Virus record (IMG/VR): IMGVR_UViG_3300036861_000572
Coordinates: 2,042 to 66,041 of that record
Length of the DNA stretch: 64,000 nucleotides
DNA from: a virus
Lineage: Duplodnaviria; Caudoviricetes
Strand: one strand, 5' to 3'
In this document: positions 1 through 64,000 of the stretch, piece by piece
How the letters are laid out: the number at the start of each line of letters is the position of its first letter
How positions within the stretch are numbered: position 1 is the first letter of the stretch
The notes under the pieces: model-generated
Seen by the model: the letters and a program-made list of their open reading frames with translations, nothing else
What the model was told of the DNA's origin: nothing
Database searches by the model: none
Translations under genes and position numbers: made by a program

Positions 1-89
1 CGTTACGCTCCTTGTGGAAGGCCCTTCCGGTTGACGGCGTCCCGATCGGCGCGCACTTGGCAGCCCGCGCTCGGGACGCCGCCTGGCGT

Positions 90-470
90 TCAGGCGGGCG
101 TCCTTCCGTGCGCCCAGTCCCAGCAGAACTTTCGGATGGCATCCGGGTCGGCCTCGCGCCAGCCGGTGGGATTCGGGTACCAGAGCATTTCGCTGACGTC
201 CTGGCCGTGGCCGCGGAAGCACAGCACCGTGGTGTCCGACACCCGGCTGAGCGCCTTGAACGCTCGCGTCTGCCCGTGGTACAGGCCGCCGTAGCGGCCC
301 TTTTCCTCAAGGAACAGGAACCGGTCGGCGTCCCCGTCTTGCAGGTGGACCATGCCGTCGATGTCGGTCGGCTCGATGCCGCGCGGGAAGCAGCCCTTGA
401 GGAACGCCCAATCCGGCAGCCGGCTGTCCTTGTAGCAACCTCTTACCTCGCAGTTCCACCGCAGCGTCAT
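90..470 (-). CDS. small PD-(D/E)xK-like nuclease (putative)
   Basis: MTLRWNCEV... with PTDIDG...FLFLEEK, resembling the D...E-x-K core; start overlaps the MTase stop (translational coupling). Confidence 0.5.
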   Translation of the reverse strand: MTLRWNCEVRGCYKDSRLPDWAFLKGCFPRGIEPTDIDGMVHLQDGDADRFLFLEEKGRYGGLYHGQTRAFKALSRVSDTTVLCFRGHGQDVSEMLWYPNPTGWREADPDAIRKFCWDWAHGRTPA

Positions 471-1471
471 GACCACCGCCTGACGATGGCGCCGAATTCG
501 GCGAAGACGTCGCGGAACCGTTCCGGCGGTGCGAACTCGCCGCCGAGATGGACGAACACCGACCCGTGGGTCGAGGTGGTTGCCTTCTCGCGGCCGGCCG
601 AGTCGAAGTCGATGCGATGGTCGGTGAAGCACAACTGGTGGTCCCAGAGGGGCTGGAACCATTCGGTGTCGGTGCAGTGGGCATTGACCAGCGCCACGGC
701 ATTGGTGACACGGCCGGCCTCGTGCTCGGCGACCAGCTTGGTGATGAATTCGCCGGCCAGGCGGCCGTAGGGTGGGTTGAGGAAGACGCGGCCCTTCCAC
801 GGCTGGGCGAGCCCGTCCTCGTGCTTCGAGTAGTACCGGTCGGCCCCGACGACCTGGTTGGCTGCCTCGCTCGAGGCCGGGTCGAGGTCGATGTGGCCGA
901 GCACGATGCGGACCGCGTCGAGGTAGCGGGCCGGGGTGTACCACTCATTCTCGGTCGAGAGACGAAGGCCGCCGGTCTCCCAAGTCTGCACCGAGGCCAT
1001 GAGGCCGGCGGTGGTAATCTCGTCCTCTTCGCCATCAGCGATGCGGGCGATATATGCCTCGAACGCATCAGCCGGGACACGAGCTACCTCACGCCATCGA
1101 ACAGCGCGGTTCCTCGCTGCTGGGCCAGTCTCACCCAGCCCAAGTTCAACTAGCGTTGGCGGGAAACCCGTACCATCGTGGGATGGGTTTCCGTCACTGC
1201 TTGGGCGACCACCCTGGCTCGGTTCCCAGTCGTCATCGTCCAGCATCTCGCCGCCGCGGCGCTGGGCGCGCAGCTTGAACTCGGCCCAATCGTTCTGGAT
1301 GCGCCGGCCAGCTTTCGCCTTGCGCGCCGCCACCCGGATGACCTCGGCGCGGTCGACGATGGCCGCGAGGTCGGGAAGCGTCTCGATCTCGGCGAGGGCG
1401 CCGTAGGCTGCCTCGAGCAGCTTGCCGGACCGGATCTGCGCCGGGCGGATCTGCGCGAGGTCCGTGGTCAC
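467..1471 (-). CDS. phage-type DNA N6-adenine methyltransferase with N-terminal helical extension
   Basis: EWYTP...DLDPASS (SAM-binding) and VFLNPPY catalytic motif. Confidence 0.85.
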   Translation of the reverse strand: MTTDLAQIRPAQIRSGKLLEAAYGALAEIETLPDLAAIVDRAEVIRVAARKAKAGRRIQNDWAEFKLRAQRRGGEMLDDDDWEPSQGGRPSSDGNPSHDGTGFPPTLVELGLGETGPAARNRAVRWREVARVPADAFEAYIARIADGEEDEITTAGLMASVQTWETGGLRLSTENEWYTPARYLDAVRIVLGHIDLDPASSEAANQVVGADRYYSKHEDGLAQPWKGRVFLNPPYGRLAGEFITKLVAEHEAGRVTNAVALVNAHCTDTEWFQPLWDHQLCFTDHRIDFDSAGREKATTSTHGSVFVHLGGEFAPPERFRDVFAEFGAIVRRWS

Positions 1472-1686
1472 TGGCCGACCGCCTTCCCGGCTGGCTTGCC
1501 GAGCAGTTGGTCGATGGTGATGCCGAGGGCGCCGGCGAGCTTGCTGGCGGTGTCGACCTTGATGTCGGTGACCGCGCCCCGCTCGATCGCCGAGAGGTGC
1601 ATGAGGCTGACGTTGGCCTCGCGGGCCAGCTCGGCCTGTGTCTTGCCTGCGGCCTTCCGCAGCTCAGCGACCCTGCTTCCGTCCAC
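1468..1686 (-). CDS. XRE-family HTH regulator
   Basis: LRKAAGKTQAELAREANVSLMHLSAIERG...LAGALGITIDQLL. Confidence 0.9.
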   Translation of the reverse strand: MDGSRVAELRKAAGKTQAELAREANVSLMHLSAIERGAVTDIKVDTASKLAGALGITIDQLLGKPAGKAVGQ

Positions 1687-1715
1687 ACGGCCTCCCTACT
1701 GGTTGTGAAGTCCGA

Positions 1716-1812
1716 ACGGTACCGCTGTGGCGGTACCCTGTCAATCCCTACAGACCGACAATCCAGAGCAGGACCCCGGATCTGTTGACAGGTAACGGTT
1801 TCCCTGTAGTCT
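1716..1812. promoter_or_regulatory. divergent sigma70-type promoters with a palindromic operator
   Basis: minus strand: TTGACA(1744-1739)-17 nt-TACCGT; plus strand: TTGACA(1785-1790)-16 nt-TAGTCT; inverted repeat GGTACCGC-TGTG-GCGGTACC at 1718-1737 overlaps the leftward promoter. Confidence 0.7.
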
Positions 1813-1868
1813 TAACGGCAGAGCGTTACCGGTCCGCCGTGACAGCTCGCCCGTCCGACAGGGGAGTC

Positions 1869-2249
1869 ATGCGCATGGGAGCAGAAGAGTTCGGCCACCT
1901 CGTGCGGGTCGGCATCGCCACCAAAGGGCTCAGCCAGGGCGCCGTCGGCCGGCGCGTCACCAAGCGGCTGCGCGACGACCGGGGCCTGGACGCCACACAG
2001 GTCCGGCTCGTCATGGAAGGCCGCAGACGCCTCGACCACGATCTGGTCGAGGCGTTCATCGATGTGCTGGACCTCGATGCGGCCGACGCGTGGGAAGCAG
2101 CCGGGCTCTGGCCGCCGGACCTCTCCGCCGACGACTACCGAGTTTTCGCCGCCGTGGGGGGCGCGGCGGCTAGCGTCGCAGTCGTTCAGCTACCGGGCAC
2201 GAAGAGGAACAGGTCTCCTTACGCACTTCGCCTCGTTCGCGCGGCGTAG
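1869..2249 (+). CDS. HTH-like regulator divergent from the XRE gene (repressor/Cro-like)
   Basis: GGGGAG RBS; FGHLVR...GLSQGAVG...LDLDAADAWEAAG resembles actinophage XRE repressors. Confidence 0.6.
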   Translation: MRMGAEEFGHLVRVGIATKGLSQGAVGRRVTKRLRDDRGLDATQVRLVMEGRRRLDHDLVEAFIDVLDLDAADAWEAAGLWPPDLSADDYRVFAAVGGAAASVAVVQLPGTKRNRSPYALRLVRAA

Positions 2250-2264
2250 GCCCCAAGCAGTCCA

Positions 2265-3311
2265 ATGAGCGGATTTGCACCGCTCGGGGTGAGTGCTAGC
2301 CTCCCGCCGTCCGTCACGGGGGCCTCGGGCGATTGGACCGGAGAGGGGGGCTCTGGTGCCGTCGTGCCTACCGACCAGCGCAGCCGCCTGTGGGCGGCCT
2401 ACTACCAGCACCTGCTCGACGCCGACCGGAGCCAGCGCACGGTCACCGAGTACCGCCGCGCGCTGACCAGCTTCTGGGACCACGCCGGCAAGCAGCCCGG
2501 CCGGGTCGGCCCCGCCGACCTGCGCCGCTTCCTCGCCCGCCCGACCGTCCCCGGCGGGAACGCCCGGGGCCCGTACCTGGCCGACTCGACCAAGGCCCGC
2601 GAGGCCGCATCGGTGCGCGCGTTCTACCGCTGGGCCACCGCGACCCGCCGCGTCAAGCGCGACCCGTTCGCCGGGATGGTCCTGCCCCGCTCGCGGCCGG
2701 GCCCGCCCCGTGACCTGCCCCTGGAAGCGATCACCGCGATCATCGACTACACGATCGCCTTCCCCCGCGTGTGGCTGGAGGTGTGGCTCGGCTACGGCGC
2801 CGGCCTGCGGGTGGGGGAGATGGCCGGCTTGCGGATCGAGGACTGCGATCTATCCGACGCCGTCATCCGGGTGCACGGCAAGGGCCGCCGAGAACGGCTC
2901 GTCCCACTGCACTCCGAGGTGGCACGGGTGCTGCGGCTGTCGGTGGCCGGGCGGCCGGGCGTCGGCCCGGTGCTGGCCCAGCACGCCCACCCCGACCGGC
3001 CGTGCTCCCGCAAGACAATCGGGTACGAACTGAATGACGGCATCCGCGCTGGCCTGGCCGCTGGCCGGCAGTCCGACCCGACGCTGCCGGCCTCCGCGAC
3101 CGCGCACCAGCTGCGCCACTCGTTCGCGACCGCGCTAGCGGCCCAGGGCGTCACCGAGCGCGCCATCGGGCTGCTGCTGGGCCACGCCGACCCGAAGACG
3201 ACCCGCCGCTACACGATCGGGTTCAGCCGGGACGCACACGAGGCGGTCGAGCGGCTGCCGATCCCGGGCCGTGCTGGCCTCGCTTCCCCGGGGCCAGCCC
3301 GGACCCCCTAG
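2265..3311 (+). CDS. tyrosine recombinase/integrase (true start may be near 2364)
   Basis: GLRVGE, VHGKG, HQLRHSFAT, LLGHAD...TRRY catalytic residues. Confidence 0.93.
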   Translation: MSGFAPLGVSASLPPSVTGASGDWTGEGGSGAVVPTDQRSRLWAAYYQHLLDADRSQRTVTEYRRALTSFWDHAGKQPGRVGPADLRRFLARPTVPGGNARGPYLADSTKAREAASVRAFYRWATATRRVKRDPFAGMVLPRSRPGPPRDLPLEAITAIIDYTIAFPRVWLEVWLGYGAGLRVGEMAGLRIEDCDLSDAVIRVHGKGRRERLVPLHSEVARVLRLSVAGRPGVGPVLAQHAHPDRPCSRKTIGYELNDGIRAGLAAGRQSDPTLPASATAHQLRHSFATALAAQGVTERAIGLLLGHADPKTTRRYTIGFSRDAHEAVERLPIPGRAGLASPGPARTP

Positions 3312-3350
3312 TCTTGCGCTCGATATAGGGGGCATGCTAGAGTCGCAAGC

Positions 3351-3635
3351 ATGAAGACGCCGCAGATGACCGGACCGATGCTGCTTGTGCTCAACGCCCT
3401 CGCCCGCGACCCGGGCAAGCAGCGCTACGGCCTTGACCTCTCCCAGGAGACCGGCCTGAAGCCGGGCACCATCTACCCAGTCCTGGCCCGATTGGAGCGC
3501 TACGAGTGGGTGGCCAGCGCGTGGGAGGAGATCGATCCGCACGCCGCCGGCCGGCGACCGCGCCGCTATTACCAGCTCACCCCTGCTGGCCAGTTCGCCG
3601 CCAGCCGCCACCTCGCCAGGTTCAGGAAGGCTTGA
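3351..3635 (+). CDS. PadR-family transcriptional regulator, probably leaderless
   Basis: YGLDL...GTIYPVLARLE..W...RPRRYYQLT; TAGAGT 7 nt upstream of the ATG. Confidence 0.9.
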   Translation: MKTPQMTGPMLLVLNALARDPGKQRYGLDLSQETGLKPGTIYPVLARLERYEWVASAWEEIDPHAAGRRPRRYYQLTPAGQFAASRHLARFRKA

Positions 3636-3636
3636 C

Positions 3637-4168
3637 GTGATCGCCACCACGCCCGACGCCAAGCCGACCACGCTCTACCGTCTCTACGACGCGGCCGGCG
3701 TCCTGCTCTACGTCGGCGTCGCCACCAACCCGGGCGGCAGGCTGAAGGACCACGCCAAGGGCAAGCCCTGGTGGCCGGACGTGGCCGACGTGCGCGTCGA
3801 GCTATACGGCACCACTAAGGACACGGCGCAGGCAGAACGAACCGCCGTCCGGGCCGAGAACCCGAAGCACAACGTCGTCCGTTTCAAGCCACCGAAGCCA
3901 CCCCAGGCTGCCCAAGCCAAAACGGCCGCCGGAGCTGCCCAAGCCAAAACGTCGGTATCAACGTCGCGAGCAACCGGCCCAGACAACGCCTCGCCACCTC
4001 TACGGCATTGGCGACATCGCCGCCGCGCTCGGCCGCCGCGCCCAGACGGTCGCGCAATGGCGTCACCGCGGCAAGCTGCCTCCGCCCGACCAACACCTGT
4101 CCGGCGCACCGGTCTGGTACGCCGCCACGATCGAGCCATGGATCGACCAGCAGCGGAAGGACGACTGA
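3637..4168 (+). CDS. GIY-YIG nuclease fused to a Xis/AlpA-like HTH, interrupted by a +1 frameshift at about 3901-3904
   Basis: LYRLYD...LLYVGV..NP..R...H...KPWW in frame 1; LYGIGDIAAALGRRAQTVAQWRHRGKLPPPD..LSGAPVW in frame 2, which has no start of its own. Confidence 0.7.
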
Positions 4169-4169
4169 C

Positions 4170-4352
4170 ATGACCATCCGCCACGATTCCGACCTGGCCA
4201 GCAAGGACCTCTACGTCCGCGACGAAGCATGCGCCCGCCTCGCCGACTTCTGGTTCTGCGAGGACCCCGACTGCGACGTCTACACCGACGACCGGAGCGA
4301 GCTCGATACGGACCTGTTCTGCGCGACCCACAGCAAGGTCGGTGCCGCGTGA
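4170..4352 (+). CDS. small hypothetical protein (Cys-containing)
   Basis: ATG 1 nt after the upstream stop; overlaps the next GTG. Confidence 0.55.
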   Translation: MTIRHDSDLASKDLYVRDEACARLADFWFCEDPDCDVYTDDRSELDTDLFCATHSKVGAA

Positions 4353-4552
4353 CCGGCACCCAGTTCAAGGCCCTACAGTCCGCCGCCGGGTTCAGTGACC
4401 CCAAGGCGTGTGCCACCGAACTCAAGGTGCCCCTTGTCGAGATATTCGCCTGGCGCGCTGATGACGAGCCGATCCCGGCGTGGGCGGTCGAGCGGCTGCG
4501 GGCACGGGTCGCCGAACTGGCCGGGGAGACCCCGGAACGGCGGATCCCGTGA
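4349..4552 (+). CDS. small HTH-like DNA-binding protein
   Basis: TGTQFKAL...CATELKVPLVEIFAW...PIPAW; GTGA coupling. Confidence 0.55.
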   Translation: MTGTQFKALQSAAGFSDPKACATELKVPLVEIFAWRADDEPIPAWAVERLRARVAELAGETPERRIP

Positions 4553-4998
4553 AGACGATCAAGCGCCGGTTCGATGATCGCCAGCATGCGGTGCTGGACA
4601 CCGGGTGGCAGGCGCTCACGAAGTGTGGCCTGCGCGGAAACTGGCTCTACGTCAAACCGGGGGAGCCGCAGCCCGAAGAGGGCGAGGTTGATTGCCCTGA
4701 TTGCCTGCTCGCCCTCGCCGAGGACGAGGCGGCGGCTAAGGATCAGAGCGAACCGATTCTCCACCTGCCTGATGGACGGCCACGTAGGTCTGGTGGGAGC
4801 AGCCCGGATCCGATGGCCCGGAAACGCAAAACACCCCGCCCTCGGCGTGAGGGCGGGGCTGGTCGTGCCGGGCAGAGCGGGTCTGGCCCCTGTCGCGTAC
4901 GAAGCATACGCTCGGACCTTCTAGTGCCCGGCGACGGCGGCGCGAGCCATCACCGGGCGGCCCACCCTGGGACAGGAGGCGGATGGGCAGATGAGTAG
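4549..4998 (+). CDS. hypothetical Zn-finger protein (C-terminal half doubtful)
   Basis: H...TKCG...VDCPDC motif; GTGA coupling. Confidence 0.45.
   Translation: MKTIKRRFDDRQHAVLDTGWQALTKCGLRGNWLYVKPGEPQPEEGEVDCPDCLLALAEDEAAAKDQSEPILHLPDGRPRRSGGSSPDPMARKRKTPRPRREGGAGRAGQSGSGPCRVRSIRSDLLVPGDGGASHHRAAHPGTGGGWADE
4834..4858 (-). terminator. GC hairpin / intrinsic terminator
   Basis: CCCCGCCCTC-GGCGT-GAGGGCGGGG, followed by GTGTTTT on the minus strand. Confidence 0.5.
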
Positions 4999-5620
4999 TT
5001 TATTTGATAACCAGCGGCAGCCCTACGAGCGGCCCACGGTCACGCCGGCGGGCACGGACCCGTACCGGCTGACCGCCCCACTGGACGACCGGCCAGGGCG
5101 CGGCGAGCCACGCCAGCCCACGACCGGCGAGCGGCTGGATACCAGCGCGATCCGGGTGCGTCTTCGGCAGGCGGCAAAGGACACACAGCGGCCACCGGCC
5201 TACTACGCAGCCCAGTTGCTGCTGGACCTGTCGGCCGCGATCAACGAACTTGACCGGCTGCGCACCCACCTGGCCGGGATCGAGTGGGCCGCCGCCGACG
5301 CGGCCGGCGCGCCCGCCCAGGCGATCTGCCCGGCGTGCCGGGTCCTGAAGCCCGGCCCCCACGACCCGGCGTGCTGGCTCGGCCAGGTCCTGCTGGCCGA
5401 GGCCAAGGAGACCGTTAAGCGGCTGGCCGCCGAGGCCGACCGGATCTACAAGCCAGGCGGCGACCCGGAAGTGGAGCGGCTGCGGGGCCTGCTGCGCGAG
5501 CTGGAATGGGCCGGCGTCCACTCCTGGAACTACGAGGAGTCGGGTTGCCCCGTCTGCGGTTCAGAAGAACCCGGACCCCACAAGCCAGGCTGTGAGCTCG
5601 CCGCCGAGCTGGGCCGGTGA
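4991..5620 (+). CDS. hypothetical protein with two CPxC..H..C repeats
   Basis: GGAGG RBS; IEWA..CPAC..PGPHDPACWL and LEWA..CPVC..PGPHKPGCEL. Confidence 0.7.
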   Translation: MSSLFDNQRQPYERPTVTPAGTDPYRLTAPLDDRPGRGEPRQPTTGERLDTSAIRVRLRQAAKDTQRPPAYYAAQLLLDLSAAINELDRLRTHLAGIEWAAADAAGAPAQAICPACRVLKPGPHDPACWLGQVLLAEAKETVKRLAAEADRIYKPGGDPEVERLRGLLRELEWAGVHSWNYEESGCPVCGSEEPGPHKPGCELAAELGR

Positions 5621-5865
5621 CCGAGACCGAACGCCGCGAGCTGGCGCAGCGGCACGCCGGCGAGGTCGTCGAAGGCTCCGGCCAGCCCGTCGGACCGCGC
5701 CGCCTCGGCGAGATGGTCTCCGTCCGCCTCGAACCCGCCCTCGCCGCGGCGCTCCGGGACGTCGCCAGCCGGAACGGCACGACGGTCTCGGACCTGCTGC
5801 GCGACGCGGCCGTCAAGGCCGTCGCCGCCGAGGGGTACTGCCGCTCGTGCTTGGGCCGTCGCTGA
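5617..5865 (+). CDS. ribbon-helix-helix (CopG-like) protein
   Basis: MVSVRLEPALAAALRDVASRNGTTVSDLLRDA. Confidence 0.75.
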   Translation: MTETERRELAQRHAGEVVEGSGQPVGPRRLGEMVSVRLEPALAAALRDVASRNGTTVSDLLRDAAVKAVAAEGYCRSCLGRR

Positions 5866-5875
5866 TTTGCGAGGG

Positions 5876-5975
5876 GCGGCAGGGGTCGTACCCGCGTGGA
5901 CCTCAAGGCGCAGAACAGAGCGAGGCGACCCGCGCGTTCCCGGGTATTCACCATATTTCCCGGGCACCCTGCCGC
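5876..5975 (-). ncRNA. candidate structured small RNA
   Basis: 9-bp closing stem GCGGCAGGG/CCCTGCCGC with internal stems; TAGTCT -10 just upstream on the minus strand. Confidence 0.35.
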
Positions 5976-5986
5976 GCGGACGAAGA

Positions 5987-6238
5987 CTACTCGAGCGGGT
6001 CGCCGGGCCGCCGGACAGGCCGGTACGTCGTCGGTCGCCGGACGTTCTCGATCATCCCCGTCGGCGGCGGCGCGTTCTTCACCTGGCGGACGCCGGCGAC
6101 AGTTGCGACCGCGAGCAGTAGGCCGACCCAGGGCCGCCATTGTTCGGGGACTTGGTCGGCGGGGATGAGCAGGACCAGCGTCACGGCGAACCCGAGCGCT
6201 GCAGCGATCATCTTGCGATAGCGAGCGACCCAGCTCAT
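5987..6238 (-). CDS. holin
   Basis: two TM segments, RKMIAAALG...VRQVKN typical of actinophage holins; directly after the endolysin. Confidence 0.75.
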   Translation of the reverse strand: MSWVARYRKMIAAALGFAVTLVLLIPADQVPEQWRPWVGLLLAVATVAGVRQVKNAPPPTGMIENVRRPTTYRPVRRPGDPLE

Positions 6239-7203
6239 GGCGTAGCCTCCTTCGGCCGGATCGAGATGAGCGCCTCACCCTCGTAGGCAGGGTGGCCAGC
6301 GACCTCGAGCTTGGCGGCGACCAGCCCGGCGAGCAGCTCGACCTGGGCGTCAGACAGGGTGGCGCCAGCCCTGACGGCGGTGAGGACGTCGGCGGTATCC
6401 TCGCCCAGTTCCTTGCGGATCTGTTCGAGGTTGGCCGGGTGGGCATCCGGCTCGGTCGCGTCGCCGCGGTAGATCAGCCCGTAGATCCGGTCGGTGTGGG
6501 CCTTGACCTTCGCGTCGACGAGCTTGCCCAGGCGGTCCCATTCGTCTTCGGTCAAGGGGGGCACGTCCTCACCTCCGAACAGGGTTGTGAACGCGGCGTC
6601 GGTGGCCTTGTTCCAGTCGCACCGGCCCACGCTCGGAACGTCGTGGATGCAGCCGGCCTCGCCGTTGGTGCACTGCCACACGTCGGGCACGAGGGGCCAG
6701 CCGCCCGGCTGCCGCCACGGCGCCGCCCACGGCGTGTCCGAACGGTAGCGGGCGATCCAGCCAAGGCACCCGCCGGGGATCCGGCCCGGGTCGCCGAGGG
6801 TTTCCAGGACGAACGCGACGCCCGAGTAGAACAGCCCTCGGCCACCGAGGGCCGCGCGGACCCGCGCGCACCAGCGGTCCGCCCAGGTGAGCAGCGTCGC
6901 GGGGCCGAGGCCGCCCGAGTCCTCGAGGTCCAACGCCCAGGCGTCGCCGGCTCGCCAGCCGGCGACGCGGACGACGGCGACGAAGTGGTCGGCTTGCGCA
7001 TCGACCGGTCCGGAGCCGGGCCTGGCGAAGTGGTAGGCGGCGCGGGGGTGGCCGGCGGCGGCCCGCCAGCGGCCGGTGAAGGCCGGGTCGGTGAACGAGC
7101 CGCCCTCGGTCGCCTTGAGGATCACGAACGACTCACCAGAGGCGAAGTAGCGGCCCGCATCGAAACTGGCCTGGTGATGCGATAGGTCGCAGCCAGTTTT
7201 CAT
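6235..7203 (-). CDS. GH25 muramidase endolysin
   Basis: DLSHHQ, ILKATEG, AYHF, LDLE, WIARY, WQ..D motifs. Confidence 0.9.
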   Translation of the reverse strand: MKTGCDLSHHQASFDAGRYFASGESFVILKATEGGSFTDPAFTGRWRAAAGHPRAAYHFARPGSGPVDAQADHFVAVVRVAGWRAGDAWALDLEDSGGLGPATLLTWADRWCARVRAALGGRGLFYSGVAFVLETLGDPGRIPGGCLGWIARYRSDTPWAAPWRQPGGWPLVPDVWQCTNGEAGCIHDVPSVGRCDWNKATDAAFTTLFGGEDVPPLTEDEWDRLGKLVDAKVKAHTDRIYGLIYRGDATEPDAHPANLEQIRKELGEDTADVLTAVRAGATLSDAQVELLAGLVAAKLEVAGHPAYEGEALISIRPKEATP

Positions 7204-7802
7204 CCACTACCCTTCTTGGCCGCCCGGTATTTCCGATCAAGCATCCGACGGCACGCTCGGCATGCTCTGGCTCCATCGCGTTTGATATAAGTATTGGCCT
7301 GGTCGAACGGGTGGCCGCGTTTGCAGTGCGTCTGTGCGGCGGCTCGCTCTTTGCGCCGCTGGATCGTCAGGCCCCGCAAGCCATTCTCGCGGTGCGTCAC
7401 GGCTTCCAGGTGCGCGGGCCCATATTCATCAGGGATGGCTTTGACGCATGCCGGTACCCGACACAGGTGATCTGGCTCATAGCCCTTGGGGATGGGACCG
7501 ACTAGCAGCTCGTAGGCGTAGCGGTAGGCATAGACCACCTTGCCATCGACCCCAAATCTGCCGTAGCCATCAACTTTGGCTCTGGTCCACAGCCAGCACG
7601 GGCCAAGCTCGGGACGATAAGAAGGAATCGGGCCGTGCGTATTGACCTTGTCCCAGAATCGTTCCTCAGCGGAGAGCTTCGGCGCTGGGGTCCGCGCTGG
7701 CAACTGGCCTCGGTAGTACGCCTTGCCGTAGTGACTCCGGCAGAGACCTCGTGCGATGAGCGGTTGCCCGCAAGCAGACATGGAGCAGGTACGCTTTGCC
7801 AC
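7200..7802 (-). CDS. HNH homing endonuclease
   Basis: ERFWDKV..GPCWLWT..GYGRF..DHLCRVPAC..HLEAVTHREN; N-terminal CxxxxC..RGLCxxHY and C-terminal CKRGH motifs. Confidence 0.9.
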   Translation of the reverse strand: MAKRTCSMSACGQPLIARGLCRSHYGKAYYRGQLPARTPAPKLSAEERFWDKVNTHGPIPSYRPELGPCWLWTRAKVDGYGRFGVDGKVVYAYRYAYELLVGPIPKGYEPDHLCRVPACVKAIPDEYGPAHLEAVTHRENGLRGLTIQRRKERAAAQTHCKRGHPFDQANTYIKRDGARACRACRRMLDRKYRAAKKGSG

Positions 7803-7892
7803 GCCATTGCCTCCCTGAAGGTGGTGGCCAGGCCCCCGGTGTTCACAGCACGCGGGGGCCACTCATTGCAGCTATTTTAGCAGGTCAGGGCC

Positions 7893-7923
7893 ACTTTCTA
7901 GATTCTAGGTTCTAGGATCTAGT
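7893..7923. repeat. CTAG-containing tandem repeats
   Basis: ACTTTCTAGATTCTAGGTTCTAGGATCTAG; the first 16 nt recur at 11681. Confidence 0.75.
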
Positions 7924-7945
7924 ACCTACTGGTTACACTCCTGGC

Positions 7946-8251
7946 ATGGACGAACACGTCTGCGACGGCGACCAGCCGGACTGCGCCGCGTACCTGCACT
8001 ACCTGGACCCGGCCAACCGCCAGCCCGCCGAGGGCGCGGCGGCCTACCGCGTGCCACGACGGCGGCTGTCCCGCCACGTCCCGATCCGCTTCGAGGCCGA
8101 CGTGATCGATCGTGCCAAGGTCGTCGCGGAGGCTGAGGGCCTGACGGTCAGCTCGTGGATCCGGCGGCTGGTCGAACGCGAACTTGGCCCGCCACGGCCG
8201 GCCGGGACCTACAACGACGGCGCCGGGCGGTCGCGCTTCACCGTCACGTAG
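7946..8251 (+). CDS. RHH/CopG antitoxin-like protein, leaderless, antisense to the late operon
   Basis: HVPIRFEADVIDRAKVVAEAEGLTVSSWIRRLVEREL; TACACT 6 nt upstream of the ATG. Confidence 0.75.
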   Translation: MDEHVCDGDQPDCAAYLHYLDPANRQPAEGAAAYRVPRRRLSRHVPIRFEADVIDRAKVVAEAEGLTVSSWIRRLVERELGPPRPAGTYNDGAGRSRFTVT

Positions 8252-8411
8252 ACGCTTCGGCGGGTCGTGGCGAGGGTGGCCACCGGTCATCGATCGCCGA
8301 ACCGTCGTCCTTGCCTTTCGAGTGGGGGAGCACGCACGGCGGACCCTCGGTGGAGCCCTGGGTGACCAGGGGCACGCGCCCGCCCCTGCGCCCGAGCGGG
8401 GGCGGGAGCGT

Positions 8412-8843
8412 TCAGCGCTTCAGCTTCGCCAGCTCCTGCTCCAACCGCTTGATCCGCGCGTCCTGGTCGGCGTTGGCAGTCGCGTTGCGGGGGATCTGGG
8501 ACAGTACCTCGCGGAACCGGGCCAGCCGCTCGTCGCCCTGCCGCATCGCGTCCGCATACCCTGGGAACGCGACCCCGCACGTCGTCCGGCCCACAGACCC
8601 AGGAGCGGGGGGGCTGAGGAAGCACGCCGACAGCGCCGAGTTCTCCACCGTCATCGTCAGCAGCGCCGCGGCCAGGATGATCGCGACCGCGCGGCGCCGC
8701 CGGGTGGCGAGCTCGTCGCGCGGCACCAGGTCCTCGCGCAGCCCTTTGACCTCGGCACGCAACGTCTCGACGACCTTGACCAGCTCAGCGAACGATGCCG
8801 CTCGGCCCGGTCCACCGCTGCTCGTCACCGTTATCCCCCCCAT
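8412..8843 (-). CDS. membrane/coiled-coil lysis-cassette protein
   Basis: coiled coil - TM - coiled coil; located in the lysis block. Confidence 0.6.
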   Translation of the reverse strand: MGGITVTSSGGPGRAASFAELVKVVETLRAEVKGLREDLVPRDELATRRRRAVAIILAAALLTMTVENSALSACFLSPPAPGSVGRTTCGVAFPGYADAMRQGDERLARFREVLSQIPRNATANADQDARIKRLEQELAKLKR

Positions 8844-8973
8844 CCTGTTCGATGGCCTGTTCGAGCCGGGCGACGGCCTGTTCGAGCCGGTCGGTCAGCC
8901 GTTCCGCGCGCGCGACGAGCACCCGTGACGCGGTGACCTTTTCTGTCTCGGCCTGCCATGGCCAGCGCACCAC
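8785..8973 (-). CDS. small coiled-coil protein
   Basis: GAGG RBS; WPW start followed by heptads. Confidence 0.5.
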   Translation of the reverse strand: MVRWPWQAETEKVTASRVLVARAERLTDRLEQAVARLEQAIEQDGGDNGDEQRWTGPSGIVR

Positions 8974-8976
8974 GGG

Positions 8977-9246
8977 TCACCTCCGCTCTTCGGCGAGGCG
9001 GGACACCAGCTCGTTGGTCTTGATCAGGGCCGGCAGGACCCGGTCCTCGAACACCTGCCGCAGCCGGTCGTTCTCGGCGCGGAGCTGGTCGTAGTCGGCG
9101 CCGCGGCGGATCTTGCCGGTCAGGAAGCCGACGATTACGGCGCCCGCGACACCGAACTGGAGCCACTGGCCGACCTGGTCAGGGACGCCGGGGGTGGCCT
9201 GCGCCAGGACCGATGAGGCGGCGGCGGCGAGCAGGGCGAGGCGCAT
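8977..9246 (-). CDS. membrane protein (holin-associated)
   Basis: TM segment QFGVAGAVIVGFLTG followed by a coiled coil; typical upstream of actinophage lysins. Confidence 0.7.
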   Translation of the reverse strand: MRLALLAAAASSVLAQATPGVPDQVGQWLQFGVAGAVIVGFLTGKIRRGADYDQLRAENDRLRQVFEDRVLPALIKTNELVSRLAEERR

Positions 9247-9295
9247 GGTGCTCCGAGGGTAGGCGAGGCCCTCGGGGGAAGGGCGGCGGATCAGG

Positions 9296-9394
9296 TCAGG
9301 GCGGGGTGGCGCGCACGATGAAGATCCAGGTCTCGGCCACGATCCAGCTGCCGGCGGCCCAGAACAGCCAGCCGGCCTGCCACGCCGGGGTCAT
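9296..9394 (-). CDS. 32-aa Trp-rich hydrophobic peptide
   Basis: MTPAWQAGWLFWAAGSWIVAETWIFIVRATPP; ATGA overlap with the upstream gene. Confidence 0.4.
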   Translation of the reverse strand: MTPAWQAGWLFWAAGSWIVAETWIFIVRATPP

Positions 9395-9699
9395 TGCTGG
9401 CGGAACTGGTCAGCAACGCCTAATCCGGATACCTGTCTCAAAAACACGCGGAAGTCGTGGGCGGGGGTCTGGGCCACCTCGCCGCGGAAGACCGCCATCA
9501 GCGTCCCGAGCTCGGAGACCACGCTCTTGTAGAGGTTGGCGTCGTCGACCGGGACATTCATCGCGCCGAGGTCGGCCACGCTCTTGGTATCGAGGTAATC
9601 CTTAACCGCCCTGACGTGCTCCTCGAGGACCGCCGCGCGGATCGCGATGGCGGCGACCTGCCGGGCGATGTCGGCCGCGGTGACGTCCTTGCCGGCCAT
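9391..9699 (-). CDS. hypothetical tail-end protein
   Basis: AGGAGG RBS; high GC3. Confidence 0.7.
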   Translation of the reverse strand: MAGKDVTAADIARQVAAIAIRAAVLEEHVRAVKDYLDTKSVADLGAMNVPVDDANLYKSVVSELGTLMAVFRGEVAQTPAHDFRVFLRQVSGLGVADQFRQQ

Positions 9700-9709
9700 G
9701 CGAATCCTC

Positions 9710-10384
9710 CTAGATCGATCCGAGGTCCTCGACGAGGAGCTGCGCGGGGTAGGTCGCCGCAGCCTGCACGACGGCGGTCCCGGCACCCCCGGTCGTGCGC
9801 TGGCCCTTGATCTTGTACGTCGCCGACAGGGGGCTGGCGCCGTTGACCGCGGCGTAGAACATCGACCCGCCCTCCGAGCCGACGCTGGCGGCCGGCGGCT
9901 TCAGCGAGACGGCCTGGCGTTGCGCGACGCCGGCCTCGACGATCCGCAGCTCCAGGGCTTCGGTGGCGTCGATCGAGACCGACCGCCACGTGAACGAGAC
10001 CCGGAAGTAGTGGTTGGCCGGGATCGTCACGCCGGCGCCGGGGACGAACAGGTCGGTCTCCGAGCCAGCGAACGTGGTCGAGTTCGCCGTCCACTCGGTC
10101 AGCTGCAGCACCTCGTACCCGCCCGCGGGCGCGGTGACCGGGCTGGCCGGCCCGGCGGCGACGAGGTATGGGCCCATCTTATGCAGCAGGATGAAGTCGC
10201 CCACCGTCGGGTAGTAGCCCGGCAGGACCGGCACGTTCGTGGACGGGTTGGCCGCGTCGCCGAGGTCCACCGAGATGGTATTGGTCCCGGTGTCGACTGC
10301 GGCGACGGTGCCGTGGGTGAGTTGGGCCGGCAGGGGCAGCTTCGGGCGGAGCTGGTTGCCCAGCCGCCGCATCGCCTCTTTCAC
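9710..10384 (-). CDS. minor tail protein
   Basis: GTVAAVD...VPVLPGYYPTVGD OB-like N-terminus seen in actinophage minor tail proteins. Confidence 0.7.
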   Translation of the reverse strand: MKEAMRRLGNQLRPKLPLPAQLTHGTVAAVDTGTNTISVDLGDAANPSTNVPVLPGYYPTVGDFILLHKMGPYLVAAGPASPVTAPAGGYEVLQLTEWTANSTTFAGSETDLFVPGAGVTIPANHYFRVSFTWRSVSIDATEALELRIVEAGVAQRQAVSLKPPAASVGSEGGSMFYAAVNGASPLSATYKIKGQRTTGGAGTAVVQAAATYPAQLLVEDLGSI

Positions 10385-10421
10385 TGGCGCGCCATCCTCC
10401 CGCGACGGGCTATGCTGGAAT

Positions 10422-10556
10422 CCGTTCAGGGCGCGCAAGCGCGTCGGTGAGGCCGCGGCCAAAGATCCGGCGAGCCGAACGGCCTAGGCGCAGGCCCCTC
10501 CTCCGGGTCGCGCCCGGTTGTAGAACCTGCGTGGCCAACTAGGGGACCCTGGACGG
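10422..10556 (+). ncRNA. candidate multi-stem ncRNA
   Basis: TATGCT at 10411-10416; 5' CCGTTCAGGG pairs with 3' CCCTGGACGG; several internal stems. Confidence 0.5.
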
Positions 10557-10557
10557 C

Positions 10558-11670
10558 CTACTGGTCCGGCAGCTCCTGCCTCGCCTTGAGCGTGAGTTCC
10601 ATCGGCCCGCCCTTGGCGCCCAGCGGCAGCGTGAGCCGGTCGATGACGAAGTTCGCATCAATGCCGCTGCGGCTGTAGGAGAGGTGGACGCAGTCGCCGG
10701 CGTCGAGGAACGGCAGCGGCAGGCACCGCAGCACGACCTTCCGCGCGATCCCCTTGACGAGCTGCAGCCGTGCCTGCGCTGCCGCGACCGCCTGCGCGTT
10801 CGTCGCCACGTACGGGGAGGTCATGGGGTAGACGACGCGGCCGAACCGGCCCACGTACGTCGGGCTGGTCACGTCGGTGTCCTCCGCCACGCCGACCACG
10901 GCGGCGCCGTTGGTGAGGTTCTCGCCGCGGCACACCACCACCGAGTAGGAGTCGCCGTCGTCCCAGTTGTCGTCGACCGACTCGATCGTGGACGTGCCGT
11001 CGTCGGCGAACGACCACACCACCGGGGCGTCCTGCGGATCCGGCTCCGGGTGCATCCGGAACACCCCGAGCGTGTCGGCATAGACGGCCATCCCGATCGA
11101 CGCGGCCATCTCGCGGACCTTCGCCGCCGGGTCGTCGGCCTCGGTGAACGTCAACCCGCCCGCCGGGACCAGGAAGTCCGAGGAGGCGAAGTTCACGTCG
11201 GGGCTTGGCAGCAGCGTGTTGATCAGCGTCTCGATCGCGGCGTCGTACCTGGTCCCCGGCGCGACGAACAGGGGCAGGGTGAGGCGGTTGCGTTGCAGCT
11301 CCCGCATCCGGTCGAACGCCTTCAGCGGCACCTCCGGCCAGGTCCCGCCGCTCGAGCCGAGGCGGCCGGTGAACACCGCCACCAGTTCCGAGGATCCGTC
11401 GGGGTAGGTGACGCCGGTGCGGACCCGGATGCCGTTGCCCAGCGGCGCGAGCAGGTGGGACGGCGAGGTGGGGGTAATGGTGCCGTCACGGTCAACGAGC
11501 TGCAGGTCGATGGTCGAGCGGATGTCCACGTTCCGCTCGCGGGTCACGCTGCCCGAGAGGGTGGCGGTGACCTCTTGGACCTCGGCGTCGTTTTGGAGGA
11601 TGTGGACGGTGGTGACCAGGGTGTGGTCGGTGGTGCAGCGGGCGGTGAAGTCGTCGGAGACCGGGAGCAT
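10558..11670 (-). CDS. minor tail protein (baseplate hub-like, DUF5047-type)
   Basis: MLPVSDDF..SGSVT..LLAPLG..DSPTY-like VTSPTYVGRFG; position in tail module. Confidence 0.8.
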   Translation of the reverse strand: MLPVSDDFTARCTTDHTLVTTVHILQNDAEVQEVTATLSGSVTRERNVDIRSTIDLQLVDRDGTITPTSPSHLLAPLGNGIRVRTGVTYPDGSSELVAVFTGRLGSSGGTWPEVPLKAFDRMRELQRNRLTLPLFVAPGTRYDAAIETLINTLLPSPDVNFASSDFLVPAGGLTFTEADDPAAKVREMAASIGMAVYADTLGVFRMHPEPDPQDAPVVWSFADDGTSTIESVDDNWDDGDSYSVVVCRGENLTNGAAVVGVAEDTDVTSPTYVGRFGRVVYPMTSPYVATNAQAVAAAQARLQLVKGIARKVVLRCLPLPFLDAGDCVHLSYSRSGIDANFVIDRLTLPLGAKGGPMELTLKARQELPDQ

Positions 11671-11680
11671 CTGGCCGCCT

Positions 11681-11709
11681 ACTTTCTAGATTCTAGAATC
11701 TAGAATCTG
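11681..11709. repeat. TCTAGAA/TCTAGAT heptamer repeats containing a TAGAAT -10 box
   Basis: ACTTTCTAGATTCTAGAATCTAGAATCTG. Confidence 0.75.
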
Positions 11710-11711
11710 GT

Positions 11712-11779
11712 CGGCGGGCAGGTCCCGGATGGATGTCCGGCTAAGCATGGGACCTCGTGATTCTCTGGCCTGTCCGCCG
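11712..11779 (+). ncRNA. candidate small structured RNA
   Basis: begins 5 nt after TAGAAT; CGGCGGGCAGG/CCTGTCCGCCG closing stem plus internal stems. Confidence 0.4.
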
Positions 11780-11781
11780 CC

Positions 11782-14406
11782 TCATGCCGGCTGCTCGACC
11801 TCGTAGTAGCGGACCCGCCACTGCCTGACCGGCACCGACGCGTCGGTGCCGCCCTCGAACTCCCGCGCCCGGTCAACAAAGCGGATCCACCACTGCTCAT
11901 CGGCGAACGGGGAGCGCAGCAGCAGGGCGTGCTGCTCACGGCTCAAGGCCAGCAACCTGAGCCCCTCGTCCCGCGTCAGGCTGGTGAAGGTGACGGTGCC
12001 GTCGTCGCCGAACACCGAGTCGGCCAGCACGACCGCCCGGTCCCGCCCTTGCAGCTGGTAGACCTGCGCGTTCTCGGCGGTGTCCAGGGTCAGGTCGGGC
12101 GTGAGGATCCGCAGGGAGAGCCACGGGTGGTACGGGTCGACCAGGTACCAGCCGCCCGCGTTGGACACCTCGGCGGCGCCGTAGGCGTAGCTGGTCGAGG
12201 CGACCGCCGTCCCGGTGACCGAGTTGATGACCCGGACGCGGTACTGCCTGGGCCGGCCCCGGGGCAGGGTGTAGTCGTACACGGTCTCTTCCTGGGCCTC
12301 GTCGCCGCCGAGGGTCTTGTCGGCCCAGCCGGGGTAGGTCCGCCACTGCGCGGTGGCGAGCTGGCCCGGCACCCACGTGTCCGTGCTGGTGCCGCCTTCG
12401 CGGAGCATCGCCCGCGACGCCCACACCTGCACGCCGCTCACCGACGCGGTGTTTTCCACCGACGCGCCGGCCCACATCGCCCCGGCCGGCGCGGTCGCGG
12501 TCACGGTGTAGCGGACGAACCCGGTCGTGATCGTCATCGACACGTTCGAGCTCGACAGCGCCGTCCCGGTCGGGCCGTGCCACATCAGGAACAGCTTTGA
12601 GGAGAACGACGCCGACGCCTTCAGCGACACCGTGAGCGTGTAGCTCTTCCCCGGTACCACCGGGAAGGCGTAGCTGGGATCGAACAGGGTCAGGGCGTTC
12701 TGGTTGATGCCCATGTCGAGGTTCGAGAAGCTGATGCCCGACGTCCAGCGAATGCACCCCTCGCCGGTGTCCATCCCGGTCGCGTCGTCGAACACCACGC
12801 CGTCCGAGGCGGCGCGGCCGTAGAACCCCGCCGTCGAGCGCTCCACCGCCCCGCACGCCGCCACCTGGTTGGGTAGGAGGTTCAGCGACGACGCGGCACC
12901 GTCGAGGGTCTCCAGCAGCACCGTCGAGACCGACTGCTGCCCACCGGACGTCCAGGTCGTGCTCGAGCCGGGCCACATGCCGACGTGGTCGACGTAGTGA
13001 ATCTCCGCCGCCGCCGGCACCAGCACCCGGACGCGGACCTTCACCGTCCGTGCCCCGGCCGGCGCCACCGCGGTCAAGGTGGAGGTGGCGTTGAAGTTCG
13101 CCGCCGAATCGGTGACACCGGAGCCGTTGACGGTCGCGCCGATGATCACCCCGGCGGCGTCGAGCCAGTCGACCTCGACCCGACACGTCCTGGTCGAGGC
13201 ATTGGCGGCGAACTGGGCGTAGAACGTGTACGTCCGGCCGGCCACGACCGGCGAGACCGGCGAGGCGAGCGTGGCCGACATGTCCGCCCCGGCCGTCGCC
13301 GTGAGCCGCATGCTCGCCGCGCCGGGGCTCACCGATTTCGTGGTGGAGCGGACCGCGGCGCAGTTGACCAGCACCGTCCACGTCCCCGCGCCGCCGGCCG
13401 AGTCCTCGAAATCGGAGTCCTGCGCCGACAGCATGTTCTGGTTCGCCGCCACGGTCAGCACCGCACGCTGGTTCGCGTCGTCGGCGGCCACCGCGAGGGT
13501 CGGGTCGGCCGGCGGGCCCAGCGACACGGTGAACGCGCCCGAGCTCGCCCACGCCGTCCACCAGACCGCGCCGTTGATCAGCTGCGCCGCCCGGCAATAG
13601 GCCTTGTAGGTGACGCCGTTGGCGAGGTCCCGCCCCACCTTGAACGACGTCGACGCGGTCGGCAGCTCCCCGGAGTCCCAGTAGCTCGCCGAGGTGTCGG
13701 CCGAGAACCCGGCGGCGCCGTACTGCGCGGCGGTGAAGACCTTCACCTGCGCCCTGGCCTGCGCGTCGCCGTCGGGGTTGGCGGCGTAGACGAAATCAAC
13801 TTGGGGCCGGGTCGTCGACGCGCCCGTGATCGTGGGCGTCCCGATGATCGTGGGCCGCTCACGGATGTCGACATCCAGGTACCACTCGAAGAAGCGAAGG
13901 TAGGAGGTCGCCGACGACTGGCCGACTTGGTTGACGTAGCCGTAGGCCTCCATCTGGCAGGCGTTCACGCTGGTCTGCGTCCACGGCTTGCCGAACGGGT
14001 CGGCCGGGCGCCACGCCCCCGTGAAGTTGATCGGCCCCACCGAGGCGGTCTGGCACACGTCCCTCGGGCTCGACGGCGAAATGCTCGGCGTCGTCGTCCG
14101 CACCGTCAGCGACGCCTTCTGCCAATGGCCCGAGTCGGCCGACTGCCGGCCCATCCGCGCGCGGCAGCGCAGCCGGTTGACCTTCTTCGCCGTGCCGTCG
14201 ACCGCGACGCCGAGGTCGCCCATCACGGTCGCGAACCAGATATTGGGGTAGCCCTGCCCGCCGACGCCCATGGTCACGTACGTCGAGTCGCTGTTGTCGT
14301 TAATCTGGTTCGCCAGCGGCGTCGTCCCGGTGATGTTCCGCGCGGCGGACACGTCGGAGGTGGGGAGCAGGGTGACGTACCCGGGGTTGCCGGCACCGTC
14401 GCCCAA
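11782..14406 (-). CDS. large minor tail protein with carbohydrate-binding-like modules
   Basis: 874 aa, beta-rich; two CBM-like repeats (NML..DSDFE..., PVV.G..YT...ATAPAGA); follows the tape measure gene. Confidence 0.8.
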   Translation of the reverse strand: MGDGAGNPGYVTLLPTSDVSAARNITGTTPLANQINDNSDSTYVTMGVGGQGYPNIWFATVMGDLGVAVDGTAKKVNRLRCRARMGRQSADSGHWQKASLTVRTTTPSISPSSPRDVCQTASVGPINFTGAWRPADPFGKPWTQTSVNACQMEAYGYVNQVGQSSATSYLRFFEWYLDVDIRERPTIIGTPTITGASTTRPQVDFVYAANPDGDAQARAQVKVFTAAQYGAAGFSADTSASYWDSGELPTASTSFKVGRDLANGVTYKAYCRAAQLINGAVWWTAWASSGAFTVSLGPPADPTLAVAADDANQRAVLTVAANQNMLSAQDSDFEDSAGGAGTWTVLVNCAAVRSTTKSVSPGAASMRLTATAGADMSATLASPVSPVVAGRTYTFYAQFAANASTRTCRVEVDWLDAAGVIIGATVNGSGVTDSAANFNATSTLTAVAPAGARTVKVRVRVLVPAAAEIHYVDHVGMWPGSSTTWTSGGQQSVSTVLLETLDGAASSLNLLPNQVAACGAVERSTAGFYGRAASDGVVFDDATGMDTGEGCIRWTSGISFSNLDMGINQNALTLFDPSYAFPVVPGKSYTLTVSLKASASFSSKLFLMWHGPTGTALSSSNVSMTITTGFVRYTVTATAPAGAMWAGASVENTASVSGVQVWASRAMLREGGTSTDTWVPGQLATAQWRTYPGWADKTLGGDEAQEETVYDYTLPRGRPRQYRVRVINSVTGTAVASTSYAYGAAEVSNAGGWYLVDPYHPWLSLRILTPDLTLDTAENAQVYQLQGRDRAVVLADSVFGDDGTVTFTSLTRDEGLRLLALSREQHALLLRSPFADEQWWIRFVDRAREFEGGTDASVPVRQWRVRYYEVEQPA

Positions 14407-14423
14407 CGCGCTACCCTCCTCGC

Positions 14424-14561
14424 ATGCGGATCACCAACGTCAACACGGCCGATGAATGGTTCTGTGCCAAGGAACGAGCCGAGTCCTTGCGCCGCTACCG
14501 CATGGCGCTGGCTCCCGAGCTGGCCGCCGAGCTGGCCGAACTCGAACGGGCCGGCTACTAG
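14424..14561 (+). CDS. 45-aa leaderless antisense ORF
   Basis: TACCCT 6 nt before the ATG; fills the intergenic gap; stop overlaps the tape measure stop at CTAG. Confidence 0.45.
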   Translation: MRITNVNTADEWFCAKERAESLRRYRMALAPELAAELAELERAGY

Positions 14562-17323
14562 ACGCCTGATCCGCGGCGGGCGAGCGCGTCGGACAGCTCC
14601 GCCGCGACCCGCTCGCCCATGTCCTCAGCGATCGCGTGCATCTGCGCCCGCTGGGAGGCGGTGATCTCCCCGTAGATCGTCAGCGGCACCGTCACGTTGA
14701 TCGTCCGGGCGGTCGGCCCGACCGGCTCGGGCCGGCCGGTGCCGTTATAGGCCAGCGACAGGCCCGGCGGCAGCCAGCCGCCCGAGTCGTAGCCGCGGAA
14801 GCGGCCGCCGACCAGGCGCAGGCTGCCGGGATCACCGGCGACGTCAATACCGGGGATCCGCCGGAACCCCTCGACCATCCGCGGGTCCACCAGCCCGCCA
14901 GCGGCCATGTGGAAGTGCCGCGCGAACCCGGCCGGTGACCGCGCCGCCGACCCGACGAAGATCCCCGTCCGCGTCGAGCGGGCCTCGAACTTCAACCCCC
15001 CGTACGACCCGACCATGTGACCCATGCCCGGCGTCACGCCGATATTCAGCGTCCCGCCGAACCCGGACTTCAAGCCCGGCACGCCGGTCGAGATCGAGCT
15101 GGTGGTGAAGTAGCGGGCGCCGTGGCCGGCGCGGCGGTCCCCCCGCATCTTGCCGTAGACCGCGCCGACCAGGCCGGAGCAGTCATACGCACCGGGGCCA
15201 GCCGCAGCCCAGCGGTACGGCAGCCGATCCGTACTGACGATGAACGCCTTGATCCCGGCGGAACCGCCCACACCGAGGCCCATGCCGCTGACGGCCGTCG
15301 AGATCGCCTTGGCCAACGCCGGGCCGAGGCGGGCGGCGAGGTAGTCGACACCGCGCTGGCCGAACTTTCGGGTGGCGTCGGCGTCGGCGTTGATGACCGG
15401 CTGCATGCTGACCATGCCGCCCGAGGCCATCCGCGGCGCATTGATCGCCTCGAGCAGCTGCCGGTGCCGCCGCGTCGCCGCGGCGTTGACGACGAACTCG
15501 CCGGGGGACAGCCACCGCAGCTGGTTGTCACTTCGGGGACCGCCGGAGCCCGTGACGCGGCCGCCGCCGGCGAGCTGGGGGATCTTGACGTGGGCGGCAC
15601 GCAGCCACGCGACGGTCTGGGCGGCGACGGACACGGTCGCGCGGGCGGAGACCGGAATGTTGGTCTTGCCGTGCAGCGAGTCGATCTTGCGCTGGGTGTC
15701 GGTGACGTGCTGGCGCAGCACCCGCATCTCGCGGCCGGCGGCGGCCTGGGTGTCCTTCCACGACGACGACTGACGCTGCTTGGCCTCGCGGACCTTGGCG
15801 GTCAGGTCGTCGATCTTGCGCTGCGTCGTGGCGATGTGGGCGCGGATCCCGGCGAGCTTGGTCTGGGTGTCGTCCCGCACCTCCGTGAAGGTGCGGATAA
15901 TTGCGTCGCCGGCGTGGCCCGACCCGCCGCTCAACCGGTCGATCGCGTTCAGGAGGTGCCCGGCGGCGACGCCGGCCTTGGCGAACCACAGCGGGATCTG
16001 CCCGATCGCCAGGACCACGTTCGCGCCGGCCAGGTGGATCTTCGCGGCGCCGAGCTCGACGACGCCAGCGAGCACGTCCATCGTCGCGCCGGCCCGGTCA
16101 AGGCCCTCGGCGGCCTTCCCGGCACCCTTGGTCAACGTCGTCAGCGAGCCAGCGATTGACGTGGCAGTGTCGGCGGCGGTCTTGCCCTTCACGTTGACCG
16201 CATCGAACGGGTTCAACAGGCCGAGGATCGCGTCCTTGTTGGCGGTCCACGCGTCCCGAAGCTGGCCGAGGCGGGGCGAGAGCTTGGTTCGCACGAACAC
16301 CTCGGCCTCGTCCATCTTCGTTCCGATCGCGTCGAACACGCCCGTCACGATCGGTTCGAGGCCGACGAAGACCTTGTTCTTGATCCGCTGCCACTTCTCG
16401 GCGAAGTCCTCGGTGTCGCGCGCCGCGCCCAGGATCGTGTCCTTGCCGCCCGAAATCGTCGTGTACAGCTTGCCGATCTCGAAGCGGCCTTCCCGCACGG
16501 CGGCGGCCATGTCCGGGCCGGCACGCTGCCCGAACGCCTCGATCGCGATCTTGTTCGCCGCACCCGCGCTGCCGGCGTCCTTGATCCTTTGGGTCAGCTT
16601 CTCGAACTCGACCTGGGGGTCCTTGCCGGCCTTGGCGAGCTTCCCCAGCCCGATCTTCATGCCGGACAGGACCAGGCCGACGTTGACGCCTTCCTTCTCC
16701 CACTTGCTCAACAGCGCGATCGAGGTGTCGAACGAGAAGCCGAGCTGCCGCAGCGGCGCGCCGAACTGCACGACCGTCTCGGCCAGCTTGTCGACGCCGA
16801 TCCCGGTCGCCTGGGAGGCGCGGAACAGCTTATCCATCGCGGCGACCTGGCCCTTGGTCTTGATCGACCAGTCACCGAACAGCCGGGTCGTCAGCGCGAT
16901 GTTGGAGCCGAGGTCCGTCTCGGTGATCCGGGCCAGCTCCAGTTCCTGCTTGGCGAGCTGCTGCAGGCCCTTGCCGGTCTGCCCCGTCCGCTTGGACAGC
17001 TCCGTGATCGCGGTCGAGGCGTGGGCGAAGTCGGTCGGGACGTCCTTGACGACCCCGCGGAAATCCTTCTTCAAGCCGTCCAATGCCTTGCCGGTCGCGC
17101 CGGTCCCGACGCGGATCTTGTCGTAGGCGTCGTCGAAGTCGGCGCCGAGCTTCAGCGCCCCGACGGCCAGGGCGCCGACCCCGGCGACGGCGGCACCGCC
17201 GGCGACGGCGGCCATGCGGGTGATGCCGGCGTGGAACCGCTTGGTCTTCGACTCGGCCTTGTCGAACCCGCTGATGTACTTGCGGGGGTCGGCGATCAGC
17301 TCCCAGCGGATGGCCTTGGCCGT
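14558..17323 (-). CDS. tape measure protein (C-terminal NlpC/P60-like motif); start codon non-canonical or uncertain
   Basis: long Ala-rich helical ORF with LSPGEFVVNA and YDCSGLV; frame is open from ACG 17323 (xAKAIRWELIADP); first ATG at 17215. Confidence 0.9.
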   Translation of the reverse strand, partial: TAKAIRWELIADPRKYISGFDKAESKTKRFHAGITRMAAVAGGAAVAGVGALAVGALKLGADFDDAYDKIRVGTGATGKALDGLKKDFRGVVKDVPTDFAHASTAITELSKRTGQTGKGLQQLAKQELELARITETDLGSNIALTTRLFGDWSIKTKGQVAAMDKLFRASQATGIGVDKLAETVVQFGAPLRQLGFSFDTSIALLSKWEKEGVNVGLVLSGMKIGLGKLAKAGKDPQVEFEKLTQRIKDAGSAGAANKIAIEAFGQRAGPDMAAAVREGRFEIGKLYTTISGGKDTILGAARDTEDFAEKWQRIKNKVFVGLEPIVTGVFDAIGTKMDEAEVFVRTKLSPRLGQLRDAWTANKDAILGLLNPFDAVNVKGKTAADTATSIAGSLTTLTKGAGKAAEGLDRAGATMDVLAGVVELGAAKIHLAGANVVLAIGQIPLWFAKAGVAAGHLLNAIDRLSGGSGHAGDAIIRTFTEVRDDTQTKLAGIRAHIATTQRKIDDLTAKVREAKQRQSSSWKDTQAAAGREMRVLRQHVTDTQRKIDSLHGKTNIPVSARATVSVAAQTVAWLRAAHVKIPQLAGGGRVTGSGGPRSDNQLRWLSPGEFVVNAAATRRHRQLLEAINAPRMASGGMVSMQPVINADADATRKFGQRGVDYLAARLGPALAKAISTAVSGMGLGVGGSAGIKAFIVSTDRLPYRWAAAGPGAYDCSGLVGAVYGKMRGDRRAGHGARYFTTSSISTGVPGLKSGFGGTLNIGVTPGMGHMVGSYGGLKFEARSTRTGIFVGSAARSPAGFARHFHMAAGGLVDPRMVEGFRRIPGIDVAGDPGSLRLVGGRFRGYDSGGWLPPGLSLAYNGTGRPEPVGPTARTINVTVPLTIYGEITASQRAQMHAIAEDMGERVAAELSDALARRGSGV

Positions 17324-17402
17324 GGTCGCTCACCGCCCTCGGTCATGACGTCGTCGTAGACGCGGAGCTCGGCGAAGGTCAGCGCGTCGTGCTCGTCGCG
17401 GG

Positions 17403-17810
17403 TCAGGTCGAAGTAGGCGCGGCGGGCCGCGCGCGCGTGGTGCTGCTGCGCCTGCCGGGCGGTGCGCTCGCGCCGCTCCGTCCAGACCCTGAGCCAGGCT
17501 TGGTGGGCGGCGCGGTCGGAGGAGGGGGCTCGTCCTCGCCGATGACGTCGCGGTAGGGGGTATCCAGGGCCATATCGTAGGTGAACGACGGATCGTCGCG
17601 GGAGCGGAGGCACCAGATGATGGTCGCGCCCCGTTCGATCCGGTCGTCCATCACCTCATCGAGGTCCCGGCCGTCGCGCTCGGCGTGCATCTTGCGGGCG
17701 CGGAGCATGTCCCGCGGCGTCGTGTCGTCCGGGTCGAGGCTTACCCGGGGCGCCGGCGTGGCGGCGAGTTCGGCGAGGGCCTCGGCGGGCGGGGTGCCGT
17801 TGTCGGTCAT
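17403..17810 (-). CDS. tail assembly chaperone (G), with probable -1 frameshifted extension ending at 17296
   Basis: precedes the tape measure gene; overlapping -1 frame ...YFDLTRDEHDALTFAELRVYDDVM; CCCCCT at 17523-17528. Confidence 0.75.
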   Translation of the reverse strand: MTDNGTPPAEALAELAATPAPRVSLDPDDTTPRDMLRARKMHAERDGRDLDEVMDDRIERGATIIWCLRSRDDPSFTYDMALDTPYRDVIGEDEPPPPTAPPTKPGSGSGRSGASAPPGRRSSTTRARPAAPTST

Positions 17811-18328
17811 CTGCTGCGCTCCAGCTTGTCGCGGACGCCTTCGAGGATCCCGTCGACCGCCCGACCAGCGAAGTCCTCGTACGGCTCGATGGTACGGTAG
17901 AACGTCGGCCGGGACGGCTGCTGCACCCATGCCTCAGACTCATGGGGGCCGTAGACGGGGTGACGCCAGCGGCCAGCGCTGCCGCCACCCTCGTACATGC
18001 GGGGGATCGACCCGAGCCGGGGCGGCATCTTACGGCCGTCGACCCGCAGCCGGGCACCTGCCAGCTTCCCGGCGGTGCGGACTTCCACCCGGGTCGCCTT
18101 CGCCAGCGACGCCCGAATCCCCGGTGCATTCCGGGAGCGGAAGCTACGGCTGCTATGGCCCTGAGAGGGCCCGGCGAGGTAGGCGGCCTTGACCTGCTTG
18201 GCGACCGGGCGCAGCACGGTCCGCAGCGCACCAGTCAATTCCTTGCGGAGCTCCTTGCCGTCGGCGACCCCGCGCAGGTCCTTGGCGAGTCGCCGCAGGT
18301 CGCCCGCGTCACGAACCCGGATATCCAC
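17807..18328 (-). CDS. HK97 gp10-like neck/tail completion protein
   Basis: LRRLAKDLR...ELRKEL...RWRHPVYG...WVQQ. Confidence 0.7.
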   Translation of the reverse strand: MDIRVRDAGDLRRLAKDLRGVADGKELRKELTGALRTVLRPVAKQVKAAYLAGPSQGHSSRSFRSRNAPGIRASLAKATRVEVRTAGKLAGARLRVDGRKMPPRLGSIPRMYEGGGSAGRWRHPVYGPHESEAWVQQPSRPTFYRTIEPYEDFAGRAVDGILEGVRDKLERSR

Positions 18329-18417
18329 GTTGCCCCCTGTGCGCGTACGCTCGGGCCACGAGAAGGCCCGGCGCGGCTCGCGACCGCCCGGGCACGGCCG
18401 ACTACCAAGGAGTCGAC

Positions 18418-18687
18418 ATGTTCGAGCGTACCGCCCAGGCATGGGGCGAGCGTCAGCCCAAGCCACCCAAGCCACGCCGCAGGCCCCGCGTGCTGATGTG
18501 GGTGATCCTGGCCGTCCAGGTCCTGTTCGCGTGGTGGCTGCTCGCCTCGTTCAGCCCCTACACCGGCCCGGCACCGTCCGACGGTGAGGCGGTCGGCAGC
18601 GCCGTCGCCGCCGTGCTCATCCTGTTCGTCTGGGCGCTGGTCAACGTGATCCTCGGCGTGGTGTGGCTGGTCACGCGCCGCCGTTAG
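18418..18687 (+). CDS. two-TM membrane protein (moron, antisense to the tail operon)
   Basis: two hydrophobic helices; has its own promoter/leader cassette at 18346-18417. Confidence 0.75.
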   Translation: MFERTAQAWGERQPKPPKPRRRPRVLMWVILAVQVLFAWWLLASFSPYTGPAPSDGEAVGSAVAAVLILFVWALVNVILGVVWLVTRRR

Positions 18688-18748
18688 AGCTTGTCTTCGA
18701 CCGGTTCGTAGCGGGCCACGACCTCCCGCGCCCACACCAGCAGGTCAG

Positions 18749-19357
18749 CTATGCGGCATCGAACCTCCGGTGGCACGGCCGGCACAGTGGCAGGTAGCGG
18801 GCCAGGTCGAGGCTATACACCCGACCGTCTTCGTCACGCCGCTCGTCCGGGTCGCCGTGGTCGTAGCACCATTCGTAGGCGGGCTTGCCGCAATGCCGGC
18901 AAAGCTGCCCGCTGGCACTTCCATACCGCCGACGCAGCTTCTCGTGCACGGCGAAGTAGCTGATGCTGTCCGGGTCGGGCATGGCCCCGAGCGCGGGATC
19001 GCCGTGCTTCCACTCGCGCTTGTAGTGCATGAAGCAGAGCCCATGCGCATGAGGCTTGCGGTCGCAGCCGTCGAAGGTGCACACGGGCGGGTTCGGCTTA
19101 TGGATGTACTCCGCCGTACCGGGGTCGCCGTGCTGCTTCTGGCGCCAGTTGTGCATGGCACAGAGGCCGCGAGCCCTCGGCGGGCCGTGGCAGTCGGGGA
19201 CGGTGCACTCAGGCGGCGGTGCTGGGCGGTTGACCGGCTCCGCCGGGCCGACCTCGCCGGTTCGCCACCAGCGCAGATGGTGCAGCCCGCAGAGCTGATG
19301 CACCTTGACCTTGATCGGGCGTTCGCAGCGAGGAACTGAGCACGTACCATCCGCCAT
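18749..19357 (-). CDS. Zn-repeat HNH-like endonuclease
   Basis: three CxxxxC..(R)GLCxxH repeats, then SY.AVH..L....G.AS...C..CG..A.EW.YDH...YLPLCRPCH. Confidence 0.8.
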   Translation of the reverse strand: MADGTCSVPRCERPIKVKVHQLCGLHHLRWWRTGEVGPAEPVNRPAPPPECTVPDCHGPPRARGLCAMHNWRQKQHGDPGTAEYIHKPNPPVCTFDGCDRKPHAHGLCFMHYKREWKHGDPALGAMPDPDSISYFAVHEKLRRRYGSASGQLCRHCGKPAYEWCYDHGDPDERRDEDGRVYSLDLARYLPLCRPCHRRFDAA

Positions 19358-19457
19358 GCAGGCACCCCTCACGGTGTCGGCCAGGCCCCGGGGTCTTACC
19401 ACCGCCGGGGCCACTTCTGCGCGGATCCTACCGCGCACCTGCCACTGTCCGGTTTGG

Positions 19458-19940
19458 CTATGCTGGGACGGTGAAGTTCTCTGTCGGGGTTCGGGTGACC
19501 GCGAAGTTCACGGTGATCTTCGCGGGGTCTTCGATGCCTCTTTCCTTGCTAACCGCGCCAACTGTGACGGCGAAGCAGTCGGCCTTCCTTGTGGCCACAT
19601 CGCCCTCATCGAACCAAATGATAAAACCGGTCGTACCCCTCGGAAGGAGCGCGCGGACGTCGATGGAGTTGGAGCTGGCGTAGAACGTGAGGCTGCTGGA
19701 CGGGGCGGTGACGCGGCCACCAAGCTGCGCGGTGAAGACCGTGCCAAGATCCGGCAGGTCGATGAAGTTCTGCTCCGCACCCCAGCCGGATGAGTCAGCT
19801 ATCTCGCCCGAGAGCTCGCTACCCGCGTTAATCTCCGCGCGGGTCGGGGACAGGATGTTCGCCACAGCGGGCGCGAACGTTACTTTCGTGAACCCCGGCC
19901 TGAAGTACCTGGTCGAGGCGGTCATCGGGGTCGCTGGCAC
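19458..19940 (-). CDS. major tail protein
   Basis: PTRAEINAG.ELS.EIAD.SGW...PDLG..F...GR; actinophage tail tube type. Confidence 0.85.
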   Translation of the reverse strand: MPATPMTASTRYFRPGFTKVTFAPAVANILSPTRAEINAGSELSGEIADSSGWGAEQNFIDLPDLGTVFTAQLGGRVTAPSSSLTFYASSNSIDVRALLPRGTTGFIIWFDEGDVATRKADCFAVTVGAVSKERGIEDPAKITVNFAVTRTPTENFTVPA

Positions 19941-19943
19941 GGC

Positions 19944-20393
19944 CTATTCCTCGCTTTCCTGGTCGGCCTGCTCAGCAGGCTCTTCCTGCACGTGGCCGCG
20001 CAGCCGTTCGAGCAGCTCGGCCTTCGCCCCTGAGACGGCCAGGCTGCGGGCGCGCAAGAGGTCTTGCAGATCGGCGACGGTCAGCGAGTCCAGGTCGTCA
20101 GGCACTTCGCCCTCGCCCTGATCCTCATCCGCCTGGTCTTCGACGCGGTACCAGCCGTTGGACTGGTGGATCGGCACCGACGACTCCGGCACCTCCGCCT
20201 CGCCGGCGAGGGCGTGGCGCATCAGAACGGCCGGTTGCCCCTCGAACCGTCGCAGCTCGGCCGGCAACACGTCGCCGGTCTCTGACTGGCCGGGCTCGAC
20301 CTCCCAGCCGGACTCCTGGAGGTGTGGGACCTGGGAGGGTTGCGCGTCGTAGGTGCCGCCACTACCGGGGTGCCGCATCCGCACGCCCATCAC
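19944..20393 (-). CDS. SAP-domain protein
   Basis: LDSLTVADLQDLLRARSLAVSGAKAELLERL. Confidence 0.8.
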   Translation of the reverse strand: MMGVRMRHPGSGGTYDAQPSQVPHLQESGWEVEPGQSETGDVLPAELRRFEGQPAVLMRHALAGEAEVPESSVPIHQSNGWYRVEDQADEDQGEGEVPDDLDSLTVADLQDLLRARSLAVSGAKAELLERLRGHVQEEPAEQADQESEE

Positions 20394-20737
20394 GGCACCC
20401 GGACGACGATGACCTTCAGCGACGCGGTCGCCGAGTAGGACAGCGAGCTCAGCCCCGTCGCCGGGTCGCGGTGGACATCCGTGAGCGGGATGATCGACAG
20501 CCCGGTCGTGGCGGGGACCGACAGGGTCCGGGCCGGCAGCGGCGTCAGGTCGCCCTCGTAGGTTCCCGGGGACGCGATCGTGATCGTGATCGGCGCGCCG
20601 GAGGTGTTCTCGGCGACCAGGAACGTGCCGGTGCCGGTGGTGGTGGTGTCGCCGTTGGCGGGGGTGCCGGCGGCGGTGATCAGGGCCCGCAGCGCCAAGC
20701 CGGCGAGCGGGCAGACGTTGGTCACGAGCGCGGCCAC
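20390..20737 (-). CDS. virion structural protein
   Basis: AGGAGG RBS; beta-rich; neck/tail block. Confidence 0.65.
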   Translation of the reverse strand: MAALVTNVCPLAGLALRALITAAGTPANGDTTTTGTGTFLVAENTSGAPITITIASPGTYEGDLTPLPARTLSVPATTGLSIIPLTDVHRDPATGLSSLSYSATASLKVIVVRVP

Positions 20738-20749
20738 TGCGGCCTCCTT

Positions 20750-21211
20750 CTAGATGTGTGACGTCCAGGAAAGCTGGAATCCGATCGTCGCCCGCCTGGC
20801 CGCCGAGCCGTCGGGGCCGGTCGGGGTCTCCTCGAGCCCCGACGTGGCGACGACGATCTGGCCGGGCGGCAGGATCGTGCCGGCGGCTGAGCGGTCGGCG
20901 TCAAGGGCCGCTTCGATCAGGGCCAGGAGCTGCTCGGCGCGGTCGCCGGCGGCGTCGATGGCGTCCTCGTCGGCGCCGGGGCGGGTCACGATCACCCAGC
21001 AGGTGACGGTCGGGGTCTTCGCGCGGGTGGCGAGGCCGGCCTGGGCCTGCGGGACGGTGACGTCGCCGAGGATGACCATGTCGCCGGTGAACTCTTCGGG
21101 GTCGACCATGGCGGAGCGGATGGTGACGCCGTCGGCGGCGCCGAGGCCTCCGGTGGTCGCCAGGTAGGTGCGGATGCCGCGTTTCGCGGCACGGTTGGAC
21201 GCTGAGGCCAT
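20750..21211 (-). CDS. tail terminator-like protein
   Basis: position and size; coupled to the head-tail adaptor. Confidence 0.55.
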   Translation of the reverse strand: MASASNRAAKRGIRTYLATTGGLGAADGVTIRSAMVDPEEFTGDMVILGDVTVPQAQAGLATRAKTPTVTCWVIVTRPGADEDAIDAAGDRAEQLLALIEAALDADRSAAGTILPPGQIVVATSGLEETPTGPDGSAARRATIGFQLSWTSHI

Positions 21212-22119
21212 CAGGCGATCGCCGAGGAGCCGGCCATGCCGTAGAAGTTCAGCGGCCCGTCGATCACGCCGATGCCGTAGTGGTAGGTCATCCCGCCGCG
21301 GGACTGCCCGACGCGGTCGTAGGCGTAGGACGTGCCGTCGGGGCTGGTCCAGGACGTCACCGCCGACGACGCCGCCGAGGAGGGGTTGAGCAGCATCGCC
21401 AGGCGGTGCAGCGCCGCCCGGCGGACCGCCGGCGGGGTCGGGGCGTAGCCGTGGGCGTACTCGACGTCAACGTTCATGGTGCCGGACGGGAAGGTGCCGC
21501 CGGTCGTGCGGACCAGGATCCCGCCGGGGGCGAAGGCGATGTCGGCGAGCTCGGTGGGGGTGAACGCGACCCCGTTCACGGTCACGCTGATGACGCGGTG
21601 GGGCAGCATCTCGGCGGGGATCAGCCGGCTGGTGCCGTCGCCGTTGAGGGTTTCGCGGGCTCCTCGGGGCGCGAACGCGACCCCGCCGCGTGCGGTGAAG
21701 TCGTCGGTGATCTCGTCCCGGGCGGCGATCACGTCGCCTGCGGGGTACTTCACCACATCGGCGAGGACGGCGGTGCCGGCGACCTTGAACGCGCGGGCGT
21801 CGGCGACGGTGAACAGGTGGCCGCCGACGACCTCGACCCAGGTGGTGAGGGTCTCGGCGACGCCGCCGATGGTCCCGGTCCAGTCCAGCCGGGTGCGGGT
21901 CAGCTCCGTCTGCGGCGGGTAGGTGACCTCGTACTTGCCGCTGCCGACGGCGCCTGCGTGGCTGGCGACCAGCGCCGGCGAGAAGGTGGTGCCGTCGGGG
22001 CGGGTCGCGACCACCACCGGGACGGCGCTGGCGTCGAGGTCGGCGGTGCCGGTCTCGGTGCCGAAGACGACGGAGGGCTTCGCGCCCGACCGGACGAGGA
22101 TCCGCAGCAGGTCGGCCAT
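21211..22119 (-). CDS. head-to-tail adaptor
   Basis: VEVVGGHLFTV..AR...EYAHGY..TPPAVRRAAL. Confidence 0.75.
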   Translation of the reverse strand: MADLLRILVRSGAKPSVVFGTETGTADLDASAVPVVVATRPDGTTFSPALVASHAGAVGSGKYEVTYPPQTELTRTRLDWTGTIGGVAETLTTWVEVVGGHLFTVADARAFKVAGTAVLADVVKYPAGDVIAARDEITDDFTARGGVAFAPRGARETLNGDGTSRLIPAEMLPHRVISVTVNGVAFTPTELADIAFAPGGILVRTTGGTFPSGTMNVDVEYAHGYAPTPPAVRRAALHRLAMLLNPSSAASSAVTSWTSPDGTSYAYDRVGQSRGGMTYHYGIGVIDGPLNFYGMAGSSAIA

Positions 22120-22123
22120 CCGG

Positions 22124-22744
22124 CTACCCGGGGAGGCTGACGTCGAACGAGGTGGCCTGGTAGGTCCCCTGGGCGGCGAACACCTCCGGGGTGAACTTCT
22201 GCACGTCGCCGTCGCCGATCGCGGTGAGGTCGATCGCGGCGCCGCCGAACGTCGCGGAGAGCTGGAAGGTGTCAGTCGCGGCACCGACGACGAAGTACTC
22301 GGTGTCCTCCGCGAGCGGGGTGGGCAGGACCGCGCCGATCGTGGGCCACACCACCACCGAGTTGCCGTTGACCAGGCCGTGGCCGGCTGAGGTGATCGTG
22401 TTGGCGGTGACGTCGGCGGCGTCAACCGAGAATGCCCTGCGGGCGGTTGACCCGGCCGGCAGCCATGCCCGCTGCGTGCCGACCGTCTGGGCGCTCCACA
22501 GCCCGACCGCACGGACCGTCGTGGCTGGCACGTCGAAGGTGACCGCCGCGACGATCGTCTTGGGGTTCACCCCGCTGTTCCAGGTGATCGCCTTGCGGAT
22601 ATAGGCCGGGGAACCGCCGGACACTTCCGCGCTCGACGCGCCGAGGGCGGTGTGCAGGCCGAGCCAGAGCGCGGTGCCGGGCGCACCCGCCACCGCGCTG
22701 TCCAACATGGCTATCTTCGTGGCGTCCGAGATGATGTTGCTCAC
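22124..22744 (-). CDS. virion fiber/decoration protein
   Basis: LGLHTA...EVSGGSPAY.RKAITW...VTFDVPA motif with an inserted module (TDTFQLSAT.GGAAIDLT). Confidence 0.7.
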   Translation of the reverse strand: MSNIISDATKIAMLDSAVAGAPGTALWLGLHTALGASSAEVSGGSPAYIRKAITWNSGVNPKTIVAAVTFDVPATTVRAVGLWSAQTVGTQRAWLPAGSTARRAFSVDAADVTANTITSAGHGLVNGNSVVVWPTIGAVLPTPLAEDTEYFVVGAATDTFQLSATFGGAAIDLTAIGDGDVQKFTPEVFAAQGTYQATSFDVSLPG

Positions 22745-24490
22745 TTAGACTCCTCCGGTTCCCTCGGCGATGCCGGTCCCGGCACCGACCAGCTCAGCCA
22801 CGCCCGTGCCACCGCCGACGTCGTCGGCGAGGCCGGTCCCGCCGCCTGTGCCTTCGAGCCAGTGGGGCGCCGGGACGGTCGTGAACACCGCAACGCCGGC
22901 GGTGCGCTGCTGGGCGACGGCGGCGCCCTTGCCGCCCTTGACGACCGCGCCGGCGGTCTGGGTGCGCTGCTGGCCGCCGGCGGCCCCGGCGGCGCGGTGG
23001 ACGCCGGCGGCGGCCCCGGCGGCGCGGGCCTGGCCGCCCGTGGTGCCGCTCGAGGTCTTCTTCCCGGCAGCCTGGCCGGTGGTGCGCTGCGCCCCGACGG
23101 CGGGGCCGTTCGGGCCGACGAAAACTCCGCCGACGGACGCCCCGGCGGTGCGCTGCTGCCCTGCCGTCGCCGCTACTGCCTGCTTGCGGACCGCTGCGGC
23201 GCCGACCGCGCGCTGCTGCCCGGCTGCGGCACCGGCGGTGGCCTTGGCCCCGGTCGCCTGGCCGGCGGACCGGCCCGGCCCGGCAGCCGCGGCGGTGGCC
23301 TGCTTGCGGACCGCGCCGGCGGTCTGGGTGCGCTGGGCACCGGCCGCGGCACCGGCGGCCAACTTCGCCCCGGCGCTCTGGCCGGCCACCCGTTGCGCGC
23401 CGGCTGCGGCGCCGGACGGGCCGGCCGGGGTGAACACCGCGCCGCCGGCCGAGCGCTGCTGGCCAGCCGCCGCGCCGGTTGCCTGCTTGGCCGCGGCCGC
23501 GGCACCGCTCGAGCGCTGCCCGGCGGCGGCAGCGGCCAGGGCCTGCTTCCGGACGGCTGCTGCGCCGATGGTGCGCTGGACGGCCTGCGCCGCGCCGCCG
23601 GTGACCTTGAACCCGGCCGCGGCCCCGACCACCCGGCCGGCACCCGCGGCGGCACCCGTCGTGGCCTTCGCACCCAGGCCGGCGGCGGCGGTGCGCTGCT
23701 GGCCGACTGCGGCACCGCTGGAGGACTGCGCGCCGCCGACCGCGGCGACGTCGGCGGCGATGGCCGCCCACCAGTCGGAGGTGACGGTGCGGGTCATCGT
23801 CACCGACGCGGCGCCGTCGGCGGTCGCCTGCGCGGCGTTGCCGGCGGCCGACGCGGCCGAGCGGTTCAGCAGCCACCGCGACGTCTGGTTCGAGCCGGCG
23901 ATCGCGGAGCCGCAGCAGACCAGGTCGACGGTCATGTTCCCGGCCGCGCTGGTGACCGCGACGCTGGCCGGGGTGGCCGTCCCGATCGCGGTGGCGGAGT
24001 GGGCGATCGGGGTCGTCTGGTCGGCGCCGGCCAGCGAGATCGACCCGCCTTCGAAGCCCTCCCAGCCACCGCCGGCGACCGCGACGGAGACGGTGTTGGC
24101 GCCGGTCGCGGGGGCGATCAGGTAGAACAGCTCGGCGTAGCCGGCGGTGCCGTCGTTGGAGTGCCGCTTGGCGATCGAGGTGCAGCTGACGCCGTTGTAG
24201 GTGCAGGTGGTCGTGACGCCGGTGTCGGTCCCGGCGATGACCACGCCGACCAGCAGGACCAGGTTCGACCCTGAGCAGGTGTGGGACCAGGTGATCGGCG
24301 TCGTCGTGCCGGTCTGGCCTTGCCCCGCCGAGCTTGGGCCGACGGCGTCGAAGGTAACCTGCGCGCCGGGGGCGAGCGCGGGCGGCTGGACCAGCAGCCG
24401 CGTCCGGGCCAGGAGGCGGACGGTCTTCTTGTGGTGGGTGTCACGGAACGGGTACAGCGCCCGCATCGACTGGGATGAGATAGCCGGCAC
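22745..24490 (-). CDS. repeat-containing virion accessory protein
   Basis: beta-sandwich N-domain plus ~20-aa GAAAGQQR repeats. Confidence 0.7.
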   Translation of the reverse strand: MPAISSQSMRALYPFRDTHHKKTVRLLARTRLLVQPPALAPGAQVTFDAVGPSSAGQGQTGTTTPITWSHTCSGSNLVLLVGVVIAGTDTGVTTTCTYNGVSCTSIAKRHSNDGTAGYAELFYLIAPATGANTVSVAVAGGGWEGFEGGSISLAGADQTTPIAHSATAIGTATPASVAVTSAAGNMTVDLVCCGSAIAGSNQTSRWLLNRSAASAAGNAAQATADGAASVTMTRTVTSDWWAAIAADVAAVGGAQSSSGAAVGQQRTAAAGLGAKATTGAAAGAGRVVGAAAGFKVTGGAAQAVQRTIGAAAVRKQALAAAAAGQRSSGAAAAAKQATGAAAGQQRSAGGAVFTPAGPSGAAAGAQRVAGQSAGAKLAAGAAAGAQRTQTAGAVRKQATAAAAGPGRSAGQATGAKATAGAAAGQQRAVGAAAVRKQAVAATAGQQRTAGASVGGVFVGPNGPAVGAQRTTGQAAGKKTSSGTTGGQARAAGAAAGVHRAAGAAGGQQRTQTAGAVVKGGKGAAVAQQRTAGVAVFTTVPAPHWLEGTGGGTGLADDVGGGTGVAELVGAGTGIAEGTGGV

Positions 24491-24531
24491 GGCCGGTCCT
24501 CCCGCCTAGCCGAGGGGGACAGAGGAGCCGC

Positions 24532-24987
24532 TCATTCGTCGATCACCGCGTAAATGTCCAGGTTCCCGAGAGTGGCCCCAGTCGCGTTGCCGTTGATGAT
24601 CTGGATGGCGAAGGTTGCACCTAGGTCGATCTCCAGCGGCTTGTCATACCAGGTCCACACCACACCGGAGCCGATCGCGTTCGGCACCGCGTAGCGGCGC
24701 ATCGGGATCGTCGCCGTAGTCGGCGCCACTGACCATGCGGTGTCCAGCAACAGCGTCGCCGCCTTACCCAGCGACCCCTCGATCTGCGGCACGACCGGCG
24801 TGCCTGAGGCCGTGCCCAGCGTCAGCGACCGCGACAGGATGAACTCCGGGCCGGTCGTCGGCGCGACCGCCACCGACAAGCCCAACTCCAGCAGGTAGGA
24901 CCGGTTCGTGACCGGGCGGAGCTGCCACATGATCGTGTTGGCGGTGTTCACCCCGGCCTTGTTCGACGTCACCGAGTAGCGCGCCAT
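24532..24987 (-). CDS. hypothetical virion protein
   Basis: AGGAG RBS; beta-rich. Confidence 0.65.
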   Translation of the reverse strand: MARYSVTSNKAGVNTANTIMWQLRPVTNRSYLLELGLSVAVAPTTGPEFILSRSLTLGTASGTPVVPQIEGSLGKAATLLLDTAWSVAPTTATIPMRRYAVPNAIGSGVVWTWYDKPLEIDLGATFAIQIINGNATGATLGNLDIYAVIDE

Positions 24988-24994
24988 TGGGCTC

Positions 24995-25693
24995 CTATCC
25001 GACGGGCCGGGCGATGGTGGGGACGGGCACGGCGAGCATCTGCGCGCCCCGGACGGCGATGGACAGGCACGCCTTGAAGTTCGCCACCCCGACCGTGACG
25101 GTCGTGGCCGCGTAGGCGCCGGCGGCGGCGAGCTCCCCGGTCGCCACGGCGATGCCGCCGCCGCCGCCGGAGGTGACCCAGTTGTCGGCCTGTTCGGCCA
25201 GGTTCGCCAGCGACGCGTTGGTCCACCCACTGGCGTGGGCGGTGGAGGCCACGTCGGTCCCGGTCGAGCACGCCGCGACGACCAGGCAGTCCGGCACGGT
25301 CGTGGTCGCGCCGGGGATCGTCGCGGTCACAGAGGACACCAGGTCCGCGGCGGCGGCAGTCACGTTCCACGGGTTGCCCTGCATCGCCGCGCCACGGATC
25401 CCCAGGATCCGGCCGACGAGGTGGTCACCGGCGTCGGGCACCGTGGGGGCGGCCTCGCCGGCGACGGCGCGGCGCCAGCGGACCGTGAGGCGGGTCGCGG
25501 CGCCGGTGGAGACGTACACCGGCGAGCCGGCCACATCGGCGTAGCCGGCCACGGCGGGGACCGCGGTGGCGTCCTGGCTTTCACAGAACAGCAACAGCAG
25601 GTCGGAGTCCCACACCGACGCCGGCAGGCCGGGGCTGATCGCGCCGACGCCGGACGCGACGGCGCCGACGCCGGTCACCAACGGCATCGCCAT
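24995..25693 (-). CDS. hypothetical virion protein
   Basis: beta-rich; in an operon with its neighbours. Confidence 0.65.
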   Translation of the reverse strand: MAMPLVTGVGAVASGVGAISPGLPASVWDSDLLLLFCESQDATAVPAVAGYADVAGSPVYVSTGAATRLTVRWRRAVAGEAAPTVPDAGDHLVGRILGIRGAAMQGNPWNVTAAAADLVSSVTATIPGATTTVPDCLVVAACSTGTDVASTAHASGWTNASLANLAEQADNWVTSGGGGGIAVATGELAAAGAYAATTVTVGVANFKACLSIAVRGAQMLAVPVPTIARPVG

Positions 25694-25697
25694 CGAT

Positions 25698-27866
25698 TCA
25701 GCCTGGCTGGTCAGGGTCGGCATCAGGACGCAGCTCGACCCGGTTGACGGTCACGGCGTCGGGCGCGTCGGTGACCTGCACATCCGAGCTCGCAGCCGGG
25801 ACGGTCACGTCGGTCGGGTTTGCGTTGACCTCATAGTGCAGGGTGGCGCCTCCCCCCGCCGGCGTGACCGTGAACAGGCTCCGGATCCCGAGCGAGTTGG
25901 GGTCGAGGCGGGCGTCGACGGTCACGTCGCCGGCGACCCCGAACATCGGCATCGTCCGGGTCTTCCCCTTGGCGACCTCGAGGTAGACGGCGTGGACGCC
26001 CATGTCCGGCGTCGCGTCGGAGGAGAACCCGACCCGGACGACCGCGGCGTTGGCCTTGGTCGTGGTCCACCCGCCGGCAGGGGTCCACAGCTTCGCCAGC
26101 CACAGCGGATCGGTCGCCGAGACCGCCGTCGGCGACGCGGCATCATAGGAGGTCGTCGCCGGGATCAGCGCCGCCTCGGTGGTCCCGTCGTGGCCGCGCA
26201 GGCCGAGCGTCCCGGTGCCCGAGCCGGTGCCGCCCCACATCGCCGCCAGCAGCCGGACGCCGGAGACGAACTCGTCGGCGGCGACGGTCGGGTCGGCCAT
26301 CGGGAACTCCATGTAGTCCGACGCCGCCGTGGCGGTCTGGCAGACCCCGTCCGCCGACGCGGAGATGGTCGGGGGGACCTCGTCGAGGGCGTTGCGGGCG
26401 TTGGCGGCGTTCCACGCGGCCAACGTCCCGTTCGAGGTGAACACGCTGAAGTTCGCGGCCGTGCCGCTCACTGACGGGGTGCCGGCCGGATCGACGGTGA
26501 CCAGGGCGACCTTGTGGGGGCCCAGCGGGTAGGCCGAGGAGAACCGGGAGCCGACCACGTCGTCGTAGTCGCAGGTCATCGTCTGGGCGACGTTGCCGCC
26601 CAGGCGCAGGAACGCCAGCTCGGTCGCGCCGACGCTGGTCGTGGTCGCCGCCGGCTGGTCGGTGTAGACCCCGGCGGCGGTCTCCAGCCGCCAGTCGAAC
26701 ACGAAGTCCCCGGCGGTGTTCTTGACCAACAACGGCCGCAGGTCGATCCACACCCACGTGCCCGGCGCGGTGGTGCCTGACTGCCACGCAGGCGTGCCGG
26801 CGGTGTCCCAGCGGACCCCGAACTTGCTGGCCGCGGCGTCGTACAGGATCTGGAACAGCGTCGCCAACCCGCTGGTCCACATGCCTTCGGCGACCACGAC
26901 GGTGCCGGTGGCCGATACCATCCGCAGGTTCAGCCCGTACACCGGGGCCGAGGTCCCGGTCGGGTGGATACGCAACGGCACGTAGCAGGTCGCCCCCGAC
27001 ACAGCGATCCGCAGCCCGTACCCGTCATTGCGACCCGACGCGGCCTGGATGAAGTAGTGGGTGCCCCACGTCCCGGTCGGGGCGGCGCCGAGCAGCTTGT
27101 CGGCCTCGCCGACCGAGGTCGTGTTGGCAATGCCGCCTCCGGTGCCCCAGTCGAACCCGGCCAGCTCGAACAGCGGCGCCCGGATCGGGGAGTCGGCCGC
27201 CCGGTAGACCAGCAGCATCGCCCAGGCGCCATCGCCGGGACCGGCGAACGTCGCCGTGGACTCAAACGCCCCGGTCGTCGTCTGTTCGAACCGGCGTGCA
27301 ATCCCGTGGCCGTAGTGCTCGCCCGAGCCGGCCGCGTCAGCATGGTCGACGACCTCGGAGAACCCATTGGTGTACCCCGACCATGAGCCGGCGCCGGCGG
27401 TGGTCGCGTTGCGCCAACCGAAGACGGCCAGTTGCAACGTGGACAGACCCGAGTTCTCCGGCGTGGTGGTGGTCGACCGGGTCCCGCCGTCCGAGATCGC
27501 CGCCGACGCGCCCGAGGTCGCGGTCGCGTCCAGCGGCAGGACCAGCTCCAGCCCGGACAGCTCGACCACGTACCAGGTGACGTTGCGCGAGAGGCCCGAG
27601 GTGTTGGTGAACGTCCAGGACGACTCGCCAGCTCCCACCCCGGGCTTGCGGTTGGCCGTCGACCCGGAGGAGCCCAGCACCGAGGAGAAATCGACGATGA
27701 AGCCGCCGGGAGGGAGGATCTGGTTGGACACGTTGCTGGTGATAACGACCAGCACCGTGTTCCCGACCGCGGTCCCCGCCGGCAGGGTCACAGCAAACGT
27801 GGCCGACGCCGCGACGGTGGCCCAGCCGGTTGACTCCTGGACGAAGTTGTCAGCCGACAGCGGCAC
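25698..27866 (-). CDS. large beta-rich virion accessory protein
   Basis: GAGG RBS; about 720 aa, T/S/A/G-rich. Confidence 0.7.
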   Translation of the reverse strand: MPLSADNFVQESTGWATVAASATFAVTLPAGTAVGNTVLVVITSNVSNQILPPGGFIVDFSSVLGSSGSTANRKPGVGAGESSWTFTNTSGLSRNVTWYVVELSGLELVLPLDATATSGASAAISDGGTRSTTTTPENSGLSTLQLAVFGWRNATTAGAGSWSGYTNGFSEVVDHADAAGSGEHYGHGIARRFEQTTTGAFESTATFAGPGDGAWAMLLVYRAADSPIRAPLFELAGFDWGTGGGIANTTSVGEADKLLGAAPTGTWGTHYFIQAASGRNDGYGLRIAVSGATCYVPLRIHPTGTSAPVYGLNLRMVSATGTVVVAEGMWTSGLATLFQILYDAAASKFGVRWDTAGTPAWQSGTTAPGTWVWIDLRPLLVKNTAGDFVFDWRLETAAGVYTDQPAATTTSVGATELAFLRLGGNVAQTMTCDYDDVVGSRFSSAYPLGPHKVALVTVDPAGTPSVSGTAANFSVFTSNGTLAAWNAANARNALDEVPPTISASADGVCQTATAASDYMEFPMADPTVAADEFVSGVRLLAAMWGGTGSGTGTLGLRGHDGTTEAALIPATTSYDAASPTAVSATDPLWLAKLWTPAGGWTTTKANAAVVRVGFSSDATPDMGVHAVYLEVAKGKTRTMPMFGVAGDVTVDARLDPNSLGIRSLFTVTPAGGGATLHYEVNANPTDVTVPAASSDVQVTDAPDAVTVNRVELRPDADPDQPG

Positions 27867-27901
27867 CGGGCATACCTCGCAGGCGTCGTGGGAACAGTTG
27901 G

Positions 27902-28022
27902 AGGGGTGGAAGTAACCAGCCGGACCGTCCGGCTTTCTCGCCGCCCAGAACGCCCTGGGCGGCTCGGCGACGGCGACGGCGGCCGAGGTGGCCGTCTGGA
28001 TCGCCGAGGACTGACCGCCCCT
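27902..28022 (+). ncRNA. candidate four-way-junction RNA
   Basis: closing stem AGGGGTGG/CCGCCCCT enclosing three hairpins. Confidence 0.35.
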
Positions 28023-28053
28023 GCGGGCGCGGCCGGGCGCGGCGAGCATGCCG

Positions 28054-28100
28054 CGCCGGACGGGTGGCGCGGGGCCCCGGCTCGAGCCACCCGTCCGGCG
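28054..28100 (-). terminator. 15-bp hairpin after the glycosyltransferase gene
   Basis: CGCCGGACGGGTGGC ... GCCACCCGTCCGGCG. Confidence 0.6.
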
Positions 28101-28101
28101 A

Positions 28102-30059
28102 CTAGTCCTTCGAGGCCGGGACCGGCGCGGGGGTGCAAAGCAGGTAGTCGGCCTGCTGGACCACGTCGCTGGTCCCGTCCGGCATCCACGTCGTCGGTAC
28201 GGTGTGAGCGACCTCCCATTCGTACCCGACGCGTTCCAGGCACGCTTCGAGGTCGGCGCGGGTGTAGTACCCGTAGATGTCGTGCAGCTCGACGAACAGG
28301 GCCGGCCGGTACCGTTCGAGGAGGCCGGCCATCCCGTCGATGGCGTGGATGTCGGCGCCTTCGACGTCGAGCTTGATGAGGTCGAGGCGGTCCACACCGC
28401 TGGCGAGCACCTCATCGAGCCGGGCAGCCATGACGACCCCATCGCCGTTCAGGGGGCCGTCACGAAGCGGCAGAACCCGGGTGGAACCGCCCGCGACCTG
28501 GTTGTAGGGATCCTCCAGCCGGAGCATCGCCGAGGAGTCCCATGCGGCGATCTCGTTCACGCTGATCTTGCCGCCGAGGTCGTTCATGGCGATGTTGCGC
28601 CGCAGCGTCGACGCGGTGACCGGGTTGGCCTCGACCGCGATCACCCGGGATGCCTTGGCGGCCAGCCGCAACGACCAGTGGCCGACGTGGGCGCCGACGT
28701 CCAGGAACACCCCGCCCTCCGGCAGCAGCCCCTCAAGGATCGGCCACAGATCCTGCTCGTGGGGGTCGGGGCCGAGCTGGTCGCCGGCCTTCCCGCCACG
28801 GTCGACCCACAGCAGCCCGTCCGCCTCCCGGATCTTCACCGGCATCCGCGCCGGGTCCGGCGGCCGGGTCAGGTCCTCGCGGCGGCGCTCCAACGCGTCG
28901 GCGAACCGGTCCAGCGCCGGCCGCCAGTAGCGGTCGACGACCCGGTCGGCGTCGTAGGCTTGCGCGAACGCCCACGCCTCGGCCCGGACGTCCTCACTGC
29001 GGGCCTGGTCGTAGGCTTCCTCGTACGCCTGGGCGATCTCTGAGATGCGGGGCACGGCCGCCCAGCCGCCCTGGGAGTCGTGCCACATCCGCTCGTAGCC
29101 GACCTTCCACCCCGCGCCGACCAGCTCCGGCATCGCCGTCGCATCCGTCACCACGACGGGGACGCCGCACGCCTGTGCCTCCACGATCGGGATGCCGAAC
29201 CCCTCCCCGTACGAGCAGTTACTCAGCACGTCGCAGGCCCGGTACACCTCCGCCACCGCCGCCGGGTTCAAGCCCTTCCGGTAGGCGTAGACGTCGGTGT
29301 ACGTGTAGGAGCCCTTCGGCAGCATCCGTTCCAGGAACGGCCGCAGCCGCATCCCGGCGGGCTGGTCGACGTCGCAGTGCAGGACCAGCATCGCGTCGGA
29401 GTGCTTGCGGCGGAGCTCGGCGAACGCGGCGACCTGCTCGGCGAACGCCTTGCGGTTGCCGTCCCGGCCGACGTTGTTGGCGACCATCCCCACCACGAAC
29501 GCATCCTCCGGCAAGCCCACGCCCTGCCGGGCGGCGGCCTGGTCACCCGGCGCGAATGTCGCGGTGTCGATGCCGTGGGGAACGTAGACCGGGCTGAACC
29601 CCGCGTCCTGCAAGGCCCGCTCGCCGAAGCGGCTCATGGCGATCGGGATGGCGCCCATCACGTTGAACCAGGAGCGGACGACGTCGGGGACGGCGAGGTG
29701 GTCGATCGGCACCCATGATGCGACGGCGAGCTGGTCGAGCAGGGGGCTCTCGAACGTCCACACGTCGCCGAGGGTGACGATGATCCCGCGGCAGGACGCC
29801 TCGTGCAGGCTCTTGGAGGAGTGGGCGTCGAAGTGGTGCAGGGCGTGGGGGACGATCACGTCCGACCCATATGAGGCGCTGTAGGACGGGTAGATCTTGA
29901 TCCCGTTCCACTCCATCTCCGAGCCCTGGTGGCCGTAGTACGCCGAGATGGCGAGGTCGTGGCCGAGGGCTTTGATGCGGGGCGCCATGATGCCGGTCTG
30001 CGTCCCGTAGCCGGTCAGGTGGGTGCCCATGGCGCCACCGAGTGCCACAAGATTTTCAC
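28102..30059 (-). CDS. GT4-like glycosyltransferase fused to FkbM methyltransferase; 5-nt interruption after codon 14
   Basis: EGFGIPIVEAQACGVPVV; FLDVGAHVG, IKLDVEG; N-terminus MKILWHSVAPWAPT lies in another frame, separated from GYGTQ by TGACC. Confidence 0.85.
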
Positions 30060-30604
30060 CCCAGCATCACCTCCTTCTTCGCGCCGTGCCGAGTCATGTG
30101 GCACAGGGCGCATAGCGAGATGAGATTGGCTGGGGCGTCATTCAGCTTGTTCTCATCGATGTGGTGGACATGAAGCGCGGACCCCCAACGCTGCCGGCAT
30201 TCACCGCAGTCCTGGCAGGTCCACCGGTCACGGTCGCGGATCGTGTTGGCCAGCTCTGTCCAGTTCTTGGAGTACGGCCATTGGGCGACGCCGCCCTTCC
30301 AGGCGGTGTTCGCCTGGCCCAGGTGGCGGTTCATCCGCGATTCCGACCGGCTGCGCCGCGCGATGCCGTACTTGCGCATGAACTTCAGGATGGTGGAGTG
30401 GTTCACGCCGCACGCGGCGGCGATCTCCCACGTCGTCTGCCCATTCGCGTAGGTGCGGCGCAGCCACGCCGCATCCTTGTAGGTGGCAGGCTGCCGGTAG
30501 TGACCAGGCCGGTAGCGATACCAGCGACGGTGGCTTGAGTCCCATGTGACCAGGTTGCTGCAGCCACACGCGCACACCGGAGCGGGGGCAGTACGATCGT
30601 TCAC
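30056..30604 (-). CDS. HNH endonuclease with HTH
   Basis: CACGC; WKGG; IRDRDRWTCQDCG...VHHIDENKLND..NLISLC..CH. Confidence 0.9.
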   Translation of the reverse strand: MNDRTAPAPVCACGCSNLVTWDSSHRRWYRYRPGHYRQPATYKDAAWLRRTYANGQTTWEIAAACGVNHSTILKFMRKYGIARRSRSESRMNRHLGQANTAWKGGVAQWPYSKNWTELANTIRDRDRWTCQDCGECRQRWGSALHVHHIDENKLNDAPANLISLCALCHMTRHGAKKEVMLG

Positions 30605-30682
30605 GCGGTCCCTCCTAACCAGGGATCGAAGTGGCCCGGGGGGACGCTCGCTACGTCCCCCGGGCTGCGCTTTTCCACTCTA

Positions 30683-30829
30683 TCAGGCCGTGTGGACAGC
30701 CTTGACGTGGTCGTCCAGCCGGCGGGTCCGCACGATCGCGTAGCAGGTCGGGCACTCGACGGCGATCGGCTGGGCGTCGGTCTCGGCGGCGTCGATGTCG
30801 ATCCAGACCGCCGTGGCGACCGGAGTCAC
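30683..30829 (-). CDS. small C2H2-type Zn-finger protein
   Basis: CPTC...DDHVKAVH; GTGA coupling. Confidence 0.5.
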   Translation of the reverse strand: MTPVATAVWIDIDAAETDAQPIAVECPTCYAIVRTRRLDDHVKAVHTA

Positions 30830-31113
30830 TTGCTCGACTTCCCGGCCGGGTGGGTCTGCTTGGCGGGCTCCTTGGCCGGCTCCTTCGCCGCCGCCTTGGG
30901 CTCCGCCTTGGCCGGCTCCTTGGCGGGCTCCTTCTCCGCCTTGGCCTTCACGTCCTCGACCAGGGTCGCGTGCGGCGTCGCCGCCCAGCCCTTCGCCCAC
31001 GCGACCGCCTTCTCATCACGGTCGTCGACCTCGATGAGGGTGTCGGGCGCCCAGCCGACCATCTGGCCGTTCCAGTCGCGACCGGACAGCGGGCCGTGGA
31101 TGGTGATCTTCAC
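30826..31113 (-). CDS. small protein with KEPAK repeats
   Basis: typical post-capsid small gene; coupled start. Confidence 0.65.
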   Translation of the reverse strand: MKITIHGPLSGRDWNGQMVGWAPDTLIEVDDRDEKAVAWAKGWAATPHATLVEDVKAKAEKEPAKEPAKAEPKAAAKEPAKEPAKQTHPAGKSSK

Positions 31114-31325
31114 TTCCCGCCGCCACCCCCTCCCTGGCCGTGGCCCTGGGCGACGGCGGCGCTGCCGCGCGACCGCGCGACTGCGGGGCTGACCGGCTTG
31201 CCGTCGGCCTGCGGCGCGGGACGCTCTGGCGCGCGGGACGGGTTGCCGTCCGGGGTGCCCTGCGCGTTGCGGGGCGAGTCCGGCAGCGGCGGGACCGGCG
31301 GTCCGGCAGTCTGCTTGGCCATCAT
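31110..31325 (-). CDS. small hypothetical protein
   Basis: AGGAGG RBS. Confidence 0.55.
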   Translation of the reverse strand: MMAKQTAGPPVPPLPDSPRNAQGTPDGNPSRAPERPAPQADGKPVSPAVARSRGSAAVAQGHGQGGGGGGK

Positions 31326-31337
31326 GACCTCCTGTCG

Positions 31338-31724
31338 TCAGAAGACCCAGGCGTCGATCGTGTTGGTGACGTTGGTATTGGCCGACATGGTCACCCGCAG
31401 GTACCGCCATGGCGCGTCGCGTTGCAGGTACTTGCGCACCGTGGTCGCGGTGGTGATGACGAACGTGGCCACGCTGACCGTGCCCGGGGTCGCCGAATCG
31501 GCATACGGGATCGCGAACCAGGTGGTGCCGTCGACGGAGCCCTCGATGGCGTACGTGCAGGTCGGGGTCGCCCCGATGGCGGTCGTGATCTGGAGCAGGA
31601 CGACACCGGTGCGGCCGCCCCGGTCGATGGTGTTGGTGGTGGCGCCGTTGCCGGTCTGCGCGGTGGCGAGGTTGACAGCCGCCGGCGTGTACGGCGCGCC
31701 GACGTCGGTGGTCAGGGTCGCCAT
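31338..31724 (-). CDS. probable capsid decoration protein
   Basis: IEGSVDGTTWF...WRYLRV; directly after the major capsid gene. Confidence 0.6.
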   Translation of the reverse strand: MATLTTDVGAPYTPAAVNLATAQTGNGATTNTIDRGGRTGVVLLQITTAIGATPTCTYAIEGSVDGTTWFAIPYADSATPGTVSVATFVITTATTVRKYLQRDAPWRYLRVTMSANTNVTNTIDAWVF

Positions 31725-31746
31725 CGCTTCCCTTCCTGGTGTGAGG

Positions 31747-31778
31747 CCGCGGGCGGGGCTCCTCCGCCCCGCCCGCGG
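31747..31778 (-). terminator. hairpin after the major capsid gene
   Basis: CCGCGGGCGGGGC-TCCTCC-GCCCCGCCCGCGG. Confidence 0.6.
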
Positions 31779-31785
31779 ACGTGGG

Positions 31786-33042
31786 CTACAGCAGGTACTT
31801 CGCGAAGGCAGCCGGGCGGATTACGTCTCCCCCGACGCGCTGGCGGAACAGGAACCCGACCAGGCCCTGGTCGGCGTAGCGCTCGTCGAGACGCTGCACC
31901 GTGATCCGCTGCCGGTCGGCGACCATGTAGCCGCTTCGCACGTCGCCGAACAGGATCGCCGGGTCCACGAACGTGGTCGTCGCCGCCATCGACGGCAACC
32001 CCGACAGGCGGTAGAACGGCCGGCCGAACAGCACGTCCGGCTGCCCCGCCTGGTTCGACGGCTGCCACAGGTAGTTCGACGTTGAGTCCTTCAGCAGCGC
32101 GATCGCCTGGGTCGCGTCGTCCGAGGCGAGGTAGACGCCCTGGTTGGCGAACCTCGCGGTGATCACGTACTGCATCTGCTTGAGCTGGTCGGGGCTGACC
32201 GCCGACGCCGCCGCGGTGACGCCCTGCGCCGCGGGGATCGCCCCGCCGACGGTCGCCCTGGTCGCCAGCCCGAACGGCTTGGACGTGCCGTTCCCTGCCG
32301 CGAAGGCGTCGTCCTCCATCTCGGCGAACTTCGCCCCAACGATCTCCTGGACCAGCGAGACGAGGTTGGCGTCGGTGTCCATCAGCTGGTCGGTGCCGAT
32401 CTGGACCAGCGCGACGAGGTCCTGGACGGTGACCTGGTTGGGGCCGGTCGCCGCGACGGCGGCGTCGGTCGGCGGGGTCGCGCCCAGCTCGAGCTGGCCC
32501 CACCCGGCGGTCGCGTTGGTCAGCGCGCGGACGTCGACGAGGTTGGACGTGGTCGGCCGGACCAGCGCCAGATCGCGCAGCACCCCCAGCCGCGGCAGGG
32601 TCAGGAAGATCGGCCCGGCAAGGTCGTGGGGAACGATGATCTGGCCGGTCGCGTTCTCTACGATCGCGGCCTTCTCCTCCATGTTGAGCGCGCCGACGCC
32701 GCCGCGGAGCGCCTTGGCGAACCGCTCGACGTTGATCCGGTGGGACGCCTCCCCGACCGGGCCGCCGCCGTTGGCCTTGGCCTGCGCGACGTCGGCGACG
32801 GCCTTGGTCGCAAGGGCCGGGCTGGTGCCGTCCGGCTCCGAGCCCCACGACTCCAGGTCGGCGTGCTCCCGTTCGGCGGTCGCCAGCTCCCGCAGGCGGA
32901 ACGCCTCCTTGTTGAGCGCCTTCATGTTCGCCAGCTCTTCGGCGGGCATCAGCGTCGGGTCCGCGTAACGGTCCTTGATCGCCCGAGCCAGCGCGATGCA
33001 GTTCAGCGCCTTGTCCGTCAGGTCCTGCACCCGCGTGGTCAT
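31786..33042 (-). CDS. HK97-fold major capsid protein
   Basis: GNGTSKPFG, LKDSTSNYLWQP, LFGRP, ILFGD, RVGG. Confidence 0.95.
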   Translation of the reverse strand: MTTRVQDLTDKALNCIALARAIKDRYADPTLMPAEELANMKALNKEAFRLRELATAEREHADLESWGSEPDGTSPALATKAVADVAQAKANGGGPVGEASHRINVERFAKALRGGVGALNMEEKAAIVENATGQIIVPHDLAGPIFLTLPRLGVLRDLALVRPTTSNLVDVRALTNATAGWGQLELGATPPTDAAVAATGPNQVTVQDLVALVQIGTDQLMDTDANLVSLVQEIVGAKFAEMEDDAFAAGNGTSKPFGLATRATVGGAIPAAQGVTAAASAVSPDQLKQMQYVITARFANQGVYLASDDATQAIALLKDSTSNYLWQPSNQAGQPDVLFGRPFYRLSGLPSMAATTTFVDPAILFGDVRSGYMVADRQRITVQRLDERYADQGLVGFLFRQRVGGDVIRPAAFAKYLL

Positions 33043-33048
33043 ACCGCT

Positions 33049-34017
33049 TCAGTTTCCTTTCCGCGCGTTCTGCGCTTGCAGCTCGGCTTCGAGCCGGTCG
33101 AGGTCGCCCATCGCCTGGGCGACCTCCAGCGGGGCAAGGGCTCCGGCACGTGCCAGAGGCGGCGTGCCGACGAGTGCGCCGTCGCGCGGCTCGAGGTGGA
33201 TCACGCGCAACGCGTACGCGGTGGCGTCGTCGATGCGGTGGCGGAGTGCCTGGTGCTCGGCTTCCGCCTGGGTGGCCGCAGTGTCCCCGGCCGGGGAGGC
33301 GTCAGGCTGGCCGGTGGGGGCGGCTGCGTCGGAAGTGGGTTCCGGCTCGTCGGCCGGCCCGGCTTCCTGGGGTGCTGCATCCCCGGCGTCGGGGTGATAG
33401 GCGCCGAGCAGGGCGTCCACGGCGGCCTTGCTCGCGACTGCGGGCAGGCCGAGCGCCTTGCCCATCGCGTCGGCGAACGCCTCGTAGTCCAGGGTCGTGG
33501 TCTCCGGCGGCGGGCTGGTGCCGGCCGACTTCACCGAGGTGAGCTGCGCCTCGGGGTTGGCGGGGATCGGCGTCAGCGAGATCTCGAACAGCCGCACCTC
33601 GCTGAGCACCCGGACGATCTCGCCGTCGCCGCCGCGCTTGAACGTCACGCCGTCGGGCATCGGCAGCCAGCCGATCGAGACGCCGGTCAGGTGGCCTTCC
33701 AGCGCCTTGGTCCGCACCGCCTGCGAAGCCTCGTCGCTGGCGAAGCCGGCGCGGAACCACAGCCCGGTCGCGTCCTCCTTCGCGGAGGAGACGCTGCCGA
33801 GCAGGGTCTTGGCGCTGTCGGCCAGGTGGCCGTCGACCAGTGGGATGTTGCCCTTGGCGCGGCTCCAGTCGGACAGGGTCTTCTTGAACGCGCCCTTCAG
33901 GATGAGGTCGCCCTGCAGGTCGACGTTGCCGAAGACCGCGGCGTGGCCCTCGATCTCGCCGCTGCCGTCGCTGGCCGCCTTCCACTGGATCGGAAGCTGC
34001 CACCGCTCACGTTCCAT
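33049..34017 (-). CDS. HK97 prohead protease
   Basis: IEGHAAVFGNVD..GD...GAF; GVSIG; LFEISL...PAN. Confidence 0.93.
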   Translation of the reverse strand: MERERWQLPIQWKAASDGSGEIEGHAAVFGNVDLQGDLILKGAFKKTLSDWSRAKGNIPLVDGHLADSAKTLLGSVSSAKEDATGLWFRAGFASDEASQAVRTKALEGHLTGVSIGWLPMPDGVTFKRGGDGEIVRVLSEVRLFEISLTPIPANPEAQLTSVKSAGTSPPPETTTLDYEAFADAMGKALGLPAVASKAAVDALLGAYHPDAGDAAPQEAGPADEPEPTSDAAAPTGQPDASPAGDTAATQAEAEHQALRHRIDDATAYALRVIHLEPRDGALVGTPPLARAGALAPLEVAQAMGDLDRLEAELQAQNARKGN

Positions 34018-35446
34018 CAGTCACTCCTGCAAGTTGGCGATGGCCGTTGCGGGCGGCCAGCTGCTTGTGTTCGGCGAGGAACGCCTCGGCGTAGGACGCC
34101 GCGGCCAGCCGCGGCGGCTGCCTGCCGGTCGCGGCGGGGGCGGCGGGGGCGGCGGGGGCGGCGGGGGCGGCGGGGGCGGGGGCTTGGAGCTCGCCGTCGG
34201 CGGGCATCGGCACGACCCCGGCCGGCATCAGGAACACATCCCCGTTTCCGACCGGGTCCAGGCCGACGGTGCGGCGGAAGTCGTTCAGGGTCACCCCGCC
34301 ACGGGCCAGCGCGTTCGTCGCGCGGTCCCAGCGGGCCTGCTCCGACTCCTGCAACGCCAGGACCTGGCTGTTGTCCCACCGCAGCTCCACCCGCGCCCGG
34401 CCGACGCCGGAGAACTCCGGAAGGAGCCGGGTGCGGACCGGTTCGAGGAAGCGGCGCTGCAGCGGCATCACCGTCTCCTCCCAGAAGGAGACCCTGGCCT
34501 CGCCGTAGTTCGTGAACGTAGAACGGTCAAGTCCGACTTTCGCGCCAACGAGGATAGGCGGGACGCCCAGCGCCATGCAGATCCGCGACTCACTGATCGT
34601 GCGGAGGTCGGGGAACTCCAGGTCCCGCAGGTTCAGGCCCAGGACCTTGACGTCCATGCCCATCTGCAGGAACGACGGCTCGCCGCGGCGGGTGTTGCGC
34701 CGCCACATCGCCCTGAGCTTGTCGGCGACGGTCTGGTCGATCTCCTGCTGCGTTGTCACGACCACCCGCGGCACCGCGTCGTTGCGCAGCAGGCCGTCGA
34801 CGAAGTCGGTCGCGGCGTTGTCCAACGTCGACGCCCGCGACGCCGGGCGTAGCGGCGCCTGCCCGAAGTACTGGTCCAGGGGGTTGGGGTACTTGATGTG
34901 GATCAGGTCCCCCACCGGGATCGGCACGACCTCGGGATCCTGCCCGCGGGCGGCCGCGGACGGGTCCAGGACGTAGCCGTAGCGCCACACCCGCGGGTCC
35001 ATGCTCGGCAGGACCCGGACCAGGTCCGGGCGCAGCGGCCACAGCTCCGCCGGCAGCCCGTCACGGGCCCGCTGGACGAGCCAGTAGCAGTTCCCGGCAA
35101 GGTCGAGGTAGGTCACCGACAGCTCGAAGAACTCGAACTCGTTGGTGATCGGGTTCGGCTGCGCGATCAGCTGCCGCAGCCGGTGGCCCTCCAACGGCTC
35201 CCCGCCCGCCGACGTCGGGTACACCCGCAGCACCGACTGCGGCAGCGACTGCGCCTTCTCACTGATGCACGCGAACACGAGCTCGTTGCGGCCGTAGCCG
35301 TTGCGGGCGAACGTCTCGTAGGACGAGTCGGGATACAGCATCCCGTCGAGGTTCGGCTTGCCGCCGCCGAACGGCGGCATCGGGATGACGGCCTGGTCCC
35401 CGGACGGAACCTGCAGGCCGATGTCCTTGCGGCTGAGCCAGCCCAT
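34007..35446 (-). CDS. HK97-type portal protein
   Basis: LAGNCYW..ELWPLRPD..; IC.ALGVPP.LVG...TFTNY.EA...FW. Confidence 0.95.
   Translation of the reverse strand: MGWLSRKDIGLQVPSGDQAVIPMPPFGGGKPNLDGMLYPDSSYETFARNGYGRNELVFACISEKAQSLPQSVLRVYPTSAGGEPLEGHRLRQLIAQPNPITNEFEFFELSVTYLDLAGNCYWLVQRARDGLPAELWPLRPDLVRVLPSMDPRVWRYGYVLDPSAAARGQDPEVVPIPVGDLIHIKYPNPLDQYFGQAPLRPASRASTLDNAATDFVDGLLRNDAVPRVVVTTQQEIDQTVADKLRAMWRRNTRRGEPSFLQMGMDVKVLGLNLRDLEFPDLRTISESRICMALGVPPILVGAKVGLDRSTFTNYGEARVSFWEETVMPLQRRFLEPVRTRLLPEFSGVGRARVELRWDNSQVLALQESEQARWDRATNALARGGVTLNDFRRTVGLDPVGNGDVFLMPAGVVPMPADGELQAPAPAAPAAPAAPAAPAATGRQPPRLAAASYAEAFLAEHKQLAARNGHRQLAGVTDGT
34131..34180. repeat. 9-bp tandem repeat (PAA)n in the portal C-terminus
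   Basis: about five copies of GCGGCGGGG. Confidence 0.85.
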
Positions 35447-35447
35447 C

Positions 35448-35783
35448 TCAGGCGTTCCACCCGACGAGGAGGGAGACCCCGCCGGCGAGGGCGCCGGCGA
35501 CGACCAGGCTCACGCCGAAACCGGCGGCGAGCAGCACCCCGACCGGGACCGCGACCATCCCGGCAGCCATGAGCACCGCAGCGACCGCCCGCCGTGGCGC
35601 GGCCCACGCCGCAGCGACGGCTGCGCGGGCGCGCCGCTCGACGGCTGGCAGCCACACGGGCTGCTCACGGGGCCAGGCCACCTCGGCCAGGACCCCGGCG
35701 GCGAGCAGCGCCCACCCCACGCCGGCCAGCACGCCGATCCCGGCGACGAGGCAGGCGATCATCACGATCCGGCGAGCCATCAT
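35448..35783 (-). CDS. small multi-TM protein
   Basis: hydrophobic; between terminase and portal genes. Confidence 0.65.
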   Translation of the reverse strand: MMARRIVMIACLVAGIGVLAGVGWALLAAGVLAEVAWPREQPVWLPAVERRARAAVAAAWAAPRRAVAAVLMAAGMVAVPVGVLLAAGFGVSLVVAGALAGGVSLLVGWNA

Positions 35784-35799
35784 GGCCGTTGGGGGCCTT

Positions 35800-38529
35800 T
35801 CAGAAGATTTCCGGGGCCGGCAGGGCCTCGACGCCGAGGTGCGCGCGCACGGCATGACCCCACAACGCCAGCGTCACCGCCGGCAGCGGCGACAGGTCCA
35901 CACCGACGTTCTTGCGGACCCACAGCCACCGGTCGCCCAGATCCCGCTTGAGCGCCCCCGCGACGGCGACGTCCAAGTCGCCCTGGCCGAGGTGACGCAC
36001 CGTCGACGGTTCATCCACCAACGGGTTCGCCCCGGTCGCGTCGTAGAACGCCCCGGACGCGCCGGCGATCTCGCCGACCGACGGCTTCAGGATCTCCAGG
36101 CTGGCCGCTTCGGCCTCGGCGATCAGGGAGTTCGCCGGCCCTGAGGGGGCGATGACGATCGCGCACGGCGACCAGCGGTCAGCCCGGTCGACCCGTTCGC
36201 GCAGCCACGGCACGACCCACGACCCGCCGCGGCGGTGCTCCACCAGTTCGACGTGGCGCAGGCCGTCGGCACGGCAGCCCACCACGCCGATACTCGCCCA
36301 GGTCCGGTCGGGGGTCATGTCGACCGCGAACGCCGGCCGGTCCACGATCTGGCTGGCAGGGTCACGGATCGCCTGCCACGCGGCCTGGCCGATCACCAGC
36401 CATTCCGCCGGGGTCTCGTCCAGCCACTGGTTCAGGTAGGCACGGCGGAACTCGCCCAGGTCCATGGAGGCGAACTCGGCCGCTACGGCCGCCTCGGTCA
36501 CGGTATGGCCCAGCGCCGGCATGCACGCCCACCACGTCGCCGGGTCGTCCGCCGGCGCGTCGTTCGGCGCCGACCACTCGAAGTACGCCACCCCCGAGGT
36601 CAGCCCCGCCTCGGCGGCGAGGCGGCCAGCCTCCACCTTCCCCCACAGGTACGGCGAGAGGCTCTTGGACTTCCCCGCGGTGGAAACCACATCGAGCTGG
36701 GGCTGCGGCCGGGTGATCATCGCCGGCGCCATCGCCTGCTCGACCCGGGCGTCCTCCCGGGCGAACGCCTCGTCGATCACGCCCTGGTCCAGCGTCGGGC
36801 CATGCCCAGAGTCGTCGGTCGGCGCATCGATGGCGTGGATCGACCCGTTCCGCCAGCGGATCGCCTCCTGGCCGATCTGCTTGCGCACCGTGAACAGCGG
36901 CCGGAACGCAGACGCCTCAAGGATCGGGAGGTGGTCGTCTTCCCATTTCTCCCTGGCCTTCAACCGGGTCTGCGCGGTGTAGGCGATCCGCTGCGCACGG
37001 CCGAACGCCTGCGCCCGGTGAACCATCTTGGCCAGCAGCAGCGTCGTGTTGTGCGTAGGAACCAGATCACGGCCAGCGAGGAACAGGCCGTCAGGCGAGT
37101 CGACCTTGATGCACCGCACAGGCCGCGACGGCACCGGCTCGATGCTGGCGAGGCTGACGGCGTGTAGCTCGCCAGCCCGGGCCCGCGATGCCTGGATGCG
37201 AGCGAGCTTCCGGGGAAGGCGGAACGGGATCGGATCGCTGGCTTCGGGTGTGAAGCATACCCGCCACCGACGGCCTACCTCCCGGCCGTTCAGGACCGCG
37301 GCGTTCTCCCGGATCGTGGCCCGCCAGCCCAGCGAGCGGGCTAGGTAGAGCGCCGCGTCGGCAAGCACCTGGCGAGTCGAGCAGAACTCAACCCGAGCCG
37401 TTCCGCTGCTACCCATGGAGATGGAGCCGTCGGTGTCGAGCAAGCCCTGTAGGAGCGCCAACCGCTGATCCGTGCCGGCCGTCAGGTAGATGTCCGGGAC
37501 GTGCTTATCGCCGAGGACGCCAAGCGCACACAGCCGCTGCTGCATCCCATCCCCGGAACGGACCTCCGGAAGGTTGCCACGGCGAGCAGCCCTGCTGTAG
37601 CAGCTAGGACAGAGCCCGCGCGCGATATCCCGACGCGGGCAGCCGCCTACTGAGCATTCCCGGCCCAGCTTGGTGATGCCGAGGCGGACACGCCAGGCAG
37701 TACGGTCACGTCGCGGCTGCCCGTGGATGTAGCCGGCCGCGACGATCTGCTCAAGCAATGCGGCGAGATCCTCATCGCCGACCGTGAGCACAGCGGCAGC
37801 GCTGTGCCCGTCGCCTAGCCAGTACCCGAGAAGGTACGGGTCGATCGGCAGCTCGACCGGCTCGGACTTCAACACGCCCTGGGACGGTAGGCGGAACCGG
37901 AACTCGCGGCTTGCATACTGCTTGCCGCCCGTGGTGACCGTGCGGTTCTCCTGCCGCATCAGCCCACCAACCAGCCCGTAGGTCGGCAGGGTGCGCCACT
38001 GGAAGCTACGGGATCGATCCGAGCGCGAGCCCGTGCTCCGCGCCGCGAGGTGGTCCTCCACCGTCCACAGATGGTCCCGATCGGCAACCACGCTGCGGCC
38101 GTCCGTGGTCGTGACCCGGTAGCAGTCGTGGCCGTGCATGATGTCCGAGACGAACGTCACCCGCGTTGGATGCCCATCGGGGTGGAAGACCTCGTCGCCC
38201 TCGCGGATATCCCGCAACGTGACAAACCCGCGGGTGGTCAGAACCTCGGTGTCCGCATCCAAAGCTTTCCCGCTCTGCCGCGGCACCGTCAGGACAACCC
38301 GGCGGTAGACCAGCAGGCCCGTGTCGGGATCGGTCTCTAGCGCGACGTCGGCGACGTGGCGCTGCCACGGCATCAGCGGCGTCCCCAACGCCGCCGCGAA
38401 CCGGGCCAGCTCGCCGCCGCGTGTCGGCCGGTCGGTCCTCGGGGTCGTCCACCTAGGTGCGCAGGCGAGCCCGCTTGGCCCGCGCTCGCTCTCGGTCGCA
38501 AGTCCGGCACTTGCGCTGTGGGTTGCCAC
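35800..38529 (-). CDS. terminase large subunit containing an intein (start approximate)
   Basis: LMPWQ, VPRQSGK|T Walker A, VIDEAF Walker B, PALG, EF.RAYLN.W. Confidence 0.93.
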   Translation of the reverse strand: MATHSASAGLATESERGPSGLACAPRWTTPRTDRPTRGGELARFAAALGTPLMPWQRHVADVALETDPDTGLLVYRRVVLTVPRQSGKALDADTEVLTTRGFVTLRDIREGDEVFHPDGHPTRVTFVSDIMHGHDCYRVTTTDGRSVVADRDHLWTVEDHLAARSTGSRSDRSRSFQWRTLPTYGLVGGLMRQENRTVTTGGKQYASREFRFRLPSQGVLKSEPVELPIDPYLLGYWLGDGHSAAAVLTVGDEDLAALLEQIVAAGYIHGQPRRDRTAWRVRLGITKLGRECSVGGCPRRDIARGLCPSCYSRAARRGNLPEVRSGDGMQQRLCALGVLGDKHVPDIYLTAGTDQRLALLQGLLDTDGSISMGSSGTARVEFCSTRQVLADAALYLARSLGWRATIRENAAVLNGREVGRRWRVCFTPEASDPIPFRLPRKLARIQASRARAGELHAVSLASIEPVPSRPVRCIKVDSPDGLFLAGRDLVPTHNTTLLLAKMVHRAQAFGRAQRIAYTAQTRLKAREKWEDDHLPILEASAFRPLFTVRKQIGQEAIRWRNGSIHAIDAPTDDSGHGPTLDQGVIDEAFAREDARVEQAMAPAMITRPQPQLDVVSTAGKSKSLSPYLWGKVEAGRLAAEAGLTSGVAYFEWSAPNDAPADDPATWWACMPALGHTVTEAAVAAEFASMDLGEFRRAYLNQWLDETPAEWLVIGQAAWQAIRDPASQIVDRPAFAVDMTPDRTWASIGVVGCRADGLRHVELVEHRRGGSWVVPWLRERVDRADRWSPCAIVIAPSGPANSLIAEAEAASLEILKPSVGEIAGASGAFYDATGANPLVDEPSTVRHLGQGDLDVAVAGALKRDLGDRWLWVRKNVGVDLSPLPAVTLALWGHAVRAHLGVEALPAPEIF
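37048..38265 (-). mobile_element. class-3 (WCT) intein with LAGLIDADG endonuclease, 406 aa
   Basis: Ala1 ALDADT; DHLW; VRCI; PTHN|T; LLQGLLDTDG. Confidence 0.92.
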
Positions 38530-38974
38530 GACCGTCAAGGAACCGCCCCGTATTCGCCTCAGTCCAAGGATGCCCGGAAGGGCACGCCTCGGCGGTGGAT
38601 ACGGCGCGGCGAAGGCCGCCGCGCCGGGCCCGCGTCCGCTCCCGAGAGCACGTCCGGCAGTGCCGGTGGCCCTCAGCATCTACTGAGGTGTTCGCGTCGT
38701 CGTAGGGGTGGCCCTGCGGGCAGTGCGAGATCTGCTCGGTGCGATGACGGCAATTCTCGCGGTGCGTGACCGCTTCGAGGTGGGTTACCTCGACGCATGC
38801 CCTGTTCTCGCAGCGGTGGTGGATTTCCAGTCCGGCTGGGACGGCACCATGCATTCGCTCATAGGCGACAACGTGCGCCCGCCGAGTTCGGCCGCCGACG
38901 CGGACCTGCCCGTAGCCCTTCTTCGTTCGGCTACCAGACCACTCCTGGCATGGCTTCACGAGTTCGCTGGTCAT
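38453..38974 (-). CDS. HNH homing endonuclease, leaderless
   Basis: GYGQV..AHVVAYE..HHRCENRACV..HLEAVTHREN; two CPxGH repeats; TATAAT 6 nt before the ATG. Confidence 0.9.
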   Translation of the reverse strand: MTSELVKPCQEWSGSRTKKGYGQVRVGGRTRRAHVVAYERMHGAVPAGLEIHHRCENRACVEVTHLEAVTHRENCRHRTEQISHCPQGHPYDDANTSVDAEGHRHCRTCSRERTRARRGGLRRAVSTAEACPSGHPWTEANTGRFLDGRGNPQRKCRTCDRERARAKRARLRT

Positions 38975-39011
38975 GCGGCTATTATACCAGCCGATGCGAA
39001 CAGTGAAGCGA

Positions 39012-39146
39012 CTAGCCTCTCCCCTCCCACTCAGCCACGGGCTCGCCGTACGCGGCGTCTCCGCGCGTCTTGCGGTTCAGGTCCCTCGGCATCGGGAACC
39101 GGGGCGAGCAGCGAAGCGACGAAGCCCTGTCCAGAGTCGCGGTCAC
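39012..39146 (-). pseudogene. orphaned original N-terminus of terminase large subunit
   Basis: SSLRCSPRFPMPRDLNRKTRGD aligns with TerL SGLACAPRWTTPRT-DRPTRGG. Confidence 0.6.
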
Positions 39147-39393
39147 CGCGCCGCCCCAAGCTCTCCATCGTCACCGTGAGCTGCCTGGCGACCGCCGCCA
39201 TGTCCCTGGCGCTCGCATCGACCCGCAAGCTCATCTCCTCGTCGCACTGGCGGCACACCCCACGGCACTCGCCGTCCAGCAGCTGCGCCAACGCCAACGC
39301 CGTCGCGGCCAGCCCCGACGGCGCCCGCACGCTCAGGCCGAGCTTGCGGAGGTCCCGCCGGATCGCCGTCTCAACCGGCCCGAAGTCAGGCAT
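39031..39393 (-). CDS. terminase small subunit
   Basis: GPVE.A.RRDL..LAATALALAQLLD...AAVARQL; actinophage TerS-like, upstream of TerL. Confidence 0.7.
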   Translation of the reverse strand: MPDFGPVETAIRRDLRKLGLSVRAPSGLAATALALAQLLDGECRGVCRQCDEEMSLRVDASARDMAAVARQLTVTMESLGRRGDRDSGQGFVASLLAPVPDAEGPEPQDARRRRVRRARG

Positions 39394-39491
39394 GTCCGAT
39401 TCCCGGCTCACGGGGGCACACAAAATGTGCACGGCTGGCAAGCGGGTCGGGGGCCGTGTCCGGTTCGAGTCGTCCGATCTCCCCCCCCTGC

Positions 39492-39764
39492 CTACCAGGC
39501 CCGGCTCGTCGTGATCCGGGGCAGGGTGAGGCTGGCGCCGCGTTCCTGGTTGCACTTCCGGTTGCAGACGGGGCAGCCGCGGTGGCCGTGGCTGGGCCGC
39601 CAGTTCGACGGCTCGAAGCGGAGGTCGGGGGCGACGGATGCGGCGATGACGTGGTCGATCTCGTCGGCGCCGGGGTGGCTGCACTGCCAGCAGACGGGGC
39701 AGGCGGCGAGGAACTCGCGGCGTGCGGTGCGGTACCACCAGCTGTCGGCTGACCACCTGCTCAC
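39492..39764 (-). CDS. packaging-associated HNH endonuclease
   Basis: CWQC..PGAD.IDH...N.RPSH...CN..RG; next to TerS as in cos phages. Confidence 0.85.
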   Translation of the reverse strand: MSRWSADSWWYRTARREFLAACPVCWQCSHPGADEIDHVIAASVAPDLRFEPSNWRPSHGHRGCPVCNRKCNQERGASLTLPRITTSRAW

Positions 39765-39771
39765 GGCATGG

Positions 39772-40179
39772 CTACAGCGTGACGCTGAGGTTGTTGGTGG
39801 TGTCGGTCAGCGTGGCGCTCACGACCTTGACCGTCATCGGGGGTTCGCACTTGGGCTGCAGCACCGCGGTCACCGAGAGGCTGCCGGAGACCTGGCCGTT
39901 CTGGACCGGCAGCGTCGCCGCGGTGGAGAAGGACTGCTTGTTGCCGGCCGCCGGGTCGTTGCCGCCGGGGTTGACGCACTGGAACGTGGCGTCGAGGAGG
40001 TAGTCGACCTGGGGTTCGTCGCCGAGGCCGGCTTCCTTGAACGTGACGGTGAGGGTGCTGCCGGTCTGGGCGAAGGTGGTCTGGTCGTCGACGAAGTGGG
40101 GCGACCCGGCAAGGGCGGGGATAGCGGTGGTGGCGGTGATAGCGGCGGCGAGCAGGGCAGCACGGAATAGGCGGCGCAC
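39772..40179 (-). CDS. secreted beta-rich protein
   Basis: Sec signal RRLFRAALLAAAITATTAIPALA; two Cys in the mature part. Confidence 0.75.
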   Translation of the reverse strand: MRRLFRAALLAAAITATTAIPALAGSPHFVDDQTTFAQTGSTLTVTFKEAGLGDEPQVDYLLDATFQCVNPGGNDPAAGNKQSFSTAATLPVQNGQVSGSLSVTAVLQPKCEPPMTVKVVSATLTDTTNNLSVTL

Positions 40180-40205
40180 GGGGTTCCTCTCTTGCGATGG
40201 GGGAT

Positions 40206-40346
40206 TCAGTATTTCTCCTCGGTCTCCACGATGACCGTGCCGTCCTCTTGCGGATACAGCCAGAGATGGATCTCGCCAAGATCGAGGCGGGCGAACTGGT
40301 TGCACTCGCCTGACTCGACCGTTGCGGTGTAGGTCTCTCTGGCCAT
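40206..40346 (-). CDS. 46-aa hypothetical protein
   Basis: ORF filling the gap: MARETYTATVESGECNQF... Confidence 0.35.
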   Translation of the reverse strand: MARETYTATVESGECNQFARLDLGEIHLWLYPQEDGTVIVETEEKY

Positions 40347-40388
40347 AGGAGATGTTCAGGGGCCGCAGCTCGCGGGCCGGCCGTCGGG

Positions 40389-40547
40389 CTACTTGCTGTT
40401 GGGGCAGGGCGGCGGGCTGGTCGGGCCAGCGTGCTGGCCGGGGGCGCACTGGTTCGAGTCACCGGGGCCGGGATTGCCGAACGCGGCCAGGCCAGAGCCG
40501 AGAATCAGGGCGCAGGACAGCAGCGCAGCGCAGAGCAGGCGTCGCAT
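40389..40547 (-). CDS. small secreted peptide with two Cys in the mature part
   Basis: AAGGA RBS; signal peptide, then NPGPGDSNQCAPGQHAGPTSPPPCPNSK. Confidence 0.65.
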   Translation of the reverse strand: MRRLLCAALLSCALILGSGLAAFGNPGPGDSNQCAPGQHAGPTSPPPCPNSK

Positions 40548-40634
40548 GGTGGGTTCCTTTCCCTTGCGGGGCGGGGGATGCGGGGAGCGGCATGGGCGCA
40601 CTCCACCCGACTAGCAGGGATTTTGCCATGTGCG

Positions 40635-41117
40635 TCAACCGGACGCCGCATCATCGAGCTTCTGCCACGGCGGGCGGGCACCGTAGCGGGCGTCGTCGTG
40701 GACGCCGGCCAGGACGCCGAGGCGCTTCCACTCCGACGACTGCCACCGTCGCGGCCCGTCCACCTCGAGGTGGTCCAGTCCCGTGCAGACGATCTCGCTT
40801 GCGTCAGGGTCGGCGCTGCGCAGCCACGCGACCAGGTCGGCGCCGCAGTAGGGGCAGACCACGCCCTCGCGCTTGGTGAGCTCGACCTTCGTGACGGGCT
40901 GCAGGAGGTAGCGGGCGGTGGCGATCCACCAGCTTGTGTAGCGTTCGAGGTCGGCCATGTGGGAGACCATGTCGACCTGTAGCGGCGGCCGGCTGGCGGG
41001 TGGGGTGCGGCGGCCGGCGCCGGGGTGCGACTCGGGTGGGACGCGGGCGGCCAATTGGGTGTAGAGGCTGAAGGTGAGGTCGAGGTCGGCCTGCAACGGG
41101 TCGCGCGCGTCTGCCAT
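40635..41117 (-). CDS. Zn-ribbon protein (possible late regulator)
   Basis: ASRPPL..D; CPYCG...C; last early gene before the packaging module. Confidence 0.6.
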   Translation of the reverse strand: MADARDPLQADLDLTFSLYTQLAARVPPESHPGAGRRTPPASRPPLQVDMVSHMADLERYTSWWIATARYLLQPVTKVELTKREGVVCPYCGADLVAWLRSADPDASEIVCTGLDHLEVDGPRRWQSSEWKRLGVLAGVHDDARYGARPPWQKLDDAASG

Positions 41118-41305
41118 GCGGCCGCCTTCCGTTCGGTAGGATCGCTGGCGACCGCCCCGTCGGACCGCGGGTGCCTGGTCCGCCGCGGCGCCCTTTTCGG
41201 GTTGGGGGCGCCGCCGGCGTCAGTGGCCGTCCAGGCCGGAGTGCCGCTGGCCGGCGAGGTTCAGCCAGGCGAGCAGCTTCGAGGTCCTCATCGCGTCACC
41301 TCCCT

Positions 41306-41515
41306 TTAGTAGACCCATCCGGCGGGGTCGACCGTGGTGGCTTCGACGGCGTCGGGGTAGCGGGCGCGGCCGGCGGCGAGCGCGTCGGCGCGGGTGGCGG
41401 CGGGGCCGCCGACGGCCAGCGGCGTGCGGCCGGCGAGCAGGGAGTAGGCCTGCCACCAAAACCGGCCGGTCAGGGGCCCCTGCCACACGACGAGGCGGAC
41501 GGTGGGCGCGGTCAC
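41306..41515 (-). CDS. hypothetical protein
   Basis: tight operon packing. Confidence 0.5.
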   Translation of the reverse strand: MTAPTVRLVVWQGPLTGRFWWQAYSLLAGRTPLAVGGPAATRADALAAGRARYPDAVEATTVDPAGWVY

Positions 41516-41516
41516 G

Positions 41517-41702
41517 CTAGTCGCCCCATTCGACGGCGCCGGCCAGCGCGACCGCGACGGTGAGCAGGCCGGCGGCGAACAGGCTCAGCGGCCACGCGAG
41601 GTGGACACGGCGGGCCCGGTCTTCCAGGCAGCGGATGTACCAGAAGATGCCGGCGAGGGCGGTGAGGCAGCCGGCGGCGGCGAGGGCGGCCCAGCGGGTC
41701 AT
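41517..41702 (-). CDS. small membrane protein
   Basis: two hydrophobic stretches; coupled start. Confidence 0.55.
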   Translation of the reverse strand: MTRWAALAAAGCLTALAGIFWYIRCLEDRARRVHLAWPLSLFAAGLLTVAVALAGAVEWGD

Positions 41703-41881
41703 GGCCGGCGCACCACCGTCCATGAACGCCCTCGGCGGCGCCGCCCGGCTGCCCGCTTGGTCGCCGCGACGTCCTTGACGACCGAGCCAGACAGGACGAG
41801 CCAGCGGAAGACCCAGACGCTTCCCGGGACGTGGGCGAACCACCAGCGCACGCGTCTGGCGGGAGCAGACCAGCGGGTCAT
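41699..41881 (-). CDS. hypothetical protein
   Basis: ATGA coupling. Confidence 0.5.
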   Translation of the reverse strand: MTRWSAPARRVRWWFAHVPGSVWVFRWLVLSGSVVKDVAATKRAAGRRRRGRSWTVVRRP

Positions 41882-42081
41882 TCTCGGAGCAGCTCCTCGA
41901 GGGTCGTGCCCGTGGCGTAGCGACGGGACGGCTTCTGCTTGCGCCGCCACGGCGTCACCTCCGGTGCGGGCAGGCAGGCGGCACACCGCCACGCCTCACC
42001 ATAGGGCCAGACGGTCTCGCCGGCCGGGACCCGCTGGCCGCAGGGGCACAACCAGGCGACGTCGAGGACGTGGCCGGTCAC
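41878..42081 (-). CDS. small Zn-binding protein
   Basis: CPCG...CAAC; coupled. Confidence 0.55.
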   Translation of the reverse strand: MTGHVLDVAWLCPCGQRVPAGETVWPYGEAWRCAACLPAPEVTPWRRKQKPSRRYATGTTLEELLRE

Positions 42082-42371
42082 GGGCTGGCCTTCGGGTCTC
42101 CCAGGCGCCGACGGTGCTCGGAGGCACCGGTCGTCGGGTCGGCCAGGAGCGCACGGGCGAGGTCGAGGTTGAACTTGACGTGCCTGGCCGCACCGACCTG
42201 GGCTCGGGTCCAGCCGGGCTCGTTATAGCCGGGCTTGTTGCCGGGGCCGTGGAACCGCATGCCGGGGATCCAGCCTTTCGAGACCCAGTACTGGAGCTGC
42301 CGGTACGTGCAACCGATCTCGCGGCAGACCTCGATACTGGTCTCCTCGGCCACGCCAAGCGTGGCGGTCAC
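42078..42371 (-). CDS. MerR-like HTH protein
   Basis: EVCREIGCTYRQLQYWVSKGWI...GPG. Confidence 0.7.
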   Translation of the reverse strand: MTATLGVAEETSIEVCREIGCTYRQLQYWVSKGWIPGMRFHGPGNKPGYNEPGWTRAQVGAARHVKFNLDLARALLADPTTGASEHRRRLGDPKASP

Positions 42372-42556
42372 GGGTCGGCGTCCAGGTGCGGGTCGCAGTC
42401 GCACGGCGGCACCCCGGGCCGCGCCCACACGGTACCGTGCAGCGGGCACTTGTAGATCCGTGCGGTGGCGGGCCGGTAGCCGACCACGTCCACCGTCGGG
42501 GTGGCGGGCTCGGCGAGGTAGCGGGCCAGCCACCCGGGATCGACGGGGCGGATCAC
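42368..42556 (-). CDS. hypothetical protein
   Basis: coupled; CPLHG motif. Confidence 0.5.
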   Translation of the reverse strand: MIRPVDPGWLARYLAEPATPTVDVVGYRPATARIYKCPLHGTVWARPGVPPCDCDPHLDADP

Positions 42557-42873
42557 CGCGCACCGACCTTCGGCATCGCGGTGAGGAATTCGATCTCGGC
42601 GACGGCCCAGGCGATCGAGTCCTGATCGAACCGCGACGCAAGGCCAGCCAGCTCGGCCTTCAACGTCTCGGCGGCTGGCTCGTCATGGGGTTCGTAGGTG
42701 AAGCACCAGCAGGCGTTCTGGTAGCGCGAGGTCGGCAGCGAGTACCAGATGCCGTGGGTGCCGCCACCGAAGACTTCCCAGATGGCACGGTCGGTCATGG
42801 CCAGGAACTCGGCCCAGCGGCGCGGCGGAAGCTTGCCGTCGGAGTTGCCGATCGACACGTAGACGGTCCTCAC
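42553..42873 (-). CDS. conserved actinophage hypothetical protein
   Basis: TVYVSIGNSD.KL...W...QNACW...QDSIAW. Confidence 0.65.
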   Translation of the reverse strand: MRTVYVSIGNSDGKLPPRRWAEFLAMTDRAIWEVFGGGTHGIWYSLPTSRYQNACWCFTYEPHDEPAAETLKAELAGLASRFDQDSIAWAVAEIEFLTAMPKVGAR

Positions 42874-43094
42874 CGTGCCACCGCCACGGCACAAAGGACC
42901 GGGCCGGCGACGACGACGGCCCAGCAGGCCCGCGCCGTCCAGACGCGGCGGCGGGCGACGTGCCACGGGACGACCAGCGGCGGCAGGTCCCGGTTGGGCA
43001 CCCCGATGATCGGCTGGGCACAGCGGGCCACGCCGGGCGGCGCGGGCGGCAGGGTGGCCGGGTCGGGTCGTGGCGTGACGATCAAGGCTTCCAT
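42870..43094 (-). CDS. small membrane protein
   Basis: C-terminal TM segment. Confidence 0.45.
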   Translation of the reverse strand: MEALIVTPRPDPATLPPAPPGVARCAQPIIGVPNRDLPPLVVPWHVARRRVWTARACWAVVVAGPVLCAVAVAR

Positions 43095-43178
43095 TCTCGC
43101 CCCCCAGGTGGACACGGTGGCGGCTCCTTCCTTGGATCGGGTGGGGCCGTGGGCGGACACGGCCGGCATGCGGGTGGG

Positions 43179-43682
43179 TCAGCGCCGCCATGTTCTGCCA
43201 CTACGAATGGCATAGACGGTGGATTCCGAGACGCCAAAGCGAGCCGCCGTCATCTCTACTGGCTCAAGGCCGGCGAGACGCCTGATCTCCACGACTTGTG
43301 GCCAGGTGAGCCTGGGAGTGTGCGTACCCGTCCGCAGGCCAAGCCTGATTGCGTGCTGAGCATTGGCCTTCGGGGTCGCCCATTCCAGGTTGCCGAGACA
43401 GTTGTTGGCCTTATCCCCATCCTGGTGGTTGCACTCATGGCCTCGGGGGCACGGGCCGATGAACGACTCCAGGACGAGCTGATGGACCTTTCGGTCACGC
43501 CGCTGGCCATACCGGAACAGGGCGACCTGCCGGTATCCCTGTCTCGTCGGCCTGGGGGCCAGGACAAACCCGGGCCTGGTGCGTGAACCACGGGCGACCC
43601 GCCGCACTCGTCCGTGGTCGCTGACCTCGTACCAGCCCTCATATCCGACGACGGGAAGCCAGCGTTCGGTAGCATCAGCCAT
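43179..43682 (-). CDS. NUMOD4-HNH homing endonuclease
   Basis: ERWLPVVGYEGWYEVSDHGRVR; VHQLVLESF..CNHQDGDKANN..NLEW.T..N. Confidence 0.92.
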   Translation of the reverse strand: MADATERWLPVVGYEGWYEVSDHGRVRRVARGSRTRPGFVLAPRPTRQGYRQVALFRYGQRRDRKVHQLVLESFIGPCPRGHECNHQDGDKANNCLGNLEWATPKANAQHAIRLGLRTGTHTPRLTWPQVVEIRRLAGLEPVEMTAARFGVSESTVYAIRSGRTWRR

Positions 43683-43836
43683 GCTCGGCACCTCCATGGG
43701 GTGTCGGCCACGGCCCGGGCGGTCGCCACCGCGCCGGGCCACTCTATGGCGGTATTCTAGCAGGTCAGAGGCCATATTCCGAATCTTCCGGTGCAGGGGG
43801 CGGACCCTGTCGGGGGTCCGCCCAACGATGGTCGGA

Positions 43837-43956
43837 CTAGGCCCAAATCCACTTGTCGGCGGCCAGCGCGGCCGGGGCGAGCGCGAGCAGCGCGCCGGCG
43901 GCCAGGGTCACGGCCACGGCCACGCGCGTCCGCCAATGCTTCGAGCGGTCCTTCAT
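43837..43956 (-). CDS. 39-aa signal-peptide propeptide
   Basis: GGAGGTGA RBS; MKDRSKHWRTRVAVAVTLAAGALLALAPAALAADKWIWA; 10-bp hairpin at 43798-43823 downstream. Confidence 0.7.
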   Translation of the reverse strand: MKDRSKHWRTRVAVAVTLAAGALLALAPAALAADKWIWA

Positions 43957-43961
43957 GCGGT

Positions 43962-44270
43962 TCACCTCCCCTCGGGGTCATCGGGGGCCGGACCGTGCCC
44001 GGGCGGACGAGCAACGGAAGGGTCCAGGTAGGCCTCGAATTCGCGGGCGAGCGAGATGATCCAGCCCTTGATGACGGCGTCCTCGAGCGCCGCGCGGGTG
44101 AAGATGGCCCCGGCCACCTCGATGGCGTTGCCGAGCGCGCATGCCCGGACGGAATCCACATACGGCCGGGGCGTGAAGGCCTCGGCAGGACGCGACGGCG
44201 GGGCCGGTACGCGGTCGCTGACCGGCGGCGGGACGGTGCGCGCTGGGCTGACCTGTCCTCGGCCGCTCAC
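43962..44270 (-). CDS. hypothetical protein
   Basis: GTGA coupling. Confidence 0.55.
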   Translation of the reverse strand: MSGRGQVSPARTVPPPVSDRVPAPPSRPAEAFTPRPYVDSVRACALGNAIEVAGAIFTRAALEDAVIKGWIISLAREFEAYLDPSVARPPGHGPAPDDPEGR

Positions 44271-44842
44271 TTGGCCACCCCGCCGGGGCAGGAAGCATCG
44301 TCCAAGACGACCGGGGCCGCGTCACGGGTGGTGACGTAGACCCGGTGGCCATCGAGGTACTCAGCCGCGACCCGGAGCGTCTCGGCGTCCTCCCGGAATC
44401 GACCGAGGCCCATGTTGCAGGAGTCGCAGAGCAACCCTCTGACCTCTCCGGTGTCATGGTTGTGGTCAACGACAAGCGGTCCCAGTGGAGCCACCCGACA
44501 GATCGCGCAGCGCCCGGACTGCTCGGTAAGCAGGTCGGCGTACTGCTCTGGCGTCATGCTGTAGTTACGACGCAGCCACCGCGCACGGTGCTCAGCGGGA
44601 TCGTGGACACGTTTCGCATTGGCACGGCGACGGTTCTCGGCCAGCCGTTCCGGGTGTTCCGCTTGCCATTGACGCGCCCGATCCCGAGCACGTTGTGCAT
44701 ACTCAGGATCTGACCGGTACTTCGCGCGGCGCGTGGTCGCCATGCACGCACGGCATTTCGACCGGTGGCCATCGCGCATCCTCTTGGACCGGTAGAAGTC
44801 CATAAGCGGTTTGGCCTGCTGGCACTCCTTGCACGTCTTCAT
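44267..44842 (-). CDS. endonuclease VII-family homing endonuclease
   Basis: QSGRCAIC..LVVDHNHDTGEVRGLLC..CN.GLG.F.ED...L..A..YL. Confidence 0.92.
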   Translation of the reverse strand: MKTCKECQQAKPLMDFYRSKRMRDGHRSKCRACMATTRRAKYRSDPEYAQRARDRARQWQAEHPERLAENRRRANAKRVHDPAEHRARWLRRNYSMTPEQYADLLTEQSGRCAICRVAPLGPLVVDHNHDTGEVRGLLCDSCNMGLGRFREDAETLRVAAEYLDGHRVYVTTRDAAPVVLDDASCPGGVAK

Positions 44843-45108
44843 CGTGCACCTCCCGGGCAGAAGGTGTCCGCAATCACAACAGGCGGTGCGTCACGGGTCG
44901 AAACGAAGATCCTATGGCCATGCCCGTCGCAGTGGTGCGCGACGTTGGCGAACCAGTCGGGGAACTCGATGATCTCGACCGGGGTGGAGGTGACCTGGCC
45001 GACGTCGGCGTCGCCGCGGCCACGCACGTTGTTGTAGGAGCTGCAGCCGGCCAGTAGGGCGGCCGCGACGATGGCGAGGGCGAGGAGGATTCGTCGGGTC
45101 ATGGCCAT
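44839..45108 (-). CDS. small lipoprotein
   Basis: lipobox LAGC; FPD.F.NVA..CDG. Confidence 0.8.
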   Translation of the reverse strand: MAMTRRILLALAIVAAALLAGCSSYNNVRGRGDADVGQVTSTPVEIIEFPDWFANVAHHCDGHGHRIFVSTRDAPPVVIADTFCPGGAR

Positions 45109-45461
45109 CAGAGTGGCTCCTCGTCATCGGTGTCGTCGTCGTCATCGGGTGCGGTGATGGCGGGCTGGCTTGCGGAGTCGCGAATCATTCGGCGGGCGCT
45201 CCACGTGCTGACCGGCTCGGCCGGGGCGTCCATCGCGGCGACCAGCCGGGCGGTCTCCTCGTCGACCGCTTCCCAGGAGTAGACCGCCGAGGGGTTGAGG
45301 TGGATCGTGCGGGCCTGGTGGCCGCCCGAGGCCGGGATGTCCAGGCGGAGGAAGTCCTGCCCGGCGACCTTGACCTCGGTCAGGAACCCGGCGGCGCGCT
45401 GCCGGCCGAAAAGGTCACATACACACCATTGGCCCAGCGGCTTCGCGTCCTGCTCGATCAT
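45108..45461 (-). CDS. conserved phage hypothetical protein
   Basis: WC.CDLFGRQR.AG..TE..VAG..FLRLDIP. Confidence 0.7.
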   Translation of the reverse strand: MIEQDAKPLGQWCVCDLFGRQRAAGFLTEVKVAGQDFLRLDIPASGGHQARTIHLNPSAVYSWEAVDEETARLVAAMDAPAEPVSTWSARRMIRDSASQPAITAPDDDDDTDDEEPL

Positions 45462-45465
45462 GGCA

Positions 45466-45954
45466 TCAACCTCCGATGATCGGGCCGGCGTCCTGATCCT
45501 CATCAGCCAAAACGGCCCGGAGGCGCCCGGCCAGCTCACGCAGGGCCGGATCGCCATCGGCCTTCGGGCCGATGACCTGCTCGCACTCGCGCAGCATGCC
45601 CTCGTAGAACTCCCGGTCTTGCCGTTCGCTCGCCCAGTCCTCGGTGATGAACGGGATACGCTCGTGGCTCTCGCGGATGGCCTGGACGACCTCGGCGAGC
45701 ACCTCGACGGGCTGGTCGTGGTGGAGGTAGCCGGCGAGCGGTTCGAGGACGGCGAGCAGGTCGGCGACGTCTCCGGGCGCGTGGGCGATGAAGGAGGCGT
45801 CGCCGGGCTCGAAGACGGTGACGATCCAGCGGTCGGAGTCCACCTCGCGCTCAACGACGATCTCGGTGTTGCCGCCGAACGGGCGGGGCGGCTCTGCCCT
45901 CCACCGTCCCGGCGTCACGGCTGCTCGGCGCCGGGAGATCTCGGTGAGGTTCAT
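45466..45954 (-). CDS. Ead/Ea22-like protein
   Basis: AVTPGRW...DASFIAHAP.DV.DLL. Confidence 0.65.
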   Translation of the reverse strand: MNLTEISRRRAAVTPGRWRAEPPRPFGGNTEIVVEREVDSDRWIVTVFEPGDASFIAHAPGDVADLLAVLEPLAGYLHHDQPVEVLAEVVQAIRESHERIPFITEDWASERQDREFYEGMLRECEQVIGPKADGDPALRELAGRLRAVLADEDQDAGPIIGG

Positions 45955-46658
45955 GGTGTCCCTTTCGTGGTTGTCGTGGGTGCGGGGCAGGCACCCCACA
46001 GGCCCCACTTGTGGGCCTTCGCGTCGGCTTCCAGCTCGGCAAAGCCCTTGGCATGCAATGTGTTGGGCCGGATCGGCAGCACCCTCGCGAATCCGCCATG
46101 CAGCAGTTCAGCATTCAGCATCCGGCCGCCGGGCAGCACCTCGGGCGCGTACACGTACGCCAAGAGCCGGCCGTAGCGGTCGCGGGGCTGGTGGCCGAGG
46201 ACTAGGACCAGCCGGGTGCCGGGCGGTACCAGGTGGGCGGTCGCGGCGGCAGCCTCGGGGCCGTAGCACTGCACGGGCTTGGTGGGATGGTGGGTCTCGG
46301 GGGTGTCGACGCCGACCAGACGGACGGTCTCGGTCTTGCCGTCGACCAGGCGGGCGGCCAGGGTGTCGCCATCGACGACGCGGACGACCCAGGCGGCGCA
46401 GGTGTCGTCGGGCGCGCGGGCGCACGCCGCTGAGCTGGTGGCCGGTATCGTGGCGGTTGTGGGCGGGGAGGCGGGGAACGCGGTGGTCGGGTCGCTCCGT
46501 GTGCAGCCGGCCAGGACGAGGGTTCCCAGCAGCGCGGCCAGGGGCAGCGCCCGGCCGAACGCCCGGTAGAACGAGCGCAGGACGAACCCGCCCTGGGAGA
46601 CCAGTGCTGCCTTGGCGAACTCCTGGCCGGCCCGTTCGCCCAGTTCGGTGCAGTCCAT
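45951..46658 (-). CDS. thermonuclease (SNase) lipoprotein (start uncertain)
   Basis: LAGC lipobox; VVDGDT, VRLVGVDTPE, DRYGRLLAYV, GLW. Confidence 0.92.
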   Translation of the reverse strand: MDCTELGERAGQEFAKAALVSQGGFVLRSFYRAFGRALPLAALLGTLVLAGCTRSDPTTAFPASPPTTATIPATSSAACARAPDDTCAAWVVRVVDGDTLAARLVDGKTETVRLVGVDTPETHHPTKPVQCYGPEAAAATAHLVPPGTRLVLVLGHQPRDRYGRLLAYVYAPEVLPGGRMLNAELLHGGFARVLPIRPNTLHAKGFAELEADAKAHKWGLWGACPAPTTTTKGTP

Positions 46659-46780
46659 CTCGTCGGGGTGCAGCTCGACCGTGACCGGGACGGTGTGCTG
46701 GCGGACCAGGTCGTGCCGCTGTCCGCGGGGCTGGCCGGTCACGGGGCCGCTCCCAGGCGCCTGGTCGTCGCCGGGGCCGA

Positions 46781-46860
46781 GGGACATGGGGGCCGGCTGG
46801 CTGGACGTTCGGAACGAGGAACGAAGGAACGAACGGTAGGCCAGCCGGCCCCCATGTCCC
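46781..46860. repeat. perfect 21-bp inverted repeat with a GAAC-repeat loop
   Basis: GGGACATGGGGGCCGGCTGGC ... GCCAGCCGGCCCCCATGTCCC. Confidence 0.85.
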
Positions 46861-46872
46861 GTTGGTTGATGG

Positions 46873-47517
46873 TCATGCGGTGGCCTCTTCGCGGGTCAGG
46901 TGGTTGAGCAATTCAGCTCCGATGAAGGCGGTGTAGACGGGCGGGATGGCCTGAGAGAGCTCATCGCCGGTCATCCAGTCGATGCCCATGGCCTGGCTGC
47001 CGACGTACACGCCGACGTCGCCGGTGACCGAGACGTGCAGCCCGGCATCCCAGCAGGCCCGCCGCTTCTTCGTCGAGGTGCGGACCAGATGCGGCGGGTG
47101 GCCCGGTTGCATGACGAACCAGGACAGCTCAAACCAGCGGTGCCGGTAGGTCCGTAGCCCGAACATGGCGCCGCAGAGGTTCAGGTCCCGGCGCATCCGC
47201 GCGCCGGGGACGTTCTCGATCACGTAGGGCAGTCCGGATGCGGCCAGGCGGTCACGGGTCGCGGCGAGCATCCACCCGGTGTCGTCCTTGCCGACCAGGG
47301 CCGATAGGGGCGTGTGGTCGTGGCACGGCGGTGAGGCGTGGACGGCGTCGAACCCGTCCAGCGGGAACTCAAGGGCGTCGGCCTGGTAGAAGGCGTCGCT
47401 GCGGTACCTCGGCTGGGGCCTTATGTCGACGCCGGTGACGTGGAAGCCGGCCTGCTGGTAACCGGCCGCACTGCCTCCAGCACCACAGAAGAGATCCACG
47501 ATGCGTGGCCGGGTCAT
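46873..47517 (-). CDS. short C5-cytosine DNA methyltransferase
   Basis: DLFCGAGG, HASPPC, ENV, RHR.FE, QAIPP. Confidence 0.9.
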   Translation of the reverse strand: MTRPRIVDLFCGAGGSAAGYQQAGFHVTGVDIRPQPRYRSDAFYQADALEFPLDGFDAVHASPPCHDHTPLSALVGKDDTGWMLAATRDRLAASGLPYVIENVPGARMRRDLNLCGAMFGLRTYRHRWFELSWFVMQPGHPPHLVRTSTKKRRACWDAGLHVSVTGDVGVYVGSQAMGIDWMTGDELSQAIPPVYTAFIGAELLNHLTREEATA

Positions 47518-47684
47518 GGCCGGTACCTGTCGGGGTAGGCGCGGACCGCCGCGCGGGCCATGACGGCGTGCTGGAGGTCATGGACGTGGGCGGCGAAGTC
47601 GGCCGGGTCGATGTCGGGCAGGACGGCGCGGCAGTCGCCCAGGTACAGCTCAACCGAGTCGTCGGCGTAGTACGGGCTGGCCAT
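47514..47684 (-). pseudogene. truncated DNA methylase N-terminus fused to an unrelated C-terminus
   Basis: PYYADDSVELYLGDCRAVLP (N4/N6 MTase start) with no DPPY, joined to FAAHVHDLQHAVMAR. Confidence 0.55.
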
Positions 47685-47826
47685 CAGGCCACCGCCCAGA
47701 TAGAATCGCGGCACGGTACCGGCCCGCCGTAGAAGTGTCGGACCACGCAACGGCCCCCGCATGCCGTCCGGCCGGCGGCAGGGGGCCGTTTGGTTGCTAC
47801 GCGGCGCGGCGGGCGGTGGTGCCGTG

Positions 47827-48372
47827 CTAGCTGATGTCCTGCCAGTCCTTGCCGGTGCGTTGCATGATCCGGCCGTCGGGCAGCAGCATGACGTCGCCGT
47901 GGGCGAACGATCCCGGGATCTTCACCGTGGGCGAGGGGGTTCGCTGCGGGCGGGTGCGGCGGCCGAGGCGGCGAAGCTTTCCGTGGCCGACGACGAGCGC
48001 AGTCGCGACCGGTAGCCATCGTTCGTGGTTGATCGGCCAGTCCGCCCACCAATGGGCTGAAAAGCGCCACGAGCTGTGATGATGACGCTCGCACAAGAAG
48101 CAGAGCATCCACGGGCTTTCGTGGCCGTAACTCACCGTGGTGATGTGGTGGAGGTGCAAGGGGCCGGCGCAGCGCCAGCCGGCGGCGCAGCGGTAGCCCC
48201 TGCTGGCCGCGACCCGTTCGCGGAGGGCGTACCACTCGGGCGAGTGCCGGTAGGCGGGGCGCTTGTCGTTGGGGATGCGGCCTTTCGCCCAGGGCCAGAT
48301 GATAGTGAAGAAGACCACGGCCCAGAGGCAGTAGATCCCGAACCAGACGGCAGTCGCGCGCATATGCCGCAA
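47827..48372 (-). CDS. membrane-anchored HNH-like protein
   Basis: N-terminal TM; Y..SPEW..LR...YRC....C...LHLHH.T....HE....L..LC..HH. Confidence 0.6.
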   Translation of the reverse strand: MRHMRATAVWFGIYCLWAVVFFTIIWPWAKGRIPNDKRPAYRHSPEWYALRERVAASRGYRCAAGWRCAGPLHLHHITTVSYGHESPWMLCFLCERHHHSSWRFSAHWWADWPINHERWLPVATALVVGHGKLRRLGRRTRPQRTPSPTVKIPGSFAHGDVMLLPDGRIMQRTGKDWQDIS

Positions 48373-48396
48373 TCTTGACAGACGTGCGGGGCGGCG

Positions 48397-48738
48397 TCAC
48401 GGGGTCGCCTCCGACCACGGCAGCCGAAGGCCGTCGCCCGCAGTCCTCGGGACGATGTGCAGGTGCAGGTGGAACACACTTTGCGTGGCTACCGCGCCGA
48501 CCGAGGTGATGAGGTTGCAGGCTTCGATGCGGGAACGGTTGGCGGCGTAGTCGGCGGCGGCTTCAGCCACTTGCCCTGTCACGCTCGGGGCCTGGAGGGC
48601 GTCGGTGACGTGGTCGGTCGCTACCGCCAGTAGGTGGCCGGGTACGACGGGATGCAGCGGCTCGATGATGAGCACGTCGCCGTAGTCGGCCAGCACCGGG
48701 CCGGACCAGTCGCAGAACGGACAGGTCACGACCGCCAC
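48397..48738 (-). CDS. HIT-family hydrolase
   Basis: CPFC; PVVPGHLL; QSVFHLHLHIVPR. Confidence 0.9.
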   Translation of the reverse strand: MAVVTCPFCDWSGPVLADYGDVLIIEPLHPVVPGHLLAVATDHVTDALQAPSVTGQVAEAAADYAANRSRIEACNLITSVGAVATQSVFHLHLHIVPRTAGDGLRLPWSEATP

Positions 48739-49553
48739 CTCCAGGTCAGCTCGTGCTCGAACAGCGGTTCGGGGATGCCGTAACGGCCGGTGTCGGGCGG
48801 CGGCGTCGTCCGGGGCCGGACGGTGGCCGGCTCCGGCTCGCGTGCTGCGTCGCTGGCGGTGGGTGGGGCGGGCTGGGTCGGCGCGGCCCGGTGGGCGCGG
48901 ACCGCCTCACGGAGCTCGCTGGTGGTGTGCTCTGAGGGTTTGAGGCCGGCGCGGCGGGCGTGGATCGCCAGGTCCCGGACCAGCATGCGGTCAATGTCGT
49001 CGGGGGGGCGGGGCAGGGCGGGCGGTGGGCGGCCGGTGACGGCACGCTGGCCGTGGCGGGTGATCCAGCCCAGGCCGCGGCGGCCCAGGCCCATCGCGCG
49101 GCGGTGTTCTGCGGTCTGCTGGACCCGGCGGGTCTCGGCCGACCACGCCAGCGGGTTGGCGAGGTAGCCCAGCCGGCCGGTGACGACCCGCCAGGCGACG
49201 AACGCGGCGGCGGTGAAGGCGACGAACCGCACCGTGCGGCCGACGGCGTTGCCCACCGCGGCGGGCAGCAGCATGCCCGAGGCGAGGTTGACCCAGGTGA
49301 CGGCCGCGAACACGAACGCCAGGGCGCCGTAGAGGAGCAGGTGGCGCAGGCCGTAGCGGTGAACAACCCACATGGCCAGGATGAGCAGGACGGTGATGGC
49401 GGCGTAGGGGTTGCGGCCCAGCAGGTAGAAGCCCCACCCGGCACCGGCCCAGGTGAGCAGGGCGGCGGGTGCGCGGCGTAGCAGCACCCCGGCGACGAGG
49501 GCCAGGGCGGTCCAGGTCAGGACGCCGGCGAGGGCGGGGTCGAGGTTGGTCAC
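48726..49553 (-). CDS. polytopic membrane protein
   Basis: about five TM segments; coupled. Confidence 0.7.
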   Translation of the reverse strand: MTNLDPALAGVLTWTALALVAGVLLRRAPAALLTWAGAGWGFYLLGRNPYAAITVLLILAMWVVHRYGLRHLLLYGALAFVFAAVTWVNLASGMLLPAAVGNAVGRTVRFVAFTAAAFVAWRVVTGRLGYLANPLAWSAETRRVQQTAEHRRAMGLGRRGLGWITRHGQRAVTGRPPPALPRPPDDIDRMLVRDLAIHARRAGLKPSEHTTSELREAVRAHRAAPTQPAPPTASDAAREPEPATVRPRTTPPPDTGRYGIPEPLFEHELTWRWRS

Positions 49554-49708
49554 TTCGACGCGCCGGTGAACATGTCGGCGATGGCTTGGAAGATCTGGTG
49601 GGCGACTCCCACGCCGACGTACTTGTCGACCAGCCTCGTGACGACCACGGCCAGCACAAGGAAGGCGAAGACGTAGACGATCATCTGCCCGATGGTCATG
49701 TTCCGCAC
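49550..49708 (-). CDS. small membrane protein
   Basis: GGAGG RBS; one TM segment. Confidence 0.6.
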   Translation of the reverse strand: MRNMTIGQMIVYVFAFLVLAVVVTRLVDKYVGVGVAHQIFQAIADMFTGASK

Positions 49709-49776
49709 TGGCATTACCTCCGCTTGGGCGCGCCGATGGCGCCGTAGATTCGGGTCACGCGGGTCGTCGGCGCCCC

Positions 49777-51954
49777 CTAGTCGGCAGGGTGGGAATTGGC
49801 TGGTTGCTGGTATGGCGTCAGGTGCGCCTGGACCTCCTGCAACGTGCCGTCGGGATTCCGCCACCAGCCCCGCCCACGCGGGCCTTTGCGGGCGTGCGGG
49901 ACGGGCCGGTCCAGGGCCAGCGCGTACTCGCCGGCGTCGAGCCAGCCGGCCAGGCGCGCGTCGAAGCAGGAGCGGACGTGGCCGCCGATGGCGTCGGCGC
50001 GGGCGTCGACGGTCAGGGCCAGGACGTGGACGCCGCGCTTGCCGCCCTGGTCGAGGAATTTCTCCTCGACCAGCATGGCGGCATCACGGCGGGGGGCGTA
50101 GCTGGGCGAGGTCTTGGCGGGGATGCGCAGGACGCTGCGGGTCTCGTCGATGACCAGCAGGATCCGCGTGGTGGGCTCGACCAGGGGGTCGCGGGCGTCG
50201 TAGGCGGCTTCGACGCGGCCCAGGGTGCGGCGGATGGTGAGCTGGTCGTGGACGCTGGGGTCGATGACTTCGACCTGCCAGTGCCGCAGCCGGCGGACGT
50301 AGCCGCCGAGCCACAGCGCGAACGAGCTGTTGTGCGTCGGGATGCAGGACCGGCCAGCCAGGTAGAGGCGATTTGGCGAGTCCACCTGAATGCAGCGCAC
50401 GGGCACCGACGGCACCGGGCGGACGTCGGTGACGTAGCGCCGACGCTGCACGTCCCGGATCGCGCCGAGCTTCTGCCTGTTGAGCTTGCGGGGCAGCCGG
50501 AACACGGGCAGGTCGCTCACGAAGCTGATCCCGTACTCAGTGCCGCAGGGCTTGCCATAGAGCGTAGCCAGCGAGGTGCTCATTCGGGCCTTGATCCCAA
50601 GGCCAATGATCAGTTCGAGCACCTGTTCGGCGAGGACTTGCCTGGTGATCGAGAACCGGCAGGCGCCAGCCCCCATCGCCTGGGCGGTGCCGTCGGTGTC
50701 CATCAGGCCCTGCAGCAGCGCGAGGCGCTGCGGCACCGAGGCATGCAGGTATTGGCGAGGGATGTGCTTGTCGTTCAGGACGCCCATCAGCCGCAGCGTC
50801 TTCTGCAGGCCATAGATCCGGTAGCTCGTGGCCTTGCCGGCGTTCTGTGCCCTGGTCGGCTTGAGCACGTAGCCGGCGCTTTCGATCTCGGCGACGATCT
50901 CGGAATCGGCGGTGGTGATGATTGCGGCGCTGGAATAGCCGTCACCGAGCCAGGCGCCGAGAACGTAGGGGTCGACTGGCAGGTCAGCGGGTGGGTACTG
51001 CAACGGTGCGGTGAGGCCGATCGAGTGGTTGGCGTACCTCTTGGCGCCCTGCGGCCAGTGCAGCGTTGCGCGGATCTGTTCGGTGGTGGCCAGCGCCGGC
51101 CCGGTGCGCTTCCATGGCTGGTCGTGGTACGGGGCACGCATGGGGTTGGCGAGCACCCTGCGCCGGTCGGCTGCCGAGCGGCGCGCTGCTCGGGTCTCGG
51201 TCAGCCACTGATGCTGGGTGTCAGCGACGATCACCGAGCCGTCGTCAAATTCAACCGCGTAGCAGGACCGGTCGTGCATTGTCTCGGTTGTGGCCAGGAT
51301 GGTGCAGGGTTGGCCGCGCTCATCGAAGACCTGGCCACCGGGGGCAAGTTCGCCCATGGTGGTCCAACCAGTCGGCGTCGGGACCGGCGTGTCTAGCGCC
51401 AGCGCCTTGCCCCAGCCGGTGCGGGCGACGACGAGGCAGTGGTAGGCGGCGGTCACGTCCCAGGTGGCCGGGCCCGTGGCCGTCTCGCCGACGGGCAGGA
51501 CCCACGGCGCCAGGAACGCCGGTTCAGGGTGGGCGGGGACCTCGGGCAGCCCGGGGGCCTGGGCGATGACGACCCAGCGGGACCAGCGGCCACGGCAGCG
51601 GGTGACGGTCCATGGTCGTCCGGTGTGGTGCTCGAAGTGGCTGGCAAGGCCACCGAACCTGGATTCGTCCGGGTTGAGCCGGCAAAACGCCAGGTAGCGG
51701 ACGGGGAGGCCGCCTTCGGTGCGCGGCGAGGGCCAGACGTGGCCCTTGACCGGGGTGCGGGTCGGCAGGCCGGGCGCGACGCCGGCGCGTGCCCTGGCTT
51801 GTCTGGTCGAGTCGAACAGATGGCCTTCGTCGATGCACAGCGTCCACAGGCGGTTCCACGTCGTGACGTAGCGGACGACGGGGGGAACGAACGCGCCGGT
51901 AACCGCAGCGAGCATCAGCACGAAGGCGATGGCGACAAGGAGCGACCAGGTCAT
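49777..51954 (-). CDS. FtsK/TraB-like membrane ATPase containing an intein
   Basis: N-terminal TM; H.LVVARTGWGK|S Walker A; LLVIDE Walker B; GVHVLAL; PRGRG. Confidence 0.75.
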   Translation of the reverse strand: MTWSLLVAIAFVLMLAAVTGAFVPPVVRYVTTWNRLWTLCIDEGHLFDSTRQARARAGVAPGLPTRTPVKGHVWPSPRTEGGLPVRYLAFCRLNPDESRFGGLASHFEHHTGRPWTVTRCRGRWSRWVVIAQAPGLPEVPAHPEPAFLAPWVLPVGETATGPATWDVTAAYHCLVVARTGWGKALALDTPVPTPTGWTTMGELAPGGQVFDERGQPCTILATTETMHDRSCYAVEFDDGSVIVADTQHQWLTETRAARRSAADRRRVLANPMRAPYHDQPWKRTGPALATTEQIRATLHWPQGAKRYANHSIGLTAPLQYPPADLPVDPYVLGAWLGDGYSSAAIITTADSEIVAEIESAGYVLKPTRAQNAGKATSYRIYGLQKTLRLMGVLNDKHIPRQYLHASVPQRLALLQGLMDTDGTAQAMGAGACRFSITRQVLAEQVLELIIGLGIKARMSTSLATLYGKPCGTEYGISFVSDLPVFRLPRKLNRQKLGAIRDVQRRRYVTDVRPVPSVPVRCIQVDSPNRLYLAGRSCIPTHNSSFALWLGGYVRRLRHWQVEVIDPSVHDQLTIRRTLGRVEAAYDARDPLVEPTTRILLVIDETRSVLRIPAKTSPSYAPRRDAAMLVEEKFLDQGGKRGVHVLALTVDARADAIGGHVRSCFDARLAGWLDAGEYALALDRPVPHARKGPRGRGWWRNPDGTLQEVQAHLTPYQQPANSHPAD
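50329..51405 (-). mobile_element. class-3 (WCT) intein with LAGLIDADG endonuclease, 359 aa
   Basis: Ala1 ALALDTPV; HQW; VRCI; PTHN|S; LLQGLMDTDG. Confidence 0.92.
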
Positions 51955-52532
51955 GGCCGTCGTTCCTTCGGGAGGAACCGGCCCGTCGCGGGGTCGCGGG
52001 GCAGGTTGCGAGCGTGGTCGTAGGCCTCCGGCCTGCGGTTGCGGTTGCCGGCGTACGCCTCGGGTCCCCGGTTGCGGTTCTGCTCGCTCCAGGTCGCCCA
52101 GCGGCAATTGCTCGGCTCGTAGTTACCGTTGCCGTTGATCCGGTCGAGCGTGTGCTTGGAGGTCGGCTTCGGCCCCATGTCGGCGAGGAAATTGGCGAAC
52201 GATCGCCACCGCTCGCAGACGGTGATGCCGCGACCGCCGTAGTAGGGGTAGCTGATGTGGGTCGGGAGCGTGCATCGGTCCAGCATGCCGCGCCATGCCC
52301 GGTGCTCGGGCGTGCGGGACTTGCCGTGCGTTCTGCGCCTCGCACCGGTGATCTCCCGTTGCAGGCAGCCGCAGGATCGCGTCTTACCCGTCACGAGCTG
52401 GGCGACGCGAACTCGGACTTCGACACCGCAGTCGCACCGGCACGGCACCTGGAACGTCGCCGCCGTTCCGTTGGCCAGTGCGAGCAGCCGTCCGTACTTC
52501 GTGCCCGCGTTGACCGGGGTACGCTCAGCCAC
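51951..52532 (-). CDS. HNH-type homing endonuclease (CxCDCG/SCGC family)
   Basis: CRCDCG, TRSCGC, YGGRGITVCERW, LDRINGNGNYEPSNCRWAT..EQ..N. Confidence 0.9.
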   Translation of the reverse strand: MAERTPVNAGTKYGRLLALANGTAATFQVPCRCDCGVEVRVRVAQLVTGKTRSCGCLQREITGARRRTHGKSRTPEHRAWRGMLDRCTLPTHISYPYYGGRGITVCERWRSFANFLADMGPKPTSKHTLDRINGNGNYEPSNCRWATWSEQNRNRGPEAYAGNRNRRPEAYDHARNLPRDPATGRFLPKERRP

Positions 52533-52614
52533 GCCATCGCCTCCTGTCAGGTGGTGGCCGGGCCCGGGGCGTCGCAAGCGCCGCCGGGCCGTTACATGAC
52601 GGTATTTTACCAGG

Positions 52615-52773
52615 TCAGAGGGCATATTCCGAATCCGTGTTCGAGAGACCAAACGAGACGGCGAGGGTCCAGACCCGGATCCAGGCCTTGACCCAGTGGA
52701 CCAGGGGCACACCGAAGGTGAGCGCGGCGGCGACCACGCAGCCGGCCAGGCTGGCGACGAGGACGGCGGTCAT
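52615..52773 (-). pseudogene. orphaned N-terminus of the FtsK-like gene
   Basis: TM followed by PLVHWVKAWIRVWTLAVSFG, versus PPVVRYVTTWNRLWTLCIDEG; stops inside the cassette left end. Confidence 0.55.
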
Positions 52774-52849
52774 GTGGTCCGCCCCCCGGTGAGCCAGCCC
52801 ACCAGCCGGGCGATGAGCAGCCAGACCAGTAGCCAGGCGAGGTAGCCGG

Positions 52850-53158
52850 TCATAGGCCCAGCTCCCGTTCCCGGTCGGCGATCCGCCGCTCGCGCTCTTC
52901 GCGGTCGATGCCGCGCAGCACATCGCCGAACCAGTAGCGGCGCAACAGGTGGTAGCCGAGCAGGCACGAACCGACAAGTGGCCAGAACAAGCCGGCACCG
53001 ATGCCACAGACGATTGCCCAGTGCATGTCCCGGTCGCGCCAGCTCTCAGCCAAGCTGGGGAAGTTACGTTGCTCAGCCTCGAATGCCAGCCGGGCGGCGA
53101 ACCCGCCGACGAAGAAGCCGACGGCCAGGTAGCCGATGACGATGAGCCAGGTGATCAC
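52850..53158 (-). CDS. small membrane protein
   Basis: two TM segments, LFWP motif, C-terminal IADRERELGL. Confidence 0.7.
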   Translation of the reverse strand: MITWLIVIGYLAVGFFVGGFAARLAFEAEQRNFPSLAESWRDRDMHWAIVCGIGAGLFWPLVGSCLLGYHLLRRYWFGDVLRGIDREERERRIADRERELGL

Positions 53159-53330
53159 CGGCCGTCACCGCCCAGCTTCCAGCGGCACCCACACGCCGGG
53201 CAGGTCCAGACCGCGAACCGGGCCGAGGTGGTCGGGACCACGGCGGGCTCCAGCCAGCCGTGGACGCCGGAGCCGTCGCACGGCCGCAGCGTCCCCGGCG
53301 GGGTCTCGGCCACTGGCGCGACGGGAGCGG

Positions 53331-53687
53331 TCACACGGCCTCACCGGACCCCGGGGTGGAACAACGAGATGACCTTGTCCCGTTGCGGACGGCTGGGGCC
53401 CGCCCCCGCTGCGGCGCGGGGTACTCACCGGGCTCGTGCCAGACGCCGTCGCGCTCGATCAGGCGGGGGCGGCCGTCGCGGGTCGTGACCAGCTTCGGGT
53501 CACGGCAGCCTTGCGGCCCAGACTGCGGCAGGCGACCGAGGTGGACATCGAACGCCCTGGTCGAGGCGAACTGCCGGTGGCAGCCGTCGATCGTGCAGTG
53601 CGCCTCACGCAGCGAGGTCCACTGCCGGTCACAGCCGGAGCACTGGCCGGGCGCGATCCTGGTCGTGGTCGGGCTTTCGGTCGTCAT
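53331..53687 (-). CDS. FDXHR-type Zn-binding phage protein
   Basis: CSGC..W....AHC..GCH..F....AFDVH. Confidence 0.7.
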   Translation of the reverse strand: MTTESPTTTRIAPGQCSGCDRQWTSLREAHCTIDGCHRQFASTRAFDVHLGRLPQSGPQGCRDPKLVTTRDGRPRLIERDGVWHEPGEYPAPQRGRAPAVRNGTRSSRCSTPGSGEAV

Positions 53688-53908
53688 GGCGTCGTCCTTT
53701 CGGGCTCGGGCGCCCACAGGCCGGCGACCTCGGCGCCGGCCAGCGCGTAGCACGCCGGGCAGCCCCACACGTGGCAGCGGCCGCCGGGGCCGTGGCCCGC
53801 CGCGGCGAGGGCCTTGCACGCGGCCCGGCCGGCGTCCAGCTGCGCGGCGACGCGGCGCAGGGTCCGGGCCAGCTCGGCGGGGACGGCGGCCAGCGGGTCG
53901 GCGGTCAC
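53684..53908 (-). CDS. hypothetical protein
   Basis: coupled; CxxxxCPAC. Confidence 0.5.
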   Translation of the reverse strand: MTADPLAAVPAELARTLRRVAAQLDAGRAACKALAAAGHGPGGRCHVWGCPACYALAGAEVAGLWAPEPERTTP

Positions 53909-54198
53909 AAGACGGCCTCGGCGTCAGGACGTTCGCGGATGCGGCAGATCAGGCACGCCTCGTTGCCGGTCAATCCGCGGATGTACTCGTGATGGCGGCG
54001 CAGTTCGTCGCGGGTAGCTTGCAGCTCGGCGACGGTGCGCGCGCTCACCAGTGCGGCCGCCTGGTCGAAGTCCATGCAGTCGCAGTCGCCGTCCGGGTCT
54101 TCGACCGTCATGCCGTGGCCGCAGGTGTACGGCGGATCCCAGGCGTCGTGGTCTCGTTCCGAATGGCCACAGGTGCAGAGCTTGCCCAGGTCGATCAT
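53905..54198 (-). CDS. Cys/His-rich hypothetical protein
   Basis: CTCGH...H...C...CDC. Confidence 0.65.
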   Translation of the reverse strand: MIDLGKLCTCGHSERDHDAWDPPYTCGHGMTVEDPDGDCDCMDFDQAAALVSARTVAELQATRDELRRHHEYIRGLTGNEACLICRIRERPDAEAVL

Positions 54199-54578
54199 TC
54201 GCCCACCGCCTCGGCGTAGGCGGCGATGGCGGTGTCGAGGTCGGCGTGGACGCCGCGCAGGGCCTGCGCGACCCGGCCGTGGTCGACCGCGCCCGAGTTG
54301 AGCAGCGCGTGGACCTTGGCGCGGACCTGGCGGGCGTCGTCGGCGAGCAGCCGGCCGGCACGGGCCTCGTTGACCACGGCCAGGGTCGTCCGCGGGTCCA
54401 TCCCGGCGATATGCGCAGCATCAGCCTCAGACGGGGCCGGGGTGGTAGCGAAGAAGATCCAGTGCTCCACCGCGTCATCGGTCACGCCACGGCCGGTTTC
54501 TTCGCTGTCCTCGTCGGCATGCCACGGCCCCGGCGTGGCGGCGTTGGCGCGGGCTTCGATCGGGTCCAGGTCGATCAT
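54195..54578 (-). CDS. Ead/Ea22-like protein
   Basis: IEARANAATPGPW...DAAHIAGMDP.T.LA. Confidence 0.75.
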   Translation of the reverse strand: MIDLDPIEARANAATPGPWHADEDSEETGRGVTDDAVEHWIFFATTPAPSEADAAHIAGMDPRTTLAVVNEARAGRLLADDARQVRAKVHALLNSGAVDHGRVAQALRGVHADLDTAIAAYAEAVGE

Positions 54579-55237
54579 GGCTGCTCAGTCCCAGCGTCGA
54601 TGGTGTCTTGGCAGCGCCTCGGGTGGTGGTTCACCCGGCACGCCTTCACCGGCCGCTGGTCGTCCTGGTCCGGCCGCGTCGTCGAGGTGGCCGGCGAGCC
54701 GGACGACGGCGGCGCAGTAGTGCTTGACGGCGGCGACGTAGGCGGCGGCGCGCTGCTCGGTGCAGTCCCCGGGGACTCGGAAGATGGCTGGATTGTCGTC
54801 GTCGAGGCGTCCGGCGGCGACGTCACGGCCGGCGACCCACTCGACGTAGCGTTCAGCGGCAGCCTTGCGGCGGCGAGCGAACGTGGCGCCGGGGAACGGG
54901 CGGCCAAAGTCGGGTTCGTGGCGGGACCACCGGTCGGCACGGTCGGACCACTTGGCGAGCCGGGCGACGGCACGGCTGCGGCGGTCGTCGGCGTCGGCGT
55001 GGAAGACCATCGGCCACCTCCTGCGGGTTCGCCCGCACCAAACGGCACGGCCGGGTCAAGGCTGGGGTCGAGCGCGGCCGCCGGCGGCACCAGCACCGGC
55101 GCCAACGGCTCGGGCCGGTAGGCCAGCGCCGCCAGGAACGCCAGCGCGCAGAACACGTACAGGCCGCGTTGCAGCAGGGTCGGGAACCACCACGGCTGGC
55201 CGCGGCCGGCCAGGTGGCGGCCGGACGGGCGGGTCAC
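54575..55237 (-). CDS. membrane-anchored P/S/T-rich protein
   Basis: GRH N-terminal motif, TM, low-complexity tail. Confidence 0.6.
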   Translation of the reverse strand: MTRPSGRHLAGRGQPWWFPTLLQRGLYVFCALAFLAALAYRPEPLAPVLVPPAAALDPSLDPAVPFGAGEPAGGGRWSSTPTPTTAAAVPSPGSPSGPTVPTGGPATNPTLAARSPAPRSLAAARLPLNATSSGSPAVTSPPDASTTTIQPSSESPGTAPSSAPPPTSPPSSTTAPPSSGSPATSTTRPDQDDQRPVKACRVNHHPRRCQDTIDAGTEQP

Positions 55238-55416
55238 GGGGTCAGCTCCCGCCAGCTTGTCCGCAGCAGCTCGTAGGCGGCGTCGCCCTGGGCGAGCAGC
55301 AGACCGGCGCAGGTCGTGCAGGCCATGACGTGACAGGCGATTTCGCCGTGCTCAGGCGTGCTGCGCTCCTCGCCGTCAAGCCACGCGATGAGTTCGATGT
55401 CGGTCGGGTGGCTCAC
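55234..55416 (-). CDS. stand-alone zf-HC2 (ZAS anti-sigma-like) domain
   Basis: HPTDIELIAWLDGE...HVMACTTC = H..HxxxCxxC. Confidence 0.7.
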   Translation of the reverse strand: MSHPTDIELIAWLDGEERSTPEHGEIACHVMACTTCAGLLLAQGDAAYELLRTSWRELTP

Positions 55417-55793
55417 GACTCGCTCACCGCCCGGTCGTAGGCGTCAAGGGCGGCGGAGAGACCGGGCAGCGGATATGGCTCATGGCCGGTGGCGTGCTGC
55501 CGTGCCAGCTCGACGACCTCGCGGGCGGCGCGCAACTCGGTGTCCAGGCGGACGACCGTGGCCCGGGCGACGCGCGATTCGGCGTCACGGTCGGCGAGGA
55601 CTTCCGCCCCGGCCATGGCAGTCATCTTCCACTCCTCGACCTCGGCCCGGAGCCGTTTGACCTCGGCGACCAGGCCGGGCACGTTCCGGGCCACCCAGCC
55701 GTCGGCGACGAACTGGCCGGCCTCGGCCTCGACGCGGTCCAGGTCGACCGGGCCGGGCGGGGGTGGGGGCGCGGCGACCTGCTGGAAGCTCAC
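55413..55793 (-). CDS. hypothetical coiled-coil protein
   Basis: ARNVPGLVAEVKRLR; coupled. Confidence 0.6.
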   Translation of the reverse strand: MSFQQVAAPPPPPGPVDLDRVEAEAGQFVADGWVARNVPGLVAEVKRLRAEVEEWKMTAMAGAEVLADRDAESRVARATVVRLDTELRAAREVVELARQHATGHEPYPLPGLSAALDAYDRAVSES

Positions 55794-56080
55794 GGCTCGG
55801 CCTCGTCCAGGAACCGCAGGGCGGTATCGAGCCGCTTCCACGAGTCCCAGCGGTTGCTGGGATCCGCCTTCCGTGCCGCCATGGCCACGCCTTCGAGCAG
55901 CTCGACATAGCGCAGCAGCCAGGGCACGTCGGCGTCGATGAGCTTGACGACCTCGTACTGCCGCTCGACCAGCGGCACGTCGCACCGCGCGAGGCGTTCG
56001 CGGATCTGCGCCTTGCGGGTCTCGCGCATGTCGTGCGCGATGGTCGCGTCCAGGGCGGCGTCGGCGTCGGCGGGGCTCAC
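55790..56080 (-). CDS. hypothetical protein
   Basis: DVPWLL motif; coupled. Confidence 0.6.
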   Translation of the reverse strand: MSPADADAALDATIAHDMRETRKAQIRERLARCDVPLVERQYEVVKLIDADVPWLLRYVELLEGVAMAARKADPSNRWDSWKRLDTALRFLDEAEP

Positions 56081-56322
56081 GGGTGCGCCTCGACAGCGCG
56101 GCCGTCGGAGGAGCCGAGCTGCTTGTCGGGCTGGCCGGCCATCCGCGCGACCGGGGCCGCGCCGCCGACACCGATGAACCGGTCAAAATACCAGTCGGTG
56201 ACCCGCTTGCGGTCACCGTCGTCCAGCAGCGCCATCGCCTCCTTGTGGGCCTTGACCAGGATGTTCATGGCTTGCAGCTCGACGTCGGTCGTGACGGTGC
56301 CGCCACGGTTCGAGTCGGTCAT
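56077..56322 (-). CDS. hypothetical protein
   Basis: GGAGG RBS; coupled. Confidence 0.6.
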   Translation of the reverse strand: MTDSNRGGTVTTDVELQAMNILVKAHKEAMALLDDGDRKRVTDWYFDRFIGVGGAAPVARMAGQPDKQLGSSDGRAVEAHP

Positions 56323-56609
56323 GTCAGGCCTCCCATGGACGGGGGTTTGCGCGGACTCTCGAAGCGTTCGGCCCACTGGTAACGCCACGACTGGTCGGTC
56401 AGTGGGAACAGCCAGCAGAAGGCATGCCAGACGTATCCGTCCGGACCGGGCGTGTTCGCCCAGCGCTGGCAGCCCCGGCAGATCCCGGCTGGCTCGTCTT
56501 GCCAATGCGCGGCCCAGTCATAGCCGATCGGCACCTCACCGGGGCGATAAGCGCCTGTGGACAAAGGTGGCTCGGGGCTGTGGATAACGTCATCGTTCAG
56601 CGACGCCAC
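56319..56609 (-). CDS. small Zn-binding protein downstream of the primase
   Basis: CRGC...H..C; GGAG RBS. Confidence 0.55.
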   Translation of the reverse strand: MASLNDDVIHSPEPPLSTGAYRPGEVPIGYDWAAHWQDEPAGICRGCQRWANTPGPDGYVWHAFCWLFPLTDQSWRYQWAERFESPRKPPSMGGLT

Positions 56610-56815
56610 CTCCCCGGGTCGTCCGGAGGCGGCTCAGAGTGCTCGAACAGGGGGCCGGCCGCAGGTGGGCCCTGAGCCTCAAAGTGTGTATTGCCCTTCG
56701 AACTGGCCTCGCGCGCGTCTTCTTCTTTCTTCAATTCTTCATGTAGTACTACTTTTTGTTCCCAGGGCTGACCAGCCAAAATGGACGAGAAGAGCGGCCC
56801 GACGGCTGTGGACAA
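56556..56815. promoter_or_regulatory. putative replication origin: three DnaA boxes and an AT-rich tract
   Basis: TTGTCCACA (56556-64, 56807-15) and TTATCCACA (56579-87) on the minus strand; AT-rich 56718-56761. Confidence 0.65.
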
Positions 56816-58696
56816 CCGCCAGGTTCGCGGCACCCACCGGTTCTCTTCGTCCGAATCACCGCTTGTTTCCGTGGTGTAGGACTCGGGCCAGTCGAGCACC
56901 CCGGCGGCGGCGAGTTCCTCGAGGGCGAACCGGGCGACGCGGCGGTCGCAGCCGAGCTCGCGGGCGACCTCGGAGACGGTCAGCTCGCCGGTGCCCATGA
57001 ACAGCTCCAGGACGCGGCGGCGGGTCTGCGGCAGGGAGTCCAGGGCGCAGCGTCGGGCGATGGCCATGGCCCGCTCGAGGCCGGCGTCCAGGGCGAGCAG
57101 GGCGTGGACGAGCTGGCGCAGCTGCCGGGTGAGGCGGGCGGGTTCCTCGCGGGTCGCCTCGCCGGTGATCTCCCGCTTGCCGAACGAGGAGCGGGGCACG
57201 GCGGCGCGGCCGTAGCAAGCGACCACGGCCATGTCGATGATCGCCGAGTCGACCTCGCCCGGGAGCCGAAGCGTGCCCGCGCGGACGCAGGCCCGTTCGA
57301 CCAGTGCCGAGGCGACCTCGATGGCGCGGTCGCGGCCCTGAGAGGCGGGCAAGCGGGCGGCGTGGGCCATGGCCCGCATACCGGCCAGGGAGCGTGGCTT
57401 GAGGCGGTAGTACAGCCAGCGGGGGCCGAGGGAGTCGGCGTGGGAGGTGTAGTCGTCGATGATCGGGGTGCAGCACGCCAGAATGGTGAGCCGGCCGCGC
57501 CAGCGGAGCTGCTTTTTCGCATTGCCGACATCGCGGTAGACGGCGCCGTCGTAGGCGCGGCGGAGCAAGCTGAACAGCTGGTCCTTGGCGCCGCGGTTGG
57601 ACTGGGCCAGGACGGTGGAGAAGTCGCCGACGGTCACGGTGCCCCGCCTTCCGACCCGCTCGAGGACGCCGGTCTGCTTGGGGTCCTTGCCCTTCGTCCA
57701 GGACAGCAGCGCGGGGGCGGTGAGATCGTCGACGTAGCCGCCGATGCCACCCAGCGCCTTGGCGGTCTCGGTCTTCCCGCTGCTTGATGGGCCGACGAGC
57801 ATGCCCCAGAGCGGGTCGTCCAGGAACGGCTCGGTCTCGGCCTCGCCGGAGACGGCGACGGCGAGGGTGAACCAGACGTGGCCGGCGTCGTCGAGGTGCT
57901 GGTAGGACCGCAGGACGTCGATGAGGTCGTCGACGGCCGGTTCGGAGTTTGCGTCCTCAGGTGAGGTGGCGGAACCGGAAGCGATGAAGTCGTCCAAGGC
58001 CAGGCCGGCGGCGAGGTGGTCCGCGGCGTCCTTGCCCTTGGCCGGCTCGACGACCACGACGGTGCAGCCGGCCCGTTCGAGCTCGGCCGCGACCGCGGCG
58101 GCATGGGTGCGGCCGGGGACGTCGGCGTCGGCGACCACGGTGACGCGGGCGCCGGCCAGGGCGGCGGTGTAGTCGTCGCGCCACTTCCCCGCGCCACCGG
58201 GGTTGCAGGTGGCGACCACCCCGGCGCGTTCGAGGGCGGCGACGTCCTTCTCGCCTTCGGCCAGCCAGATGGTGCGCTTGGCGGCCTTGGCCTTGAGCAC
58301 GTTGGGCAGCCGGTACAGGACCCGCCGGGTGCCGGCGAGCTTCCAGATCCAGCTGCCCTGGCCGTCGGGGCGGCGCTGCCGGAACTGCTTGGGCTCGAAG
58401 CGGACGACCTCGAACAGCAGGGCACCGGCCTCATCGACGTAGGGGTAGGTCGCGGTGATCTCGGCCTTGGCGGGTCGTTCGGTGAACAGGTCACCGATGA
58501 CCAGGCCGAGGGCGCCCAGGACGGCGTCGAGGTCGCAGCCGGCGTGGCAGTTGAGCAGGACACGACCATCATGCCCCTCCTTGACCGACAGGGACGCGCG
58601 GGTGTCGTCGTGGGCGGGGCAGGTCCAGCCGGCAGGCCCCTGCTTGCGGGAGCCTGCTTGCTCGAGCGCCGACCGGACGCGCTCGAGTGGCGTCAC
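56597..58696 (-). CDS. primase (Zn finger + TOPRIM) fused to a P-loop ATPase and C-terminal HTH
   Basis: CPAHDD..SLSV..CHAGC; EGEKD; DAD; GPSSSGKT; LTVSEVARELG. Confidence 0.88.
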   Translation of the reverse strand: MTPLERVRSALEQAGSRKQGPAGWTCPAHDDTRASLSVKEGHDGRVLLNCHAGCDLDAVLGALGLVIGDLFTERPAKAEITATYPYVDEAGALLFEVVRFEPKQFRQRRPDGQGSWIWKLAGTRRVLYRLPNVLKAKAAKRTIWLAEGEKDVAALERAGVVATCNPGGAGKWRDDYTAALAGARVTVVADADVPGRTHAAAVAAELERAGCTVVVVEPAKGKDAADHLAAGLALDDFIASGSATSPEDANSEPAVDDLIDVLRSYQHLDDAGHVWFTLAVAVSGEAETEPFLDDPLWGMLVGPSSSGKTETAKALGGIGGYVDDLTAPALLSWTKGKDPKQTGVLERVGRRGTVTVGDFSTVLAQSNRGAKDQLFSLLRRAYDGAVYRDVGNAKKQLRWRGRLTILACCTPIIDDYTSHADSLGPRWLYYRLKPRSLAGMRAMAHAARLPASQGRDRAIEVASALVERACVRAGTLRLPGEVDSAIIDMAVVACYGRAAVPRSSFGKREITGEATREEPARLTRQLRQLVHALLALDAGLERAMAIARRCALDSLPQTRRRVLELFMGTGELTVSEVARELGCDRRVARFALEELAAAGVLDWPESYTTETSGDSDEENRWVPRTWRLSTAVGPLFSSILAGQPWEQKVVLHEELKKEEDAREASSKGNTHFEAQGPPAAGPLFEHSEPPPDDPGRWRR

Positions 58697-59517
58697 GGCG
58701 ACCTGACAGCACCATGAGGCTCCTCGGGAAGCTGGCCTCCGTACCAGTTGATGAAGTAGTCGCGGGCGACGAACCGGCCGAAGCCTGCCGCAGGCGGGTC
58801 GAGGTGGAGCTTGATGACGTGGAACAGCCAGCCGTCGCCGAAGTCCCAGAACAGCGGCTGCGTGACCGCGCCGTGAGAGGGGCGGCGGTGGCGCCAGATG
58901 AAGCTGGCGAACCGGGTCGCGGTGACCGGCAGCGTCGGCGGGTCGACGTCCTTGGGTTCAAGCGTGGTGCGGCACTTCCAGCACGGGGGCCATCCGGTCG
59001 GTGGGTAGCCGTTGCGGAGACGCCACGCCCCGCAGTCGCACCGGGTCTGGAAGACCGGCGGCTCAAGCGCGGTGGTTGCCTGCACCGACACCATCGCGGG
59101 AAGGGCGTCCCAGCCTTCCCCCGTGCGCAGGCTGAGGTTGCGGGCGAAGTCGCGGGCGTCGAAGATCCATGCCATGCGGCCGGCTTGTGCGGTGTAGAAG
59201 TCCTCCCGCTCGCGGATCTCGGCGGTGGAGATCGGCGAGTGCTGCAGTTCGATGACGGTGGAGCGGGCCACGACATCGGCGCGGTGGGGCCCCATGGTGA
59301 CCTCGACGCCGTCGGCGGGGAACCGGGCTTTCCACCAGCGGTGCCAGTCGGACTCCTCCCACCACGGGTCGCAGTCGGGGCGGGCGTAGTGCGCCCAGTG
59401 CCAGCTGACGATCTCGCCGCACTTGGGGATGATCTTGTCGTCGCAGCCCGGGCAGGTTCCGACCGCCTCGGGCTCGGCGAGGATCTTGGTTCCCTCTGGG
59501 CTGCGCGCGTAGAGCAT
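58693..59517 (-). CDS. CoiA-like PD-(D/E)xK nuclease
   Basis: CPGC...KCG...HWAH...ES.WH..WK...HRADV...VIELQHSPIS..EI..RE.FY. Confidence 0.85.
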   Translation of the reverse strand: MLYARSPEGTKILAEPEAVGTCPGCDDKIIPKCGEIVSWHWAHYARPDCDPWWEESDWHRWWKARFPADGVEVTMGPHRADVVARSTVIELQHSPISTAEIREREDFYTAQAGRMAWIFDARDFARNLSLRTGEGWDALPAMVSVQATTALEPPVFQTRCDCGAWRLRNGYPPTGWPPCWKCRTTLEPKDVDPPTLPVTATRFASFIWRHRRPSHGAVTQPLFWDFGDGWLFHVIKLHLDPPAAGFGRFVARDYFINWYGGQLPEEPHGAVRSP

Positions 59518-59704
59518 CGGCGCCTCATTGGTGGGAAGGTCGGTTAGCAGGTGCTCCGTCTGCCCGCCCGCGGGCCGGACAGTCGGTCTCGACAATAAGG
59601 TCCTCGGAATGGTGCTCCGGCCCCTGCGCAGTAGGCCGGCGCGGTACTGGTGCGAATTCGCGGTTCGGGTGTGTCAGTTCATGGCCACGATTTCGGCGGT
59701 GGAT

Positions 59705-59917
59705 TCAGTCGTCCTCCTCCGGGTGGGCGTCCAGGACCATCGCGTCGACGATCAGGTCGATCTCGCTTTCGGGGAACTTCCGATGACCGCCGAGGGTTTT
59801 CACGTGGGGCAGCCGTCCCTCCCTCGCCCAGCGGGCCACGGTCTTGGGGGTCACCAGCAGCCGCCTGGCGGTCTCGGCGACGCCCAGGTAGGTCTCGCCG
59901 TCCGAGTAGCGGGTCAT
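59705..59917 (-). CDS. BldC-like/Xis MerR-type HTH
   Basis: VTPKTVARWAREGRL..KTLGGHRKF. Confidence 0.85.
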   Translation of the reverse strand: MTRYSDGETYLGVAETARRLLVTPKTVARWAREGRLPHVKTLGGHRKFPESEIDLIVDAMVLDAHPEEDD

Positions 59918-59935
59918 GGCGTTGCCTCTTTCGGT

Positions 59936-60151
59936 CTACGGGCCGTAGCGGGCTTGGGCGGCGGCGAGGACGGCTTCGACGTCGGCGGCTTGGAAGCGCC
60001 ACTGGCCGCCGGGGGTCCGGATGGCGGGCAGCTTCCCCGTCTCCGCCCAGGCAAGGACGGTCCGGTCCTTGAGTCGCCAGCGGCGGCACACGTCGAAGGT
60101 GGTGAGCAGTTCGAGGCGGGCGAGGTCGTCGGGGACCCGGCTGGTGGTCAC
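59936..60151 (-). CDS. second BldC-like/Xis HTH
   Basis: RTVLAWAETGKLPAIRTPGGQWRF. Confidence 0.8.
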   Translation of the reverse strand: MTTSRVPDDLARLELLTTFDVCRRWRLKDRTVLAWAETGKLPAIRTPGGQWRFQAADVEAVLAAAQARYGP

Positions 60152-60846
60152 GGCGCACCGTCGCTTTCGGAGGTGGCCGGCCGCCGCGGCGAGGCGCCAC
60201 CGGCGGCGGCCGGCCGGCCAGCCCGGAGGCCGCCCGTGGTGGGTCGGGCTGGGCTGGCACCCGACGCTCCGGGGGCGTCGGGGATTGGGGCCGGACGGGT
60301 GCCGGGGGGGTGCGGCAGCCCGTCCGGCTCACCCTGCGGCAGCCCGCTCCCGCCCCCGGCCGGACGGAGAGATCCCCCGGCGGGGGCGGTCGCCACGGCG
60401 GGAGTCCCGCCGTGGGCCGCAGGAGTGGGGTCCGCGCCGGGCGCACCGACCGGGGGGGCCTGATCGGGACCCGGCGCGGACTCCGGTGGGGAAGACGCCG
60501 CCCGCGCCGCCTCCGCAGCGACAGGCGCGGGCGGCGGGACGAGCTCGGCTTGTACCTTCGCGAGGAAGTCGGCCAGCTCCTTCGGGGTGCATTCCTGGTA
60601 CGTGCTCGGGGCGGCATGCTCGAACTCGGGCCAGGTGAACTCGTTCAGGGCCTGCAAGTCCGCGGTGCCCTTGTCCTCGAACGGGGTTGGGCACGAGCAG
60701 CCCGAGTCCTCGGCCCAGAGGAGCGCGCCGTCGGCGTCGCGCTTCCAGACAACGATCAGGTCGAACTCGTAGAAGCCTGAGGATCGGTCGAGCTCCGCGA
60801 CCATGGTGAGGCCGAACGTTCCCGGGTTGGAGTAGAGCTCGCTCAC
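60148..60846 (-). CDS. conserved phage hypothetical protein with a Pro/Ala tail
   Basis: YEFD..VVW...DSGCSCPTPFE. Confidence 0.65.
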   Translation of the reverse strand: MSELYSNPGTFGLTMVAELDRSSGFYEFDLIVVWKRDADGALLWAEDSGCSCPTPFEDKGTADLQALNEFTWPEFEHAAPSTYQECTPKELADFLAKVQAELVPPPAPVAAEAARAASSPPESAPGPDQAPPVGAPGADPTPAAHGGTPAVATAPAGGSLRPAGGGSGLPQGEPDGLPHPPGTRPAPIPDAPGASGASPARPTTGGLRAGRPAAAGGASPRRPATSESDGAP

Positions 60847-61685
60847 GACCCGCCGCCTTCGGTGATGTGAGCGGCGGCGAACGCGGCGGACCACTTCTCG
60901 GCGGTGCCGTGCATCCACAGCTCACGCCAGCCGCCCTTGACGTTGCGCCACTGGCCGTCGACCTGCTCGTTGGCCCAGTTGACCAGGCGTTCCTTGTCGG
61001 CGTTCTCGAGATGGGTGGCGCGCTTGCGCCAGGCGTCGACGTCGGCGCCCTGCCGCATCGGCTCGGCCTGGCCGTTGCCCTCGGCCGCGGCCGGGGCCGG
61101 CTCGGCGTCGACCAGTTCGCCGGTCTCGGCGTCGACCACGGCGCCGCCGGCGGTCACGACCGTCGTGGCCGGCAGGCCGTCGAGCTCCTCGGGGGTGTAG
61201 ATGACGCCGCCGAGGGCCTCGGGCGCGTCACGTCGGCACGCCGCCGCCGCGGCACGCGACCAGACCATCCTGGCCGGGTACTGCTTCCACACGTCCTTGC
61301 CGGCCAGGCCGGCCCGCTTGGCGTCCTCGAGGGTGAACTCGACCGGCGGCTCCGGCTCGGCCTCGCCCTTGCGGTGGACCTGGACGGTAGCCTTCTCGTC
61401 GGTGTTGCGGATCGTGCGGAAGCGGTGGCCGGCGGCGCGGACCCGGGCGACCATCAGCGTCGCGGCCAGCGACGGGCGGCCGTTGACGAGGTAGACGTCG
61501 CGCAAGGCTTGCATGGGGCCGATGCCGAGCTCGTGGCCGGTGAGCATGCACGCAAGGACGGCTTCGGCCTTGCCGCGCATGGTCTTTGGCACGAAATCGG
61601 TGTCTGCCAGGCGTTCGGCGAGCTTCCAGGTGAGCTCGAGCTCGCCCGGGGATGGTGGGGTGTAGCGGTCCAGTTCGGTGGTCAT
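60843..61685 (-). CDS. RecT-like single-strand annealing protein
   Basis: FVPK...G.ELGI.PMQAL..VY.VNGRP...DAKRAGL..K..W..YP..M...RA...YTPEEL. Confidence 0.8.
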   Translation of the reverse strand: MTTELDRYTPPSPGELELTWKLAERLADTDFVPKTMRGKAEAVLACMLTGHELGIGPMQALRDVYLVNGRPSLAATLMVARVRAAGHRFRTIRNTDEKATVQVHRKGEAEPEPPVEFTLEDAKRAGLAGKDVWKQYPARMVWSRAAAAACRRDAPEALGGVIYTPEELDGLPATTVVTAGGAVVDAETGELVDAEPAPAAAEGNGQAEPMRQGADVDAWRKRATHLENADKERLVNWANEQVDGQWRNVKGGWRELWMHGTAEKWSAAFAAAHITEGGGS

Positions 61686-62563
61686 GCGGGCGCCTCCGTG
61701 GGGAAGGTGAATTGCTGCTGCTGGCGGATCGGACGGTTCGACCAGACAACCTCGACCGCCCGGTCCATCGGCCGGCCGTGGCCGTTGGAGGTGGGCCGGT
61801 CGACCCGGACCTCGGCGCGCCACCAGCCGATGTACAGCTCGTCGTAGAGCGGCGAGGGGTAGCCGGACAGCAGCACCGCCGCCGGCGTCGCGGCGAGGGC
61901 CTCGGCGAGCCCGCGGTGGTCGGCCTCGGTGGCCATGTCGTGGCCGTAGTCGCGGGGCCCGCGCCGGTCAAGCTGGCGGGTGGTGCCGAGGTACGGCGGG
62001 TCGCAGTAGACCGCCACGTCGGCGCGGGTCGCGTACTTGGCCAGCACCGCCAGCGCCGGCCGGCACTCGATCGTGACCGGCCGCAGCCTGGCGGCCACCG
62101 CCTCGAAGCGGCCGACCAGGGCGACGCACTTGTGCGGGTGGTCCCGGCTCGACGTGGACGGCGCCGCCGCCCAGCCGGACCCGCGCCGGGAGCCGGGATG
62201 CTTGCCGATCGACTGGTTGGTCCGCACCCACCAGCGCCGCGCCTGCTCAACCGGATCGAGGCTCGGGTCGGTGTGCTCCTCGCAGGCCTCGTACTCGGCG
62301 CGGGCGTAGGGGGTCAGCTCGCAGGCGCGGACGAGGGCCTCGGGCCGGTCGCGCAGGACCCGGAAGAAGTTGACGACGGCCTGGTCGAGATCGTTGACGA
62401 CCTCGGTTGGCGAGGGGCGCTTGGCGAGCAGGACCGCAAGCGACCCGGCGAACGGCTCGACGTAGGTGCGGTGGGCAGGCAGCAGCGACGCGATCCACGG
62501 GGCCAGGCGGGTCTTGCCGCCGTAGTAGTTGGTGGGCGGCAGCAGGGCCGCCGCGGCGGTCAC
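61682..62563 (-). CDS. dam: Dam-type (D12) DNA adenine methyltransferase
   Basis: YYGGKTRLA, YVEPFAGS, VNDLD, YCDPPY, LSGY. Confidence 0.92.
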   Translation of the reverse strand: MTAAAALLPPTNYYGGKTRLAPWIASLLPAHRTYVEPFAGSLAVLLAKRPSPTEVVNDLDQAVVNFFRVLRDRPEALVRACELTPYARAEYEACEEHTDPSLDPVEQARRWWVRTNQSIGKHPGSRRGSGWAAAPSTSSRDHPHKCVALVGRFEAVAARLRPVTIECRPALAVLAKYATRADVAVYCDPPYLGTTRQLDRRGPRDYGHDMATEADHRGLAEALAATPAAVLLSGYPSPLYDELYIGWWRAEVRVDRPTSNGHGRPMDRAVEVVWSNRPIRQQQQFTFPTEAPA

Positions 62564-62597
62564 TGGTCCACCCTCCGGTTGACGAGGGCTGGCATGG

Positions 62598-64000
62598 TCT
62601 TCGTTGGAAGGGCTCGGTGGGAGCCGGGGTGACGGCCTGTGGCGGTCGCCTGTTGAGGGCCTGCATGACACTGCCGCCCCCGGCTCCCCGAGGACCGACA
62701 ACCGGCAACAGAGGGACGCGCCCCAGAGCGCCAGTCAGTGACCGCCCGGCCGAGGTCCTCCCCACCGAGGTGTCGCTGCCACGCAACAACAAGGGAGCCA
62801 GCGTGTTCATCGGGATCGACTGGGCCGCCCAGCAGCACGCGGTGTGCGTGCTGGACCAGGCCGGCAAGCGCGTGACCGCGTTCGAGATCGCCCACACCGC
62901 CGACGGGTTCGGCCAGCTCACCGCCCGCCTTGGCCGGCTCGGCGACCCAGCCGAGCTGCCCGTGGCCATCGAGCGGCCCGACGGGCGGCTGGTCGATCGG
63001 CTGCTGGAGGCCGGCCACCCGGTCGTGCCGGTCAGCCCCAACGCGATCAAGGCCTGGCGCGACGCCGAGGTGCTGTCGGGCGCCAAGACCGACACCACCG
63101 ACGCCCAGGTGATCGCCGAGTACCTGCGGCTGTGCCACCACCGGCTGCGCGTCCTGCAGCCGTTCTCGCCGGAGACCCGGGCGCTGCGCGCCGTGGTCAG
63201 GGCCCGCGCCGACCTGGTCGACCAGCGCGTGGCCGCCGCCAACCAGCTCGCCGCCTGCCTGGACGCGTTCTGGCCCGGTGCCCTGGCGATCTTTGCCGAC
63301 GTCGAAAGCGAGATCGCGCTGGCGTTCCTGGAGCGCTACCCGACCCCAGCGTCGGCGGCCCACCTGGGCGAGGCCCGCATGCGCGCGTTCTGCACCAAGC
63401 ACGGCTACTGCGGCCGCCGGCCGGCCGCCGAGCTGGTGGCCCGCCTGCGCCAGGCCCCTCCCGGCCTGGGCGGCGGCCCCGAAGCCGAGGCCCGCCGCGA
63501 CGCCGTCGTGGCCATGGTCGGGGTGCTGCGCGCCCTCAACACCGCGATCAAGGACCTCGACCGCAGCGTGGCCGCCCACCTGGGTGAGCACCCGGACGCC
63601 GAGGTCTTCACGTCGCTGCCAAGGTCGGGTCGGACCAACGCCGCCCAGGTGCTCGCCGAGTGGGGCGACTGCCGCCCAGGCTACGACGGCCCCGACGCGG
63701 TCGCCGCCCTCGCCGGCGCCGTGCCGGTCACCAAGCAGTCCGGCAAGCACCACGCCGTCCACTTCCGCTGGGCGTGCAACAAGCGCTTCCGCCAGGCGAT
63801 CACCACGTTCGCGGACAACTCCCGGCACGCCTCGCCGTGGGCGGCCAAGGTCTACGCCGACGCCCGCGCCCGCGGCTGCGACCACCCGCACGCGATCCGG
63901 ATCCTGGCGCGGGCGTGGATCCGGGTGATCTGGCGCTGCTGGATCGACCAGGTCCCCTACGACCCGGCCAAGCACGGCGCCGCCCAGAAGCTGACCGAAA
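62598..64000 (+). mobile_element. IS110-family element (right end outside the window; left boundary approximate)
   Basis: about 200-nt structured non-coding left end followed by the transposase gene. Confidence 0.85.
62803..64000 (+). CDS. IS110 transposase/recombinase (stop beyond the window)
   Basis: FIGIDW, AIE, KTD..DA (DEDD); PVTKQSGK; A.R.LARAW.RV.W. Confidence 0.93.
   Translation, partial: MFIGIDWAAQQHAVCVLDQAGKRVTAFEIAHTADGFGQLTARLGRLGDPAELPVAIERPDGRLVDRLLEAGHPVVPVSPNAIKAWRDAEVLSGAKTDTTDAQVIAEYLRLCHHRLRVLQPFSPETRALRAVVRARADLVDQRVAAANQLAACLDAFWPGALAIFADVESEIALAFLERYPTPASAAHLGEARMRAFCTKHGYCGRRPAAELVARLRQAPPGLGGGPEAEARRDAVVAMVGVLRALNTAIKDLDRSVAAHLGEHPDAEVFTSLPRSGRTNAAQVLAEWGDCRPGYDGPDAVAALAGAVPVTKQSGKHHAVHFRWACNKRFRQAITTFADNSRHASPWAAKVYADARARGCDHPHAIRILARAWIRVIWRCWIDQVPYDPAKHGAAQKLTE

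What the first reader, a model, noticed from the sequence alone, without database searches (positions are those of the whole stretch)
7803..52635. Six copies of an unnamed promoter + double-hairpin leader driving unrelated cargo genes
Seen: at 7803-7892(-), 18346-18417(+), 19358-19430(-), 30605-30682(-), 43683-43785(-) and 52533-52635(-), a -10 box (TAAAAT, TACGCT, TAGGAT, TAGAGT, TAGAAT, TAAAAT) is followed 11-13 nt later by a GC hairpin GGCCC...GGGC(C). A second hairpin (mostly starting GCC(G)AC(C)ACC) then pairs with the Shine-Dalgarno sequence just before the start codon. Stem sequences differ between copies but pairing is kept. The copies at 43.7 kb and 52.6 kb also share about 40 nt upstream (GATTCGGAATAT..CTCTGACCTG.TA.AATACCG.CAT). 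The cargo is five endonucleases of different subtypes plus one antisense membrane protein. Inference: a portable cis-regulatory RNA module that gives toxic or selfish genes their own transcription while restraining translation, possibly with an unknown trans-acting switch. RBS-occluding hairpins are known for T4 homing endonucleases, but I do not recognise this motif.
Basis: partly seen in the sequence, partly recalled or inferred. Interest (0 to 1): 0.82.

Follow-up and report, generated by a model that had tools for sequence, protein, structure and literature searches.

The report
Antisense control cassette heading phage nucleases
A control unit of about 90-115 bases, with two facing promoter boxes around two conserved RNA hairpins, sits in front of five selfish DNA-cutting-enzyme genes and one membrane-protein gene of this uncultured GC-rich phage and of many other actinobacterial phages and genomes. 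It probably makes a small antisense RNA that holds those genes' translation down, although no RNA has yet been seen.

Summary
A covariance model built only from six foreign copies finds five of the six sites at E 5.7e-12 to 5e-4. The 30.6-kb site has the same layout but is not significant (E 6.6; 0.32 with a broader model).

The element is a real, covarying family:
- It is absent from Rfam.
- It occurs in 1-5 copies in all 10 other IMG/VR phage records searched, most with unrelated portal genes.
- It occurs in Arthrobacter phage Richie and in 11 of 151 sampled Actinomycetota genomes.
- Cargo is mostly HNH-type nucleases (24 of 36), plus membrane proteins. In cellular genomes it includes integrase-like and excisionase-like genes.

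- The conserved unit runs into codons 3-5, whose invariant letters spell TANNNT on the opposite strand, at a fixed distance from hairpin 2, in 48 of 54 copies.
- Hairpin 2 is more stable on the antisense strand in 53 of 54 copies, because its mismatches are A.C/C.A (G.U on the other strand).

Best reading (0.6): two facing promoters, an SD-occluding leader and a cis-antisense RNA, like IS200 tnpA/art200. No transcript data exist. This scan reached the same reading before on other DNA (e1-5867646, e1-6067341).

The parts
7790..7890 (-). Cassette s1. Conserved CTGACCTG. Sense -10 TAAAAT 7874-7879, preceded by TGC. Hairpin 1 7831-7860. Hairpin 2 with SD 7803-7829. GTG start 7800-7802. Codons 3-5 carry the antisense hexamer.
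   Evidence: (R1 43.4 bits, E 1.6e-7, 7800-7865)
7790..7795 (+). s1 antisense -10 box TACGCT (ORF positions +13..+8)
7200..7802 (-). Cargo c1: HNH_3 endonuclease, 200 aa
   Evidence: PF13392, 36 bits; phrog_826, 7.7e-48
18346..18430 (+). Cassette s2. Sense -10 TACGCT 18346-18351. Hairpin 1 18366-18393. Hairpin 2 CGACT/AGTCG over the SD. ATG 18418-18420.
   Evidence: (R1 26.9 bits, E 5e-4, 18362-18420)
18425..18430 (-). s2 antisense -10 box TACGCT
18418..18687 (+). Cargo c2: 89-aa protein with two hydrophobic stretches (by eye) and no family match. It converges on c3.
19345..19430 (-). Cassette s3. Sense -10 TAGGAT 19425-19430. Hairpin 1 19384-19412. Hairpin 2 with SD. ATG 19355-19357.
   Evidence: (R1 46.9 bits, E 2.8e-8, 19355-19417)
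19345..19350 (+). s3 antisense -10 box TACCAT
18749..19357 (-). Cargo c3: 202 aa; phrog_4160 (unknown function) and HNH PHROGs 5351 and 1271
30592..30682 (-). Cassette-like site s4. It has the same layout but is not significant by model. Sense -10 TAGAGT 30677-30682, preceded by TGA. Hairpin 1 30634-30665, without the bulged C. Hairpin 2 CGATCCC/GGGACCG. GTG 30602-30604.
   Evidence: z -3.07; E 6.6; E 0.32
30592..30597 (+). s4 antisense -10 box TACGAT. The antisense hairpin 1 here is followed by a UUUU run 5 nt downstream.
30056..30604 (-). Cargo c4: HNH endonuclease, 182 aa. It is absent at the syntenic place of the related record G001.
   Evidence: PF01844, 25.6 bits; phrog_8446
43670..43785 (-). 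Cassette s5. Left end shared with s6 (GATTCGGAATATG.CCTCTGACCTG). Sense -10 TAGAAT 43754-43759. Hairpin 1 43712-43740. Hairpin 2 with SD. ATG 43680-43682.
   Evidence: (R1 64.2 bits, E 5.7e-12, 43680-43745)
43670..43675 (+). s5 antisense -10 box TAGCAT
43179..43682 (-). Cargo c5: NUMOD4 + HNH_3 endonuclease, 167 aa
52520..52635 (-). Cassette s6. Shared left end. Sense -10 TAAAAT 52604-52609. Hairpin 1 52561-52590. Hairpin 2 with SD. GTG 52530-52532.
   Evidence: (R1 45.8 bits, E 4.9e-8, 52530-52595)
52520..52525 (+). s6 antisense -10 box TACGCT
51951..52532 (-). Cargo c6: 193 aa, phrog_374 HNH endonuclease
   Evidence: 6.5e-60

Best explanation
Each copy is a two-promoter control cassette of about 90-115 bp.

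Sense side (inferred):
- A host-type -10 box, often with an upstream TG, starts an mRNA 4-6 nt before hairpin 1.
- The first ~65 nt of that mRNA fold into a stable 5'-terminal GC hairpin, then a weaker hairpin.
- In the weaker hairpin a CACC-type copy of the ribosome's anti-SD pairs with the 3' half of the SD (GGAGGUG) and the spacer, right up to the start codon.

Antisense side (inferred):
- Codons 3-5 of whatever gene follows spell TANNNT on the other strand.
- From it a small RNA of about 70-80 nt would start opposite the start codon.
- It would fold into a perfect 9-10 bp version of hairpin 2, with the anti-SD sequence at its stem-loop junction.
- It would run through the complement of hairpin 1 and end near the sense start site.
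- This RNA is fully complementary to the leader, SD and start codon. The two hairpin-2 loops are complementary, so it should pair with the mRNA and block 30S binding, or expose the duplex to cleavage.
- The facing promoters may also interfere with each other.

Net effect (inferred): nucleases, membrane proteins and recombinases carried by mobile DNA are kept at low, copy-number-limited expression, as in IS200 and IS10.

Shown here:
- conservation
- covariation
- the fixed antisense hexamer
- the strand asymmetry of folding
- portability across unrelated cargo and unrelated phages

Inferred only:
- both transcription starts
- the existence and ends of the antisense RNA
- pairing
- repression
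For: 1. Fixed antisense -10.
- ORF positions +8 A, +12 T and +13 A are kept in 30 of 38 distinct copies. All six window copies have them.
- Measured from the model's 3' end, ANNNTA starts at +7 to +9 in 32 of 38 copies. It does so in 16 of 16 copies of a later set from cellular genomes and phage Richie. The rate at random positions is 71 of 2850.
- The in-phase background in long genes of the window is 5 of 7642 codon positions. It is 0 of 44 at other gene starts.
- Codon 4 encodes 10 (first set) and 8 (second set) different amino acids, always with a T-ending codon. The genome's third-position GC is about 0.9. The constraint is therefore on the DNA, not the protein.
- The hexamer lies outside both models, so the models did not select for it.
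- TANNNT is the preferred SigA -10 in M. smegmatis, with no conserved -35 (PMC6448022, passages).

2. Strand asymmetry.
- Hairpin 2 is more stable on the antisense strand in 38 of 38 copies (mean -12.9 against -7.4 kcal/mol) and in 15 of 16 of the second set. Hairpin 1 is equal on both strands (-23.0 and -23.0).
- Of 46 non-Watson-Crick cells in helix 2, 34 are C.A or A.C, which read as G.U on the other strand. Only 1 is a sense wobble. In the second set the figures are 22 of 23 and 0.

3. Antisense folds of the window copies.
- They give clean two-hairpin structures with z -3.14, -2.00, -2.87, -3.29 and -3.06 (s2: -0.09).
- The sense folds of nearly the same stretches give z -0.83 to -1.25 (s4: -3.07).

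4. Real structure. 15 of 19 pairs have double changes, and the covariation score is 0.376 against 0.083 in shuffles.

5. Portability.
- All 10 other IMG/VR records searched carry 1-5 copies. Portal identity to this phage is 77% in one record, 26-29% in six and undetected in three.
- Cargo of 36 copies: 24 HNH-superfamily nucleases of many families, 4 unclear, 8 others.
- In cellular genomes the cargo includes integrase-like and HTH_17 proteins.

6. Precedent. [quoted passage not shown]
Against: - No RNA evidence of any kind exists. No RNA run holds this DNA, so nothing could be laid.
- An E. coli-type scan of 43500-43900 finds no two-hexamer promoter and no hairpin-plus-T-run terminator on either strand.
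- The antisense hexamer has no visible -35 or TG extension.
- The tail after antisense hairpin 1 is only mildly T-rich: 3.4 T in 10 nt against 1.5 expected. That stretch is also the sense start region, so the count is ambiguous.
- 6 of 38 copies lack the hexamer.
- The s2 antisense fold is no better than shuffles.
- A.C mismatches could instead reflect selection to keep the sense hairpin weak enough for translation.
- Copies are related by descent, and several come from near-identical records, so counts overstate independent events.
- Alignments A6 and A8 were fitted to the model. R2 learned its mismatch pattern from A6, which may favour the same mismatches in A8.
- Hairpin 1 keeps an unpaired C (38 of 54 by strict parse) and an AA at the loop's 3' end. 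The antisense model does not explain either.
Confidence: 0.6

Rival explanations
1. Cis-only leader. A promoter drives an mRNA whose 5'-terminal hairpin stabilises or insulates it. Its second hairpin occludes the SD to throttle translation. No antisense RNA is made. The conserved letters in codons 3-5 serve the sense mRNA, for example as an unstructured A/U-containing start region.
For: - The sense -10 is at a fixed distance in the six window copies. Strict TANNNT is present in 30 of 52 copies against 1.4% of random segments.
- Hairpin 2 does pair the SD on the sense strand.
- T-even homing endonucleases use RBS-sequestering hairpins (PMC2988022, passages).
- There is no RNA evidence for the antisense strand.
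Against: - It does not explain why exactly the three defining letters of TANNNT are kept on the other strand while codon 4 changes amino acid.
- It does not explain why 34 of 46 mismatches are the kind that pair on the other strand and only 1 is a sense wobble.
- It does not explain why the antisense hexamer (48 of 54) is better kept than the sense one (30 of 52).
- Sense folds are not better than shuffles for five of the six window copies.
Confidence: 0.2
2. Protein-read operator. Hairpin 1, with its unpaired C and conserved loop end, is the binding site of a phage or host RNA-binding protein or RNase. That protein is the real switch, and the rest is context. This could coexist with the antisense RNA.
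For: - Hairpin 1 keeps a single unpaired C in 24 of 38 and 14 of 16 copies by strict parse.
- Its loop tends to end in AA.
- These features go beyond what a stabiliser or terminator needs.
Against: - No candidate protein was sought or found.
- The lower stem varies by compensatory change.
- It does not explain the hexamer or the hairpin-2 asymmetry.
Confidence: 0.08
3. DNA-level element. The hairpins act in single-stranded or cruciform DNA as recombination or insertion joints for cassette exchange, in the manner of PeSL cassettes or attC sites. The promoter-like boxes are secondary.
For: - Cassette-plus-cargo units are gained or lost between relatives. G001 (portal 77% identical) lacks the c4 unit at the syntenic place.
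- The same cassette heads unrelated genes in unrelated phages.
- PeSL promoter/stem-loop cassettes mediate shuffling in T4-type phages (PMC2839356, abstract).
- G.T pairing could also favour one DNA strand.
Against: - The copies are scattered, not in arrays.
- No dedicated recombinase travels with them in the phage copies.
- Two -10 boxes at fixed distances, and an SD and start codon built into the fold, point to expression control.
- Exact junctions were not mapped here.
Confidence: 0.07
4. Plain paralogy or chance. The copies are only the shared 5' ends of duplicated nuclease genes, or GC-rich hairpins that arise by chance.
For: - Any 70%-GC stretch folds well (sense z about -1).
- Many cargo proteins share an N-terminal x-E-R-T-C start.
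Against: - Cargo belongs to different families and includes non-nucleases.
- A foreign model finds five copies at E down to 5.7e-12, with nothing else in the window below 0.14.
- Compensatory changes occur in 15 of 19 pairs.
Confidence: 0.02

Closest known systems
IS200 tnpA 5'UTR stem-loop plus art200 antisense RNA (PMC4513863; passages read)
   Same: - A selfish gene is involved.
- A near-consensus SD is sequestered in a 5'UTR stem-loop.
[quoted passage not shown]
- Its promoter lies just inside the ORF.
- The loops of the two RNAs are complementary.
   Different: - There is no sequence or Rfam relationship.
- Cargo is homing-type nucleases, membrane proteins and recombinase-like genes, not one transposase.
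- The unit is portable between unrelated genes and imposes codons 3-5 on them.
- The host is Actinomycetota and the promoter boxes are of SigA TANNNT type.
- The antisense RNA has not been observed here.
IS10/Tn10 RNA-IN / RNA-OUT (PMC5006887, search listing only; details of the system recalled)
   Same: - Two promoters face each other.
- Their transcripts overlap at the translation start of a selfish gene.
- The antisense partner is a stable stem-loop RNA.
- Repression depending on copy number would be expected.
   Different: - The overlap here would be about 65-70 nt and span two hairpins.
- There is no homology.
- No experimental support exists here.
RBS-sequestering hairpins of T-even and Aeh1 homing endonuclease genes: I-TevI, I-TevII, I-TevIII, segB, mobE (PMC2988022; passages read)
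   Same: - Homing endonuclease genes have a consensus SD locked in a hairpin.
- The aim is to restrict nuclease translation.
   Different: - In those systems a late promoter sits so that its transcripts lack the 5' arm and escape the hairpin. Here the sense -10 lies upstream of both hairpins.
- Here a second, inward-facing promoter box and an antisense-biased fold are present.
- Those hairpins are not a shared portable sequence family.
CfrI antisense RNA of cyanophage S-PM2 (described in PMC2984593; passage read)
   Same: An experimentally seen phage antisense RNA runs opposite a homing endonuclease gene and is thought to regulate it.
   Different: - CfrI is about 225 nt.
- It links the nuclease gene to psbA.
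- It is not described there as a repeated portable cassette, or as covering the RBS with a conserved two-hairpin fold.
PeSL (promoter-early stem-loop) cassettes of T4-type phages (PMC2839356; abstract read)
   Same: - Small repeated promoter-plus-stem-loop units are scattered among non-essential genes.
- They are associated with gene gain, loss and replacement.
   Different: - PeSL stem-loops are terminators, and PeSL units are not described there as containing the SD, the start codon or an antisense promoter.
- Recombination at the present cassettes was not shown.

Membership tests
T-even-type homing-endonuclease RBS hairpin with embedded promoter | A hairpin sequesters the SD of the nuclease gene | tested here: met
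   In silico only. Hairpin 2 pairs the 3' half of the SD and the spacer. Helix 2 is 84.4% paired with compensatory changes in 6 of 8 pairs. Mean sense stability is -7.4 kcal/mol.
T-even-type homing-endonuclease RBS hairpin with embedded promoter | The gene-proximal promoter is placed so that its transcripts lack the 5' arm and escape the hairpin (PMC2988022) | tested here: not met
   The sense -10 lies 11-13 nt upstream of hairpin 1. It is therefore upstream of both hairpins in all six copies.
IS200 tnpA/art200-type control (SD-sequestering leader plus cis-antisense RNA) | The 5'UTR stem-loop sequesters the SD | tested here: met
   (prediction and covariation; no probing).
IS200 tnpA/art200-type control (SD-sequestering leader plus cis-antisense RNA) | A small RNA is transcribed from the opposite strand, starting inside the first codons and covering the 5'UTR | tested here: inconclusive
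   A promoter box TANNNT sits at a fixed place in 48 of 54 copies. The antisense strand folds better in 53 of 54. No transcript data exist.
IS200 tnpA/art200-type control (SD-sequestering leader plus cis-antisense RNA) | Repression depends on loop-loop pairing of the two RNAs | not testable with these tools
   The loops are complementary by construction. Mutational tests are needed.
IS200 tnpA/art200-type control (SD-sequestering leader plus cis-antisense RNA) | Sequence or structure homology to the IS200 element | tested here: not met
   No Rfam family matches at gathering score in the window. None matches at E <= 1 in 15,320 bases around five copies. This assumes Rfam holds the IS200 RNA, which was not checked.
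IS10 RNA-IN/RNA-OUT | Facing promoters whose transcripts overlap at the translation start of a transposase | tested here: inconclusive
   The two facing -10 boxes are about 79 bp apart at s5. Cargo is nucleases, not a transposase. The feature itself is recalled, not read.
Intrinsic terminator (hairpin plus T run) as the identity of hairpin 1 | A GC stem-loop followed within 0-2 nt by at least 5 T in 8 | tested here: not met
   There were 0 sites on either strand in 43500-43900, the only region scanned. Tails after antisense hairpin 1 hold 3.4 T in 10 on average.
Any Rfam 15 family (4227 models) | A match at or near the gathering score | tested here: not met
   0 matches.
Type I toxin-antitoxin (hok/sok kind; features recalled) | A small hydrophobic toxin whose translation is blocked by a cis-antisense RNA over its start region | tested here: inconclusive
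   Five of the six window cargos are nucleases of 167-202 aa. c2 is 89 aa with two hydrophobic stretches by eye. Three related copies elsewhere head membrane proteins, one with a weak Sie-like match (phrog_8545, 3.5e-5). Toxicity was not tested.
PeSL-type mobile regulatory cassettes | Repeated promoter/stem-loop units at the joints of gene gain, loss and replacement | tested here: inconclusive
   One presence/absence case was seen: the c4 unit is absent in G001. Breakpoints were not resolved.

The most novel reading that the evidence does not exclude
The cassette is a horizontally mobile, general-purpose 'governor' of actinobacterial mobile DNA.
- Because its antisense promoter is written into codons 3-5, any gene that acquires it also acquires its first five codons.
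- Its antisense RNAs act in cis and also across like cassettes. In this genome s1/s6 and s3/s5 could cross-pair.
- A phage or prophage would thereby cap the total output of its nucleases, recombinases and membrane toxins by copy number.
- The conserved ends would double as joints for swapping cargo.
Probability: 0.3. Interest if true: 0.85.

Novelty: new variant of a known kind. Interest (0 to 1): 0.72.

Why it matters
Homing endonuclease genes are among the commonest selfish passengers of phage genomes, yet their control is known only for a few T-even cases.

What this adds:
- It would be a distinct, shared solution for a large group of GC-rich phages and prophages: a portable unit carrying promoter, leader, RBS, start codon and (probably) its own antisense repressor.
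- It explains why unrelated nucleases begin with the same five codons. It also flags start-codon misannotations, for example gp96 of phage Richie.
- It gives a compact, testable regulatory part for Actinomycetota.
- It fits a pattern this scan has met in several phage lineages, which suggests a general rule for taming selfish nucleases.
- Arthrobacter phage Richie, a cultured phage, carries a copy, so the question can be tested at the bench.

Tried and rejected
- Near and distant DNA searches of the named-phage collection found no relative of the window. With the s5 cassette as query they gave only chance Ralstonia hits. The capsid protein finds nothing above about 37% identity. Records near the window may be left out of that collection by the tool.
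- The first viral pattern scan returned 96 loci, about what chance predicts. Only 17 of the 96 hold a model hit at E <= 0.01. The rest were dropped.
- The genome contigs pattern scan gave 51 loci, of which 4 had R1 hits. One of these, L138 (Comamonas, 28.9 bits), lies in what looks like coding sequence. It has no -10 box and no hexamer, so it was judged false.
- MAFFT alignments of the copies (A1-A3) were not structurally consistent and were not used for models.
- s4 was tested for membership with two models and is not significant. A third, full-length model including both promoter boxes was considered and not built.
- Public sequencing runs: no RNA holder is listed for window 43001-53000.
- The E. 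coli-type promoter and terminator scan found nothing in 43500-43900. Only that region was scanned.
- Ideas looked for by eye and not found:
  - that the promoter sits inside the hairpin, as in T4;
  - that the 5' CCGAC and 3' CGAC of hairpin 2 co-vary as direct repeats. One lineage (L047, L067) suggests it and L010 contradicts it;
  - an alternative pairing between hairpin 1 and the GGCC that follows it.
- A trans-acting protein factor shared by cassette-bearing phages was not searched for.
- Literature searches found no description of this cassette. They cover only the held library. Supplementary files, where lists of candidate RNA motifs are usually printed, are closed and were not seen. The statement 'not described' rests on these five searches and on Rfam.

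Full report
**Setting.** The window is 64,000 of the 66,041 bases of an IMG/VR virus record that CheckV rates complete. It is about 70% G+C and encodes no tRNA. Nearly all genes lie on the minus strand. They include an integrase, tape measure, major head protein, protease, portal, a long terminase and a primase. It looks like a temperate tailed phage of a high-GC host. No close relative is in the named-phage collection.

**The observation.** Reading the six places confirms the description.
- Each has a TAnnnT box. In four of six it is preceded by TGn.
- After 11-13 nt comes a GC hairpin.
- Then comes a segment, typically GGCC(G)AC(C)ACC, that pairs with the 3' half of the SD and the spacer up to the base before the start codon.
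- The real starts of c1 and c6 are the GTG five bases after the ATG.
- The cargo is five HNH-type nucleases of different Pfam and PHROG families, plus an 89-aa protein with two hydrophobic stretches on the opposite strand.
- A simple pattern for hairpin 1 plus the following motif matches four times in the window and never in 100 shuffles.

**A family, not a coincidence.**
- The same pattern pulled 96 loci from IMG/VR, about the number chance predicts. Inspection and later modelling showed a minority with the whole layout.
- I built covariance model R1 from six of these foreign sequences alone, with a hand-set structure.
- R1 finds five of the six window sites (64.2, 46.9, 45.8, 43.4 and 26.9 bits; E 5.7e-12 to 5e-4). 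Nothing else in the window scores below E 0.14, and there is nothing in the remaining 2 kb of the genome.
- The 30.6-kb site scores only 7.7 bits (E 6.6), and 17.9 bits (E 0.32) with the broader model R2. By model it is not a significant member, although it has the same parts in the same order.
- 17 of the 96 loci hold hits at E <= 0.01.
- All 10 full records behind them carry 1-5 copies.
- Only one of those records is a close relative (portal 77% identical). Six have portals 26-29% identical and three have no detectable match. The element is therefore shared by otherwise unrelated phages.
- Rfam has nothing, either at gathering score over the window or at E <= 1 around five copies.

**Structure.** On the model-fitted alignment of 41 hits (38 distinct):
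- 91.8% of cells pair, against 75% in column shuffles and 35-49% when partners are slid.
- 15 of 19 pairs show changes on both sides.
- The covariation score is 0.376 against 0.083.
- The alignment is fitted to the structure and the copies are related, so these figures are generous. The compensatory variants are nonetheless plain to the eye: CACC/GGTG, CACG/CGTG, TCCC/GGGA, CGACT/AGTCG.
- Hairpin 1 has a 7-8 bp GC lower stem, a single unpaired C (24 of 38 and 14 of 16 copies by strict parse), a 3-5 bp upper stem, and a loop that tends to end in AA.

**Cargo.** Two of the 38 distinct copies were dropped: L107, which is followed by only 22 codons, and L129, a borderline hit.
- Of the remaining 36 proteins, 24 are HNH-superfamily nucleases (HNH_3, HNH, HNH_5, endonuclease VII, or strong HNH PHROGs).
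- 4 are unclear: L127, L128, L124, and L049, which is cut by its contig end.
- 8 are something else, including five predicted membrane proteins.
- The window's convergent pair, cassette-HNH facing cassette-membrane protein at 18.3-19.4 kb, recurs in L019 and L122.
- Not every nuclease gene has the cassette. The HNH at 38453-38974 has a -10 box six bases before its ATG. The endonuclease VII-like gene at 44267-44842 is translationally coupled to its neighbour.
- The related record G001 lacks the c4 unit at the syntenic site.

**The turn in the reading.** A note from this scan on another genome (e1-6067341) proposed that a similar cassette makes an antisense RNA, so I tested that here.

First, the cassette does not stop at the start codon.
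- Positions +8 A, +12 T and +13 A of the ORF are kept in 30 of 38 copies and in all six window copies. Positions +9 to +11 vary.
- On the other strand this reads TANNNT. That is the preferred SigA -10 of M. smegmatis, where no -35 is conserved (PMC6448022).
- Counted from the model's 3' end, the hexamer starts at +7 to +9 in 32 of 38 copies, against 2.5% of random positions.
- In-phase background in the window's long genes is 5 of 7642, and 0 of 44 other gene starts show it.
- Codon 4 encodes ten different amino acids, always with a T-ending codon, in a genome whose third positions are about 90% G+C.
- Non-nuclease cargo keeps the letters too. The constraint is on DNA, not protein.

Second, the fold is asymmetric.
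- Hairpin 2 is more stable on the antisense strand in 38 of 38 copies (-12.9 against -7.4 kcal/mol), while hairpin 1 is equal.
- 34 of the 46 non-standard cells in helix 2 are C.A or A.C, which become G.U on the other strand. One is a sense wobble.

Third, the antisense strands of the window copies fold into clean two-hairpin structures with z of -2.0 to -3.3 (s2 is the exception at -0.09). The sense strands score about -1, with s4 the exception at -3.07.

**A second set.**
- A short blastn hit led to Arthrobacter phage Richie (MH834625.1). R2 finds two copies there: one before the HNH gene gp96 and one before gp47.
- A restrictive pattern scan of species genomes gave three true copies in actinobacterial MAGs.
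- R2 then hit 11 of 151 Actinomycetota genomes at E <= 1e-4. That count includes the centre genome and one unpublished genome. Without both it is 9 of 149.
- In the 16 copies gathered this way, the hexamer is present in 16 of 16, antisense hairpin 2 is the more stable in 15 of 16, and 22 of 23 non-standard cells are A.C or C.A.
- The hexamer lies outside the model, so that result is independent of it. The mismatch pattern may be partly favoured by the model.
- Cargo in this set includes integrase-like proteins (26.1 bits, just under Pfam's cut-off), an HTH_17 protein, and small unknowns.

**Mechanism.**
- The simplest account is a two-promoter cassette. It has a sense mRNA with a 5'-terminal hairpin and a weak SD-occluding hairpin. 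It also has a small antisense RNA that starts opposite the start codon, carries a perfect version of hairpin 2 with the anti-SD sequence at its stem-loop junction, and runs through hairpin 1.
- The closest worked example is IS200, where an SD-sequestering stem-loop and the 90-nt art200 RNA independently block 30S binding (PMC4513863). IS10 RNA-IN/RNA-OUT is similar.
- T-even homing endonucleases also hide their RBS. They rely on a promoter placed inside the hairpin (PMC2988022), which is not the case here.
- An antisense RNA opposite a homing endonuclease gene has been seen once, in cyanophage S-PM2 (PMC2984593).
- Within the window, the antisense of s1 could pair with the s6 leader (-62 against -79 kcal/mol for self). 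The antisense of s3 could pair with s5 (-48).

**What weighs against it.**
- There is no RNA evidence.
- An E. coli-type scan sees neither promoter nor terminator at the s5 cassette.
- The antisense tail is only mildly T-rich.
- Six of 38 copies lack the hexamer.
- The A.C bias could instead serve to weaken the sense hairpin.
- The special features of hairpin 1 remain unexplained.
- I put the antisense reading at 0.6 and the cis-only leader at 0.2. Smaller shares go to a protein-read operator and a DNA-level recombination joint.

**Novelty.**
- Five literature searches and Rfam give no description of this cassette. Supplements could not be read.
- The principle is known from insertion sequences. 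Its use as a portable unit on homing nucleases and other mobile-element genes of Actinomycetota, with the promoter written into the cargo's first codons, is a new variant.
- The scan itself reached the same reading earlier on other DNA (e1-5867646 and e1-6067341 for GC-rich and actinobacterial phages). It has found analogous cassettes in T4-like and other phages.

Noticed in passing
window 38940-39030 (-), gene 38453-38974 (-): An HNH_3-like nuclease gene (E 2e-30 to cargo L117) has no cassette. A TGGTATAAT box ends 6 nt before its ATG, which suggests a leaderless mRNA. The box and the bases after it resemble the s1 promoter.
   Followed up: partly
window 44267-44842 (-): An endonuclease VII-like gene overlaps the stop of the upstream ORF by ATGA. 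It has a CACC...GGTG pairing around its SD but no hairpin 1 and no -10 box.
   Followed up: partly
window 7893-7925 (-): Three tandem CTAGAA-type repeats (CCTAGAA CCTAGAA TCTAGAA) lie directly upstream of the s1 cassette. This is unusual in 70%-GC DNA.
   Followed up: no
window 35800-38679 (-) and 49777-52107 (-): The 959-aa terminase matches terminase PHROGs in two separated blocks. The 776-aa protein matches only long 'terminase' PHROGs in its middle (residues 226-597). Both may carry inteins.
   Followed up: no
window 30007-30059 (-) versus G001 about 6400-6440: The start of the glycosyltransferase/methyltransferase gene has about five extra bases, including an in-frame TGA, relative to the related record G001.
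   Followed up: partly
window 52615-52620 (-): The TGA inside the conserved CTCTGACCTG of the s6 cassette is the stop codon of the upstream ORF 52615-53007. The cassette's left end therefore closes a reading frame.
   Followed up: partly
window 43790-43815 (-): A GC hairpin (GGGCGGACCC...GGGTCCGCCC) follows a 42-codon ORF and lies just upstream of the s5 cassette's shared left end.
   Followed up: no
MH834625.1 52419-52482 (L185, L187): The annotated start of phage Richie gp96 (52435) lies inside the cassette's hairpin region. The cassette predicts a GTG start at 52480.
   Followed up: partly
L115 (record G009), cassette at 1501-1566 (-): Here the cassette's start codon opens only a 14-codon ORF. 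The HNH gene starts 38 nt further on. This may be an upstream ORF or a frameshift in a C run.
   Followed up: no
L019 1947-3289; L122 205-1566; window 18346-19430: A convergent two-gene unit recurs in three records. Each gene has its own cassette. One is an HNH nuclease and the other a small membrane protein (weak Sie-like match in L019, phrog_8545, 3.5e-5).
   Followed up: partly

What the first reader, a model, noticed from the sequence alone, without database searches (positions are those of the whole stretch)
44267..45108. EndoVII insertion carries a recoded replacement 3' end for the lipoprotein it interrupts
Seen: the lipoprotein ends GHRIFVSTRDAPPVVIADTFCPGGAR using atypical A/T-ending codons (about 44839-44925). 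The EndoVII ORF ends with a second copy, GHRVYVTTRDAAPVVLDDASCPGGVAK (about 44267-44350), fused in frame after the natural ...AAEYL end. Inference: the nuclease inserted inside the gene and brought a diverged, cleavage-resistant C-terminus, displacing the old one. This is splice-free homing by gene-end replacement, resembling cases in fungal mitochondria (atp6, rps3).
Basis: partly seen in the sequence, partly recalled or inferred. Interest (0 to 1): 0.75.

Follow-up and report, generated by a model that had tools for sequence, protein, structure and literature searches.

The report
Homing nuclease carrying a spare gene end
A selfish DNA-cutting enzyme gene sits inside the end of a small phage lipoprotein gene and keeps that gene whole by bringing a differently spelled substitute end, leaving the original end stranded behind it, a layout known from fungal mitochondria but apparently not yet described for phages.

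Summary
On the minus strand of a 66-kb soil virus record, an 89-aa lipoprotein gene (45108-44839) is followed, by an ATGA overlap, by a 191-aa Endonuclease VII ORF (44842-44267). The last 28 residues of that ORF are a second copy of the lipoprotein's C-terminus (16 of 24 residues identical; E 3.5e-8).

All 54 homologous loci that I fetched carry one uninterrupted gene of about 90 aa. None of 19 aligned nuclease homologues carries this tail.

The composition breaks at the duplication boundary. G/C-ending codons are 58/62 in the 5' part, 15/27 in the upstream copy and 24/28 in the downstream copy. Eleven of 16 conserved residues use different codons. The nuclease's ribosome-binding site lies inside the upstream copy.

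So the upstream end and the nuclease look like one imported cassette, and the downstream end looks native. Cleavage, immunity and mobility are untested, and I found no close insertion-free relative.

Among 75 other viral EndoVII loci, two show the same layout clearly, one probably and one weakly.

This matches the mobile-ORF "gene hybrids" of fungal mitochondria. Earlier notes of this scan report the same layout in other phages and archaea. My literature searches found no phage description.

The parts
44923..45108 (-). Lipoprotein gene, native 5' part (codons 1-62): signal peptide with LAGC lipobox and the first beta strand; ends in the conserved CDGHGHR motif
   Evidence: ORF. G/C-ending codons 58/62. 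Family alignment A2/A4. Model: helix 3-23, strand 56-60.
44842..44922 (-). Upstream copy of the gene end (codons 63-89; stop at 44839-44841). It is the working C-terminus of the lipoprotein and is inferred to be imported with the nuclease
   Evidence: G/C-ending codons 15/27, Fisher p = 6e-5 against the 5' part. 31.7 bits on the family profile. Contains strands 65-70 and 77-80 and the invariant Cys84.
44848..44853 (-). GGAGGT Shine-Dalgarno for the nuclease gene, formed by the Gly86-Gly87 codons of the upstream copy, 5 nt before the ATG
   Evidence: Sequence upstream of the ATG printed. The downstream copy uses GGC GGG at the same residues.
44354..44842 (-). Endonuclease VII (DHHRN-type) core, codons 1-163. 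N-terminal CxxC...CxxC region. Catalytic CxxC / DHNH / R / CxxC-N motif at residues 112-143 (44414-44509)
   Evidence: Pfam PF02945 E 9.3e-24. phrog_2633 E 7.5e-38. Invariant or near-invariant C112, C115, D126, H127, H129, R135, C139, C142, N143 in A1. G/C-ending codons 120/163.
44270..44353 (-). Downstream copy of the gene end (EndoVII ORF codons 164-191), in frame with the nuclease. Inferred to be the displaced native 3' end
   Evidence: tblastn E 3.5e-8. G/C-ending codons 24/28. 31.2 bits on the family profile. None of 19 aligned EndoVII homologues shows this tail.
44267..44270 (-). GTGA: the stop of the EndoVII ORF (the old lipoprotein stop) overlaps the GTG start of the next gene (44270..43962)
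   Evidence: Sequence; ORF list; context printed.

Best explanation
A mobile cassette of about 570 bp (44351-44922) lies inside a phage lipoprotein gene, at the codons for its most conserved motif (CDGHGHR). The cassette consists of a foreign copy of the gene's last 27 codons followed by a free-standing Endonuclease VII (DHHRN-type) homing endonuclease gene. The foreign end completes the lipoprotein in frame, so no splicing is needed. The original end is pushed downstream and is now read as a 28-residue tail of the nuclease ORF. That ORF therefore ends at the old stop codon, which is still coupled to the start of the next gene.

Shown: the duplication; the uninterrupted state of the family; an intact catalytic motif; the codon-usage break at the boundary; the heavy synonymous divergence of two copies that both fit the family; the nuclease's ribosome-binding site inside the imported end; and the recurrence of the layout elsewhere.

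Inferred: the nuclease cuts nuclease-free alleles at or near the motif. The break is repaired from a cassette-bearing genome, with the 5' part of the gene as one homology arm and the displaced end as the other. The recoded end no longer carries the cut site and is too unlike the native end (longest identical run 11 nt) to recombine the cassette out.
For: The duplication is real: E 3.5e-8 and 16/24 residues identical. The family is about 90 aa and uninterrupted. It gave 177 hits at E <= 0.001 in the representative library. All 54 fetched loci (3 viral, 51 metagenomic) have one open gene ending just after the conserved Cys, and none has an adjacent EndoVII or a second tail. EndoVII homologues end 2-35 residues after the YL motif, and none of the 19 aligned shows this tail.

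G/C-ending codons: 58/62 (5' part), 15/27 (upstream copy), 120/163 (nuclease), 24/28 (downstream copy). Fisher p is 6e-5 for 5' part against upstream copy and 0.019 for downstream against upstream copy. Only 1.9% of 16,372 27-codon windows in a crude gene set of the window are as low as the upstream copy. In 46 distinct homologues the two gene parts track each other, with a largest drop of 0.18 by my reading.

The copies are 48/72 nt identical. Eleven of 16 conserved residues use different codons, and the longest identical run is 11 nt. Both copies still score about 31 bits on the family profile.

The insertion point lies in the turn (residues 61-64) of a beta hairpin, and two of the three strands and the invariant Cys84 lie in the replaced part. 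GGAGGT lies 5 nt before the nuclease ATG, inside the upstream copy. The motif CxxC/DHxH/R/CxxC-N is intact and matches the pattern given for the F-CphI family (PMC6083498, section 7).

In a survey of 75 other viral EndoVII loci, L081 (92 bits) and L071 (46 bits) exceed all 5,700 mismatched flank pairs, and L102 (29.5 bits) exceeds the 99.9th percentile. The details show the same architecture around a portal gene, a diphosphohydrolase-like gene and a C-5 methylase gene. Logan contigs of two soil runs carry the window's arrangement with no differences.
Against: No insertion-free close relative was found, and no second copy of this cassette. The closest lipoprotein homologue is about 60% identical, so which copy is native rests on composition alone. 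At protein level the downstream copy is only slightly closer to homologues: closer in 106, the upstream copy closer in 37, and 44 ties, of 187 non-independent comparisons. Among the 20 homologues most similar in the 5' part, mean identity is 0.52 against 0.46.

The upstream copy has even fewer G/C-ending codons (0.56) than the nuclease gene (0.74), though not significantly (p = 0.07). The 1.9% background figure comes from a crude ORF set that includes doubtful ORFs.

The contigs of the two runs may come from the source samples and show no nuclease-free allele. This is the only EndoVII gene in the record, so a housekeeping resolvase role is not excluded. No cleavage, expression or mobility data exist.
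Confidence: 0.72

Rival explanations
1. Reverse polarity. The upstream copy is the phage's own gene end. The nuclease gene landed just after the stop codon, as free-standing homing endonuclease genes usually do, and dragged along a remnant of the lipoprotein end from its previous host. That remnant is the downstream copy, already fused to its ORF.
For: The downstream copy is in frame with the nuclease and would travel with it. Protein-level comparison with homologues barely discriminates between the copies. Free-standing endonuclease genes between genes are the norm in T4-type phages (PMC2988022 passages).
Against: The upstream copy, not the downstream one, departs from the phage's codon usage: 15/27 G/C-ending codons against 58/62 in the same gene, while the downstream copy has 24/28. 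The nuclease's Shine-Dalgarno is built from codons of the upstream copy. The downstream copy's stop keeps a GTGA overlap with the next gene, as native phage genes do.
Confidence: 0.13
2. A local duplication unrelated to homing. The gene end was duplicated in place, and a resident Endonuclease VII gene (for example the phage's Holliday-junction resolvase) lies between the copies by an unrelated rearrangement.
For: This is the only EndoVII-family gene in the record. No mobility is shown.
Against: Copies made in place would start identical and share one mutational regime. Here 11 of 16 conserved residues differ synonymously and the codon usage differs (15/27 against 24/28), yet the unused copy still fits the family profile as well as the used one. 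The catalytic domain is C-terminal behind a CxxC...CxxC region, the layout described for F-CphI, whereas in T4 Endo VII it is N-terminal (PMC6083498 section 7). The same layout recurs around EndoVII genes next to unrelated host genes.
Confidence: 0.08
3. Artefact: a chance similarity or a chimeric metagenome assembly.
For: The record is a metagenome-assembled virus. The runs that hold it may be its source.
Against: E 3.5e-8 within the record. Both copies hit the family profile at about 3e-11. Contigs from a second assembler, in two runs, span 43300-46194 and 43699-46194 with no differences, at depths 88 and 364.
Confidence: 0.02

Closest known systems
Mobile endonuclease ORFs (mORFs) that form 'gene hybrids' in fungal mitochondria: Glomus sp. 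atp6, atp9, cox2, nad3. Allomyces macrogynus atp6 is cited there as the first case (PMC3630166, passages read; the original Allomyces paper was not seen)
   Same: The order is the same: gene core, inserted foreign C-terminus in phase, endonuclease ORF, native C-terminus displaced downstream. The inserted and native ends are strongly diverged in DNA but similar in protein. Some hybrids have the ORF in phase with flanking gene parts.
   Different: The host here is a high-GC soil phage, not an organelle. The nuclease is of the Endonuclease VII/DHHRN family, not LAGLIDADG or GIY-YIG. The target is a small accessory lipoprotein gene, not a respiratory gene. Here the displaced end is fused to the nuclease's C-terminus and supplies its stop codon. 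Cleavage is shown biochemically for the fungal element (as stated in PMC3630166) and is untested here.
F-CphI of cyanophage S-PM2 and the DHHRN family of homing endonucleases (PMC6083498; abstract and sections 7 and 10 read)
   Same: A free-standing phage gene with the Endo VII catalytic motif (CxxC, DHxH, R, CxxC-N) in its C-terminal half.
   Different: I did not compare this protein directly with F-CphI. I saw no mention of a duplicated target-gene end in the parts of the paper I read.
Free-standing homing endonucleases of T4-type phages that lie within genes: mobE in nrdA of phage Aeh1, mobA in gene 60, seg43(25) in gene 43 (PMC2988022 passages). The mobA/gene 60 cassette paper of Bonocora et al. 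2011 was named in scan note e1-5389638 and was not read
   Same: A free-standing nuclease gene inserted in a functionally critical part of a phage gene, tolerated without an intron or intein.
   Different: Those insertions split the host gene into two polypeptides that reassemble. Here the gene stays whole through a duplicated replacement end. The word 'duplication' does not occur in that review.
Partial C-terminal duplications of cob and atp6 next to degenerate endonuclease ORFs in Endoconidiophora resinifera mtDNA (PMC6279837 passages)
   Same: A duplicated gene end separated from its gene by homing endonuclease ORFs.
   Different: The setting is an organelle, with several degenerate ORFs between the copies.

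Membership tests
mORF-type gene-end-replacement homing cassette (as defined for fungal mitochondria in PMC3630166) | Endonuclease ORF located inside the 3' part of a host gene that is uninterrupted in relatives | tested here: met
   54 of 54 homologous loci are uninterrupted. The nuclease ORF starts at the stop of the upstream copy.
mORF-type gene-end-replacement homing cassette | An inserted C-terminal copy just upstream of the nuclease completes the host gene in phase | tested here: met
   The 89-aa ORF aligns end to end with the family and scores 120.6 bits on the family profile. The model has pLDDT above 90 over residues 50-89.
mORF-type gene-end-replacement homing cassette | Native C-terminus retained downstream of the nuclease | tested here: met
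   Residues 164-191 of the nuclease ORF: E 3.5e-8 and 31.2 bits on the family profile.
mORF-type gene-end-replacement homing cassette | The inserted end is foreign: the native end matches insertion-free close relatives and the inserted one does not | tested here: inconclusive
   No close relative was found. Composition supports it (15/27 against 24/28 and 58/62). Protein identity to distant homologues favours the downstream copy only weakly.
mORF-type gene-end-replacement homing cassette | The endonuclease cleaves the ORF-less allele and drives its own insertion | not testable with these tools
   Needs enzyme assays or mixed infections.
DHHRN / Endonuclease VII-motif nucleases (Pfam PF02945; F-CphI family) | Central DHxH flanked by an N-terminal CX2-4C and a C-terminal CX2C, with a conserved R and N | tested here: met
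   C112, C115, D126, H127, H129, R135, C139, C142, N143. Pattern as stated in PMC6083498 section 7. Pfam score 83.6 bits against a cut-off of 23.6.
DHHRN homing endonucleases (as opposed to resolvases or restriction enzymes with the same motif) | Site-specific cleavage of a nuclease-free allele; sporadic distribution among related genomes | not testable with these tools
   No close relatives to score presence or absence. 0 of 54 lipoprotein loci carry it next to the gene.
T4 Endonuclease VII-type Holliday junction resolvase | Catalytic domain at the N-terminus | tested here: not met
   The domain occupies residues 88-164 of 191, behind a CxxC...CxxC region. In T4 Endo VII it is residues 10-73 (PMC6083498 section 7).
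Bacterial-type lipoprotein (host gene) | Signal peptide ending in a lipobox L-[AS]-[GA]-C | tested here: met
   LAGC at residues 19-22. Cys22 is nearly invariant. Helix 3-23 in the model. The lipobox consensus is recalled, not from a call.

The most novel reading that the evidence does not exclude
Endonuclease VII-type (and probably other) free-standing homing endonucleases of phages commonly spread as self-repairing cassettes. These invade the ends of genes, carry a recoded substitute end with the nuclease's own translation signals built into it, and keep the displaced end as a homology arm and as an adaptor for translational coupling. This would make homing a routine and so far unrecognised route by which phages exchange gene termini. 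It would also be a splice-free alternative to introns and inteins well outside fungal mitochondria.
Probability: 0.5. Interest if true: 0.7.

Novelty: new variant of a known kind. Interest (0 to 1): 0.55.

Why it matters
Homing endonucleases are thought to survive inside genes by hiding in introns or inteins, or to sit harmlessly between genes. A third way, bringing a spare gene end, is documented for fungal mitochondria. Here it appears in a soil phage with a different nuclease family, and at least two to three further viral contigs show it around a portal gene, a diphosphohydrolase-like gene and a DNA methylase gene.

If the design is general in phages, it would have three consequences. It would explain some orphan gene fragments and odd C-terminal extensions on nuclease ORFs in phage annotations. 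It would identify a mechanism that swaps gene termini between phages. It would also point to likely cleavage sites, because the junction marks the target, which makes the specificity of an uncharacterised nuclease directly testable.

Tried and rejected
Search for close relatives of the locus. blastn of 43700-46000 against 50,697 phage records found nothing. tblastn of the lipoprotein against the same records found nothing. Viral-contig scans with the lipoprotein and with both neighbouring genes found no relative. Scans with the closest homologue P0119 in viral and genome contigs also found none. The word-indexed protein search returned only the window's own protein.

Synteny. None of 14 neighbouring window proteins has a match in the 54 lipoprotein loci, so those loci show what an intact gene looks like but not this locus without the insert.

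Reads. Logan contigs of two soil runs were laid on 43300-46300. No contig joins across the cassette, so no nuclease-free allele was seen. Contigs drop rare variants, so this shows neither presence nor absence. One 1,865-nt contig of a diverged relative joins 43918 to 45951 with 1,358 instead of 2,032 letters between. I could not read it.

Fold of the lipoprotein. Foldseek against PDB gave no match at E <= 0.001. Pfam and PHROGs gave no family. Its function stays unknown; 'predicted small secreted protein' is the only source name.

Sister case L081. The portal's relatives in phage records are 36% identical or less, and the viral-contig scan found only L081's own contig, so native against foreign could not be decided there either.

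Sister case L086. The nearest relative's protein end differs from both copies and shares one extra residue with the downstream copy. This is too little to count.

Survey hits L089, L060 and L074 (31.3, 30.4 and 23.5 bits) were not counted. Their matched stretches lie 377-688 nt beyond the nuclease domain rather than abutting it, and I did not examine them further. Five of the 80 loci (L065, L068, L070, L080, L131) were dropped before the count because a flank was shorter than 300 nt.

P0241, a 200-aa homologue that diverges after the conserved motif, has no nuclease and looks like a frameshift or fusion. It was rejected as a parallel case. L051 has HNH and EndoVII genes 0.7-1 kb downstream of an intact homologue, not adjacent, and was not counted.

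Literature. Searches, and passages of PMC2988022, PMC10448857 and PMC12724721, gave no phage report of a duplicated replacement gene end next to a homing endonuclease. The library holds only open-access papers and preprints, and supplements were closed, so this is not proof of absence. PMC7194472 held nothing relevant.
Full report
WHAT IS THERE. The window is bases 2042-66041 of a 66,041-bp IMG/VR virus record with 70.9% G+C. It has no close relative among 50,697 phage records. On the minus strand, an 89-aa ORF (45108..44839) has a signal peptide ending in LAGC. A 191-aa ORF (44842..44267) follows, and its ATG overlaps the first ORF's stop as ATGA. The second ORF matches Pfam Endonuclease_7 (PF02945) over residues 88-164 at E 9.3e-24. 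It also matches phage 'endonuclease VII' family phrog_2633 over residues 1-167, reaching profile position 140 of 142. In an alignment with 19 homologues, the zinc and catalytic residues are invariant or nearly so: C112, C115, D126, H127, H129, R135, C139, C142 and N143. This is the CX2-4C / DHxH / R / CX2C-N pattern given for the F-CphI (DHHRN) homing endonuclease family and T4 Endo VII (PMC6083498, section 7). It is the only gene of this family in the record.

After the conserved ...YL end of the nuclease (residue 163), the ORF runs on for 28 residues (44353-44270). These repeat residues 61-89 of the lipoprotein. tblastn within the record gives E 3.5e-8, and 16 of 24 aligned residues are identical. 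None of the 19 aligned nuclease homologues has this tail; they end 2-35 residues after YL with unrelated sequence.

THE HOST GENE IS NORMALLY UNINTERRUPTED. A full HMMER search of 1.84 billion representative proteins found 177 relatives at E <= 0.001. Nearly all are 77-135 aa, and the closest is 62% identical. I fetched 54 loci: 3 viral and 51 metagenomic. All were found through the single conserved pattern CDGHGHR, so this set samples only family members that keep the motif. In all 54 the gene is one open frame ending a few residues after a conserved Cys. None has an EndoVII gene next to it or a second copy of the tail. L051 has HNH and EndoVII genes 0.7-1 kb away, with other genes between. 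No neighbouring gene of the window is shared with any of these loci.

The family's invariant residues are D33, C60 and C84. An AlphaFold model (mean pLDDT 83.9, above 90 from residue 50) has three strands, at 56-60, 65-70 and 77-80. The duplication starts in the hairpin turn at 61-64. Two of the three strands and C84 lie in the duplicated part. A gene cut there without a replacement end would lose most of its small fold. The protein's function is unknown: it has no Pfam or PHROG family and no PDB fold match.

WHICH COPY CAME WITH THE NUCLEASE. G/C-ending codons number 58 of 62 in the 5' part of the lipoprotein gene, 15 of 27 in the upstream copy, 120 of 163 in the nuclease core and 24 of 28 in the downstream copy. 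Fisher p is 6e-5 for the 5' part against the upstream copy, and 0.019 for the downstream against the upstream copy. The first A/T-ending codon of the run is codon 63, inside the motif.

In a crude set of 74 other ORFs from the window, 1.9% of 16,372 windows of 27 codons are as low as the upstream copy. Many of these lie in doubtful ORFs, so the figure is an upper bound. In 46 distinct homologues, the codon usage of the tail follows that of the rest of the gene. The largest drop is 0.18 by my reading of the table, against 0.38 here.

The two copies share 48 of 72 bases. At the 16 identical residues only 5 codons are the same, and the longest identical run is 11 bases. Despite this divergence, both copies score alike on a profile built from 199 distinct family members (202 before removing duplicates) without the window: 31.7 and 31.2 bits. 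An unused copy that had drifted in place to this degree should have decayed. Two functional orthologous ends brought together recently explain the pattern better.

The sequence GGAGGT, 5 bases before the nuclease's ATG, is formed by the Gly-Gly codons of the upstream copy. The downstream copy spells the same residues GGC GGG. The upstream copy and the nuclease gene therefore form one translational unit. The stop of the downstream copy overlaps the GTG of the next gene as GTGA, as expected for the original gene end.

Against this reading, protein identity to distant homologues favours the downstream copy only weakly. It is closer in 106 comparisons, the upstream copy is closer in 37, and 44 are ties, of 187 non-independent comparisons. 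For the 20 homologues nearest in the 5' part, the means are 0.52 and 0.46. No close relative exists to settle the question at DNA level.

MECHANISM. The best reading is a homing cassette of about 570 bp (44351-44922), made of a replacement 3' end plus the nuclease gene. It sits at the codons of the family's most conserved motif. The following steps are inferred. The nuclease cuts cassette-free alleles at or near that motif. Repair copies the cassette from a cassette-bearing genome, using the 5' part of the gene and the displaced end as homology arms. The recoded end removes the cut site and is too unlike the native end for the two to recombine. By running into the old end in frame, the nuclease ORF ends at the old stop and keeps the coupling to the next gene. 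None of these steps has been tested.

THE LAYOUT RECURS. I fetched the best 80 of 592 EndoVII matches in IMG/VR. For each locus I compared, by tblastx, the 700 bases before the nuclease ORF with the 700 bases after its catalytic domain. Seventy-five loci and the window could be used; five were dropped for short flanks. All 5,700 mismatched flank pairs served as the null, with a 99th percentile of 23.5 bits, a 99.9th percentile of 28.3 and a maximum of 39.1.
- The window scores 46.9 bits.
- L081 scores 92.3. The last 75 residues of a lambda-family portal protein are repeated right after the nuclease. The copies are 51% identical in protein and 123 of 225 bases identical, and 15 of 38 conserved residues use the same codon.
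- L071 scores 46.0. Most of a dATP/dGTP diphosphohydrolase-like gene lies on both sides of the nuclease, 43% identical over 74 residues.
- L102 scores 29.5; five null pairs reach 29. The first 12 codons of a C-5 DNA methylase gene are repeated. The old start is fused in frame to the nuclease's N-terminus, and the nuclease's stop overlaps the new ATG. Eleven of 12 residues are the same, with 8 of those 11 codons spelled differently. This is the mirror image at a 5' end.
- L086 scores 24.0, which is not significant by score (43 null pairs reach 24). It repeats the last 9 codons of an endolysin-like gene, in frame, at the very end of the nuclease ORF.
- L089, L060 and L074 also score 23.5-31.3, but their matches do not abut the nuclease, and I did not count them.

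I did not take these further.

COMPARISON WITH WHAT IS KNOWN. The architecture is that of the mobile-ORF 'gene hybrids' of fungal mitochondria: gene core, inserted foreign C-terminus in phase, endonuclease ORF, native C-terminus downstream. There the inserted and native ends are diverged in DNA and the native end matches insertion-free relatives (PMC3630166, passages; Allomyces atp6 is cited there and was not read). Partial C-terminal duplications next to endonuclease ORFs are also reported in Endoconidiophora (PMC6279837, passages).

The nuclease belongs to the Endo VII-motif family, which has one characterised phage homing endonuclease, F-CphI (PMC6083498). Free-standing Endo VII-like genes are mentioned for actinobacteriophages (bioRxiv 10.1101/2025.01.02.630785, passages). 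For phages, the review of T4-type elements describes insertions that split genes and does not mention duplications (PMC2988022). I found no phage description of a replacement gene end in five full-text searches or in passages of three further papers. This library is limited to open-access texts, and supplements were closed.

Earlier notes of this scan report the same layout in other phages and in DPANN archaea. I did not test those notes, and they are not independent evidence.

VERDICT. Cleavage, immunity and mobility remain to be shown. This is a new variant (phage host, Endo VII-type nuclease, displaced end fused in frame to the nuclease) of a kind known from fungal mitochondria.

Noticed in passing
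L081:1027-3248: An EndoVII gene sits between two diverged copies (51% identical over 75 aa) of the C-terminus of a lambda-family portal gene in a 47% G+C viral contig. The flank test gives 92 bits, above all 5,700 null pairs.
   Followed up: partly
L102:2396-3534: Mirror-image case. The first 12 codons of a C-5 DNA methylase gene occur twice. One copy is fused in frame to the N-terminus of an EndoVII ORF. The other starts the methylase at an ATG that overlaps the nuclease's stop. Eight of 11 conserved codons are synonymously different.
   Followed up: partly
L071:1484-2557: An EndoVII gene is flanked by two copies (43% identical over 74 aa) of a dATP/dGTP diphosphohydrolase-like gene. The upstream copy fits Pfam PF18909 worse (24.8 bits) than the downstream copy (69 bits).
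   Followed up: partly
L086:2370-3016: The last 9 codons of an endolysin-like gene are repeated in frame at the end of the adjacent EndoVII ORF in a 32% G+C contig. The match is weak by score (24 bits).
   Followed up: partly
window 51850-52800 (-): An HNH gene lies between a 52-aa ORF and the FtsK-like ATPase gene. The ATPase's N-terminus resembles the 52-aa ORF (17/44 identical, pairwise E 3e-5).
   Followed up: partly
window 38400-39200 (-): A 44-aa ORF upstream of an HNH gene weakly resembles residues 69-106 of the 959-aa terminase ORF (16/39 identical, pairwise E 5e-5).
   Followed up: partly
window 43179-43775 (-): A second nuclease gene (NUMOD4 + HNH_3) lies two genes downstream of the EndoVII, in a G+C dip of 0.62-0.64. 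Its N-terminal leader resembles that of the HNH ORF near 52620.
   Followed up: no
window 43918-45951: A 1,865-nt contig in run X2 (depth 10) matches both sides at about 85-88% identity. It has 1,358 other letters between them, where the window has 2,032. It is a diverged relative whose version of this locus could not be read.
   Followed up: no
proteins P0120, P0189, P0248: Long proteins (1,268, 704 and 443 aa) match the small lipoprotein domain in 19, 7 and 5 separate stretches, so the domain also occurs as tandem arrays.
   Followed up: no
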